In this document: positions 1-64,000 of the stretch, piece by piece | Position numbering within the stretch: position 1 is the first letter of the stretch | Layout: the number at the start of each line of letters is the position of its first letter | From: Malacoraja senta | Taxonomy: Eukaryota | Direction of reading: 5' to 3' | Assembly: GCA_038087875.1 (NCBI GenBank) | Contig: CM075988.1 | Location: forward strand, 5,642,001-5,706,000 | Length of the DNA: 64,000 bases | Made by a program: the position numbers and the translations under genes | The notes under the pieces: generated by a model | The model's database searches: none | What the model saw: only the letters and a program-made list of their open reading frames with translations | Told to the model about the DNA's origin: nothing

Positions 1-349
1 TCCCGAGTCAGTGATGGGCAAGTTTGCGAGCAGCGTCCAAGTTGGGAACACTCTATACAAGTAAATAAGTGGAGCGCCGCTCCCTCGGTGTATAAGGCTG
101 ACACCTACCGGGACCCCACCCCCACCCTGCACGCCCAATGACACAGGCGTCCCACTGACTGAGACTGAGTCTCCTACTCCGGGCTTCGGGGTTTGAAAGG
201 AAAAGGAAATTTAGCAGGACGTGGAAGAATGAGGAAATCGGATTACCGCTCTGGGCTGGAAAGTGGCTGAGCGAAAGGGGCCGGGTGCGAGGCGTAGATG
301 ACGGGGGAGCCACTGAAACGCACCCCACCCCTTCCCCGTCCACCCTTAC

Positions 350-367
350 CGTAATCGTGCCGTCCAT
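350..367 (-). CDS. FLI1: First coding exon (6 codons, MDGTIT) of a FLI1-like ETS transcription factor; intron 1 runs off the left end of the window
   Basis: The reverse complement reads ggtgaa-ATG GAC GGC ACG ATT ACG-gtaaggg, with a good Kozak context (G at -3, G at +4) and a phase-0 GTAAG donor at 349. Vertebrate FLI1 starts MDGTIK on an 18-nt first coding exon, whereas ERG starts MASTIK. The surroundings are CpG-rich, with a GA repeat and GATA/ETS motifs upstream. Only 6 codons are visible, so paralog identity is not proven. Confidence 0.75.
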
Positions 368-1400
368 TTCACCCGGTTTTCTTCCCTTTTCCCCAAATCG
401 GAACAATATGTCAAACATGACACAGCCAGGAGGTAATTACAGCCGCGGTTCTTTGTCGGGCAGGCGAGGTAACCGGATGAAAGATTGGCAATTCTGGGAA
501 GTGAAGTCAGCCGTTTCAGAGGAAGCCGCTGAACCAATGATGGGGGGCTTATTACACATGTTTCTAAAGCAGGATATTTTGGCCGTCAAGATAAGGAAAG
601 AGAAACAATAGCGATTTTCTCCTTTCCGTGTTTCAAACGAGCTTTCCTGTGGGGAAGCGTCGCTCAACATACACCGGGATCGATTGCTACCCCCCCTCAA
701 TACACACACTCTCTCTCTCTCTCTCTCCTTCACACAAACCCTCCACTTAACCCTAAAGCTTGCAGGCTACCCCCCTTTTTTTTTAAACTTCAAAATAAAC
801 GATCAACATTTTTTAAAATGTGCCACACACACAACCCGAGGAGAGTTTTCTGCAGCGCGTTTCCTGCTGCTTCTGACGGACAAGCGGGATTATTCACATT
901 TAAAAACAAAACTAACAACCACGAGGAACATCAACACCGCTAACAAGAACGGGCACAAAAAAAAGAAACCTAAAACTTATATTAAAAAGTGCCGATCAAT
1001 CTCCTTCACATGAATCGCAGCAACACCGGCAATCTTCTCTTTATACAAACCCTAGCTTTTTGAACATTTTCCGAAACAGTATAATTTAGAATGAAGAAGT
1101 TACCTGGTGAAACCTTTATACATTTAGGTGTATTTATGTGAAATCCCCCGTTATGGCTAGACTTTGTGCTCCTGTTATTTGAACGACTCCACAGGTCTCC
1201 AGTCTCCTTATTCCATTTTATTTCTCCCCCTCACTCTCTCTCCCCCTTCACTAAATTGGCGAGTTAAATCCACAGCGCCCTCCCCTCCCTCTGAAATTAT
1301 CCTCATCAATCCAGCCGGCCTTTGCGTGCAGCTGGAGTTCCCGACGAGGGGAGACTGCGGGCGAGTCGCGGTGTGCAAGTTGGTGGGGTGACTGTTCGGC
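368..1400 (-). promoter_or_regulatory. CpG-rich 5' UTR/promoter region of the FLI1-like gene
   Basis: Repeat-free and CpG-rich. AGATAA-GGAAA (GATA next to ETS core) at 589-599; AACAAT (SOX) at 604-609; TTTCCTG ETS cores near 645 and 860; (GA)n tract on the minus strand at ~709-727; CCAAT-like boxes near 484, 534 and 1255. Confidence 0.6.
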
Positions 1401-1526
1401 CCATTGACAATTATCCGTCCTATATTTACATTCCTTCGATCAGTCATTGGAAACCCGGTTCCATGTCCGAGCCCCAATTAATCTCTCAGTTCAATGTGAA
1501 GGTGCGTGCAGCAAGGAACTGCAGAT

Positions 1527-1732
1527 TGTTAAAGAAGGAACTGCAGATGCTGGAAAATCGAAGGTACACAAAAATGCTGGAGAAACTCAGCGGGTGCAGC
1601 AGCATCTATGGAGCGAAGGAAATAGGCAACGTTTCGGGCCGAAACCCGGGTTTCGGCCCTAAACGTTGCCTATTTCCTTCGCTCCATAGATGCTGCTGCA
1701 CCCGCTGAGTTTCTCCAGCATTTTTGTGTACC
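1527..1732. mobile_element. Young Penelope-derived fold-back insertion containing a 170-bp near-perfect palindrome (1563-1732)
   Basis: The arms are reverse complements with one mismatch (1660), centred on AAACCC|GGGTTT. The insertion is flanked by the direct repeat AAGGAACTGCAGAT (1513-1526 / 1733-1746). Confidence 0.8.
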
Positions 1733-1956
1733 AAGGAACTGCAGATGCTGCTCTAGACCGAAGAAAGGCACGAAATGCTGGAGTAACTCAACTGGTCAGG
1801 CAGCAGCACTGGGTAGAATGAATAGGTGACGTTTCGGGTCGAGACTCTTCTTCAGACACCTTCCTCAGTCTGAAGAAGGGTCTCCACCCTAAACGTCACC
1901 CACTCCTTCTCTCCAGAGATGCTGCCTCTCCCGCTAAATTACTCCAGCGTTTTGTG
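1733..1956. mobile_element. Older inverted pair of Penelope 3'-module units, with a hammerhead-like motif on each strand
   Basis: A minus unit ending ...GACGTTTCGGGTCGAGACTCTTCTTCAGAC is followed by a plus unit CTGAAGAAGGGTCTCCACCCTAAACGTCACC...TTACTCCAGC. Confidence 0.7.
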
Positions 1957-3431
1957 AAGGAGCCTAAAATCCGGACGGGTACCTGTGTTCTTGAATTCTT
2001 TGCGTGTCAATTATAGAGGAATGTTGTTGAGAATAATATTATTGTAAATTATGTTTTATTAGTTCGGCTTTACACGCGAGGGTGTGCTGTTCAGAATTCT
2101 TGCTCCAGTGGCATTTTCTGCGGATAACGCCAGAATAGTTTACAGGGCCAAGCTTTCTCCAGAGGACAGTCCTTGCTGTCATTGTGGGGAACGGATCTCA
2201 TGCGGAAGTCTAAGGTGGTCGGCGCACCCGTTAGAACCACCCCCCCCTCCCCCCACTCCACACACCCCCACACACACAATGTACAGGCCTTGTACAGGAC
2301 CCGATCCATTACACTCCTTCTCTTCGCCAATAGACAGTAACACACACTCGCCACCACCCGTTGTTGCGGCTTGACACAAAATGCTGGAGTAACTCAGCGG
2401 GACAGGCAGCATCTCTGGAGAGAAGGAATAGTTGACGTTTCTGGTCGAGATCCTTTTTCAGACCTGCGGAATCAGATCTGTAGTTCCTTCTGACACGTTG
2501 TAGCGGCGATGTAGACATAGATTTTTCACGCTCGATCACAGACTTGGGGGGGAAATAGCGCCTTGCCCACCGGGTCCTGCGAGAGAGTTGAGGTTCCCTC
2601 AGTCCTTGTCACGAAGACGCAAACGGAGCACGAAAAAACCATCAGCAAGACAGACACAAAAAAGCTGGAGTAACTCAGCGGGACAAGCAGCACCTCTGAG
2701 GAGAAGGAATAGGTGACGTTTCGGGTCGAGACCCTTCTTCGCATGCTGCCTGTCCCACTGGGTTACTGCAGGCCCACCCAACACAAAGCAAGGGTTTACG
2801 CTTCAGAATGGGCCAATTATACTCCGTTTTTTTCTGACTTGGGATTCCAAGATGCTTGTGGTAGGGATGGTGATCTGTGAACATTTTGAAACTAAAGAGA
2901 TTGTTACGATGTACAATTTATGAACCTGCTCCGGATTTGGTAACATGTATAATTTTGATGGGAGAAGAGGCAATTTGGAGATTATAACACAATGGGCCCG
3001 ATTAACTATTTCCCCTGTTTTTTAAGAACGGGGACAAGTTCCCACAATTATAAGAGAAAATGGTGAAAGGGCAGAAAGAAATCTGCTACTCCAAATACTC
3101 CAGCGAGCTGTCTGGAGCGCTGCTCGGGGCCATAATTAATTTGAGATTTATTTTATTGGAGAACTCCTAGTCTCCGCTGACCTTAGGAAAACAAGTCTGA
3201 AACCAGGACTTGGATGCGCTTGAATGAAACATAATATAACTGCAAAGTATTTCTTGCTTTCCATCTTTAAGGTTTTGTCTCGGCATGCTTAAAAATTAAT
3301 GCAGTTATCTTTAGAAAGTAATAAATGTCTGAGTTGTAATTAGATCATGGGCCCGCAGTTCGCAGCATTGTAATGAAGGGCAGATTATTACCCCACGCGA
3401 ACACCAAAGAGGGGGTTTATCCCAAATATTT

Positions 3432-3763
3432 ACCCCCCCCCTCTCTCACCTCTCCCTCTTACTCTATCTCCCTGCCTCTCACTCTCCCTCTCTCTTCCTC
3501 TCTCTCACTCACTCTTCTCTCTCTCCCTTTCTCCCCTCTTCCCCCCCCTCTCTCTCTCTCTCTCACACACTCCCCCACTCCCTTCCTCTCTCCCCCTCAC
3601 TCTGTCCCTCTCTCTTCCTTCTCACACCCTCTCTCTCTCTCCCTCTCTCCCTCCCCCTCTCCCCCTCTCCCTCTCTCTCTCACTCTTCCCCTCTCACATT
3701 CGTTCTCCCCCCCTCTCTCTGTCCCTCTCCCCCGCGTTCCCTCTCTCTCTCTCTCTTTCTCTC
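3432..3763. repeat. CT-rich low-complexity/microsatellite tract
   Basis: Almost pure pyrimidine (CT)n/(CCT)n. Confidence 0.95.
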
Positions 3764-4511
3764 GATGAGCTTTAGTTGAACCCTGGCTCAGAGTGAGTGC
3801 AGTGAACAGACTCAGAATTGTTCCACTTTCGCAGACCTCTCCCAGTTGGACGGAGACTGTCTGAAAACCAGCCTTTGTATAATAACACAAACGTTATGAC
3901 TGGATGAAAAAAAAGTGCTATTCTAAGGGCGTTAGGTACAAGTCCGCTCACCGCCGTCGAATATTAGAAGCATAAATGTTTTCTGAAAGTCCTCTGTCTC
4001 TGCGATATTGCTTCCCTTTGATTAAGTGTTACTGCATACAGTGTCTGCAATAAATGGACCAGATTCTACGCACCTGCAAATGTCTGGTTTTCACTTTGCA
4101 AAAAACGCTAGAGAAAGGTTAGAAACACCCGGAGATCGCACGGAATATTTACTTTCCGTTAGATTTAATTAAAAACTTCAGCTTTTTTTAAACGAAAAAT
4201 CTTCATGCCACATATACGCACTCATAACACATTGTGTGAATGAATTATATTTATCTAAGGGATCAAACTGGGGCGCTCCAAATGTACTTAAAAAAGGATA
4301 TATATACTGTAACAGTTTTACAATGTAATGGGGTCCATCACAATGGGGTCCGAAGGAACCTATTATCCATTCTTCCGTCGGGAATTCAACATATTCGAGT
4401 CTTCAACTTAAGCGGGGAGAAATGGACATTTCAGCTCATATTTGGAATGTGGGATTCTACAAATAAATCGTTGCGATTCTGTTTTTATGTTTATAAAATC
4501 TCGAAAACTTA

Positions 4512-4711
4512 NNNNNNNNNNNNNNNNNNNNNNNNNNNNNNNNNNNNNNNNNNNNNNNNNNNNNNNNNNNNNNNNNNNNNNNNNNNNNNNNNNNNNNNNN
4601 NNNNNNNNNNNNNNNNNNNNNNNNNNNNNNNNNNNNNNNNNNNNNNNNNNNNNNNNNNNNNNNNNNNNNNNNNNNNNNNNNNNNNNNNNNNNNNNNNNNN
4701 NNNNNNNNNNN
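4512..4711. other. Assembly gap (200 N)
   Basis: Run of N. Confidence 0.99.
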
Positions 4712-4812
4712 CAGTAGAGGTGTTAAAGTAAAGCCCTGACTACACTCTCAGCTAACATTAGAGGTTGCTTATAGAGTCATAGTCATAGCATGGAAACAGA
4801 CCCTTTCACCAC

Positions 4813-4852
<40 letters not shown>

Positions 4853-6235
4853 GGGGAGAGAGAGAACTTGGACAGGCATGTGTGTTGGTGCCATTCAGTG
4901 ATTTGAATACATCCTTGATTAGTACATGTGTCAGGGGTTATGGGGAGAAGGCAGGAGAATGGGGTTAGGAGGGAGAGATAGATCAGCCATGATTGAATGA
5001 TGTAGACGATGGGCCGAATGGCCCAATTCTTCTCCTATCACTTATGACAATTTGACCTTATGCAGAGGGGCATGAGACCTGTTATTTTGTATGGTTACTG
5101 TATTGATTGTTTTTATGTACTTTACTTGTATTTTGCTTTAATAAATAGTTATTTGTGCTCTTCAAGATGTGCTTTCTCCATTCATTGATGTAAATCCCTG
5201 AATCCTCCGTGTATTTTGTTTCAGGTCCAAGCCTCTCACTCTTTGCGGTACATTGTAGAAAAACCTGCCTTCAAACACCCTGTCAGATCATTCCTTTGTT
5301 TCGGCCGCACATCGTATTCTGTTTAATTATCCTTCCAATGGCAGCAGATCACATTCCCGCTCCCCCTGCTTCCCTTGTTCCATTACCCACCCTGCTCACC
5401 GATCGGACACCTGGCCTCAGTTTTATTGCACTTCACCCAAACTCTTCCCATTATCCAGGCCTTTCTGCTGATTAGGAGCAGGTAGCGCCTTCCCATTCCA
5501 CACACCATGCTCATGTTTAAAGTCGGTTACATTACTCCCTTGACTTTCCCTCACCTTTGCTCTGCTCCCCTGCCCGGCAAAGATAATTGTGCTGAGTTTC
5601 CTTGTTCACCTGAGTTTTGCAGCGTACCTTTTACGCCTGATTATCTATCGGCGTTTACACTTCACGCAAATTCTGCATACTTGCACACTAGGGCAGCACA
5701 GTGGCGCAGCGGTAGAGTTGCTGCCTTACAGTGCACCCAGGTTCGATCCCGACTACGGGTACTGTCTGGACGGAGTTTGTACATTCTCCCCGTGAACTGA
5801 ATGGTTGGCTGCTGGTCTGAACTACAATCAAATGTCTGGACAAGCTCATCATGCCAGATTTATGGATAATGTTATCATTACCATCATTGTGTCCATCTAT
5901 AATGTTTATAGATTATTATCTACATACATTATAGATATACACAAAATGTTGGAGTAACTCAGCGGAATATGCAGCATCTCTGGATAGAAGGAATGGGTGA
6001 TGTTTTGGGTCAAGACCTGAAACGTCATAATTCCTTCTAGCCAGAGATGCTGCCAGTCCTGCTGTGTTACTCCAACATATGTTAGAACATGATGTTTTAT
6101 TTATGAATGTAATGGATTCTGTAGTCTCCCATGAATAAATGTCTTCATCTCACTGCGTCAAGCAATGCTGAATGTTAGTGACACATAGGTTTGAAATCCC
6201 AGATGTGGGGATAGTGATCTTTTCAAAGACTTTTG

Positions 6236-8054
6236 AACAACCATATAACCATCACAGCACGGAAACAGGCCATCTCGGCCCTTCAAGTCCGTGCCGAACA
6301 CTTTTTTTTTTTTTTTTTTTAATAAATACTTCCCCCTAGTCCCATCTACCTGCACTCAGACCATAACCTTCCATTCCTTTCCCATCCATATACCCATCCA
6401 ATTTATTTTTAAAGGATAAAATCGAACCTGCCTCCACCACTTCCACTGGAAGCTCATTCCACACAGCTACCACTCTCTGAGTAAATAAGATCCCCCTAAT
6501 GTTACCCCTAAACTTCTGTCCCTTAATTCTCAAGTCATGTCCCCTTGTTTGAATCTTCCCTACTCTCAATGGAAAAAGCTTATCCGCGTCAACTCTGTCT
6601 AACCCGCTCATAATTTTAAAGACCTCTATCAAGTCCCCTCTTAACCTTCTGCGCTCCAAAGAATAAAGACCTAACTTGTTCAACCTTTCTCTGTAACTTA
6701 GTTGCTGAAACCCAGGCAACATTCTAGTAAATCTCCTCTGTACTCTCTCTATTTTGTTGACATCCTTCCTATAATTAGGCGACCAAAATTGTACTCCATA
6801 CTCCAGAATTGGCCTCACCAATGCCTTGTACAATTTTAACATTACATCCCAACTTCTATATTCAATGCTCTGATTTATAAAGGCCAGCACACCAAAAGCT
6901 TTCTTTACCACCCTATCTACATGAGATTCCACCTTCAGGGAACTATGTACAGTTATTCCTAGATCCCTCTGTTCAACTGCATTCCTCAATTCTCTATCAT
7001 TTACCATCTTATTTTGATTTGTCCTGCCGAGATGTAGTACCTCACATTTATCAGCATTAAACTCCATCTGCCATCTTTCAGCCCACTCTTCCAAATGGCC
7101 TAAATCTCTCTGTAGACTTTGAAAATCTACTTCATTATCCACCACACCACCTATCTTAATATCATCTGCATACTTACTAATCCAATTTTCCACACCATCA
7201 TCCAGATCATTGATGTACATGACAAACAACAGTGGACCCAACACAGACCCCTGAGGCACCCCACTAGTCACCGGCCTCCAACCTGACAAACAGCCATCCA
7301 CCATTACTCTCTGGCATCTCCCATTCAGCCACTGTTGAATCCATCTTGCTACTCCACCATTAATACCCAACAATTTAATCTTCTTAACCAACCTTCCATG
7401 AGGAACCTTGTCAAAGGTCTTACTGAAGTCCATATAGACAACATTCTCTGCTTTACCCTCATCAATTTCCCTAGTAACCTCTTCGAAAAATTCTAGAAGA
7501 TTAGTCAAACATGACCTTCCAGGCACAAATCCATTGACTGTTCCTAATCAGACCCTGCTTATCCAGATGCTTATATATATTATCTCTAAGTATCCTTTTC
7601 ATTAATTTGCCCACAACTGACGTCAAACTAACAGGTCTATAATTGCTAGGTTTACTCTTAGAACCCTTTTTAAACAACGGAACAACATGCGCAGTACGCC
7701 AATCCTCCGGCACTATTCCCGTTTCTAATGACATTTGAAATATTTCTGTCATAGCCCCTGCTATTTCTACACTAACTTCCCTCAATGTCCTCGGGAATAT
7801 CCTGTCAGGACCTGGAGACTTATCCGTTTTCATATTTTTCAAAAGTGTCCGCACCTCCTGTTCTTTGAATCTCATAGTTTCCATTGCTACTCTGCTTGTT
7901 TCCCTTACCTCACATAATTCCATATCCTTCTCCTTGGTGAATACCGAAGAAAAGAAATTGTTCAATATCTCCCCCATCCCTTTTGGCTCTGCAGATAGCT
8001 GTCCACTCTGACTCTCTAATGGACCAATTTTATTCCTTGTTATCCTTTTGCTAT
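6236..8054 (-). mobile_element. CR1-clade (HER1-like) LINE, 5'-truncated; ORF2 RT domain split by one frameshift near 7530
   Basis: ORFs 7501-8202 and 6336-7526 contain KSPGPD, NYRPVSLTSVVGK, SCLTNLLEFFE, DFSKTFDKVPH, SGVPQGSVLGP, YADD and RRLRGDLIEVFKI. The CR1-type 3' UTR ends in a short tandem tail. Confidence 0.92.
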
Positions 8055-8987
8055 ACATTGAACAAGTACATGGATACGAAAGGTTTAGAAAGATATGGGC
8101 CAAAACACAGGCAAATAGAACTAGCTTACATTGGTCAGCATGGATGGGTTGGGCCGAAGGGCCTATATCTGTGCTGTTTGACTCTAACCCATATCCAACC
8201 AAGAGAGGAGAGTAATTCTTCCTGTACCATGGAAATTGAATGCCTGAGCCCTGAATACAGCCATTTACCTACATACCTGTACGTCTTTGTTGTGTGGGAG
8301 GAAACTGAGGATCTCGGAAAAAACCCACGCGGTCACGGGGAGAACAGCTGCAAGTGCTGTAAGGCAGCAACTCTACCGCTGTGCCACCGTGCCGCCCCTG
8401 AATTGGTCTGCTTCTCTTTCTTCTTCTTCTTGTGTATGGTGTGCACAGCCTAAAGTTGCAGGACAACTTGTTGTATTTGATCTTATCTGATGGTGCACGC
8501 CGGGTTGATTGCATTCATTGAAACATGGCGGACCACGTGAAGGTTGCAATCTCCCACCCCAATTGGTCTGCTCAGGACTCGAGAAATGTTTGACCTGAAT
8601 GTAGTTTCAACATTGTACCGACCTTTTATTTGCCGTTTCATTTGCCGTTTACAGCTTAGGGAAGTGTGAAAACGCACACCTCCAGATTCAGAGGCAGTTT
8701 CTTCCCAGCTGTTATCGAGCAATCGAACCATCCTATCACCAACTAGAGAGCTGTCCATCTACCTCTTTGGAGACCTTCAGATTAATGTTAATCAAACTTC
8801 ACTGGACCTTATTTTGCACTAAATATGATTCCCTTTATCCTGTATCTGTTACAATGTGGACAGCTTCATTGTGATCATGTTCTAGGCGTTCCGCTGACTG
8901 GATAGCCCGCAACAAAAAAGCTTTTTACCGTATCTCATAATAAAGTAACTAAGTAAACTAAATAACTGTTTTGATAAATCTGTGTAA

Positions 8988-9152
8988 AGGGCCTGTCCCA
9001 CTTACGCGATTGTTTTCGGTGACTGCCGACACCCGTCATAGTTGCAGCAGGTCGCCGAAAAATGTCAACATGTTGAAAATCCAGCGGGGACCAGAAAAAG
9101 GTACGACTCTTTGGGCGACCACTCACGACCATACAGGCGTCAACCCCGCGAC
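8988..9152 (+). mobile_element. Left end of a PIF/Harbinger-like non-autonomous DNA transposon
   Basis: TAA followed by the terminus AGGGCCTGTCCCACT. The same internal sequence (GGTCGCCGAAAA...CAACATGTTGAAAA) recurs at ~15538-15695. Confidence 0.55.
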
Positions 9153-9779
9153 TTCTACAAGGGGGTTTTGAACACCCCCTTGCCTCCGTTTGGAGAAGAG
9201 TCCTGACCTGATACATCATCTGGACATTCCCTCCACACTTGCTACCTGACCTGCTGAGTTACCTCAGTATTTTGTGCCTTGTCTCTGTTCACGGCTTGGT
9301 GACGCAGCGATAGAGTTGCTGCCTTACAGCGTCAGCGTCGATCCTGACTACTGGTGCTGTCTGTTCGGAGTTTGCACGATTTCCCCGTGAACTACGTGGG
9401 TTTTCTCCAAGATCTTCGGTTTCCTCCCACACTCCAAAGACGTACTGGCTTGTAGGTTAATGGCTGTATCTCTAAACTAAACTAAGCCTGGTCATCTTTT
9501 CCCAATGCCGAGTTAGAAGAAAGAGTTCAGATATTTTCATATGGAGGGACATTATCTGTCCTCTGTAGCTGAATGGGAGTCACTGGGGGCAGGGTGATGG
9601 AGGGAGATGTTTCCCTGGGAGAGGATACTGAAATCATAAGGTCATAAGTAATAGGAGCAGAATTAGACCATTCGGTCCATCAAGTCTACTCCGCCATTCA
9701 ATCGTGGCTGATCTATCTTTCCCTCCTAACCCCATCTTCCTGCCTTCTCCCCATAACCCTAGACATCCCTGCTAATCAG

Positions 9780-9962
9780 GATACTTGAATTTGGAAAATT
9801 ACCAAAGGCAATGCTGGTGGTCTCTTCTAGTGCCTGGTGGTGCTTGCTGAGGGTGGTCCAGGTCTCAGAAGCAGATGGCAGGACAGGGACCACTGATGGA
9901 GGTTGCACCATTGTGGAGTTTGCATCAGGTCTGAGATCCTCAAACACACTTCTTCTCCATTG
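9780..9962 (-). mobile_element. Degenerate RTE (BovB-like) LINE ORF fragment
   Basis: The translation VFED...VVPVLPSASETWTTLSKHHQALE resembles the conserved RTE LLYxSETW segment. Confidence 0.55.
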
Positions 9963-10990
9963 ACTGCGTGAGTGAGTCTGTGTTCCACATATATATATGG
10001 AGTGTGTGAGGTCGCAGCCCCTCTTCAAATACCTAAAGAGGCTGCTCCTTGCCTTCTGGCTGCACTACACACCCACCATCCTCATCTTTGGACACCCTGT
10101 GCGTAGGGGAGAGGGTAGGGCTGAAGATGTCCTGGTTGGGTTGCTCTAAAGGGGTTGTCCCACTGCAGCGACCTAATTGGCGAGTTTAGAAGAGTTTAGG
10201 AGAGTATGAAAAAGTGTCATGTTGAAGACCTCCGACTATGTTGAAGACTAGCTTCGACTGGCTTCGGGAATATTGAACACTGAATATTGGAGAGTGAAGA
10301 CAACCTCCTTCAATTACCTTCGATCTCTTTCGACCTCCCTTCGACTATGTTGAAGACTATCTACGACTACCTTTGACTACCTTCGATTACCTTCGACTAC
10401 CCTCGATTACCTACAAATAACATGCCGACCTACTTCGACTAAACCTACGAGTAAAAAAAGTATTGATTTTTTCCATGGCGACATTTTTTTACTCGTGGGC
10501 ATTTTGCAGCATGTTGAAAAATACGCCGCGACCTAGCTGAGGCCTCGAGTACGCGGGACTACTCTCGAGCATGAAGGAAAGTTACAAAGACCTCCTAGGA
10601 CCTCGTGTCAACCATGCTGCGAGTATGAGTCGAGGGCAAGCTCTTCAAAACTCGCCAATTAGGTCGCTGCAGTGGGACAGCCCCTTTAGTCCTAGCTAAG
10701 CTGGCCATCCGCGAGTCACGGTGCCAGGCGGAAGAGGGTTCTGTCAGAGCCGTTGCCTGCCCCTTTTTCCGGGTTACGTCCGTGCCCGGGTGGCACTAGA
10801 GAGGGACTAGGCACTGTCCACGGGCACCCTGGGGTATTTCCGTGTCCGCTGGGCACCGCGGGGGGGGGGGGTGGAATGCATCCTTGACAAGGAATATAAC
10901 ATCGTTGTTTCAGAATACTTGTATTATGGTGGTGGGGTTTGTTTTGAATCATTTAATATTGTGAATAGTATTGTAAATACGTGAATAAAT
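9963..10990 (+). mobile_element. Tx1/L1-like LINE 3' fragment (C-terminal region), interrupted by a MITE at 10150-10685
   Basis: Translates ESVFHIY.ECVR.QPLFKYLK.LLLAFWLH..PTILIFGHPVRRG...LVGLL[MITE]LAKLAIR. AT-rich 3' UTR with AATAAA. Similar 3' ends occur at ~44332-44500 (-), ~49235-49520 (+) and ~35398-35462 (-). Confidence 0.65.
10150..10685. mobile_element. Complete PIF/Harbinger-like MITE (536 bp)
   Basis: ~38-bp TIRs AGGGG(T/C)TGTCCCACTGCAGCGACCTAATTGGCGAGTTT; flanks TAA / TTA; internal CTTCGACTA(C) repeats. Confidence 0.8.
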
Positions 10991-12212
10991 CTATTTTTGG
11001 TTAACAAAACAAACAGCGCGGCGATCCCTCAGTCCCACCCCTCTCCTACAGTGACATAATCTTACGGGACGGTTGCTGGAGGGAAGTTTCACATGGCGGG
11101 AAGTGGGGATGCGGGATAAATTGTGCAGGGGTTATATGCAGGCAATGGAATGTAAATGAGCTGTTGGTGTTGACGGCTGAGATGGAGACAGGTTTGTGCT
11201 TGGAACCAATAAATGATGTCTCTTAGAGGGTACATAGGATGCAAGAGATCAGTAGGGGAACGGGATGATAGGACTACGCTCTGAACCAGCATAGACTGGA
11301 AGGGCCAGAATGGCCTCCATCAATATCATAAGGAAATTTGAGACGAGAAGGGATAAGTGAATTTGAGTTTATCTCACCGTTTGGCAGCAATAACATGAAT
11401 CGCTGGGACGGTATTGTACTGCCCTTTGCCAGAGATGTGATTAGCCGATTGATGAACGGTCCCGACACGGAACGTCACCTATCCATGTTCCCCAGAGATG
11501 CTGCCTGACCCGCTGAGTTACTCCAGCACTTTGTGTCCTTTCGACTTTTAAAAGCTGGCCCATGGACCTGAGTGGGAACATGCAAACTGATCATGACTTG
11601 CAGGGTGAAGCTGATGGCACAGTGTTAGCAGCAACTAGTTACCTCTCCAGCTGCACAGACTGCTTCACTTTGCAGAGCCAGAGTGAGAGGCAGCAGGAGG
11701 GGCAATGCCCAAGGCACTGTGCCCATGTGTGGTCAGCCTGCCAACCATCACATTCCACCCGGGCATGTAGACTGTGAACAGTCCAGTCTGGCTATGAAGC
11801 AAAAACAAGATCTGCTAAAGTACACAACAAAATTCCTTGAATACTAATTTGTAATTCCATTTCAGTCACTAATCCCATTGGAATGGAGAGACGAGTTGGA
11901 CCAATAGATAAACACGGTCATTTGGTCAATAATTCCATGTTGTTTACTGGTCAGAGTTTTTTCACCTCTTCCCGAATGGAAGGTGCTACTCGGGACACCT
12001 GCTCTTGGTTTGGGATGGTCTGGAGTTGGGCCTGGAAACCTGGGGCCACATTCATTGGTAGGGTGCGGCAGCAGCTCTGTAGCCGCACCTTTGTGTGCCC
12101 CGTGACAATGTTAGGGAAGGCAGGGGCTCATTGCAGGAGTACGTGCTGAGGGCACACTGAGGCTCGCAGCAGCCAACGCCAAGGCTCCGTGGGGGAGAAA
12201 CGCAGTCTGGTG

Positions 12213-13120
12213 TCATAGAGTCATGGAAACAGGCCCATCAGCCCAACCAACTTGCCCACGCCAACATGCCCCATCTACACTAGTCCCACCTGCCATAACC
12301 TGGTCCATAACCCTCTAAACCTGTCCTATCCATGTACCTGCCCAAATGTCTCTTAAATGTTATGATAGCACATGCCTCAACTACCTCCTCTGGCAGCTCG
12401 TTCCATATACCCAGCAACCATTGTGTAAAAAAGTTACCTCTCAGGTTCCTATTAACTCCCCCCCTCCCCCTCACATTAGCCCTATGCCTTCTGGTTCTTG
12501 ATTCCCGTACTCTGTGCAAAAGATTCTCTCATGATTTTGTACACCTCTATAAGATCACCCCCTCATCATCCTGCGCTGCAAGGAATAAAGTCCTAGCCTG
12601 CTCAACCTCTCCCTATAGCTCAGGCTTGAGGACCCACGAGCCCTGGTGACATCCTCGTAAATCTTCTCTGCACCCTTTCTAGCTTGAGAACCTCCTTCCT
12701 ATAACATGATGATCAAAACTGAACACAACACTCTAAATGTGGCCTCACCAATGTCTTATACAACTTTAACATGACCTCATAAGTTCTATACTCAGTACTC
12801 TGACCAATGAAGGCCAATGTTCCAAAACCCTTTTGGACCACCCTTTCTGGCTGTGACGCCTCTTTCACAGAACTATGTACCTGCACTCCTAGATCCCTCT
12901 GACTCTTCAGAGCCTTACCATTCACTGTGTAGGTCCTTGTCCCTGTTAGACATCCCAAAATGCTACACCTTGCATTTCCCTGCATCAAACTCCATTAACC
13001 GTTCCTCAGCCCACCTGCCCAACCAAGCAAGATCCTGCTGCATTTTTTGACAACCATCTTCACTGTCTACAATTCCGCTTACTTTAGTGTCATCTGCCAA
13101 TGTGCTCATCGTGCCTTTGT
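12213..13120 (-). mobile_element. Degenerate CR1-clade LINE 3' fragment
   Basis: Broken ORFs with ADDTKVSGIVDSE, RDLGVQVHSS, LYKTLVRPHLECCVQF and WNELPEEVVEA. Confidence 0.85.
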
Positions 13121-13954
13121 TGACTGAAATACTATTCGTTCCGCTGCTGGACATTGAGAGGCAGAGTACAGTGGGGACGCCCCTCAAACAAGGGAAGGGC
13201 TATCACCCCAGAGGGCCACATGAGTGGCAATGGTGCTATATATAAGGAAAGGTGCTAACTCGACCCAAAACGCTGGCAATATTGAATGCGTAGGCACCAA
13301 GAATGTGCAGATCCACCGACTAGTTTACGGCACCTTTGGTTCCAGATCCTTGCTGGATTATCCGTTTTGCCGGACCAACAGAGTTCAAGGCCTCCGCGAG
13401 GAGTCCAACAGTTCCGGAAGTGTCCACCTAGGCCGCCGAGGGGCCGAGGTACCGGCCCACAAAGTTGGCCTTGGACGTCGGCGATGGGAACAGATCTGCC
13501 GGCTCTGGCCAGGCCAGAGTTCCAGAGCCCCGGCCGCAGAGGGGCAAATTCAACCCACCGATCGGCGCGGAAGTCCTGATGAGATCGAGATGGCCCGCCT
13601 CACCTGACCCCGGCATCTCGGTTTCAGGGGGACCGCCGGGAAGGATTTCAATCGGATCTTGTAATTTTATCCGGATTAAAGGAGGTGCCAGACAACCAGT
13701 TGCAGGAACGCCGGTGGTGGACCTGTATTAAACGTTTTTGCATATTTTTGGGTTTGTACATCTTTTTTATTACATATAAAGTTTATTTTAAAAATAAAAG
13801 GAGGTCCCTAGATTTCCCCCTCCTTGCCTCCGCGTGGAGGTTGAGAGTTTGTGAGAATAGTGGGGTGACACAGCTGGGCTTTGTGAGGTCCATGGGAACA
13901 GAGACAGTTGACAGTGGGCAGCACAACACTTTCAGACGTATCCAGGGCAAGGGC

Positions 13955-14279
13955 TTTAGTTTAGTTTAGCTTAGTTTAGAGATACAGTGCAGAAACAGGC
14001 CCTTCGGCCCACCGGGTCCGCGCCGACCAACGATCCCCGCACATTAACACTATCCTACTCACACTAGGGACAATTTGTTTACATTCACCAAGCCAATTTA
14101 CCTACATACCTGTACGTCTTTGGAGTGTGGGAGGAAACCGAAGATCTCAGAGAAAACCCACAGGGTCTCGAAGGAGAACGTACAAACTCCATACAGATAG
14201 CAACTGTGGTCAGGATCGAACCCGGGTCTTCGGTGCTGCAAGCGCTCTAAGGCAACAACTCTACCGCTGCGCCACCATG
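13955..14279 (-). mobile_element. HE1/V-SINE-type tRNA-derived SINE, near full length (one of more than 20 full or partial copies in the window)
   Basis: A box TGGCGCAGCGG, B box GGTTCGATCC, V-SINE core GGAGTTTGTACGTTCTCC...GGTTTCCTCCCACACTCCAAAGAC, CR1-like tail GGGCCGAAGGGCCTGTTTC, and (TAAAC)n end. Confidence 0.85.
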
Positions 14280-17200
14280 ACGCTCTCCAGCAGGGAAAGG
14301 GAGAACAAGCTGGCAAAGTGTGAGGAGAGGCAGGACAAGTGTTTAGCAAATATTGCGGCACAGTGGCACAGCGCTAGAGTTCCTGCCTTGCAGCGCCAGA
14401 GACCCCAGTTCGATCCTGACCACGGGTGCTGTCTGTACGGAGTTTGCACGTTCTCCCTGTGACACTGTGTTGGATTTTCTCCAGGTGCCCCATTTCCTCG
14501 CACTCTCCAAAGACGTACAGGTTTGTAGGTTAAGAAATATAAATACACTGAACATTTTTTTGTCCAAAAAAAGGACAAATAAATAAACAAACAAACAGAC
14601 AAATAAATAAACCATAGTATCGCAAAGTGCATTTCCATTCTATTAACATTGTAAAACTTTTACTGATCGCAGTGTTTTAATGCTGGATTTAACCTAGGTT
14701 AATCAGCTTGGTAAATTGTAAATTGTCCCTAATGTGTGCAGGATTGTGTGAGTGTGCGAGAATTACTGATTGGCACAGACCCGGTGTGCCGCAGGGCATG
14801 TTTATAAGCTGTATCCCTAAACTAAACTAAACTTAACTAAACCAAATTAAATACATTCAGATTCCTGGAATCACTTCCTTTGGGTGTGAAAGCTACTAAG
14901 TGTGAGCGGGTTGGTGTAGAACTGTAAGCTGCCTGTGCCGCACACAGCATTGGGTGTGATGTTGATGCCCAGCCTCATTCTGTAGTGCACTCTTACTAAA
15001 ATAAAAAATCGGAGAGGGTTTGCCTTAGACACACATGGTTAAAATATGCTGCTGCTCTTTCCAAAGAAAACATGCAGTGGCTTTCCAGTCTCGTGATGTT
15101 TTTAAGTGTGGTGTGTTCCCTGGCTTTAATTTGGGCCCTATAGTGGTGCTTTGTGCAAAGGAATGTACTCCAGCCGAAAGAGCTAATTTCTCCCACTTCT
15201 GCTGACACTGTGGTTACTTTCACTTTTCTTTAAAAAGAAATAGCTTTTCGGCAGGTTTTGTTTTCCCTCCGCGGATCTCGATGAATTGGGACGGAATTGA
15301 GAAAGCCAACAAACTAAGGGAGAAAGTTTGAAGCAAACTCCTGAGGTGTTGAGAAGTTGAGTCTTTATCAGCGTGAGCCGGCTGCTCACAGGCAGACTTC
15401 AAAGTCAGTCAGGAGCAACTGATAGAAATTTATCACAATCACAATATCAAACTGTCTCCAAGTTTTGGTGGGATTTCCTTATTTTTGTTCAAACTCCTTC
15501 ACCCCATCAGCCTTAAAGGGATGATCGAGATTCATTGAGGTCCTGTCCCACTTTCGCGACCTTTACAGGCGACTTCCGGCACCCGTGATAGGTCGCCGAA
15601 ATTTTCAACATGTTGAAAATTCAGCGGCGACCAGAAAGATGGTACGACTCTTTGGAGACCTCTCATGACCATAGGAGACCTCTCACGACCATACAGCCTG
15701 GGGACTTTGCTTTAGAGATACAGTGTGGAAACAGGCCCTTCGGCCCACTGAGTCTGTGCCGACCAGCGATCACCCACACATGAGCACTTTCATTACACAC
15801 TGGGGCCAATACGCAGAAACCAATTAAACCTACAAACCTGTACATCTTTGTAGTGTGGGAGGAAATCAGAGCACCCGGAGTAACACCCGGAGTGTTCTCA
15901 GTCTCTCTCTGTACAAGTACATCCTTCAGTCCTCACAAACTCTCCCAAGTCATTGTAGAGCCAACTCTCTTTGTTCCCGTATTTCCTCAAAATTCCTAAA
16001 CTCTGGATCCTTCCGTCTTTGCTTCTAATCACCACTTGCACATGGATCCACTCTGATGCCTCTTTATCTGAAGCAGGAGTGTTCCTGAAACTACTCCAGA
16101 AAGCACATTAGACTTTGTAAGCTAAATATAGGATTCTGCATTCGATTCAGTTCGGGGTGTTTTTTTTAGGTTTTATAGATTTTTGGCGAAATTGGATATT
16201 TTGAAAGCCAAGAGACGCATCCAACATTTGGCTGTTATAATGCATAAGAGTTCAGAAACCAAGAGCAAGAGCAATAAAACGCTCTTCATGTTACTCCTGT
16301 CAACATTTATAGCAGCCCCCACAGTCCCCAGTATTACATCACTGACCTGCACATCTCCTGGATAAATGGAAGGTCAACGAACATTGAGTTTGAACATTCT
16401 CCCTGTGATCGCGTGGTTTCTCCGGCTGCTCCAGTTTCCTCCCACATTCCAAAGACGTGCAGATTTGTAGGATAATTGGCTTCTGTAAATTGTCCCTAGT
16501 GTGTAGGATAGAACTACTGTATGGGGTGACCGCTGGTCAGCGCAGTCTTGGTGGGCAGAAGGGCCTGCTTTCGTGCAGTTTCTCTAAAGTCTAACGTGAA
16601 GTCTAACAAGTACAGAGTTTAGTGCTAGTGCATGGGTGATCGCTGGTTGGCACAGGCTCGCTGGGCCAAAGGATCTGTTTCCACGCTGTATCTCGAAAGT
16701 AAGTTAGACTAAACTAAGCATTCTGAGACTTCTTGCCACTTTCTGCCTGTCACAGCCTCTGAGAGTTTGTCACAGAATTTGTGTGGCAAGGACAAGTCAC
16801 ATGTATATTCTGCTCTCTGGGTACAGAACTTCATTGGAGAAATGGTCGTGCATCTCTCCTGATACCACAGAGAGGATTCATCCCAGATTCAATGCTGCAG
16901 ATATTGAGTTGGGACTCGGATCTACAGAAGAAGGTTATGCGGCCCTCAGAGTCGACGACCAAAAGACCCATCCAAATCTCTGACATTGGCTTATTAAATT
17001 AATAGAGTCATAGATTGATACAGCATGGAACTGAACACAATACTCTAAATGTGGCCTCTGCAACATGACCTCCAAGCTTCTATGCTCAATACTCTGATGA
17101 AGGCCAATATGCCAAAAACCTTTTTGACCACCCTATCTACCTGCGACTACACCTTCAAGGAACCATGCACCTGCACTCCTAGATCACTCTGCTCTACAGG

Positions 17201-20200
17201 TTTGGAGGGGTATGGGCCAAGTGTAGGCAGGTGGGACTAGTGTAGATGGGACATGTTGACCAGCGTGGGCAAGTTGGGTCGAAGGGCCTGTTTCCACGCT
17301 GTATCACTCTATGACTCTATGAAACGTGGGTGTAGCCAGCAACATAAGCCAAGGAGAGTTCTCATTTATCACCCGTGTTAAAGTTATCTCGTTAGGTTGG
17401 CGGTCAGCAGCTTCTCAGTTAGTCTAAATATCACAAGTGGAAACAAAAGACTGTTTGTTCACCTCTCGGGAAAATGACTCATTGCTGCAACTCCCAAATT
17501 CACTCCAATACCACGGATTCGGAAAATAATCACCACCCCCCCCTCCCCAACCCACACACACGCATCCCAGTATCTCTGCTTGTGTCCCCTCCTTCGTATA
17601 ATAGAAACATAGACAATAGGTGCAGGAGTAGGCCATTCGGCCCTTCGAGCCAGAACCGCCATTCAATGTGATCATGGCTGATTATCCAAAATCAGTACCC
17701 CGTTCCTGCTATCTCCCCATTTCCCTTGATTCCTTTAGCCCTAAGAGCTCTATCTAACTCCCTCTTGAAAACATCCAGTGAATTGGCCTCCACTGCCTTC
17801 TGTAGCAGAGAATTCCACAGATTCACAACTCTCTGGGTGAAATGGTTTTTCCTCATCTCAGTCCTAAATGGCCTGAGATGTAACCCCTGTAACTGTAACC
17901 CCTGTAACCCCTGGTTCTAGACTCCCCCAACATCGGGAACATTTTTCCTGCATTGCACCTAATCATCTTCCATCTCCAGACCACCATTTCCCTTTTATTC
18001 CCCCCCTTTTTATCCCCTCTCCCCCATCTCCTTCCACCTGCATCCCTCCCTCCCTCAGGCTTTACATTTCACTTCTCTTCTCTCCATATCTGACACCCTT
18101 TTCACCTCTAGTCTTTGTCATTTATTCGACCCAATTTGCCAACCCTGTCACCTGTATCCACCTATCACTTGCCAGGTTTTGGCCTCCCGCCCCCAGCTTT
18201 CTCCCCGCTGCTCCAATCAGTCTAAAGACATCGCCTATCTATGTTCTCCACAGTTGCTGCCTGACCCGTCAAGTTACTTCAGCACTTTTCTGTCTTCTGC
18301 TCAAGTTTACAGCATCTGCAGTCCCGAAATGCAATCCGTCCATTTCGTGGACCAGGTGAGTTCCTCCGGCACTTTGACTTTTGCCCAGGATTCCAGCGTC
18401 TGCAGTTCATTGTGTCTCTGTCCACACTGGGCTGCCGGTCCATCCACCAACTCAGTCAATGGTGGAGTGCCTTCAAGCACCTTACAGCTACAGAGAAGTA
18501 GATGCAAGTCACACAAGGCAATTACAGAACCCCCGAAAGAAAATCTTGGTCCAGCTGAGAGTAGATGATCACTGTTGAATCTTGAAGGAAGAGACCAGAC
18601 CTCATTTTAAACTGCATCTGTGGCAATGGTCGACTCAGTACCTGCCCTAGAGGTGGAGCACGTTTCATTCTCTGGGAATGGCAACGTTTGATTCTTCCTG
18701 GCCTTTCGGTGGCAGCAGAGGCTGAGATCAGATGAAATGTGTAGGAAGGATCTGCAGATGCTAATTTAAACCGAAGATAGACACAAAAAGCTGGAGTAAC
18801 TCAGCGGGACAGGCAGCATCTCTGGAGAGAAGGAATGGGTGATGTTTTGGGTCGAGACCCTTCTTCAGACTGTTTTTTTTTAGTCTATCTGAGATCAGGT
18901 GTTCTGTGGAGGAACCAGAGAGCAGTGCTGAACCTCTCAGGTGACCCTCAGACTATCCTTGATCAGACTTTGCTGGCTTTACCTTGCACTAAAGGTTATT
19001 CATTATCATGTGTCTATATACTGTAAATGGCTCGATTGTAATCATGTATTGTCTTTCTGCTGACTGCATAGCACACAACAAAAGCTTTTCACTGTACCTC
19101 AGTACATGTGACAATAAACTCAGCTGTACTGTTAGCCTGAGCGGTGAACAGTGGATGTTAACAGTGGATGTTCTTTAGGGGAAAATGTCCCAACCTATCC
19201 AACCCCTTGTCATAATTCATAGCGTCCAATCCGTTAGAATCCTTTTCTGCGCCCTTTCCAACATAATGACATCCAAAGAATGGGTCGACGGCTTGTAATC
19301 ACTGGAATTTAGGACGAGAGGGGATCTTATAGAAACATATTAAATTCTTCTGGTGATTGGACAGGCTAGATGCAGGAAAAATGTTCCCGATGTTGGGGGA
19401 GTCCAGAACCTGGGGTCACAGTTTAAGAATAAGGGGTAGGCCACATAGGACTGAGATGAGGAAAACCTTTTTCACCCAGAGAGTTGTGAATCTGTGGAAT
19501 TCTCTGCCACAGAAGGCAGTGGAGGCCTATTCACTGGATGTTTTCAAGAGAGAGTTAGATTTAGCTCTTAGAGCTAACAGAATCAAGGGATATGGGGGAT
19601 AAAGCAGGAACGGGGTACTGATTCTGGATGATCAGCCATGATCATATTGAATGGTGGTGCTGCCTCGAAGGGCCGAATGGCCTACGCCTGCACCTATTTT
19701 CTATGTTTCTAGGTTTCTCTATTTCTATCCTGGGCAACCAGAACTATACACAGTACTCCATGTGCAGCCTACCAATGACTTGTACAATTCAACAAGATAT
19801 CTCATCTTCAGTCTGAGAGTCAGGGGAAAACGAAATGAGAGATACGGATTGTGATATAGAGATATATGGAAAAAAAGAATGAAATATATGCATAACTTTC
19901 ATTAGTTCAATTGTTCTGTACCTCTCTATGTCACCGTATATATCTCTCGTTTCCCTTTCCCCCTGACTCTCAGTCTGAAGAAGGGTCTTGAACCAAAACG
20001 TCACCTAATCCTTTCCTCCAGAGATGCTGTCTGACCCGCTGAGTTACTCCAGGTTTTTCTGTCTATCTTTGGTTTAAACCACCATCTACAGTTCCTTCCC
20101 ACACATGACATCCCATCTCCTGTACTCAGTGCCCAGCCCAGTGAACACAAGCATGCTAAATGCCTACTTCACCACCATGTCTACCTCTGTTTCCATTTTC

Positions 20201-20726
20201 ACGGAGAAGTGTATGAGTGCTCTAAGATTTCTCTGTTCTACGACATTTCCCAGGGCCCTGGCATCAGCTGTGTAAGTCCTGCCCAGGTTTAACTTTCCAA
20301 ATTCAACTGTTCACACTTGCCTGAGTTAAATTCAATACGCCATTCCTTGGCCCGCATCTGGATCCTGTTTTAATCCCAGATAATCTTCTCAACGTCCACC
20401 ACACTATCAAGTTTGTACAATCTTGTACAAGATTTCTGAATCAAATCTGGCAACTATCACATCACGGTGATATCAGTGAACACCAGATCTTCCTGCTCCA
20501 AACCTCACAGCATCCCATTTGATTTAGTTTTGTTTAGTTTAGTTTATGGATACAGCACGGAAACAGGCCCTTCGGCCCATCAAGTCCATGCCGACCAGCG
20601 ATCCCTGCACGCTTACACTATCCAACACCCACTAGGGACAATATACATTTACACCAAGCCAATTAACCTACAAACCTGTAGGTCTTTGGAATGTGGGAGG
20701 AAAGCGAAGATCCCGGAGAAAAGCCA

Positions 20727-23191
20727 AACAGGTTTTATTCAGAAGCGGTATTCATATTACAATCTAAGAAGATTATTTAATATAATATATTCAAAGAGAA
20801 ATATTAATGAAGATCTAGCAATAATCTCACTCGATGCTGAAAAAGCTTTTGATCAGGTGGAATGGCCCAATTTATTTTCGGTGATGGAAAAATTGCAGCT
20901 GGGCGAGAAATTTTGTGCATGGATAAAACTGTTATATACAAACCCTACGGCTAGAATATTAACAAACCAAAGGTTATCATCTAAATTTAACCTATCTATA
21001 GGTTGTAGACAAGGATGCCCGTTGTCTCCATTATTATTTGCGCTTGTTATAGAGCCACTCGCAGAAAGAGTCAGGACCCATCCGGAAATATATGGGTATA
21101 ACACAAAGGATACAGTGAATAAAATTTCTTTATACGCAGATGATGTATTCATTTACATTACAAAACCAGAAATTAGTATTCCAAATTTATTAAAGCTAAT
21201 AACCCAATTTGGTTCACTCTCAGGATACAGAATAAATTGGAATAAAAGTGAAATTATGCCAATAAGGGAACATAATAAACATATAATACAACAATTTCCA
21301 TTTAAAATAGTAAATGAAAAATTTAAATACCTAGGCATTTATGTTACTAAGACATATACATCATTATTTAAAGCAAACTTTCCCCCATTACTGAATAAAC
21401 TACATAAGAATATTCAGTATTGGAAAACACTTCCTATTTCAATGGTTGGCAAAATTAATGCCATAAAAATGATTTTCTTACCGCAAATATTATACCTTTT
21501 TCAAACAATTCCGATATATTTGTCAAAAAACTGTTTTAAAAAGTTAGATTCCATTGTCAGTGACTTTATCTGGGATTATAAGAATCATAGGATAAGCAAA
21601 AAACATCTGTGCAAATCAAAAATAAATGGAGGTTTGGTTTTACCAAACTTTTTGTTTTATTTTTGGGCAGTTAACATTAAAAATATGAATTTTTGGTTGG
21701 AAGAAATAGATCAACAACCAGATTGGTTAAAAATGGAAAAGGAAGATTGCTCACCTTTTGAAATCGGCTCGATACTATTTGCTACTTCTAAATTAAATTA
21801 AAAAATTTATAGGGAAATTCCTATAATATATAGTACTATGCGAATTTGGAAACAATTAAAAAAGACATTAAAACTAGATAATTTATCACTTTTTCTTCCA
21901 ATTACGAATAACCCTTTGTTTAAGCCCTCATGGTTGGACAAAGGTTTCACACAATGGAAAAACTATGGAATTAAAAAGATGGGACAACTTTATAAGGAAG
22001 GCACTTTTCTTTCATTTCAGGAGTTGCAACAGATTTATGGACTTCAAGTAAATGATTTTTTCAGATATCTCCAACTTAGAGATTACGTAAAAGCAAATAC
22101 TCGAAATTTTAGAATTAGAAATTCATAAATTTTTGACGACTGTTGGAATAAACATCCTAATACAGAAAAACTAATATCTTATATATATAATATTTTATTA
22201 GACAGTGAGATTCCATTGACGGACTTACACAGACAAACTTGGGAAAAAGAACTAAATCAAATAATAACGAAAGATACTTGGGAAGAAATTTTACAACACA
22301 TACATCAATGTTCATTAAATGCCAGACATTCTCTAATACAATTCAAAGTAATACATAGGTTACATTATTCTAAAACAAAATTAAATAAAATCTTCCCACA
22401 TATCTCACCAATATGTGATAAATGTCAACATTTAGAAGCTAACTTATCTCATAAGTTTGCAAATTGCATAAGAATTAAAAATTTCTGGGTAAATATTTTC
22501 ACAATAATATCTAAAGTGGCTAGCATTCAATTGGACCCGGATCCAAAATTAATAATACTTGGAACATTAGAACTAAATCAAACATTTACATCAACTCAAA
22601 GAAACTTTATTGATTATAGTATAATAACTGGGAAAAAATTAATTCTAAAATTTTGGAAAGGCCCTATAACCCCCACAATTAAAATGTGGATTATAGAAAT
22701 GACGGAGACCTTACACTTGGAAAGAATTAGACTTGTCCTGTTGGACAAACAGGAACTATTCGTCGGAACATGGTCTCCCTTTATTGACTATTTAAAGGGT
22801 CAGAATGGTTCAGCACAGGAACCTGACTAACACCCGTGCCAAGGAATAGATGAAATGTTATACTCTGAAATGTACGAATATATCTCGAATGAAGTTTTTT
22901 ATCGTAGTAAATTATTCCATTCTTCTTTATTATCTTTTTTTGTTGTTGTTTTTTTTGGGGGGGGGGTTTGGTTTTTTTTTTTTTTTTTTTTTTCTTCTCT
23001 TTTTTCTCTTTCTTTCTTTATTTCATCTATATCTTTTTAGTTCTATTTAGTTTTTAAATTTTTTTTTAAAAGTATTGGAGACATTGTAATAATAATGGAC
23101 GATATTAGTAATTTAAAAATGTAAGACTGGTATCGATTTTAATATGATATGTATCTACCTCCAATAAAAAATAATTTCAAAAAAAAAAAAA
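20727..23191 (+). mobile_element. L1-clade LINE, 5'-truncated ORF2 (RT plus C-terminal CCHC), T-rich 3' UTR and poly(A); inserted in a SINE
   Basis: One reading frame with SLDAEKAFD, GCRQGCPLSPLLF, LYADD and CDKC-x8-H-x4-C, broken only by two TAA stops (21799, 22126). AATAAA at 23163, then poly(A). TSD AAAAGCCA at 20719-20726 / 23192-23199. SINE halves on both sides. Confidence 0.92.
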
Positions 23192-24417
23192 AAAAGCCAT
23201 GCAGGTCACAGGGAGAACGTACAAACTCCGTACAGACAACACCCATAGTCAGGATTGAACCCGGGTCTCTGGCGCCATAAGGCAGCAACTCTACAATTGC
23301 GCCACCGTGCCGCCCCTAGTTTAATTTAGAGCTGAGCGATACAGCGTGGAAACAGCCCCTTCAGCCCACAGAGTCCATGCCGATCATCGATCACCCGTTC
23401 TATGTTATCCCACTTTCGCATCCTACGTACTAGGGACAATGTACAGTTTTATCGAAGCCAATTAACCCTACAATCCTGCATGTCTTTGGAGTGTGTGAGG
23501 AAACCAGAGCACGTGGAGTAAACCCATGTTGTCACAGGAAGAATGTACAAATTCTGTACAGACAGCACCCGTAGTCAGGTCTCTGGCATCGTGAGGCAGC
23601 AACTCTACTGCTGTGCCGCCGTTATATCCTTGAAGGTTGGTCTCCACTGGTGCTGGGCATTGAAGACTCTCAGCGTGGGTTGACTTGGCACCCTTGTACT
23701 CCATCCAAGTGATGCTAAACATGGAGGAGCCCTGAGGAAGGGGAACGCAGAGGAAGTGTTAATATTTGACCTGATTATGGGGGGTTTGAAACCCATGTTG
23801 GCAACTTCCAGGGCCATTTCTTCCTGCTATATATAAATGTGTTGCCACCTAGAGTTATAAAGTCATACAGTGTGGAAACAGACCCTTCAAACCAACTTGC
23901 CCACACCGACCAACCTGCCCCACTTACACTACACCCACCTACCTGCATTTGGCCCATATCTCTCTGAACATATCCTATTCATATACCTGTCTAAATGTTT
24001 GTTGAAAGTTGTAATAGTACCTACCTCAACTACCTCCTCTGGCAGCTTGTTCCATACACCCACTACCCTTTGTGGAAAAAACGTGCCCTTCAGGTTCCTA
24101 TTAGATCTTTTCCTCCTCACGTAGAGCCTACGTCCTCTGGTTCTTGACTCCCCTACACTGGGCAAAAGACTCTGTGCATTTACCTGCTCTATTCCCCTCA
24201 TGATCTCTGGCGAGTCTTTCTTGCAGCGGGGATAAGACCCACTTGGGACTGATCAGAGTTTGAGTAAGGTGTGAGTTACCGTGTCAGGCTGCAGCTGGTC
24301 TTGTCTGTGGGCGGCCCACGTGATTTAGGCACCTTCCCAAGCGTTTGAAGGGACATTATTCAAGGGCAGAGAAATAGGGTTGAGAGAGAAAAATAGATCT
24401 GCCATGAAGCGGCCAAT

Positions 24418-24735
24418 TCGGAAACTCCAAGCCGCAGAGTGTGTTCCGACCCGTTCCAACGCCGGAGTTTCCATCATCCCGGCGAGAGGGCCTGTACATC
24501 TGGGCCGTCCGTAGCGGCGACTGCGGAGGGTTCTAGGCCCCGACCACGGGTGAACAAAGAGGAAGATGACTGAACTTTATTGCCTTCCATCACAGCGAGA
24601 AACATTGATTCCACTGTGGTGGATGTTTATGTTAAATCCAATTGTGTTCTTTTTATTCGAATGGCTGTATGGTGACACAAATCTCACTGTACCAAGTGGT
24701 GCACGTGACATTAATGTGAACTTGAACTTGACTTG
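24418..24735 (+). mobile_element. Unclassified non-LTR/SINE-like 3' fragment; second copy at ~27540-27755
   Basis: Both copies share GCCCCGACCACGGGTGAACAA...GACTGAACTTT.TTGCCTTCCA and a (GA/C)ACTT tandem tail. Confidence 0.5.
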
Positions 24736-25084
24736 ATTGAATGGCGGAGTAGAATTGATGGGCCGAACGGCCGACTTCTGCTCCTAGAACTTATGAAGCG
24801 ATTTTGTCATCACGAGAGGACATTGCTCAACTGGGGAAGGAATTATCTGCTACTATTAGATGAGCAATGGAAATTCCAACTGGTGTAGTTTGTGCATCAG
24901 CATGTAATTACTTCCCTGCTAGTATTGTGTACGCATCAACTTGTTTGAAATAAATAAGATACCATCTATCCAAAATTCACTGACCACAGGGTTGTAGAAT
25001 GATGATGGTAATTGTACAGAAGTTTCTGACTCAACAAATTCCTACCGCCACTGGTACTGCTTTCATAACGGGGAATCTGTGAGA

Positions 25085-26137
25085 AGATGCTTGACTAATC
25101 TTCGGGAATTTGTTGAGGATGTAACAGGTAGAATGGATAAGGGAGAGCCAGTGGATGTGGTATATCTGGACTTTCAACAAGCCTTTGACAAGGTCCCACA
25201 CAAGAGATTAGTGTGAAAAATTAGAGCACATGGTATTGGGGGTAGGGTATTTGCATGGATAAAGAACTGTTAGGCAGACAGGAAGCAAAGAGTAGGAATT
25301 AACGGGTCCTTTTTCAGATTGGCAGGCAGTGGCTAGTGGGGTGCCGCAAGGCTCAATGCTGGAACCCCAGTTATTTACAATTCTGAAGAAGGGTCTCGAC
25401 CTGAAACATCGTCTATTTCCTTCACTCCATAGATGCTGCCTCACCCGCTGAGTTTCTCCAGCATTTTTGTCTACCTTCCAGTTATTTACAATATATATTA
25501 ACGATTTTGATGAAAGGATTAAATTTCCAACTTTGTGGATGACACAAAGCTGGGTGGCAATGTGAGCTGCAAGGAGGATGCTATCAGGCTGCAGGGTGAC
25601 TTGGATAGGTTGGGTGAGTGGGCAGATGCATGGCAGATGCAGTATAATGTGGCTAAAGGTGAAGTTATCCACTTTGGTGGCAAGAACTGGAAGGCAGATT
25701 ATTATCTGAATGGTGTCAGATTAGGAAAAGGGGAGGTGCTAGGGGACTAGGTGTCCTTGTACATCAGTCACTGAAAGTAAGCATGCAGGTACAACAGGCA
25801 GTGAAGAAAACTAATGGCATGTTGGCCTTCATTGCGAGAGGATTTGAGTTTAGGAGCAAGGAGGTCCTATTGCAGCTGTACAGGGCCCTGGAGAGACTGC
25901 ACCTGGAGTATTGTGTGCAATTTTGGTCCCCTAATTTGAGGAAGGACATTATTGCTATTGAGGGAGTGCAGCGTAGGTTCACCAGGTTAATTGCCGGGAT
26001 GGCAGGACTGACATATGATGAAAGAATGGGTCGACTGGGCTTGTATTCACTGGAATTTAGAAGGATGAGAGGAGATCTTATAGAAACATATAAAATTCTT
26101 AAAGGATTGGACAGGCTCGATGCAGGAAATATGTTCA
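25085..26137 (+). mobile_element. CR1-clade LINE RT fragment, interrupted at 25382-25477
   Basis: DVVYLDFQQAFDKVPH, SGVPQG, DDTKLGG and RRMRGDLIETYKI motifs across broken frames. Confidence 0.88.
25382..25477 (+). mobile_element. 96-bp minimal Penelope-derived hammerhead unit with a 15-bp TSD
   Basis: Starts T-CTGAAGAAGGGTCTCGACCTGAAACATC; flanked by CCAGTTATTTACAAT at 25367-25381 and 25478-25492. Confidence 0.85.
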
Positions 26138-26301
26138 CCTATGTAAGGGAAGTCTACACTGAGGGGAATCTGATTCACAGCTTTGTTTGAATACCCACCT
26201 TTCTTTAAAACCAGGACAGTAAGGGTGGCACGGCGGCACAGCGGTAGAGTTACTACCTTACAACGCCAGGAACCCGGGTCCGATCCTGACTACAGATGAG
26301 G

Positions 26302-26524
26302 ATTTAAGACGAACACAAAAGCTGGAGTAACTCAACGGGTCAGTCAACATCTCTGGAGAAAAGGAATAGGTGATGCTTCAGGTCGAGACCCTTCCTCAGT
26401 CTGAAGAAGGTTCTCGACCCGAAAAGTCACCTATTCCATTTCTCCAGAGATACTGTCTGACCCGTTGAGTTACTCCAGCTATTTGTGTCCATCTCCAGGT
26501 TAAACCAGCATCTGCAGTTCCCTC
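26302..26524. mobile_element. Penelope-derived fold-back (inverted pair) insertion
   Basis: Minus and plus units are joined at the hammerhead motif; direct repeat CTACAGATGAGG at 26290-26301 / 26525-26536. Confidence 0.75.
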
Positions 26525-28145
26525 CTACAGATGAGGGTTGAACGTGGATATGAGTAGTGCTGTGAGATGGGGAATTGGGGAGGTCCTGGAATTGGAACAA
26601 CTGGCTTGGTACTTCAACAACAAAACAATCATCTCGATCCCGACTTCAAAGCATGAAGTCTTTGATCGTTGGGTTATAAACAAGCACAATCACAGAAAAT
26701 TGCACATTGCAGGGCGGTGCCTCTTCAGCAGAAGCAAGATAAAACCGACATGCTTCTGTTATCACTGCGGACTGTGCAGTCCGCTTATCTTCCCTTGTGC
26801 GGTTGGAGGGGACGATGGGAGGAGGTCGGTGCAATTAATGCCTCCGCAAGTATTCAAAAGATGCATTAAATGCTAAACAAAGTTGGGATGAGTTTGTGTT
26901 TTAACAGAGTGATTGAGATGACGGCGGGGAGCAGTGTTTAGTTTCCTCCCTCGTTAATAATCTGCAGTAAGCTCTTTTTATTAAAGTCCCATTTGTGTTT
27001 TATATGAAGAGGGGGAGATGGGGGACTTGCTTTCATGTTGTTGGATGAAATTAAAGGCCGTCTCCGTCTCCACCCACTCTGTGTTTACATTAAATATCGT
27101 GTGGCTGTGGCGTGCTGAGATTCTCACGATGATGGACTTGTTGTGACCCTGTCTGCTCCCGTGATTGCCAGATCCCTTGACGTGCAGGAAATGTATATTT
27201 TTCTTCGCTGATGTCTGCCTGGGTTGCCGGATTGTTCAGCGTTGGCACAAAGTGCCGCTGGTCTCCACATGCACCACCCCAACGATGCTGTCAACCAGGA
27301 GACCTGTCCTATTTATTATCCACTTGACCCAAAGGTCAATCAGCAGATTGTCACCAAGGTGTCCGACCAACCCGTACACGCACGTGAGCTGCTGCCATTA
27401 TGTCAAGTGACATCATTAAAGTCTGGAGGCATTTTACAACATTACTGGGAATGTTGAACAGAGGACACTGTTTCTTTAGATAGACACAAAAAGCTGGAGG
27501 AACTCAGCGGGACAGGCAGCATCTCTAGAGAGAAGGAGCGGCAACTACGGAGGGTTCATGGCCCCGACCACGGGTGAACAAGGAGGAGGCCTGACTGAAC
27601 TTTGTTGCCTTCCACCACAGTGAAGAATGTTGTGGTGGATGTTTGTGTTAAATCCTATTGTGCATTGTGTGTTCTGTTTTAATTGTACCGCTGCTGGCAA
27701 ATTCATCTCACTGCACCTTCGGGTGTATGTGACGAATAAAATTGACTTTGACTTTTGTAAGAATGGGTGATGTTTCGGGTCGAGGCCTTCCTTCAGAGTC
27801 ATCAGTCTGCCTGTCCCGCTGAGTTACTCCAGCTTTTTGTGTCTAACTTCGATTTGAACCAGCATCTGCAGTTCCTTCCTGCACACAGTTTCTTCAAGCT
27901 GTTCCTGTTGGCCAGTGAAAGATTGGCAACAGGGCCCAGCATCATTCACAGGTTCCTGGCAGTAACCGCGCAAAGTGTCTGCCCGGAATGAAACAACGTG
28001 GATCGAATTTCCCCCTCGCCTTCATGGTGGTGTTTTCATTATTATCACGTGTAACAAGGTACAGTGAAATACTTGGCAGACAGACCAGCAAGGCGATCAC
28101 CATACATAAGTACAATCCCCCGGTTTGTACAAAATCGACAGAAAA

Positions 28146-28446
28146 GGGTGGCATGGTGGTACAGCGGTAGAGTTGCTGACTTTACAGCGCCAGAGAACCG
28201 GGTTCGATCCTAACTACAGTTGCCGTCTGTACAGAGTTTGTACGTTCTCCCCGTGACCTGCGTGGGTTTTCTCCGGATGCTCCGGTTTCCTCCCACACTC
28301 CAAAGACGTACAGGTTTGTAGGTTAATTAGATTAGGTGAAATTGTAAATTGTCCCCAGTGTGTGTAGGATAGTGCTAGTGTACGGGTTGATCAGCATGGA
28401 CTCGGTGGGCTGAAGGGCCTGTGTATACACTGTATCTCTAAAGTAA
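28146..28446 (+). mobile_element. HE1/V-SINE-type SINE, full length
   Basis: A and B boxes, V-SINE core, CR1-like tail. Confidence 0.85.
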
Positions 28447-28656
28447 AAGTCGAAAGTCGAAATGGCCCATTGTTCAGATGCAAGAGACGCCATGTTGGGG
28501 CCATTTTACAGTCTCAACTTCAGGTGGCCACAAGGGCCTGTTGGACCTGTTCCCCTCACTCTGTTTGTCCCGTGAACCATCCTGGCATGGCCCTCTCCAG
28601 CCATTGTGCAGGAAGGAACTGCAGATGCTGGTTTAAACCAAAGATAGACACAAAAT

Positions 28657-29105
28657 TGGCACTGGTCAGGCCGGATTTTGAATATTGTGAGCAATTTTGG
28701 GCACCATATCTCAGGAAGGATGTGCTGGCTCTGGAGAGTGTCCAGAGGAGGTTTACAAGAATGATCCCAGGATCATTGAGTGGGTTAACATATGATGAGC
28801 GTTTGATGGCACCGGGCCTGTACTCGTTGGAGTTTAGAAGAATGAGGGGGGATCTCATTGAAACGTACAGAATAGTGAAAGGCTTGGATAGAGTGGATGT
28901 GGAGAGGATGAATCTGTGGAATTCTTTGCCTCAGACAGCTGTGGAGGCTGTCAATGGATATTTTTAAGGCAGAGATAGATTCTTGAATAGTACGGGTCAG
29001 GGGTTATGGGGTGAAGGCAGGAGAATGGGGTTAGGAGGGAGAGATAGATCAGCCATGGGCTGAACTTGATGGGCCGAATGGCATAATTCTGCTCATATCA
29101 CTTCC
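28657..29105 (+). mobile_element. CR1-clade LINE 3' fragment with internal deletion
   Basis: LVRPDFEYCEQFWAPYLRKD...RRMRGDLIETYRI followed by a CR1 3' UTR. Confidence 0.8.
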
Positions 29106-29758
29106 CTTTCACTTCATCCCTTTCCGCTGTCCAGGGCTCCCAACATACGCTCCAGATAAAGCAGTCATTTACCTGCTCTTCTTCCTGCCTTGCGTACTAC
29201 AATTGGTGTTCACAGCTTAGTTCAGTTTAGTTCAGTTTATTGTCCTATGTAGCAGGGTACAGTGGAAAGATTTTTGTTGCATGCTTATCCAGTCTGGGGT
29301 TTATGGGGCGAAGGCAGGAAAATGGGGTTAGGAGGGAAAGAGATCAGCCATGATTAAATGGCGGAGTGGACTTGATGGGCCGAATGGCCTAATTCTGCTC
29401 CTATCACTTATGACCTTACTTATGAACCATGGCCACTGTTGGGGACAGGACCTGGCTCCCACTTTTCCCAGCACTCGAGGGAACTTAATCCAACTTTCCA
29501 CTGACCCCTGAGGAAAGCAAGAATTTCCCAGCCCTGATCCGATGCACATTCCTTCAGTATGATTCCCGGGAATGAGGTCAGAGCATGGAAAGTTTAATAA
29601 CGAATTTAGCAAAATGGTCTGAAGTAATAGGAGGGAATGTAAACAAGAGTGCAACTTCTGTATAATCTTGCCATCAGCGGGAACTGGGTTGTGCACTGAA
29701 TGGATGCCAGTACTTGTCTGTGGGGGATTCATCACAGCACTCATTAACCACGACTTTC

Positions 29759-30065
29759 ATTTAGTTTAGTTCAGAGATACAGAGTGGAAACAGGCCCTTC
29801 GGCCCACCGAATCCGCACCGACCTGCGACTCCCCTGCACACTAACACCATCCTACACACTAGGGACAATTTTTACCATTTTTACCAAAGCCAATTAACCT
29901 ACAAACCTGTACGTCTTTGGAGTGTGGGAGGAAACTGGAGCTCCCAGAGAAAACCCACATGGTCACAGGGAGAACATACAAACTCTGTACAGACAGCACC
30001 TGTAGTCAGGATCGAACCCAGGTCTCTGACACTGTAAGGCAGCAGCTCTACCGCTGCGCCACCAT
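29759..30065 (-). mobile_element. HE1/V-SINE-type SINE, full length
   Basis: Same diagnostic motifs on the reverse strand. Confidence 0.85.
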
Positions 30066-31127
30066 TTACCGCTCCCACATCCCAAAGACGTGTAGGTGTG
30101 TAGGTTAATTGCCTTCTGTAAATAATTGCACCTAATTTGTAGAGAGTAAGTGAGAAAGTGGGATAACATAGAACAAGAGATCGATGGTGAATGTGGACTT
30201 GCTGGGCTGACAGGCCTGCCCCCACGTTGGATTGTTCAATCAAAATTACATTCTATCGTGCAAAGTGTTGCATTTTAATGAGCTAAACCAGGGCAGGGCT
30301 CACACAGTGAATGATAGGACTCTGCACGGTGTTGTGGAACAGAGACACCTGAGCGTCCAAGCACCCACCTCTTACACAGGCCTGCTGGCTGCTCCAGATA
30401 CTCAGTCAAGTCCCCGACATCATCTCCCCTGCTCTGAGCCACCGTACGCCCGAGGGTTCGTGGACTCAGTGGGCAATGTCGCGCTTCCTCAAGGAATATT
30501 CCCCTCTGTGCACCTGGCAATATCTTTAAACTTTAGAGATACATCGCCGAAACAGGCCATTCGGCCCATCGTGTCCAGCGATCACCCCGTACGCTAACAC
30601 TGTTGTACTCACTGGGGACATTTTTATCAACACCAATTAACCTATATTTGGAGAGTGGGAGGAAACCGGACCACCTGGAGAAAACCCACGTGGTCACGGG
30701 GAGAACGTGCAAACTCCGTACAGACAGCACCCGTAGTCAGGTTCAAAACTGGATCTCTGGCGCTGTAAGGCAGCAACTCCACCACTGTGCCACCATGCCT
30801 CCCATCTTGCCATGGGTCATCTCTGAATATAGTGCCTGTTGTGGGAGTACTATGATGAACATGGGAGGTAGACTTGGTCTGCCCAACAGAGTCAACTGGT
30901 GCCTGGCAGAGATGATCGCCCCCCTGGTGGAGGGGTGGACCTCACGGCCCTCGACAACAGCACGTTGAACTGGCGACAGCGCCTGGAGGGCGTTACATAA
31001 CTTCTGCTGCCTCAAACACAAGAAGAAGAAGATTATCAACCAGAGATGGTAGATCAGGACTGTTCTCTAGTTATTGACAGGATGGTTCAGTTCCTGGTAA
31101 CATCTGGGAAGAAACTGGGAAAAGATT

Positions 31128-31490
31128 GTTGAGGGCTTGGACACGCTAGAGGCAGGAAACATGTTCCCCGATGTTGGGGGAGTCCAGAACCAGGGGCCAC
31201 AGTTTAAGAATAAGGGGTAAGCCATTTAGAACGGAGACGAGGAAACACTTTTTCTCACAGAGAGTTGTGAGTCTGTGGAATTCTCTGCCTCAGAGGGCGG
31301 TGGAGGCCGGTTCTCTGGATGCTTTCAAGAGAGAGCTGGATAGGGCTCTTAAAAATAGTGGAGTCAGGGGATATGGGGAGAAGGCAGGAACGGGGTACTG
31401 ATTGGGGATGATCAGCAATGATCACATTAAATAGTGGTACTGGCTCGAAGGGCCAAATGGCCTACTCCTGCACCTATTGTCTATTGTCTA
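31128..31490 (+). mobile_element. CR1-clade LINE 3' end
   Basis: ESRTRGHSLRIRG...WNSLPQRAVEA with a (CTATTGT)n tail. Similar fragments at ~17602-17950 (-), 19275-19720 (+), 43005-43342 (+) and 44122-44335 (+). Confidence 0.85.
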
Positions 31491-31496
31491 TTGGCT

Positions 31497-31960
31497 ATTG
31501 AAACTGCCCCTGAATCTGGAGGCGTGCGTTTTCGCTCTTCTGTACCTCTTGCCTGATGGGAGAGGGGAGAAGAGGGAGTGGCTGGGGTGAGACTGGTCCT
31601 TGATTATGCTGCTGGCCTTGCCGAGGCAACGTGAGGTGTAAATGGAGTCAATGGAAGGGAGGTTGGTTTGTGTGATGGTCTGGGCTGCGTCCACAATTTG
31701 CTGCAATTTCTTGCAGTATTGGACGGAGCTTTTCCCAAACCAAGCTGTGATGAATCCTGATAAAATACTTTCTACTGCACAGCTGTAGAAGTTGGTGAGA
31801 GTTGTAGGGGACATGGCAAACCTCCAAAGACTTCTAAGGATGTAGAGGCGTTGGTGTACTGTCTTTGCCATTGCTTCACTATGGGTGGTCCAGGAGAAGT
31901 TGTTGATGATATTTATTCCTAAGAACATGAAGCTTTCAACCATCTCTACTTCGGCTGTCA
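31497..31960 (-). mobile_element. Rex1/Babar-like LINE 3' fragment
   Basis: VESFMFLGINI...QRLYILRSL...LTNFYSCAVESILSGFITAWFG...SHPSHSLFSPLPSGKRYR. A similar fragment lies at ~46085-46500 (-). Confidence 0.8.
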
Positions 31961-32546
31961 CATTGAAAGACCCGCTTTCTTTTGTGGATGCCAGGTTTGG
32001 TCGAACCTCTTGCTGTGCATCAGTAACTGAGAGGACAATGTCTTGGACTTCCATCTCTACGCTTCATGGGAAAGTCTATGAAACCAAGGGGGTGGAGATT
32101 GACCTGACTGGATATTATGGGGAGATGACATTTCAGGGCAACCTCCCATGTTGTAGATTTGCCTGTGTTGACTCTGTACAAGAACAGCTTAGCGGGAGGT
32201 CATCTCATTGAACCATGAAGCTCTCCGTCAGATGGTTGGGATCTGAAGGAAACTTCCTTCTCTGAAAGTCATTGTCCAGTCTGAAGCATTTTCCACAATC
32301 ACCACTGCTGTTCCCAAGTCTCCCGCTCAAAAGGGTTGGGATACGGGCAGATTCCCAGCCAAGTGTCACCCATGTTGATGGGTAGTTGCAGCAATCAGTG
32401 AGTTCGACAGGTCAAGCATTCCACTGCTGCAACTGAACGTCAGACTTGGAGGCAGACTGCAGATGCTGGAATCCTGAGCAAACACAAAGTGCTGGAGAAA
32501 CCCTGCGGGTCAGTCAGGCCGCATCTGTGGAGGCTTCTCTGTGGAT

Positions 32547-32895
32547 TGTCACCTTGTCGTGATGGAGAAGCTTGTGTGGTCCTGAGATCCTGAGAGCGAT
32601 GCCGTCAGGAGCTATGCTCCTGGTAGGGCCACTCATGGCGGTGAGGTCGAGGGGGAGGTCTCTGACAAAGAGCAATCCAACCAAGACCTCACCGGTGGAA
32701 CAGGCGGAGGACGATGGCTGACTTTAGTGGAGCGTCACAACGGCCGGGAAGGCTGATGAAGGCTGCAGCAGAAAAGGGTCCCCGGTCATCTTGGACTCCA
32801 TGCCACTGGATCCTGACCCAGATCTGTCAAGGACCGTGGGATGGCTGTCTGTGCACCAGTCTCCCCACGTTAAACAAAGTCACGCACAGGCGGTG
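32547..32895 (+). mobile_element. RTE-clade (BovB/Expander-like) 5' UTR fragment
   Basis: CACCTTGTCGTG...GCTTGTGTG...GAGCTATGCTCCTGGTAGGGCCAC...CTGACAAAGAGCA resembles RTE 5' leaders (recalled, not aligned). Confidence 0.55.
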
Positions 32896-32904
32896 TCTCC
32901 CTGC

Positions 32905-33429
32905 CGCCCCAGGATTTTGGAATGTTCAAAATCCTCGTGCGACATCTGTGTGTCTTATCAAGTCTTGCGCCCTTTCACACGATGACGTACGGGTGATGCG
33001 TGGTGACGTACTGTCATTGTCTATGCCCATTTATTGTGCGTCATCGTGCATCACCGTGCATCACTAAGCGACAACGATGCGTCATGATTTATAGGGAAGC
33101 TGGTTAATCTAATGGCGTCACGCGCCCCAGATGACGCAACCCGTCGTATCTTGCCGTATCGTGTCGCGGCTGGACGTACATTGATGCCGCTTGACGGCTG
33201 TGACATCACAGGTGCTGTTCTGTGCTGTCGTATGCTTTCACATGTCATCCTATGGTGACGCACGGTGATGCGTGTCCTGTCCTATGGTGACGCATTGTGA
33301 CGCGGAGTGTCGTACCTTGACGCGGCTGTGTCGTATCCTGTCATACTACTTGACGGCTTTTAGGCGACATCGGGTGTCAGTCACTGACGCCCGTCGTCGC
33401 TCATAAAATCGCTAAGTGGGACAGGCCCT
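32905..33429. mobile_element. Right part of a Harbinger-like MITE with TGACGC/GCGTCA internal repeats
   Basis: Ends AGTGGGACAGGCCCT-TCA, the reverse complement of the AGGGCCTGTCCCACT terminus seen at 8988. Confidence 0.6.
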
Positions 33430-33662
33430 TCATACTCGTTTGGAGTGGCCGCCGATGATGATCTGTGGCGGGAATGGACAAGGGAACCGTTCAGGTCTTC
33501 AGACTTTTTTTTACAAAATAAACATAACCATTTATTGTAATAATATATACAATTCAAAACAATACCGAACAAACCCACCACCATAACACAAAATCACCCA
33601 ATTATCCAAACAAATATTCTTAAATGTTACACTCTTAAACGACTATGTTACACTCCTTGTCA

Positions 33663-35397
33663 TAAGACACCGCGGACACCAGAAGCATGTGGCAGGGTGT
33701 CAGGGACATCACCGACTACAAGAGCAGCCCCGCCTGCCCCCACGGTGATATCACACTGGCCAACGAACTAAACACCTTCTTTGTCCGGTTCGAAACTGGC
33801 AACACCACCAGGAGTGGAATAACCCCGGCCATGGCGGAGGGACAGGCCTTAACACTGAGCACCCAGGAGGTACAGTGCGCTCTGCGTAGGATCAATCCAC
33901 GCAAGGCTGCAGGCCCGGATGGAGTCCAGGGAAGGGTACTAAAGGACTGTGCTGTACAGCTGGCGGAGGTATTCATGAGAATCTTCAATCTGTCTCTATC
34001 CCTGGCAACGGTCCCCAAGTGCCTGAAAACAGCCACCATAGTGCCAGTGACGAAAAAGTCCAAAGTCACCAACCTGAACGACTACTGCCCGGTTGCCCTA
34101 ACTCCAATCCCAATGAAGTGCTTCGAAAGGCTGGTCCTCTCCCATATCAAATCCAGCATCCCTGCCTCACTGGACTCCCATCAATTTGCATACAGGGCAA
34201 ATAGATCAACAGAGGATGCCATCTCTCTGGCTCTTCACACTGTCCTGACTCACCTGGACAGACAGGGCACGTATGTGAGGATGCTCTTCATTGACTATAG
34301 CTCTGCATTCAATACGGTTATCCCCACCAAGCTCACCACCAAACTCCACCAGCTAGGCCTCAGCTCGCCGATATGCGATTGGATCCTGAACTTTCTGACG
34401 GAGTGAGACTGGGCCCGCACCTGTCCTCCACTATCACCCTGAGCACCGGCACACCACAGGGCTGTGTACTAAGCCCCATGCTCTACTCCCTCTTCACTCA
34501 CGACTGTGTCCCTACATTCAACACCAACACCATCGTGAAGTTTGCAGACGACACAACAGTGATTGGGCTGATCACCAACGGTGATGAAACAAAATACAGA
34601 GCGGAGGTGCAGAACCTGACGGACTGGTGCGCTCATAACAACTTGTCACTAAACACCTCCAAGACCAAGGAGCTGATTAGTGACTTCAGGAGGTCCCATA
34701 ATGGAGAATACGCCCCAATCTCCATTTACGGGGAAAGTGTGGAGAGAGTGTCCAGCTTTAAGTTTCTGGGCACTCACATTTCAGAGGACCTCACATGGTC
34801 CACCAACACCGCTGCGCTGGTCAAGAAGGCACAGCAACGACTGTTCTTCCTGAGGACATTAAAAAAGACTGGTCTGCCCTAACAGCTGCTGACAACCTTC
34901 TACCGCTGCACCACAGAGAGCATATTAACGTATGGCATCTCTGTGTGGTATCTCAGCTGCACGGAGGCGGAGAGGAGAGCTCTTCAGCGCATCGTCCACA
35001 GAGCGCAGAGGATCATTGGGGCAGAGCTACCAGCCTTGGAGGGCATCTACCACACACGGTGCCTCAGGAAGGCCGTCAGCATCCATAAGGACTCATCACA
35101 CCCTTGTAACGGACTGTTTGAACTACGTCACTCCGGCAGACGTTACAAGGCCTTCTACCCCCGAACCTCCAGACTCAGAAACAGCTTTATTCCAAGAGCT
35201 ATAGCGGCTCTGAACCGGCCCTGCTGAGTGCCCCCCCACTCACCCCCCCCTGGACAGTCTCCCTCGGATGGTCATGTCACTCAGCTTGCTTGCTTATTTA
35301 TTTATCTTACTTTTCCTGTACATCGGTGGAGCTGCATACTAAATCTCGTTGCACTGACGTGCAATGACAATAAAAGATATTATTATTATTATTATTA
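33663..35397 (+). mobile_element. Rex1/Babar-clade LINE, 5'-truncated RT, with (TAT)n tail
   Basis: ORFs 33687-34406, 34373-34882 and 34943-35227: KAAGPDG, LNDYCPVALT, FIDYSSAFNT, GTPQGCVLSP, KFADD. Short TSD TTGTCA (33657-33662 / 35398-35403) inside a Tx1-like 3' end. Confidence 0.9.
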
Positions 35398-36078
35398 TTG
35401 TCAAGGATGCATTTCACCCCCGCGGTGCCCAGCGGTCCCAGAAATCCCCCAGGGCGTCCGTGAAGGTCTTCAGACTCAATCTCAGACTCCTTCGGTCTGA
35501 AGAAGGGTTGCGACCCAATATTCCCTCCACAGATGCTGCCTGACCTGCTGTTCCTCCAGCACCTGCCCCCTGCGACCAGCATGTGGATCCCTCTCCCTTG
35601 TACTGGCCCTGGACAACCGACCGCTGAGCTGGGGACCCAGCACCGAGAGCTGAGGTTCAACGGTCCACAGAGCAACCGACAGCAAGGTTTCATTTTATTG
35701 GAACACAACTGCCCCAAACTAAAACCGTCCGTGGGAAAATCCAATCCCCCTCCCCTTCTCTCCCTCTCTCCCACCTCCTGCTCCAACCCCTCCTCTCTCA
35801 CGCCCCCTCACTGCCCCCGCCATCAGTTTCTCATTGATACTGTCATTGCTCTGCCCCAGAGGCGGGACCCTCAGTCAGCGGGGAGGTGGGGGTCATAGAG
35901 AGGGGTGTGGGTGGGGGTGTGAGCCGGGGAGTGGAGGGAGGGTGGGGGGAGATGGAGCGTGTGAGTGTTGCCGTGGGTGGGGGGTGTCGAGCAGGGGGGG
36001 GGGGTATGTTGGGGCCGGGAGGGGTGGGTGTGAGTCGGGGAAGGGGCGTCAGTGTCAGCTCCCGTCCCGTGTGGCCAC

Positions 36079-36113
36079 GCTGCCACCTGCTGGTGCACCC
36101 GGAACTCTACAGC
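36079..36113 (-). promoter_or_regulatory. Candidate CTCF site
   Basis: Minus strand GCTGTAGAGTTCCGGGTG-CACCAGCAGGTGGCAGC; the core matches CCASYAGRKGGCRS. Confidence 0.55.
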
Positions 36114-38304
36114 TCGTCTGTTCAGTTCATCCACCCACCACCCCTCACCTCCCCCCCCACTCCTGCCCTCTAGCCCCATCCCCACCCGACTTCTTCACCA
36201 CTCTGGCCCACTCTCCCACCCAGCCCTCTCTCACCCACTTCTGTCCTCTCCCCCCCCCTCTCTCTCTCCCCTCTCTCGCCCCCTCTCTATCTTTCCCCCC
36301 TCTCTCTCCCTCACTCCTGTCCTCTCCTCCCTCTCTCTCCCCCTCTCTCCCTCTCCCCCTCCCTCTCCCCTTATATCTCTCCCCCTCTCTTGCCCCCACT
36401 CCTCTCCCTCCCCCACTCCTGTCCTCTCTCCCACAGTACAGCACAGGAACAGGCCTTTCGGCCCACTATGTCCCTGCCGAACAAGTTGCCAAGTTAACTA
36501 ATCTCTGCCTGCACATGATCCATTTCCCTCCATTCCCTGCACATCGTATCTGCCTCCACCACCACCCCTGGCAGCACTTTCCAGGGACCCACCACTCTCT
36601 GTGTAAAACATTTCCCCTGCACTTTTGCTGTTTACTTTGCCTCTCACATTCAAGCCTTTAACATTTCCACCCTGGGGAAAAGGATCTGACTGTCTACCCT
36701 ATCTGTGCCTCTCATGGGGTGGCACGGTGGCGCAGCGGTAGAGTTGCTGCCTTGCAGTGCTTACGGACCCAGAAACCCGGAAGCCAGAAAATGGGACATT
36801 TCTCCCCGAAAATGGCAACAGAGGTAGACATGGCGGTGAGGTAGGCCTTGTCTTCACTGGGCTGGGCACTGAGTGCAGGAGATGGGATGTCATGTGCAGG
36901 AAGGAACTGTAGATGGTGGTTTAAACCGAAGATAGACACAAAAACCTGGAGTTACTCAGAGGGTCAAACAGCATCTCTGGAGGAAAGGAATAGATGATGT
37001 TTCGGGTCGAGACCCTTCTTCAGACTGAGTCAGGGGAAAGGGAAACAAGAGATTTAGACGGTGACGTAGAGAGGTATAGAACAATTGAATTAAAGTTATG
37101 CAAATATTTCATTCATTTGTTCTATATATCTCTATATCACAATCCATATCTCTCCTTTCCTTTTCCGCTGACTCTCAGTCTGAAGATGAGATATCTTGTT
37201 GAATTGTACAAGTCATTGGTAGGCTGCACATGGAGTACTGTGTACAGTTCTGGTTGCCCAGGATAGAAATATAGAAACATAGAAACATAGAAAATAGGTG
37301 CAGGTGTAGGCCATTCGGCCCTTCGAGGCAGCACCACCATTCAATATGATCATGGCTGATCATCCAGAAACAGTACCCCGTTCCTGCTTTTTCCCCATAT
37401 CCCTTGATTCTTTTAGCCCTAAGAATTAAATCTCTCTCTCTTGAAAACATCCAGTGAATTGGCCTCCACTGCTTTCTGTGGCAGAGAATTCCACAGATTC
37501 ACAACTCAGACATATGGACCAAGTGCTAATAAATACCAGCAATATAGTACAGGGCAGCACAGTGGTGCAGCAGTAGAGTTGCCAGAGGTTCGATTCTGAT
37601 TGCAAGTGCTGTCTGTGTGGAGTTTGCACATTCTCCCTGTGACCATGTGGGTTTCCTCCGGGTGCTCTGGTTTTATCCCACATTCCAAAGAGGTGCAGGT
37701 TTGCAGGTTAATTGGCTTCTGTAAAATTGTCCCGAGGGTGCAGCACGTAACAGTGGGATGACATAGAAGTAGTGTACAGGGTACTCGCTAGTCGGCCCGG
37801 ACTCGGTGGGCCGAAGCGCTTGCTTCCACACTGTATAACTAAATAGTTCAGTTTATTGCCACGTGTACCGAGGTACAGTGAAAAGCTTTTGTTACGTGCT
37901 ATCCAGTCAGCGGAAAGACAATACATGATTACAATCGAGCCATTTGCAGTGTATAGATACATGATGAGGGATAGGATGGAGGAGGTGGTTGAAGTGCCTG
38001 TGTCAGTGCTGTGTGACAGGAATCCATTCCTGGGTGTCCAGAACCAGGAGGGTTGACCAGGAGTCAGACCAGAACAAGCTGCCCTATGAAGGTAGTTGAG
38101 GCAGGGATTATCCCAACACTTAAGAAACAGTAAGACAGGTGCATGGGTAGGACAGGTTTGGAGGGATATGGACCAAAAGCGGGCAGGTGGGACTAGTGTA
38201 GCTGGGACACGTTGGCCGGTGAGGGAAAGTTGGGCTGAAGGGCCTGTTTCCACACTGTCTCACTCTATGACTCTATAAGTCTATGCCCAGAATTCAGCTC
38301 CAGA

Positions 38305-38710
38305 GCTCAAGTCTACAAAGCCCTCAATGGGCTTGCCCCCACCTACATTAAAAGTCTGCTCACCCACCATACCACCCCCAGGTCCCTCAGATCGGCCGAC
38401 TTGGGGTTGCTGAATAACCCGCGGTCTAGGCATAAGCTCAGGGGCGACCGCGCCTTTGCAGTTGCAGCCCCTAGACTGTGGAACAGCATCCCCTTTCCCA
38501 TCAGAACTGCCCCCTCCATCGACTCCTTTAAGTCGAGACTAAAAACTCATCTCTACTCCCAAGCCTTTCTTGACGTCCTCTGAGCGAGGGCTATATGTAT
38601 ATATGTATGTAGTTTGTTTGTTTATATTATTCTTATAACAAATGTAAAGCACTTTGGCCAACGAGAGTTGTTTTTTAAATGTGCTATATAAATAAATGTG
38701 ACTTGACTTG
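38305..38710 (+). mobile_element. L2-clade LINE 3' end
   Basis: YKALNGLAP.Y...RSLRS...GDRAFAVAAPRLWNSIP..IRTAPSIDSFKSRLKTHLY with the L2-type tail GTAAAGCACTTTG...GTGCTATATAAATAAA. Confidence 0.85.
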
Positions 38711-39129
38711 ACCAAGGGGTTGGCAGTGGAAAGCAGGTCCAAGTATCCAGGACCCGGAACCTTGGGCCAGGGCTCGAAGACCAAGAGTCACGTCATGATT
38801 CTGGGATCTGGGGTCCAGATTCAGGGGCCAGGTTGTGGTGTTAAGGACCAGCTGCTCAGAACAGAGGGTCTACAACAAGGACTACCAGAAAAGAGCCAGC
38901 ACTGGTGAACAGGATTAGCATGAATAGGTATCTGATGTTGGTCTGGACATGGTAGGACGAGGGGTCTGTTTCCATACCGTCTGATCCTATGGCACTGGGA
39001 CATGAGGACCAGGAGCTCAGGAGTTGTTGTCTACAAACCACGAGTCCAGAACCTGGAAACCGAGACTAGGCCCATTTGTTGTGGATCAGGTATCTACGTC
39101 CAGGTGATTATCACCAGGAGTGCAAGACC

Positions 39130-39376
39130 AGGAGTCTGGGACCAGGTGAGTCTGTGACCAGGTGAGTGGGACCAGGTGAGTCTAGGTCACCAGGTGAGTC
39201 TGTGACCAGGTGAGTCTGTGACCAGGTGAGTCTAGGTCACCAGGTGAGTCTGTGACCAGGTGAGTCTAGGTCACCAGGTGAGTCTGTGACCAGGTGAGTC
39301 TGTGATTCACGTGACTCCAGGTCACCAGGTAAGTCTGTCACCAAATGAGTCTGTGACCAGGTGAGTGTGACCAGGT
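39130..39376. repeat. Minisatellite, 16-18-bp unit GTGACCAGGTGAGTCT
   Basis: About 13 tandem units. Confidence 0.9.
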
Positions 39377-39942
39377 GTTCAAGAACACTGAGCCAGCTCC
39401 AAGTTGTAGTGTTGTTGTGGTAATGTGCCTGTAACGCTGCGGTGAGGAAGAATTCCATTGTCCCTGTCCCTACGATGATTAAACACTCTTCACTCTTGAA
39501 TCTTCTATAGTCTCTTGGTTTTCCTCCCTCACCCATATGCCCTTCCCCACCTTCTTCCCTCCCCTTCTATCCCTCTCTCCCACCTCCTGCCCTCGCCCCT
39601 CCTCCCCCCTACCCCCACTCTCCCTCCCTCCCCTCAAAGGTCCTGTCATTGTTCTGCCCGAGAGGAGGGGGTGGTGTGTGTGTGTGTCGGTGCCAGGAGA
39701 GAGGGGGGGGGGGGGGGTGTGTGTGTGTGTCGGTGCCTGGAGAGAGGGGGGGGGGTGTGAGCCGGACAGTGTGTGTGTGTGTGTGTTGGAGCCGAAGGAG
39801 GAGGGGGGGGAGTGGGGAGTGGGGAGGGGGAGTGGGGAGGGGGAGTGGGGAGTGTGGAGTGGGGAGGGGGGAGAGGTGTGAGCCGGAGATTTGCCTCGGG
39901 GTCAACACTGACTGGGCTGCCATTCCCGGCCCGTGTGACCAC

Positions 39943-39977
39943 GCTGCCACCTGCTGAAGCACCCAGGGCATTGCAGC
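39943..39977 (-). promoter_or_regulatory. Candidate CTCF site with upstream (U) motif
   Basis: Minus strand GCTGCAATGCCC-TGGGTG-CTTCAGCAGGTGGCAGC; paralogous to the 36079 site. Confidence 0.5.
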
Positions 39978-40094
39978 CCCATTGAAACCAGGAAACTCCT
40001 AGACAGAGGAGTGCAAAAGCTGCAGTAACTCAATGGGTCAGGCAACATCTCTGGAGGAAAGGAATAGGTGATGTTTCCGTTCAACACCCGCAGC

Positions 40095-40125
40095 CTGATG
40101 AAGGGTCTCGACCCGAAACGTCACC
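40095..40125 (+). ncRNA. Minimal type I hammerhead ribozyme motif (Penelope-associated) with canonical CUGAUGA core
   Basis: CTGATGA-A-GGGT-CTCG-ACCC-GAAAC-GTC-ACC: conserved core, 4-bp helix II, palindromic ACGT helix III and GUC cleavage triplet. Confidence 0.7.
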
Positions 40126-40404
40126 GATTCCTTTCCTCCAGAGATGCTGCCTGACCTGCTGAGTTACTCCAGCATGTTTAGGAAGGAACTGCAGATGCTG
40201 ATTTACACCGAAGATAGACACAAAGTGCCGGTGTACATATGCATGCGCGTGTGTGTATACATATATATGTATGTGTAGGTAGTCACAAAATGCTGGAGTA
40301 ACTCAGCGGAACAGGCAGCATCTCAGGATCAGTGGAGGGATTCAGCCCTTCCTCCGAAACATAGAGGTTGTCCACTGTGGCGTCTCGTACACCTTCATAA
40401 TCCA

Positions 40405-40760
40405 CATGACACCCCTCCCCCCACTGGACCCCTCCACTGGACCTCTCCCTCCACTGGACCCCTCCACTGGACCTCTCCCTCCACTGGACCTCTCCCTCCA
40501 CTGGATCCCTCCACTGGACGTCTCCCTCCACTGGACCTCTCCCTCCACTGGATCCCACCACTGGACCTCTCCCTCCACTGGACCCCTCCACTGGACCTCT
40601 CCCTCCACTGGATCCCTCCACTGGATCCCTCCACTGGATCCCTCCACTGGACCTCTCCCTCCACTGGACCCCTCCACTGGACCTCTCCCTCCACTGGATC
40701 CCTCCACTGGACCTCTCCCTCCACTGGACCCCTCCACTGGACCTCTCCCTCCACTGGACA
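40405..40760. repeat. Minisatellite of CCTCCACTGGA(C/T)C(TCTCC) 13/18-bp units
   Basis: More than 20 tandem units; accounts for the repetitive ORFs at 40283-40847. Confidence 0.92.
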
Positions 40761-43700
40761 CATCTCCACCCAGTGGACACAGGATTCTATGACACAGAAC
40801 AGGCCGTTTCCACCCGTCCCATCCATGCCAGCCATGATGCTATCCACACTAACCCGCTTGTCTAGGAAGGAACTGCAGATGCTGGTTTAAATTGAAGGTA
40901 GACACAAAAAGCTGGAGTAACTCAGTAGGTCAGACAGCAACTCTGGTGAAAGCGAATAGGTGACGTTTCGAGTCGAGACCCTTCTTCTGACTAAGACTTA
41001 GGGCAAAGACAAATGATAGATACAAGAGGTGGGGTAAAGAGATATAGAACAAATGATTGAAAGATATGCAGAAAAGTGACGATGATAAAGGAACCAGGCC
41101 ACTGTTAGCTGTGGTCTAGGTGAAAACGAGTTACAGACAATGAGGCTCAACAAGACGACTTTAAAGCTGGTTCGACTTGGATGGGGAGGGATGTTATCTG
41201 AGCATTAACTCATTGGGTTAGAAGGATCCCGACCCAAAATATTGTCCGTCCATTCCTTCCACAGATGCTGCCTGGCCTGCTGAGTTCCTCCGCTCTTGAG
41301 AGGCACAGATAGGGTAGACAGTCAGAACCTGTTCCCTAGGATGGAAAAAATCAAATACTAGAGGGCAGAGCTTTAAGGTGAGAAGGACAAGGTTTAAAGG
41401 AGATGTGCAGGGCAAGGTTTTTATACAGAGGGTGGTGAGCACCTAGAACGTGTGCCAGGGGTGGTGGTGGAGGCAGACATGATTTAAGAGACTTTTGGAT
41501 AGGCACATGGTTTAGAAGGGAATGGAGGTTTATGGATGTGTAGGAAGGAAATGCAGATGTTGGTTTACATTGAACATGGACACAAACTGCTGGAGTAACT
41601 CAGTAGGACAGGCAGCATCTCTGGAGAGAGGCAATGGGTGATGTTTCGAGTTGAGACACTTCTTCAGACTGAGCTGGGTTATGTGCAGGTCGTGTTTGGC
41701 ACGATCACAGGCCGACATTGAGGAGGAGCGGAGTGGAGGGGCCGCTGGAGGCCGTGCAGCAGCCTGGGGCTCCCGTAGATTGTGCACCGCTCCAAGTGAC
41801 CGAGCGTGCGGATCGGACGCGGCCTGCAGTGGCACGGAACAGCAGTAGCAGTGATGGAGGACACCGACACATCACCAGGCTATGACGAACCCTGCAACTC
41901 CCACCCAGAGCTGTCGCCAGGACAACAGGCCTTTATGGCCTAGTTAAGGCTCCACAATTTTTTTTTAACATTCAGACCTGATGAGTACAAGATGGCGCCT
42001 AAAACGTGGCGATTCCTATATACGGACAGTGCGGTCTACTATCTTCCACTCTTATGTTTAGTATGATTGTGCCTAATGTATAGCAGGATTATCACTAAAC
42101 TGTAAGTGAAGAATTTCACAATACTTAGGTGCACATGACAATAGAGTGCATTGAACCATTGCACCAGAGGTACCTGCAGCAAGACAGTGCCCAACATAAA
42201 ACCACCCTACGTCTGCAACCAAGCCACTTACCCTGACCAGGAGCAATGTTTCATGAAGTTGTTGAGTCATACAGCAGGTCCTTAGGCCCGACTTGCCAAT
42301 GCTGACCAAGATGCCCCATCTATGCAAATCTCACCTGCCCGCATTTAGCCCACGTCCCTCAAAACCGTTCCTATCCACGTACCTGTCCAAATGTCTTTTA
42401 ACTGTTGTTGTGGTACCCTGCCTCAACTACCCCTGAAGTAGGGTCTCGACCCGAAAGGTCACCACATTCCTTCTCTCCAGAGATGCTGCCTGTCCCGCTG
42501 ACTTACTCCAGTTTGTTGTGCCTACCTCCTCTGGCAGCTCGTACCAGACACAGAGCTGAGAAGCAGAGGTGGGTTTGGTCGAGTTTTGCTGGCCGAGCCC
42601 TGTCCGGCTGATGGAAGTCAGACAGTGGATAGCAAAGACTCCAGACTCAATCCATCAACCCTGTGTCGTTCTGTGGGACTGGACAGTTGCCAGTGGTGTT
42701 ATCTCCTCTCGAGAAGGAAGAGGATAATTAGGTAACTATAGATCACTTATTCTGACTGTAATTATCTGCAGACTCAACTGTGAGTGAGTTCACGGACGAT
42801 TGAATTAGTGGGCGTGCCGAGGATGATGGTCTCTTTAGTTTTTCATTTTATTGAAACAGCGTGGAAACAGGCCCTTCGGCCCACCAAGTCTGCGCCGACC
42901 AATGACCCCTGTCCAATGACACTATCCTACACACTAGGGACAATTTATAATTTTTACCGAAGCCAAAATAACCTACAAACCTCTTTGTACGTCTTTGGAG
43001 TGTGGGCAGGAAAAATGTTCCCAGCTCTGGTGGAGACCAGAACCAGGAGCCACAGTCTAAGAATAAAGGGGAGGCCATTTAAAACTGAGATGAGAAAAAA
43101 CGTTTTCACCCAGAGTGTTGAGAATCTGTGGAATTCTCTGTTATAGAAGGCAGTGGAGGCCAATTCACTGGATGTTTTCAAGAGAGAGTTAGACATAGCT
43201 CTTAGGGCTAAGGGATTCAAGGGATATGGGGAGAAAGTAGGAATGGGGTACTGATTTTAGATGATCAGCCATGATCACAATGAATGGCGGTGCAGGCTCG
43301 AAGGGCCACATGGCCTCCTGCACCTATTGTCTATGTTTCTATGAAACTGGAGATCTCGGAGAAAACTCTTGAGCAGTTGTTTCCACGCTCCTTCAAGGAG
43401 TGTCACTGGTTTGTTCTGGTTGCAAAGGATTCAGCAGCACAGTGGTGCAGCGGTAGAGTTACAGCACCAGTGACCCGGGTTCGATCCTGACTACGATCCT
43501 GACTCCTGTACGGAGTTTGTACATTCTCCCTGTGACCGCGTGGGTTTTTTTCCGGGTGCTCCAATTTCCTCCGACATCCAAAGACAGACAGGTTTGTGGC
43601 TTTAGTGGCTTCCGCAAATTGTAAATTGTCCCGAGTGTGTTGGGTAGATCGTTATGTACAGGATCGCTAGGTGCAGACTCGGTGGGCCGAAAAGCCTGTT

Positions 43701-45357
43701 TCTGCCATGTATCTCTAAACTAAACTAAACTTAAACTAAAAGATGCTGTAAAAATCCGAGTCCTTTCTTTCGTTCCTTTCCAGGTGGAGCAGGGTCCCTC
43801 GTGGTGTTGGTGGTGGTGAGTTTCTGATGCGTTTGGACATGGAATGGGAGCTCACACTAAACACAGGAATCGCACTGAGAGAAGGGGAGACCTCACTGTC
43901 CGTAAACAAAGACTTCAGCTCAGCTGCCGTTGTTGAGGTGGTGTCACTGGGCCGAATGCTCTGCCCGGCTCTGTGGGATGCAAGCTTTCTTTATTTTTCA
44001 CAATTATTTACGAGAATAATATGTACAATTCACATCAATGCCAACAAACCCACCACCATAATACAAAGTAAAACAAATATTCTTAAATATTTAATATACT
44101 GAGTATTATACAATCCTTGTCAAGAATTCTCTGCCTCAGAGGGCGGTGGAGGCCGGTTCTCTGGATACTTTCAAGAGAGAGCTAGATAGGGCTCTTAAAG
44201 ATAGCAGTCAGGGGATATGGGGAGAAGGCAGGAACGAGTTACTGATTGGGGATGATCAGCCATGATCACATTGAATGGCGGTTCTGGCTCGAAGGGCCGA
44301 ATGGCCTACTCCTGCACCTATTGCCTATTGTCTATTGATGCATTCCAGCCCCTGCGGCGCCCAGCGGTCCTGGAAATCCCCCAGGGCGCCTGTGGACAGC
44401 GCGTAGTCCCTCTCTAACACCACCCAGGCGCAGACGTAACCCCGGAAAAGGGGCAGCAGCCGACTCGGACAGAGCCCTCTTCCTCCTGGCGCCGTGACTC
44501 ACGGACCTCAGCAGGTACCTGTCCGTCCTGCCGAACTTCCGCCCCCTGCTCATTCCCCACCTCACTGTAAGGGCCCCGTCCCAAAAACCCTTCTGGGAAT
44601 CACTCACAAAAAGCCCGCCCAAAGGCTCGTCAGTCGGTGTGACTGGGGGGGAGCTGGAGACGTCGGACCCGAGGAGCGAGGGCGGCAGGAGGGTGGACCG
44701 GGGTAATGTCTCCAGCGCCTTCAAGGTCGGCTGCAGGAGACGCCCCCGGGACATGAAGATGGCCGGGCGAGGAGAGGAGAGGGACATCGGTTCGTGGGAA
44801 CTGCTCCAGTACATCGAGTGTGCGGAGAATATTCAATTTTGGACTTTGAATAATTGTGCCAAAAATGGCGGAGCCCGCCTGTGTAATATATGCAAAAATA
44901 ATTTCACTGTGTAGTTTGCTGTTGCATATGGGACAAATAAAACCCCTTAAACCATTGAAGGGAGGGTGGAGAGGGGAGGGGGAGGGGGAGGAAGAGCGGG
45001 GGGGGGGAGTGGGGGAAGGTGAGGGAGAGGGGAGAGGTAGGGGGGGGAAGGGAGGAGGAGGGAAGGGGGAGGGCTCATAGCCACCTCATGCCCCTCACTC
45101 AGCCCCCGCCATGTGGTGAGGGGGGGAGGGGGACGGCACCTCTCCATCTATCACCTGCGCTGGCAGACATAAAAGGGTTAACAGGAAATTGGCTAATAAT
45201 AACGTGATTGAGATAAATGAAAACCAGATTGCTGTATCTGCCAAAATGGTTCGAGTGATTGGGGGGAGAAAGGGCAGTGCATTTTATGTGAGGTAATCTG
45301 ACACACTTGGAACCAATTACCCTGAGAATAAACCCTGGCCCAAGACAGCCTGCAGAG

Positions 45358-45635
45358 CTGTGCGTGTTCATGTGTGCGCGTGCACATCTGTGTGTATATG
45401 TTTGCGTGTGCATGTATGAGTGTGTTCGAGCCCACTGTGTGTGTGTGTGTGTGTGTGTGTATATGCGTGTGTGTATTCATGTGCGCTGTGTGTCCGTGTG
45501 CATGCATGTGTATGTACAAATGTCAGTGTGTGTGTGCCTAGAATGTCTGGTGTGTGCATGTGTCGGTGTGTGTGTGTGTGTGTATATATGTGTGCATGTA
45601 TACGTGTGTGTGTGTGTGTGTGAGTGTGAGTGTGT
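45358..45635. repeat. Degenerate (TG)n microsatellite
   Basis: TG/CATG-rich tract. Confidence 0.9.
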
Positions 45636-46924
45636 CGGGCTCCCCACATCACTGCCCCTCCTGCCCTGGTGATAGGCTGGGCATCGGGCCCTCTGGAGCG
45701 TGGGGGCCTTCAGTAGCTCTCCACGGCAGCGGAGGCTATGGTGGCGGCACCCGACAGAGTGACACACAATCCAACAAGGTGCCTCAGCCCCTCCATGTCA
45801 CCCCCTCGTTCACCCCTCGTTCACCCCCTCGTTCACCCCTCATTCACCCCCTCGTTCACCCCCAGGCACAAAGTGCTCCAGTAACTCAGCGGGTTTGGCA
45901 GCATTTATAAAGAACATTGAACAGTGATGTTTGGGGTTGGTTGGGACTGAAAGTAGGGGATGGGTGGGGTGGGATGAAGAGCTGGAGGCAAGTAAAGACC
46001 TGGACCAAACAAGGCAGGCCACAAATGACCACAGATGGGGGTGGGGGGGTGGCTGGTAGGTCTATTGTTGCCTAGGGACAGTGTGACAAAGAAACAAACA
46101 ATAACACTGCAAAAGACAAAACCAATTCCCCCCGTTTATGTAGTTCAGAGCTTATTTGGAGGTTGTAGCATTTAATAGCCTGATGGCTGTAGGGAAGAAG
46201 CTGTTCCCGAACCTGGACGTTACAGTTTTCAGGCTCCTGTACCTTCTTCCCGATGGCAGGCGTGCAATGAGTGTGTGGCCAGGGTGGTGTGGGGGTCTCT
46301 GATGATGCTGGCTGCCTTTTTGAGGCAGCGACTCCTGTAAACCCCTTCGATGGTGGGGAAGTCAGAGCCGGTGATGGACTGGGCAGTGTTCACCACTTTT
46401 TGCTGTCGTCTTTGCTCCTGGACATTTGAGTTGTCGAACCAGATCGAGATGCAACCAGTCAATATGCTCTCCACTGCACACCTGTGGCAGTTCAAGAGAA
46501 TCCTCTCAGACACACTGACTCCACACTGACTCACCGCTCATCACGTGGGGGTCATGTCACGGGTTTCAGCTCAGGGGTCACAGGTCATGGGCCACAGGTC
46601 ATAGGCCATGCATCACAGGTTGTGGGCCATGCATTGTGCGTCACATGTGACCGGTCATGGGTCACAGGTCATGGGTCATGGGTCACAGGTCGTGGGTCAC
46701 AGGTCATGGGTCCCAGATCTCTATGTAATTATGCTGGCTGTCAATTCTGTGTGAACCAATTACACCGCTCCATTCCTCTCCCTTTGGGTAATCCACAAAG
46801 TCTGGGAAAAGTTAAAACCTGATGTGGTGGAGACGTTGGGAATCAGAAGGGAATGGAGTTTGTCCTGTCTTGTTGGGTTATGGAAACTGAGTTTCAATCA
46901 ACCAGGGGCTTGAAGCATGAAGAA

Positions 46925-47087
46925 CAGAGAGAAGGATGGGGAGAGGGAGAGACAGAGAGAGAGAGGGAGTGAGAGGGAGGGAGAGAGAGACAGAGACACA
47001 GGGAGAGGGAGGGAGAAAGTGAGACAGAGAGAGAGAGACAGAGAGAGAGAGACAGGCAGAGGCAGGGAAAGAGAGACAAAGAGACAG

Positions 47088-47136
<49 letters not shown>

Positions 47137-47275
47137 CAGAGAGAGAGAAGGGTCAGAGAGAGAGAGAGAGAGCGAGAGAGAGAAAGAGGGAGAGAGGGAG
47201 AGAGGGAGAGAGGGAGAGAGGGAGAGGGGGAGAGTGAGAGAGTCAGAGAGAGAAAGACAGAGAGGTGAGAGGGAA
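46925..47275. repeat. (GA)n/(GACA)n purine tract
   Basis: Low complexity. Confidence 0.92.
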
Positions 47276-47293
47276 TAGTTTAGGTACCAGAGG

Positions 47294-48758
47294 CAGGGCC
47301 GGATTTACGTATAAGCTAGACAAGCTTAAGCTTAGGGCCTCGAGATCTAGGGGGGCCTCTGCCCGCTCCACCAAGGTGTGTTAAACTTTTGAGATGATGC
47401 CGTTGTTACAAACCCTACCATCAGTGGCGCTGTGGGATAGTGGCGTTGTTACAAAACCTACCATCAGTGGCGCTGTGCTTGCGATTCCGGAGGCTTTGGT
47501 GGTGTGGGGGGGGGGGAGGGTGGGGAGGGGGGGGGAGGGGGGGAGGGGGGGGGATTAAAATGTAGGTGAGGTATATATTCATTGTGGAGAGGAATTTGCT
47601 CCATAGATCCTTGGATCATTGGAAGTGCAGGACAACGGAAAAGGTATGTAGTTTATGTAACCCTTTTCCCTCGCTGCCGCACGGGGGACCTACACACCTC
47701 CATGCCGCATGGGGGGCCTACACACCTCCACGCCGCACGGGGGGCCTACACACCTCCATGCCGCACCTGGAGCGGACTCACCTCGCCGCCACACGGGGGG
47801 CCTACCCAATTCGCAGCCGCACCTGGGGCGGACTCACCTCGCCGCCCCACCGGGCCCGTCGAACCTCGCTGCCCCACCGGGCCCGTCGAACCTCGCCGCC
47901 CCACCGACCATCCGCCCACCGGGACCTCCCACGCTTTGCTCGCCACTCCACCGCCCTCCAGCAGCCCGCAGCCGTCGCCTTACCTGCAGCCTGGACTCAT
48001 CACCGGGCCTGAATTTTACACCAAAGATACTAGAGGAGCTCCTCTAGTATCTTTGGTTTCTACGCTGCAGATTCCCACCACCCTGGGTTTGACTGCGCTG
48101 GGTCCTAATGCTAGTCCCCCCAACTCTGGTAACTTCAGTGGCTGTTCCACTGGGTCTTCCCCATTCCCCTCAAACCATGTGACCCCAGCTCTTCCCCACC
48201 CACACTACAGTCCTCATACCCCCCTACCCCCTGAACACCCACCACCCCCCACCAGACATCACCTCGGCCTCAGCCTTCCTCCGGCCCCAACCCCCATCCC
48301 TGCCGTGTGTTCACCATCCCCCCTGACCTCCCCCTCTCAGATACCGAACGGTTTGTCCGCAGCAGAGGCCTCACCTTTGTCCCTTCCACCGGCCGATAAT
48401 TAGTAAAGTTTTGAATTGGTCTCCCAAACTGCTTTGTGAGTTGTCTGTTTATTAAGAAGTGAACCTGTTTGTTTAGTTATAAGTTAGCCTTTTTCAAGCA
48501 GATTTGATTCAGATTTGATTCATGTTTTGCAAGATAATTGTCAATAAGGAACAATTCTTTAAGAAACATTTCCCAACTATTATACAGATTTTTTGTCTTC
48601 ACTCAAATGCTCTGCATTTTGTGAGAACGCCCCTTCATGTTTCCTTTCTAATAACTGTTGAAGATTAATTTTTCTTTTCGTGGGGGTGGGGGATTGGGGG
48701 TGGGGGGGCCTCACAAGTGAAATAGCTTAGGGCCTCTGTTCATCTAAATCCGTCCCTG
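47294..48758. mobile_element. Non-autonomous hAT-superfamily DNA transposon (1465 bp)
   Basis: TIRs CAGGGCCGGATTTA / TAAATCCGTCCCTG (one mismatch); perfect 8-bp TSD ACCAGAGG at 47286-47293 / 48759-48766; subterminal GCTTAGGGCCTC repeats; no transposase ORF. Confidence 0.88.
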
Positions 48759-49842
48759 ACCAGAGGACACCAGCGTAGCTGTCGATGCTGAGCATAATTG
48801 GGGAGTTTGTTCAATGTCTCCAGCATGGTAGGACTGCACGTTGGTTGTGGACCATGGCCAGGGATGTTTGCTTTGAGATTGCTGTGGAGAGTGGAGGCAA
48901 TTGTGTTTAATTTGAAGTTGAACCGAGAGACAATGGCTTGGCACATTGAAAGGAAATTCTGGGAAGTAGCCAAGGGTAAAGCTTGGCATCAGCATGGTGA
49001 AACACGTACAGAAGCTGTGAACAGATGTACTGGACGTTTCTAATGCGTTGGATAAACCTGCTGAGAGTATTGAGCAGCACTAACATGCAGGACTGAGATC
49101 AACTTGTGCCCGACATCTACACCTGCTCCCTTGTCTTCATGACAGAAGTGGGGCGATGCGGAGACGGAGAGAGGACACGTTACAGCAGGAGTGCGAGCTG
49201 AGGGACACACTGAAGCTCGGTGCAGCCAACGCCAAGGCTCTATGGTGGCACGGATCCAGGCAGCGGGCAGTCGAGGGTCCTGCCCGACTCGACTGCCTGC
49301 CCCTCTTCGTCTGCGCCCGCGCGTCCCTGGAATCCCACGGGGATTCTGGAGGCCTTCCGTGAACGCTGGTTGCCGCGGGGGGGTCGAGTGTATTGTGGAT
49401 ACAGTTGACAACATTTAAACCTGACAACTGTTTGATTGTTGTTTTGTAAACTTGCCAATGGCAGTCTGGATTTTGTTATTATTCTGTATTCAATTCAATT
49501 CAATTTGTGTTTCATTGAATAAAAGCTTGTTAAGGGAAAAAAAGAGTCTGGGGGGGAGGTCTGCAGTCTAGGGTCTGTCCGCTGCTGAACATTGGGTGGG
49601 GGGGTCGGGTGTGGAGGAGACGCCCCTCAAACAAGGGAAGGGATTTCACTGCAGGAGGCCACATGAGTGTGAAATTGTGAAAACACCACCCAGTGAGGAA
49701 TAGAATGTATATATAGCCTCCCAGATTGTCAGAGGGATTTTTACACAGTTCCTATATTGTACATATTTGTAACTTTGAATAAAGTTGATTTTGAATTTTT
49801 TTTTAAAGATACATGTACAGAAGCTGTAAACAGATTAGTTTA

Positions 49843-51055
49843 TCAACGTCACCACCAATTTCCATCCTGCACTCAAATTCACTTGGACCATCTCCGACAT
49901 CTGCCTCCCGTTTCTAGATCTCACCGTCTCCATCACAGGAAACAGACTATTGACCGACTTCTACTACAAACCTACTGACTCCCATAGCTATCTTGACTAC
50001 ACCTCTTCCCACCCAGCTTCCTGTAAGGACTCTATCCCCTACTCCCCATTCCTCCGTCTACGCCGCATCTGCGCCCAGGATGAGGTGTTCCATACCAGGC
50101 CATCGGAGATGTCCTCATTCTTTAGGAAACGGGGGTTCCCCTCTTCCATTATAGATGAGGCTCTCACTAGGGTTTCCTCGATATCCCGCAGTTCCGCTCT
50201 TGCTCCCCCTCCCCCCATTCATAACAAGGACAGAGTCCCCCCTTGTCCTCAGCTTCCACCCCATCAGCCGTCGCATACAACATATAATCCTCCAACATTT
50301 TCGCCACCTCCAACGGGATCCCACTACTGGCCACATCTTCCCACCTCCTCCCCTTTCTGCTTTCCGCAGAGACCGTTCCCACCGAAACTCCCTGGTCAAC
50401 TCATCCCTTCCCACCCAAACCACCCCCTCCCCAGGTACCTTCCCCTGCAACCGCAGGAGATGCAACACCTGTCCCTTTACTTCCCCCCTCGACTCCATCC
50501 AAGGACCGAACAGTCTTTCCAGGTGAGGCAGAGGTTCACTTGCACCTCCTCCAACCTCATCTACTGTATCCGCTGTTCCAGGTTTCAACTTCCCTACATC
50601 AGCGAGACCAAGCGCAGGCTCGGCGATCGTTTCGCTGAACACCTTCGCTCAGTCCGTCTTAACCAAGCTGAACTCCCGGTTGCTCAGCACTTCAACTCCC
50701 CCTCCCATTCCCAGTCTGACCTTTCTGCCCTGGGCCTCCTCCATTGTCAGAGTGAGGCACAGCGCAAATTGGAGGAACAGCACTTCATATTTCGCTTGGG
50801 TAGTTTACACCCCAGCGGTATGAACATTGACTTCTCTAACTACAGATAGCCCTTGCTTTCCCTCTCTCTCCATCCCCTCCCCCTTCCAAGTTCGCCCACT
50901 AGTCTTACTGTCTCTGTCTTTCTACATTCTATCTTTGTCCCACCCACTTCCCTGACATCAGTCTGAAGAAGGGTCTCAACCGGAAAAGTCACCCGTTCCT
51001 TCGCTCCAGAGATGCTGCCTGACCCGCTGAGTTACTCCAGCATTTTGTGTCTACC
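49843..51055 (+). mobile_element. Penelope-like element, 5'-truncated: RT thumb, GIY-YIG endonuclease and a 3' module with hammerhead motif
   Basis: FHPALKFT...LPFLDL...YKPTDSHSYLDYTSSHP...RLRRIC; frameshifted linker CNRRRCNTC; NLIYCIRC...YISETKRRLGDRFAEH...VAQHFN...P.GMN. Degenerate hammerhead at ~50963. TSD AACAGATTAGTTTA at 49829-49842 / 51056-51069. Confidence 0.92.
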
Positions 51056-51061
51056 AACAGA

Positions 51062-51378
51062 TTAGTTTAGTTTAGAGATACAACGTGGAAACAAGCCCTT
51101 CGGCCCATCGAGTCCAGGGCAACCAGCAAACCCCGCACATTAACACTATCCGACACATGCTAGGGACAATGTACACTTATGCCAAGCCAATTAACCCTAT
51201 AAATCTGTACGTCTTTGGAGTGTGGGAGGAAACTAAAGATCTCGGAGAAAACCCACGCAGGTGACGGGGAGAACGTACAAACGCCGTACAGACAGCACCC
51301 GTAGTCGCGATCGAACCCGGGCCTCTGGCGCTGCATGCGCTGTAAGGCAGCAACTCTACCGCTGCCCCACCGTGCCAC
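51062..51378 (-). mobile_element. HE1/V-SINE-type SINE, full length
   Basis: Diagnostic boxes, core and (TAAAC)n tail. Confidence 0.85.
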
Positions 51379-52876
51379 ACAGCACTAACAAGGGGAGTGT
51401 AATCAACTGGTGTCCGATGGCTACACGTGCTCCCGTGTCTTCAAGACAAAAGTCAGGAGATGCGGAGACGGAGAGAGAACAGGTTACGTAGCCAGTGGTG
51501 GTGGGAGTGGACTAATCAGCAACCATTGAATGTCGAACAAGCAAGAGCAGATACCTGAGCAATACATGGAATTGTAAATAATGTGGTGTTCCAGGGGAGA
51601 GTACGGGAATAGCAGAATGTAGGGACCGTGCAGGGATTATACCTTGTACCAAACGTTATTCCCTTATCATGTATCTGTACAGTGTAACGATACCATACGA
51701 TAGAACTTTATCTCAAATGGCTCGATTGTAATCATGTTTTGTCTTCCTGCTGACTGGTTAGCACGCAATAAATGCTTTTCACAGTACCTCGACACATGCA
51801 ACAATAATCTAAAGATAGACACAAACTGCCGGAGTAACTCAGCGGGACAGGCATCATCTCTGGAGAGAAGGAATGGATGACATTTCGGGTTTAGACCTTG
51901 CTTCAAACTGTCCTTCTCGCCAGAGATGCTGCCTGTCCAGCTGAGTTACTCCAGCATTTGGTGTCGATCCTCGGTTTAAACCAGCATCTGCAGTTCCTCC
52001 CTGAAAATAAACTAAAGTAATCTAAACTGAACTGAAGTGGAACTGAGGTGGAAGGTTAGCCATGATCTTGGCAAATGGTGGAACAGGCCCCTGGTAGAGG
52101 ACAGAGGAACCAGATCACCTACCCCGAACTCTTATATCTTGATGTAACGAAGCTATAGGAAAGTGCCAAGATATTCTCTCCCTGCAATAAATCATGCCCC
52201 ATGCCTGCCTAATCTCCAACAGATTCGAAAGAAGAAGGTCAATGAAGAGCAGCCATGTCCAGGGATGGAACAGGAGACCCTGGTCCTTGCTGGGACCTTG
52301 GTGGGACCTTGGGGATGAAGGTCCTTCATGGGGGTGGCCAAGCCCAGTGGCCTTGGCTCTGTGAGTTGGGAGAGGAGGGGGTGATGGGGAGAGGAGGGCA
52401 GTCTGTGCCCAGCCAGGGTGGGGCACCCTAGAACAACCACACAGGACCCCCCTCCCAACCCCCACCCTGACAGGATCATTATCACCGGACCACACACACA
52501 CCCCCCACTCCAACTGTGGTGCAGGCCCTATCCATGGACCAGGAATGGGGGAATGGGAGTGGGAATACCAGCTCCTCTCGATCTGTGGAATTAGGTCAGA
52601 AGATCTAATTCCATCGAAGGTTATAGGGAGAAGGCAGGAGAAAAGGGTTGAGGGGAAAAAAATAGATCAGCCATGATGGAATGGCGGAGCAAACTCAATG
52701 GGCTGAATGGCCTAATTCTGCTCCATGTCTTATGATCTCATGATTTTATGATCTTAGAAGCATCAGGGAGGCCTGACTGAGGGGGCAACTGTGAACATTG
52801 AGACCAGCGCTTAGTTCATTTAAGTGGCTTTTAGATAGGCACGTGGGTATGCAGGGAATGGAGGAATATGGATCAC

Positions 52877-53089
52877 TTGTGTAGAAAGGAATTGCAGATG
52901 CTGGTTTATTCCGAAGATAGACACAAAGTACTGGAGTAACTCAGCGGGTCAGGCAGAATCTCTGGAGAAAAAGGATAGGTGACTGTTCTGGTCTGAGGAA
53001 TGCTCCCGACCCAAAATGTCACCCATCCTTTTTCTCCAGAGATGCTGCGTGACCCGCTGAGTTACTCCAGCACTTTGTGTCTATCTTCG
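52877..53089. mobile_element. Penelope-derived fold-back insertion within a CR1 tail
   Basis: Inverted pair; direct repeat ATATGGATCAC at 52866-52876 / 53090-53100. Confidence 0.75.
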
Positions 53090-55002
53090 ATATGGATCAC
53101 ATGCAGGCAGAGGGGATAAATGTAACTTGGCATCGTGTTCAGCGTGGACATTGTGGGCCGAAGGGCCTGTTCCTGTGCTGTACTGTTCTATGTTTGTTGT
53201 TTGAGAGAGACCAGGTGGTGCAGCGGTAGAGTTGCTGCCTTACAACGCCAGAGACCCTGGATCGATCCTGTCTACTGGTGTACGGAGTTAGTCCGTTCTC
53301 CCTGTAACCTGCGTGGGTTTTCTCCAGGTGCTCCGGTTTCCTCCCACAGTCCAAATACTTACAGGTGTGTAGGCTAATTGGCTTTGGTAAAATTGTAAAT
53401 TGTCCCGTGTGTGTGTGTGTGTAGGATAGTGTTAGTGTGCGGGGATCGCTGCTGGGCCGAAGGGCCTGTTTCCTTGCTGTACCTCGAAACTAATCTAAAC
53501 AGTAGGTGAAAACTTGAATGAGAGCCCAAACATGATGCGAACCCAGTCCGTGACCCAGATGGGGAGACCTCAAGTGGACCTGACAAGACAACTCGCATTA
53601 TACGAATGATGTTTGTTTAACAAACAGCCAGTGCTGAGTGCAGTATCAACAGAGTGGAAGGAATTACATTGAGTAACAGTATGTCCATAGGGTCTAGGAG
53701 CAGAATGAGGCCATTCGGCCCATTAGGTCTACTCCGCCATTCAATCATGGCAGATCTATATTTCCCTCTCAACCCCATTCTCCTGCCCCATAAACTCTGG
53801 CACCCGTACTAATCAAGAATCTGTCAATCTCTACCTTAAAAATACGCAATGACTTGGCCAACACAGCACTGGACTGTGGCAATGAATTCCACAGATTCTC
53901 CTCCTTAACCTATCCTCTTTTTCCACCTCTCTTCCAGCTTTGTCCAGCTGACTAAAGAAATTCCTCTTCATCTCCTTTCTATAAGTTTGTTATTTTATTC
54001 TGAGGCTATGGCCTCCGGTCCTAGGCTCTCCTAATAGTGGAAACCTCCTCTCCACATCCACTCTATCTAGCCTTTCACTATTCAGTAAGTTTCAATGATG
54101 TCCCCCTCATCCTCCTAAACTCCAGCCTGTCCAGGCCCAGTGCCGTGTGTGTGCCGTGTGTGAATATTAGCCGGGCATTCCTTATTTCAACTCCACCTTT
54201 CAAAAGGCTTCCCTGTCTGGTCAGAGCTGGGAACTGTTAACCCTTTGCAACCTTGTCTTTGTGGAGGCAGTGTTCTCCTCCTCTGTGATGAGTGGACTAG
54301 AATGTGGTTGGAAATGCTTTAAATGGTATCAAGGCTTCTTCACGAGTTCATGACCTCAAAATGTTCTTCAAGAGGATTGGCAAAAATGTTGAGTTCCTGA
54401 CCGATTAGGTGGAACAATGTTTCATAATTACGCGAGGGGGTTGTTTTTGGTTGTTAAATTTCTGGTATATGTCCATTTATGGGAGGAATTGTGAACTAAA
54501 GAGCAGCAACTAGAGGTTGAATTGCAGACATTGGCATGTTTCTTTTATAATGGGGACTTCTTGACAAGTGTGAAGAATTCAGAAATGTTGGAGATAAGAT
54601 GTGGCCCTGAAGTCTAACGTCTCTTGAAGTGTTTGGTTTTAAAATGAGTGGCTAATTTCACCCAGTTTAAATTGAAATGAATGAATGATGGTCAATTTTG
54701 TCCAGTCTTGTTCAGTTTTAATTGTATGTCCAAGATATCCCATAGGCACCCAGTATTAGAAAGCCTGTATGTTGCATTTTACTTGGAAACAAAGGCACAA
54801 AGTGCTGGAGTAACTCAGAAGGTCAGGCAGCAGCTTTGGAGAACATGGATAGGTAACGTTTAGGGTCGGGACACTTCAGACTGACTGTAGTAGGGGGGAC
54901 AAAGCTGGAAGAGAGGTGCGAAAAGAGGATAGGTTAAGGTGGGTGAGGGTGGGGGTGAGGATGGGGGTTACAACTTTGTATGTGGGTTAGTATAATGATT
55001 GA

Positions 55003-55372
55003 CTTCTCTAACTTCAAGTTACCCTTGCTTTCCATCTCTCTCCATTATTCCGCCATCCTAGTTCTCCGACCAGTCTGACTGTCCTCCTGATTATATTTCA
55101 TCTTTGTCTGCTTCGTTGTCACCTTCTCCTCGCTAACAACGATCCATTCTACATTTTCCCTGAACTTCGTCCCCTTTGATGTCTCGTTTTTACACCTTAC
55201 CCTTCCAAATCTCCTTGTCTCCCTCTCCCATGACTGTCGGTCTGAAGAAGGGACTTGACCCGAAACGTCACCCATTCCTTCTCTCCAGAGATGCTGCCTG
55301 TCCCGCTGAGTTACTACAACATTTTGTGTCTATCTTCGGTGTAAACCAGCATCTGCAGTTCCTTCCTACACT
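55003..55372 (+). mobile_element. Penelope 3' UTR fragment with hammerhead motif (55242-55272)
   Basis: Starts at the ORF-end motif GACTTCTCTAAC also seen near 50830; contains CTGAAGAAGGGACTTGACCCGAAACGTCACC. Confidence 0.75.
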
Positions 55373-55610
55373 ACACACCTTCCTAGTCTATACACACTAG
55401 ACTAATTTACTTATAGTAAGCCCATATCCATCTCTACCATTCAAGTACCTGTCCAAAAGTATTTTATATGTTGGTAGCTCACATCGTCTGTGTGAAAAAA
55501 ATATTTTGTTTAGCTTTAGTTTTAGTTGTAGAGATACAGCAAGGAAACAGGCCCTTCGGCCCACCAAGTCCACGCCGACCAGAGATCCCCGCACATTAAC
55601 ACTACCCTAG

Positions 55611-58600
55611 TGTAGATGAGATATGCATGTGCCTTTAACATAGTGACCTCACACCCACTAACCACTCCTCATATCACAAGTATAACTACAACCTCCACAC
55701 CCACAGATCGCTCTCTAGTTCCTGTGACAGACCACGTACAGCTAGTGCAATGTATAATGATCCAGTATGAATAAAGATAGTAAAGTAACGATGCCTCGTT
55801 ATCAATCCTTTACATGGTGTCAAATAACTTACCTTGCGCCTCCCGTTTATCGGTTTATCATTTAATTTTGACCCAGTTTTTTGTTTCCCCCCCTAACTGT
55901 TTTTGTTATGGCCTCTTCTGCCCGTAAGCCCGATGCGCTCGTTTTCGATTTCGACATCGCCCTTCAATGGGACATATTCAAACGCGACTTTGAACACTAT
56001 TTCACGATTGCCCATCCTGGCGCCACCCCCGCTCTCAAAGCCTCACTGCTTCTCAACTTGGCTGGTCCCAACGCCTTGACTCGCTCTGACTTCTTCGTCT
56101 ACGCTCCTGGAGAATCAGCTCGGGACCCGGCATGTCTGTTGGCTAAGTTTGACGCTATTTGTGACATTCCGACTAATTGCATTTTAGAACGTTTTAAACT
56201 GTTCGCGCGGCGTCAGCTCCCTGGGGAATCTGCTGAGAACTATGTCATTGCGCTGCGGGACCTGGGCAGGCGCTGCCGCCTCGAGACGTGGACCCCCGAT
56301 AATGTCATCAGGGACCTACTGGTTTACGGTCTCCGTGATGAGAAGCTCAGGTCCGAACTACTTCGCAAGCCGGATCTGACCTTGGCCGATGCAATGCACG
56401 CTACTCGCTTAGCCGACGCTGTTTCCGCGGCGGCGCCGCCGGCTGAACAGGCGATCAACTTTGCCAGCACTCCTAGCTATCTCATGAACGCACCCCAGTC
56501 GCGACCCCCGGTGTCGCTCGCTGCTCGAGGGGGACGCGCCCCGGGGTTCGGTGGTGCCACAAGGGGAGGCACCCAGCAAAGGTGCCCTAATTGCAACTTC
56601 ACAACTCATCAGTTCAATGTGTGCCCTGCGCTGGGAAAGAACTGCAATTCCTGTAATAAGTTGAACCATTTTGCTGCAGCTTGTCATTCCCGTGGGAAGC
56701 CTGTCGCTGCTCGAAGGCAAAATTTAAACAACCTTCTACAGTCGGATAATGATCTCAGCTCCCAGCACTATTCCGATGAACATTCTGTTCCTACATCTAA
56801 CTCCTCTCAGGGGGAAACCAGCTTGTTTACCGTGGTGGACGCACCTGCTATGATAACGGATCCTTCTGTGCAAGTCACTGTGAACAACTCGACCTTCACG
56901 GCCAAAATCGACACTGGGGCGGTTACCAATGTTATGTCAACATCTCTTTTCAACCAGATAAGGACTAATGAGAAGATATTTTCTCAGAGCTCAAACCTGC
57001 ATGCCTACGGTGGGGAGATCCTTACTCCTGTGGGCAAGGCCACACTACACTGTAAGATACTGAAGGCCACTCGGCCCCTCACCTTCTTTCTCCTCAATCG
57101 AAGTTGCGTTCCCCTGCTGGGGATCCAGGCATGCCAGGAAATGGGACTGGTGTCCTTCCACCGGGACATCCACCACGTGCAGGCTCTTATGGACCCGCTG
57201 GCCGAGTATCCCGACCGCTTTGATGATAAGCTAGGCAAACTACCCTGCAGCTACAAGATTGAAGTGGACCATAAGATCGTTCCTGTGGTCCATGCTCCTC
57301 ACCGTATTTCCTTCGCCATGAGGGACAAAGTGGAGGCGACCCTACACAGTATGGTACAAATGGGCGTCCTAAAGGCGGTCGTCGAGCCCACCAGCTGGGT
57401 CTCTTCCATGGTTGTTGCTGCTAAAAAGGACATGAGTGAGATACGCATCTGCATCAACCCCAGAGACCTCAACCTGGCCATTCGGCGCCCTCACTACCCT
57501 ATGAGAACGGTGGAAGACGTCGCTGCACGGGTTGGTCCAGCAACGGTCTTTTCGGTCCTCGATGCCAAGAGTTCATTCTGGCAGATACCACTGGACGAGC
57601 GGTCGTCCATTTTGACAACCTTCGCCACCCCCTACGGAAGGTTTCGGTTCCTCCGAATGCCCTTCGGAATCAACTCTGCCAGTGAGGTATTCCAGCGAAC
57701 CATGGAACAGTTGTTTTCAGATCTGCCTTGCGCCATAATTGTTGACGACATCCTCGTTTACGGTAAGGATGTTGCCGAACACGATGTCAACCTCCGCCTG
57801 ATCCTGGACCGGGCCAGGCAAATCAACTTGAAACTGAACCCCAAGAAGTGCCGATTCCGCGTCTCGGAGGTCACCTACGTTGGACACGTATTCACCGCCG
57901 AGGGGCTAAAGCCAGACCCGCAGAAAACGACTGCCATCTCAGGGATGCCTCCTCCTACTAACGTGGCAGGCCTGCAACGCTTCCTCGGCTTGGTAAACTA
58001 CCTGGGGAAGTTCATCCCCGACCTAAGCGAACTCAGCGCTCCCCTGAGGGATCTGATCAAAAAGGACACTTCCTGGCTTTGGTTACCCAATCATCAGAAG
58101 GCATTTGACATTCTTAAGTCTAAACTGATCAGCACACCCACGCTCAAGTTCTTTGACCTGCGGCATCCCATTGTCCTCACCTGCGACGCCTCTCAATTCG
58201 GACTCGGTGCCGCCTGCCTCCAGGTCCATGACGGCCTGCAGCTGCCTGTCTCATTCGCGTCCCGCACCATGACCGCCACCGAACAGCACTACGCGCAGAT
58301 TGAGAAGGAGCTACTGGCCGTGGTGTTTGCCTGCTCCAAATTCCGGGACTACATCGTGGGCAACACTTTCACCGTTGAAACTGACCATCAACCACTTGTT
58401 ACCATCCTCAACAAACCGATCCATGTGGCCTCATCACGTCTGCAGCGCATGCTGCTGCAGCTCCAGCGTTTCACGTTCACGGTGGTTTATCGTAAGGGGA
58501 AGGACATGTTCGTAGCCGACACGTTGTCTCGCGCCCCGCTGACGTCCACTGCTCGCCACCAATACGAAATGTCCGAGTTACTAGTACTACGATTGAACTT

Positions 58601-60353
58601 CGTCCCCTCGCCACAGATGAAGTCCCTGGTTGAACACACTACCAACGACCCTGCCCTGCAACAGCTGTCTGCCGTCATCCGGCAGGGCTGGCCTGACCGT
58701 CGCTCGGCACTGCCGGCTGGAGCCGTGCCCTACTTCCTGATTCGGGACAAGCTCGTATTGCACGACGGCGTGGTGGTGAAGGGTCACAAAGTGGTCGTGC
58801 CCGCGGCGCTGCACGACACTATTTTCAGGTCGCACACCGCGGTCACACTGGGGCCGAAGCCACTTTGTCTCTCGCCAAGGCACAGTTCTATTGGCCGGAT
58901 ATGGCAAAGTACATCTGGGAGAGGGTCTCATCGTGTTCCACCTGCAACAGCCGCGCCCCCCATCAGCAGCGTCAGCCGCTTCTACAGCAGCCCGCGCCCG
59001 GACTGCCCTGGATGGCGCTCGCCACAGACATTTTCGAGTGGCGGGGCAAACATTTCCTGGTACTCGTTGACTTCTACTCCAGCTGGTTTGCGGTTGACCG
59101 GCTGCCTTCCGTGACCCTCTTCGGCCGTCATCGACAGGTTGGACCCTCACTTTAGCACTTTTGGCCCCCCGGCAAGCTTGCAGTCGGACAATGGCAGCCA
59201 GTTCACGAGCTCCGAGTTTAAAGCGTTCGCTTCCAGATGGAACTTTCGCCATTTCACAAGCAGCCCGGAGTACCCGCAAAGCAACGGTTTGGCCGAGCGC
59301 GCGGTCCGCAGTGCTAAGCACCTGTTGGAACAGTGTGGTGGCATTAACTCCGACTTCCACCTGGCCCTCCTCAGCCTTCGGAACATTTCTCGCGACCCTG
59401 CCATGGGTTCACCTGCTCAGCGGCTCCTGTCTCGCGCTACCAGGCTCCCACTCCCGGTGGCCCAGCGATCCCTCATACCCTCGGTCCTTCCACCTGCGGC
59501 GGTTCAGAAACGAATTGCCTTCAGGCAAGACGTCCAAAAGCGGTCCCATGACAGGTCCTGCCACCCGCTGCCGCCCCTCTTCCCCGGTCAAGTAGTCCGT
59601 ATGCAAACCACTCCCGGTCACTCCAAGCTCGCTACTGTCGTCGGCTCTGCGGGGTCGCCCAGGTCCTATTTCGTCGACTACGCTGGGACCATTTACCGAC
59701 GGTCTCGCCAGCACCTTCGGCTCGTCCACGAGCCGCGTCCTCCTGCCGCCGATCCCTTTGCTCCCCCGCTGCCTGTTTCGCGTCCGGCCGTTGCCCTGCC
59801 CGTGATTCCCTACATGCCTCGCTCTGCTCCTCCTTCGCCCCCTCCGCTCCAACACACTCCGACTAGTCCTCGCACGCCCCCCCGCGCTCTTCCCGGTATG
59901 GCCCCGCATCCCCTCCGGTTTCGGTGCCGCGATCTCTTCCGTTTCCTCCCGTTTCTCCCTTTCAGGTTCGTCTGTCCCCGCTGGTGCCTCTTCCTCCTCC
60001 AGGAAGGGTGGATGGCAAGACGCGAAACCGGGCGGGACGTCTGGTCAAACCGCCTGACCGCTATGGCGATGTTGCCTAGCTATCCTAGCGCATGAGCCGT
60101 GGTCGCCATGTCACCTTTGTATTTGCCTGTCAGTTTCGGGGAGGAAGGATGTAGATGAGATATGCATGTGCCTTTAACATAGTGACCTCACACCCACTAA
60201 CCACTCCTCATATCACAAGTATAACTACAACCTCCACACCCACAGATCGCTCTCTAGTTCCTGTGACAGACCACGTACAGCTAGTGCAATGTATAATGAT
60301 CCAGTATGAATAAAGATAGTAAAGTAACGATGCCTCGTTATCAATCCTTTACA
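55611..60353 (+). mobile_element. Full-length Ty3/Gypsy LTR retrotransposon (Mag-like), inserted in a SINE
   Basis: Two identical 204-bp TG...CA LTRs (55611-55814, 60150-60353); 5-bp TSD CCTAG; PBS TGGTGTCA at 55815; PPT GGGGAGGAAGGA at 60138-60149. Confidence 0.97.
55908..60078 (+). pseudogene. Single gag-pol ORF of the Gypsy element, frameshifted in the integrase region
   Basis: Twin zinc knuckles CPNC...H...C / CNSCNKLNHFAAAC; protease IDTGA; RT IVDD; RNase H TCDAS...ADTLSR; integrase HHCC and D-D-E (DIF, SDNG, NGLAER). Indels near 58818, 59117 and ~59900; C-terminal RAGRLVKPPDRYGD lies in a shifted frame. Confidence 0.9.
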
Positions 60354-61336
60354 CCTAGGGACAATGTACACATACACCAAGCTAATTAACCTACAAACCT
60401 GTACGTCTTTGGAGGGTGGGAGGAAACCGAAGATCTCGGAGAAAATCCACGCGGAGAACGTACAAACCCCATACAGACGGCACCCATGGTCGGGATCGAT
60501 CCGGTGTCTCTGGCCCTGCAACGTTGTCAGGCAGCAACTCTACCGCTGCACCTCGGTGCCGCCCACACGGCAGGCCACCTCTAAATTTGCCCCCTCACAC
60601 CATAAAACCTGCAGTCTAGTTTTAGTTTCTCCTACCCTGGGATAAACTCTGACTATATCCTATCTGTGCTGTGACTTGTTGACATCAGGAATTAATTCCC
60701 CATCACACATCGCCGATACCTTCAGGGTTGTCTTTTGCTGTGATAATCCGATCAGTGTGGAATTTATCTATCATCAGTCTCTTCTCGCTGCTACCATCAG
60801 GCAGGAGGTACAGAAGCCCAAAGTCTACACCACCATGGGAGTGGTCTTGGAGGAGAGGATGCTCCTCAAACTGCGGAGCATCTTGGACAATGCAGCTTAC
60901 ACCCTCCATGACGCACTGGTCAACCTGAGGAGCACCTTCAGCAACAGACTGGTTCCACCAAGGTGCGGTACAGAACGCCACAGGAGATCTTTCTTGTGTT
61001 TTATGACTGTTGGCAGATCAATTTCCCTCCAGGGATAAATAAAGTTCCATCGTATCGTATCGTACCAGGTTCAGGAACAGCTACTTTCCTACAGAACCAT
61101 CAGGTTCTTGAACCGACCCAGACAACCCTAATCCTATCTTGGCAGCAGAACACCACAGGCCATCTCTTGCTCTAGCTTGGACTTGTTTTCTAATTGTGTT
61201 TTTTGCCCTGAGCTTCCCTGAAAGTGACGACACAGGGCGGCCAAGAAGGGTTGGCCATCATCATTCAGGGTATTGAGTATAGAAGTTGGTGCACAAAATG
61301 CTGGGGTAACTCAGTGGGACAGGCAGCATCTCTGGA

Positions 61337-61372
61337 GGTGACGTTTCGGGTCGAGACCCTTCTTCAGACTGA
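61337..61372 (-). ncRNA. Intact consensus copy of the Penelope-associated minimal hammerhead motif
   Basis: Reverse complement TCAGT-CTGAAGA-A-GGGT-CTCG-ACCC-GAAAC-GTC-ACC. Confidence 0.7.
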
Positions 61373-61944
61373 ATCAGTATTTATCGTCAGGTGTAGAAGC
61401 AAGGAACTGCGGATGCTGGTTGACTGGCTGAGATATTCCAGTTTCAGTGTTAATTGTAGTGCACAACGACAGTGAGCCACAGGTACAACGAAGACCTTGC
61501 TTGCAGCAGTATCACAGGTACATTGACTCAGGCAATGAATACAAATATAAATCATACATACATTATCCAAGGTAAGGAAAGGGCAAGACTGTGTGTAAAA
61601 ATAAACAAGAGTTTAGTGCAAACTCACAATGAGGAAACATCCTTGGTAGTGGAAGCACATCCTCAGTAGCCTCCCCTGCTCACGAGTATTATTGGCCATG
61701 GGAATGGGAATTATTCATGTGACACACACTCCTCCAGAAAGCCCGTGAGCTTTGTTTATTCTCAAAATGCCGATTTATTTTTCCCACAGTTCAGTGCCAA
61801 AGTGCTCGAGTGTACTGTGTGTAGCATGTTGCCTCCACACAGCCTGCCATGTAGACTAACTCTGGCCATCTTGTGTCTCTTTTACTTTAAGAGTGGCTGG
61901 TGTAGGTGTAGGTGTAAGACCAACAATGAAAACATTCACCTGCT

Positions 61945-62129
61945 CACCTCTCTCCTGTCTCTCGTACTCACTCTCTCTCACTCTCTCTTTCTCACTCTCT
62001 CCCTCTCTTCCCTTTCTCCCTCTCACTCACTCACTCTCTCCCTCTCTTAGTCACTTGTTCACTCTCTCTCTTTCTCTACCACCCACTCTCAGTCTCTCCC
62101 TCTCTCCCTCTCTCTCGCTCTCATTCTCT

Positions 62130-62203
<74 letters not shown>

Positions 62204-62253
62204 CTCTTTCTCTCTCTCTCTCACTCACCCTCTTTCTCACCCTCTCTCTTTCT
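61945..62253. repeat. (CT)n microsatellite/low complexity
   Basis: Pure (CT)n core at ~62140-62200. Confidence 0.95.
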
Positions 62254-63169
62254 AGGTCAGCCATGATTGAATGGTGGAATAGACTTGGAGGGCCTAATGG
62301 CCTGATTCTGCTCCTATGACCTTATGAACGGATGCTGGGCTCAGCTGGTGCTCCCTCTCCACACGGAGGCAAGGGGGCCTTTGACGTGGCTGCTACTTTG
62401 GAGGTCACTGCAGTGAAGCCACCATGTTTCCATGGCGTGATCAGAGGCCAGGCTGGATTTTGTAGAGATACAGCATGGAAGCAGGCCCTTCGGCCCACCC
62501 AGTTAATACTGACTATCGAATACCTGTTCACACCGGTGTGATGTTATCCCACATTCACATACACTCCCTACACACTAGGGACAATTCACAGAGGGCCAAT
62601 TAACCTACAAACCCACACGTCTTTGGGATGTGGGAGCAAACCGGAGAACCCGGAAGAAACACACGCAGACAGTGGGAGAATGTGCAAACTCCACACAGAC
62701 AGCACCCGAGGTCAGGAATGAACAAAGCCGGGTCTCTGGCGCTGTGAGGCAGCAGCTCTACCCGCTGCACCACTGTGCCCGCTGGCTTCTGTAAATTGTC
62801 CCTAGTGTGTAGGATAGAGTTAGTGTACGGGATGATCGCTGTCCGGTGCAGCCTGGTGGGCTGAAGGGCCTGTTTCCGTGCTGTTTCTGTATTTCTAAAG
62901 CAGGTTGAAGAGCTGATAACCTGGTCATTTTCATTCAGAGCCAGCACAGAACTGGAAGAAGAACCATGGGCGGAATCAGCAGCTGGGATGTTGATTGGGC
63001 CCACTATAGAGTGACTGACAAGGAAGAAGTGGTATCATTCAGTTTAACATCACTCCATCATCTTGGTCGACATTAAAGCAAACTTTGGGAGTGTAGTTTG
63101 AAGATACCCAGTGTGGCAGGGGAGGCTGGAGATGCTTGTAGATTCTCAGCATGTCATGAGGTCTCCAAG

Positions 63170-63477
63170 CTTAGTTTCGAGAAACAGCATGGAAACAGGC
63201 CCTTCGGCCCACCGAGTCTATACCGACCATCGATCACACCAGTTCTATGTCATCCCACTTTCTCATCAACTCCCTGCACACTGGGGGCAATTTACAGAGG
63301 GCAATTAACTTACAAACCCGCATGTCGATGGGATGTGGGAGGAAACCGGAGCGCCCGGAGAAAACCCATGCGGTCACAAGGAGAGCATGCAAACTCCACA
63401 CAGACAGCGCCTGAGGTCAGGATCGAACCCGGCGCTGTGAGGCAGCAGCTCTACCAGCTGTGCCTCTGTGCCGCCCT
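63170..63477 (-). mobile_element. HE1/V-SINE-type SINE, diverged
   Basis: Core and box motifs recognisable. Confidence 0.75.
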
Positions 63478-64000
63478 GATTATGAGAAGCCTGGCTTCTA
63501 GTGGCCGCCCATAGCCGGGGTCTACTTCAAGGGGAGGTCGAAGGTGAAGACCAGGGGAGAAGGAAGATGGTGCCACTGTTCCCAACAGAGGCTTCCTGTG
63601 TCCGAGGGAGGAACTTTGGAGAACAAGAAACTCCTCACTTTTTGAAATTGGCAAATAGTGTCAACCATATCAAATGCCATCAGTCTGAAGAAGGGTCCCG
63701 ACCTGAAATGTCACCCATCCTTTATCTCCAGACACACTTTGTGTCTATCTTCATGTTAAATTAGTATCTGCTGTTCCTTCCTAGATGGGTGTCAGAGGTT
63801 ATGGAGAGAAGGCAGGAGAATGGGGTTAGGAGGGAGGGAGAGATAGATCAGCCATGATTGAATGGCGGAGTAGACTTGATGGGCCGAATGGCCTAATTCT
63901 GCTCCTATCACTTATGAACTTCTGATCTTAGACAACATCATATCAATGAATGTTTAAAACTGGAAATAAGCTGTTTTTTATTGATGGTCATGCTGCTACA

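Follow-up and report, generated by a model that had tools for sequence, protein, structure and literature searches.

A hammerhead-bearing terminal module of Neptune-type Penelope-like elements in the skate Malacoraja senta: many short copies begin just before the ribozyme motif

Copies of a short repeat are dispersed through a 64-kb stretch of the Malacoraja senta genome (contig CM075988.1, positions 5,642,001 to 5,706,000; the whole stretch is termed the window). The repeat is the 3′-terminal (pLTR) module of a Neptune-type Penelope-like element (PLE), and its sequence fits, feature by feature, the already described metazoan minimal hammerhead motif. The PLE pLTR hammerhead class is known, including dispersed single motifs and opposite-strand pairs (PMC4209133), and the motif alone adds a lineage to it. 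The less ordinary feature is that many short copies start just before the motif, and none at the predicted cut site. This population pattern could bear on the role of PLE hammerheads and on the steps after initiation of reverse transcription; a genome with very many short copies is a large natural record of template ends.

A 31-nt motif pattern gives 15 matches with three or fewer mismatches in the window (none in each of 100 shuffles) and 23 matches at five or fewer edits. With a 143-column profile, 42 pieces pass E < 0.001, while the reversed window gives no match. At a threshold of E < 0.05 the pieces group into 30 clusters, and the repeat covers 4,083 bp, or 6.4% of the window. All 16 copies listed in the initial annotation are motif copies on the correct strand, with positions off by no more than 2 nt. 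The very high copy number described there stands, but the density given, about one per 3 kb, is too low. No exact motif match is present in viral contigs. A literature search outside Dfam, Repbase and the supplements of bioRxiv 10.64898/2026.07.22.740005, which may list the family, found no description of the repeat from skates or sharks.

The module is found directly after the end of a GIY-YIG open reading frame in two window copies; neither shows an upstream pLTR. The first open reading frame (positions 49839–50849, plus strand) is 5′-truncated and frameshifted; protein comparison shows an RT thumb region, a CX4CXXC linker plus a GIY-YIG endonuclease at the C-terminus. It has 67% identity over 125 aa to a homolog, P0003, which matches Pfam RVT_1 and GIY-YIG, and its endonuclease part is 77%–82% identical to Leucoraja proteins. 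A Pfam search with the PLE fragments of the window alone gave no significant family. The C-terminal GIY-YIG with conserved Cys/His residues and the CX2-5CxxC linker are Neptune features, and the Neptune placement rests on these, since the window copy is without the RT core. The stop codon is followed by a pyrimidine-rich 3′ UTR (50850–50957, plus strand; pyrimidine fraction 0.80) and by a terminal module (50958–51056, plus strand) that has no tail and has lost the palindrome; its C3 is at 50963, 113 nt past the stop codon. In the second copy, the last codons of another PLE open reading frame and the 3′ UTR of another subfamily (54990–55236, plus strand; 76% identity to 50818–50939 over 122 nt) precede a full terminal module (55237–55371, plus strand). 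This consists of a hammerhead at 55242–55272 with a 3-bp helix I and a predicted cut after 55269, a body, a first 3′ end at 55337 and a tail to 55371. In distant relatives the hammerhead lies 100–152 nt after the open reading frame end, and the strict motif is present in 20 of the 57 loci with at least 400 nt of downstream sequence (80 loci fetched). The earlier assignment to a minimal type I hammerhead motif of Penelope-like origin is borne out.

The CUGANGA, GAAA and NUH boxes are the family majority. The extra nucleotide that separates position 9 from 10.1 and the G10.1–C11.1 pair are present, as in the published consensus. Helix I has 2–3 bp and helix II has 4 bp. The 15.2–16.2 palindrome is C–G in the majority and is kept in 5 of 10 core-intact copies, with losses mostly at CpG. 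The extra A after A9, the loopless C15.2–G16.2 palindrome and the loop II variants are all as first described. Helices I and II covary between the skate and distant relatives: in 12 hand-picked sequences (6 from the window, 6 from relatives) 6 of the 7 helix I and II pairs have changed on both sides, and 90.5% of cells are paired (slid controls, at most 52%). The core is invariant relative to the distant relatives, with compensatory changes in the helices; compensatory change is weak within the window copies alone. The core is also better conserved than the tail, as had been anticipated (non-CpG mismatches 17/265 vs 249/1998, p = 0.003). Minimum-free-energy folds of four copies did not give the hammerhead fold, which is expected because the motif has no stable helix III, and this result was counted neither way.

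Most copies are poorly preserved. Both core boxes are intact in 10 of the 25 window copies that retain the first box region, and only 5 of the 25 keep the core, the palindrome and at least three of the four helix II pairs. The initial annotation took several variants to preserve the fold. Most G–U pairs at 10.1–11.1 and most palindrome losses, however, fall on CpG columns and look like deamination, not like selected variants. Nor is there a complete copy in the window with the GUU triplet that was given as one such variant: the GUU pieces at 1528 and 1639 are without the CUGANGA box and 54879 carries a deletion. The copies at 40095 and 61337, put forward for cleavage assays, are poor substrates, because the former has no contiguous helix I pairs and the latter has lost 11 nt immediately past the cut site.

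The 5′ edge is sharply placed. Nineteen of the 42 pieces start at positions −9 to +3 relative to C3, i.e. in a 12-nt interval about TCAGT, which immediately precedes the core; this amounts to 19 stops among 27 pieces at risk, vs 6% expected. Upstream identity drops from 0.64 at −5 to 0.40 at −6. Seven pieces start inside helix II, 8 have UTR-like sequence upstream, and none of the 42 begins or ends at the predicted cut (model column 39/40). Two edges are confirmed by their surroundings. The short solo copy at 25382–25477 (plus strand) begins at position −1 and stops at the first 3′ end; it lies within another repeat and is flanked by a 15-bp target duplication without mismatch. The short solo copy at 42433–42529 (plus strand) starts at C3, and its upstream flank is an unrelated repeat right up to the boundary. 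In sequencing runs of relatives, 55240 is the strongest 5′ loose end among those listed in all four runs, with unlike flanks (agreement 0.34–0.36); the exact clip there is in part due to reference mismatches at 55236 and 55239. Summed contig depth in the first hammerhead bin exceeds that at the open reading frame end 9-fold (run X22) and 7-fold (run X18); this is not a copy number, and the step is inflated because UTRs differ between subfamilies. In distant relatives, at loci selected by their open reading frames, the starts of secondary copies are spread out and do not cluster at the motif.

The 3′ side of the short unit is discrete as well. Two 3′ ends lie 34 nt apart, as loose ends at 55337 and 55371 (runs X24 and X22), and two peaks are seen in relatives. 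Other short solo copies are at 18738–18873 (minus strand, with tail; a 13-bp direct repeat in the flanks, offset by an A-tract), 41537–41675 (minus strand, with tail) and 63679–63785 (plus strand, with an internal deletion). The profile also detects short copies at 9184–9280 (plus strand, solo, old), 11450–11543 (plus strand, solo) and 35491–35561 (plus strand, decayed, loop TGCG), a tail-only piece at 28605–28670 (minus strand), a piece truncated 3′ of the hammerhead at 32456–32532 (minus strand) and an old piece starting near helix II at 41220–41291 (plus strand). UTR-bearing copies are found by the profile at 18225–18411 (plus strand; hammerhead mostly deleted, then a second partial piece) and 45864–45939 (minus strand; old, hammerhead partly deleted), by UTR comparison at 40859–41070 (minus strand, with tail), and at 54770–54910 (minus strand; GUU triplet, 3 nt missing past the first box). 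A 732-bp duplicated block holds a UTR fold-back and a module with tail at 19805–20105 (plus strand, C3 at 19975) and, in its second copy, at 36893–37186 (minus strand, C3 at 37023).

Ten head-to-head pairs were counted, and in 6 of these exactly one arm has a full tail. Several junctions fall on TCAG-N-CTGA or within helix II. Positions 1528–1956 hold two adjacent pairs, 1528–1657(−)/1639–1744(+) of the GUU subfamily, joined in helix II, and 1725–1857(−)/1864–1956(+). Further pairs detected with the profile are 2647–2740(−)/2743–2771(+), 5926–6078 (junction inside helix II), 26289–26531 (centred on a TCAG-T-CTGA near-palindrome) and 51796–52006 (tail only on the plus arm). The pair at 27474–27885 has a minus arm split by ~220 bp (27759–27800 and 27474–27538), and the pair at 52878–53099, one arm of which has a tail, is flanked as a whole unit by a 14-bp duplication with 1 mismatch. 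Other units are a short copy at 2371–2464(−) with a weak inverted tail piece at 2471–2496(+) (E = 0.71), a four-piece cluster at 40014–40333, in which core and helix II are perfect in the copy at 40095, and positions 61291–61443, where the perfect-core copy at 61337–61367 (minus strand) comes after a piece of tail and a short inverted piece. Target duplications of at least 13 bp are present in only 3 of the 30 clusters, and a search for empty sites by their flanks gave colinear matches at 1 of 15 sites, too few to draw on.

The repeats are dispersed 3′-terminal modules of several Neptune-type PLE subfamilies. They were probably made by the elements' own RT-endonuclease on uncleaved RNA, with copying begun at either of two internal sites and continued to the end of the template, a 5′ end that likely lies just before the motif. 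The fixed 5′ edge likely marks where the copied RNA began. In an anole element the protein nicks DNA and reverse transcription starts internally at two tail sites (PMC11167929), and the skate element may do the same. Because the transcript of a tandem PLE would start inside the upstream pLTR, initiation in the first pLTR would give a complete cDNA of 100–135 nt, one end of which is set by the RNA start, a product comparable to retroviral strong-stop DNA. Self-complementary sites (TCAG-N-CTGA, helix II) could then serve to join two of these cDNAs, or a single one that folds back on itself, into a head-to-head pair in which one arm alone has the tail. Cutting by the hammerhead would require a dimer or the help of a protein; the ribozyme is likely kept by selection on the source elements, most genomic copies being decayed passengers. 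Should the 5′ edge be the RNA start, this would favor in vivo copying of RNA that is uncleaved, and the solo pLTRs and the head-to-head pairs would both follow from one mechanism. Counting against this origin, the transcript of Drosophila virilis Penelope starts well upstream and has an intron whose end is at helix I (PMC2377424, PMC4209133), at odds with a start at −3. None of the 80 fetched loci has a tandem pLTR-ORF arrangement. One raw poly(A) RNA run of a relative shows no read-start pile-up anywhere on the stretch that would mark a capped or other RNA 5′ end; its reads are mostly read-through, since depth over the module is near-equal on both strands. A search of sequencing runs listed no matching RNA data set, which says nothing about expression. 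A spliced template, with CAG|T taken as the 3′ splice site on the D. virilis model, was rejected for most copies: TCA(G) is kept upstream of the putative junction and there is no common exon.

A speculative extension is that the skate hammerhead module may itself be an internal Pol II promoter, with TCAGT as initiator and a downstream element over the ribozyme core. The commonest product would then be the strong-stop-like cDNA of 100–135 nt, which would integrate alone and could be re-transcribed and re-copied. The result would be a short ribozyme element that renews itself and makes up several percent of the genome. TCAGT at the 5′ edge resembles an initiator, and 4 of 5 positions at +28 to +32 match a downstream-promoter consensus, a weak match because the ribozyme core fixes those bases. 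With such a promoter the 5′ end of the PLE template would be settled, and in vivo copying of uncut RNA would be demonstrated.

It is rather unlikely that the edge arose by ordinary 5′ truncation of a normal long transcript, with RT drop-off or cDNA joining favored in the 5′ half of the hammerhead, which is self-complementary, and no RNA end at that point. The junctions on TCAG-N-CTGA or in helix II, the starts in helix II and the pieces that reach into the UTR agree with truncation, and inverted-junction palindromes and self-priming are described for PLEs (PMC3846280). However, the solo copies at 18738, 25382, 41537, 42433 and 63679 share the edge without an inverted partner. Reverse transcriptase is expected to pause when it reaches the 3′ side of a helix, not at the 5′ edge of the motif.

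The initial annotation viewed the repeat as a distinct non-autonomous family. This is not supported in view of the two copies that directly follow a PLE open reading frame, the 8 pieces with UTR-like sequence, and the interleaving of short and long copies in shared subfamilies: a clade of long (UTR-bearing) copies only is rejected (AU p = 0.002) in a tree of 35 of the 42 pieces, based on ~120 columns and with most branches weakly supported. The same test, rejecting one separate family, weighs against short copies with an internal promoter that are self-transcribed and re-mobilised in trans, in the manner of SINEs or retrozymes, and that arise repeatedly from different PLE subfamilies. This origin is quite unlikely. 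The discrete unit of 100–135 nt with fixed ends, the excess contig depth noted above and the initiator-like TCAGT are in its favor. Head-to-tail joints (55371 to 55240) also occur in the relatives, but are rare (18 and 17 contigs in two runs), and none of the 30 clusters in the window holds two complete hammerheads head to tail. No short-only diagnostic subfamily is demonstrable in the window; the GUU group is short-only, yet has just three pieces. There are reports of pLTR-related retrozymes, one chondrichthyan having families of them (bioRxiv 10.64898/2026.07.22.740005). That the short unit is a hammerhead cleavage product (RNA cut and then copied, or circularised) is highly improbable and was rejected: selection on the motif, seen in the relatives' loci and the covariation, and the circular intermediates proposed for PLEs (PMC4209133) would be compatible with it, but no piece ends at the cut site, the relative's RNA run has no read pile-up at 55269/55270, no loose end is there among those listed, and insertion of the anole element did not need cleavage (PMC11167929).

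The metazoan PLE hammerheads of Cervera and de la Pena (2014, PMC4209133) have in common with the skate motif CUGANGA-H, G10.1–C11.1, GAAA, a loop-3-less palindromic 15.2–16.2 and NUH. As here, they are mostly single dispersed motifs and opposite-strand pairs, few being in full elements, and thousands are present per genome in coelacanth and Xenopus. The helix lengths in the skate are at the low end of the published table, and the density is far higher, ~one piece per 1.5 kb in this window. No chondrichthyan was found in the portion of that paper's supplement used here, and its sections cited here do not speak of a constant 5′ boundary at the motif.

PLEs are known for both the head-to-head arrangement and a second 3′ end, here 34 nt from the first. 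The Neptune clade, as described in the cited parts of PMC8557442 and PMC3846280, shares the C-terminal GIY-YIG with CCHH-type residues, the CX2-5CxxC linker, a hammerhead near the 3′ end, head-to-head (inverted 5′-truncated) copies, an optional 30–40-bp tail on one arm and irregular target duplications; inserts here are mostly 100–270 nt, and the RT core is absent from the window. Poseidon PAc of Anolis carolinensis (Frangieh et al. 2024, PMC11167929) likewise displays two 3′ ends one tail apart, an uncut hammerhead kept in copies and no RNA reads ending at the cut site. It belongs to another clade, and its open reading frame begins inside helix II; the portions of that report used here give no 5′ hot spot. 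Animal non-LTR retrozymes (PMC7229834; bioRxiv 10.64898/2026.07.22.740005) are also small and non-coding, with a type I hammerhead, kinship to PLE pLTRs and many dispersed monomers. They are defined by circular RNA and head-to-tail tandem units (at least two, each with a complete hammerhead), whereas the skate units are solo or head-to-head and have the minimal motif form.

A search of the window with Rfam models, suggested initially for finding the motif, gave no hammerhead match up to E = 10. The top matches are microRNA-precursor models on the inverted pairs, all below the gathering score; in annotation, such pairs yield weak false microRNA-precursor matches.

An open reading frame of a Penelope-like element (PLE), 5′-truncated and frameshifted, is present at positions 49839–50849 and displays an RT-thumb region, a CX4CXXC linker and a GIY-YIG-type end. 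Its closest homologs are found in Leucoraja erinacea (77%–82% identity) and in sharks and rays. The RT-thumb region is 67% identical to P0003, a homologous PLE protein with Pfam matches to RVT_1 and GIY-YIG. A linker of this type is a mark of Neptune and Nematis elements (available text of PMC8557442). Copy 50963 of the hammerhead-bearing repeat begins 113 nt 3′ of the PLE stop codon, copy 55242 lies directly 3′ of the final codons and the UTR belonging to a second PLE subfamily, and pyrimidine-rich UTR-like DNA is found upstream of 8 of the 42 pieces detected by a profile search (for 18225, 45864 and 54770 the UTR call is by composition and short matches only). The host is thus skate-like, and the repeat represents the PLE terminal module.

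In P0004, a predicted zebra shark protein, the PLE stop is read through and the C-terminus, LMKGLRPKRQ, resembles a translated hammerhead module. This predicted sequence suggests the same hammerhead motif in sharks.

All 16 motif positions given in the initial annotation are correct, with an offset of 2 nt or less. A 31-nt pattern shows 15 matches with three or fewer mismatches in the window and none in 100 shuffles. The profile, seeded with 11 window copies, detects the 42 pieces at E < 0.001 (4,083 bp, in 30 clusters) and five weaker ones; the reversed window gives none. No Rfam hammerhead model matched the window up to E = 10. Both core boxes are intact in 10 of the 25 copies holding the first box region, and five of these ten keep the C15.2-G16.2 palindrome and at least three of the four helix II pairs. 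In copies holding the first box region, helix I forms 0–3 contiguous base pairs, with none in copy 40095, which would make a poor cleavage substrate. Identity to the majority line is 72%–96%, with the most change in CpG columns, so most copies are decaying.

The motif is like the published metazoan PLE hammerheads in having an extra base between 9 and 10.1, a G10.1-C11.1 pair and a palindromic 15.2-16.2 (consensus in the accessible part of PMC4209133). Among window copies, mismatches to the majority in non-CpG cells are fewer in the core (17/265) than in the body (249/1998, p = 0.003), a comparison that may be biased toward core conservation by the motif-bearing profile seeds. Relatives were taken from 80 metagenome loci encoding PLE homologs at 42%–55% identity. 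A strict motif is present within 600 nt past the open reading frame end in 20 of the 57 loci with enough downstream DNA, always at a distance of 100–152 nt; the core is the same as in the window and the helices differ. The core is therefore conserved more than the tail, the reverse of what the initial annotation had named as counting against a ribozyme. Both-side changes are seen in 6 of 7 helix pairs among 12 hand-picked sequences, although close kinship among four of the six relatives means that few independent events are represented; slid controls lower the paired fraction to 17%–52%. Metazoan PLE hammerheads are described as cleaving weakly and as dimers only (portions of PMC4209133 and PMC6765202), and the anole hammerhead requires the protein of its own element for cleavage and is dispensable for insertion (sections of PMC11167929).

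This hammerhead class and its genomic pattern are already described. A search of openly accessible literature gave no account of such elements in skates or sharks; retrozyme families are reported from one chondrichthyan (available text of bioRxiv 10.64898/2026.07.22.740005).

The 5′ starts of the 42 pieces, classed by eye, are at model columns 45–82 (8 pieces), 16–32 (7), 3–14 (19) and into the UTR (8). Columns 3–14 correspond to −9 to +3 of C3, the first core nucleotide, and 19 of the 27 pieces at risk stop at this fixed edge, whereas the stop rate in the more 3′ part would predict 6%; the motif is left intact and uncut. Four sequencing runs of related organisms were aligned to 54975–55410. 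Two large ones contributed 235,875 and 263,023 contigs, and 19,295 raw RNA reads matched out of 7.3 million. Position 55240 is the strongest 5′ loose end among those listed, in all four runs; upstream is TCA, then unlike sequence. RNA depth rises there from ~340 to 6,250 (PLE open reading frame end, ~350), a step inflated by UTR divergence among subfamilies and reference mismatches, and summed contig depth is not copy number. No pile-up of read starts or ends was found across 54975–55410 in the raw RNA run. Since secondary copies in distant relatives begin at scattered positions, the sharp edge may be lineage-specific. In run X24, whose library may or may not be stranded, first mates over 54990–55200 (open reading frame end and UTR) are ~3:1 plus to minus and the module is symmetric.

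Two 3′ loose ends, 55337 and 55371, are spaced 34 nt apart in these runs, and distant relatives likewise show two 3′ peaks. The tail between them matches the two RT start sites of the anole element (parts of PMC11167929). Ten head-to-head pairs are present in the window, two with a weak second arm; the full tail is on a single arm only in six, and junctions are often at TCAG-N-CTGA or within helix II. This is the known PLE pattern of an inverted copy plus tail (excerpts of PMC8557442; PMC3846280). Direct repeats of 13–15 bp surround 3 of the 30 clusters (shuffled flanks reach 12 bp or more in 0.3% of pairs). In one case the repeat brackets an entire inverted pair, making that pair a single insertion.

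We rather favor the following origin of the short copies. By likeness to the anole element (PMC11167929, in part), reverse transcription would initiate internally, on a transcript that may start inside the upstream pLTR (PMC2377424, in part); the cDNA would run off at the RNA start, giving the fixed 5′ edge, and could be joined at self-complementary spots. Against this, the start site of D. virilis Penelope is well upstream of its motif (same portion of PMC2377424), and neither a skate RNA 5′ end nor a full-length skate element was seen. A truncation hot spot, with no RNA end at the edge, is a rather doubtful alternative. That short elements propagate themselves seems improbable. In a tree of 35 pieces (seven with <70 columns omitted, CpG columns taken out), short and UTR-bearing copies share subfamilies, being intermixed in at least three groups. 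A single clade of the eight long copies is rejected on this tree (AU p = 0.002). Head-to-tail complete motifs are a retrozyme criterion (available text of bioRxiv 10.64898/2026.07.22.740005 and PMC7229834); unlike the non-LTR retrozymes described there, the module lacks such clusters (0 of 30 in the window). Contigs of the relatives rarely show the unit joined head to tail, directly or through a spacer (18 and 17 contigs). Short source elements might still arise repeatedly from each PLE subfamily. That the short units are hammerhead cleavage products is scarcely credible, as none of the 42 pieces starts at the predicted cut site (columns 39/40; after 55269 in copy 55242).

At 41482–41537 and 52818–52872 (82% over 56 nt), the tail ends of two independent module insertions meet one other repeat at nearly equal positions within it, possibly a target preference. 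A 732-bp block occurs twice in inverted orientation with 91% identity (19481–20212 and 37507–36796). It contains a LINE 3′ end, a 70-bp spacer, a PLE UTR fold-back, a hammerhead module with tail and ~100 bp more, and is either a local duplication or a composite mobile unit. Inverted PLE pieces at 1584–1710 and 37011–37195 give weak Rfam microRNA-precursor matches (E down to 2e-6, under gathering scores); such pieces can lead to false microRNA-precursor annotation.

A Gypsy-type LTR-retrotransposon open reading frame (55872–60095, + strand, 1,080 aa) has RT and RNase H matches, with an integrase-like continuation in a different frame. LINE reverse-transcriptase fragments of differing kinds are at 6336–8268 (−), 20440–22830 (+) and 33666–34882 (+). 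An abundant 300-bp interspersed repeat, probably a SINE, is found at 51059–51374 and about ten other sites (13955, 23317, 28146, 29760, 30532, 43442, 53214, 62465 and 63168), the copies being 70%–83% identical; one copy directly follows module 50963 on its 3′ side. A tandem array of short units, seen in open reading frame translations, lies between two module clusters at 40283–40890.
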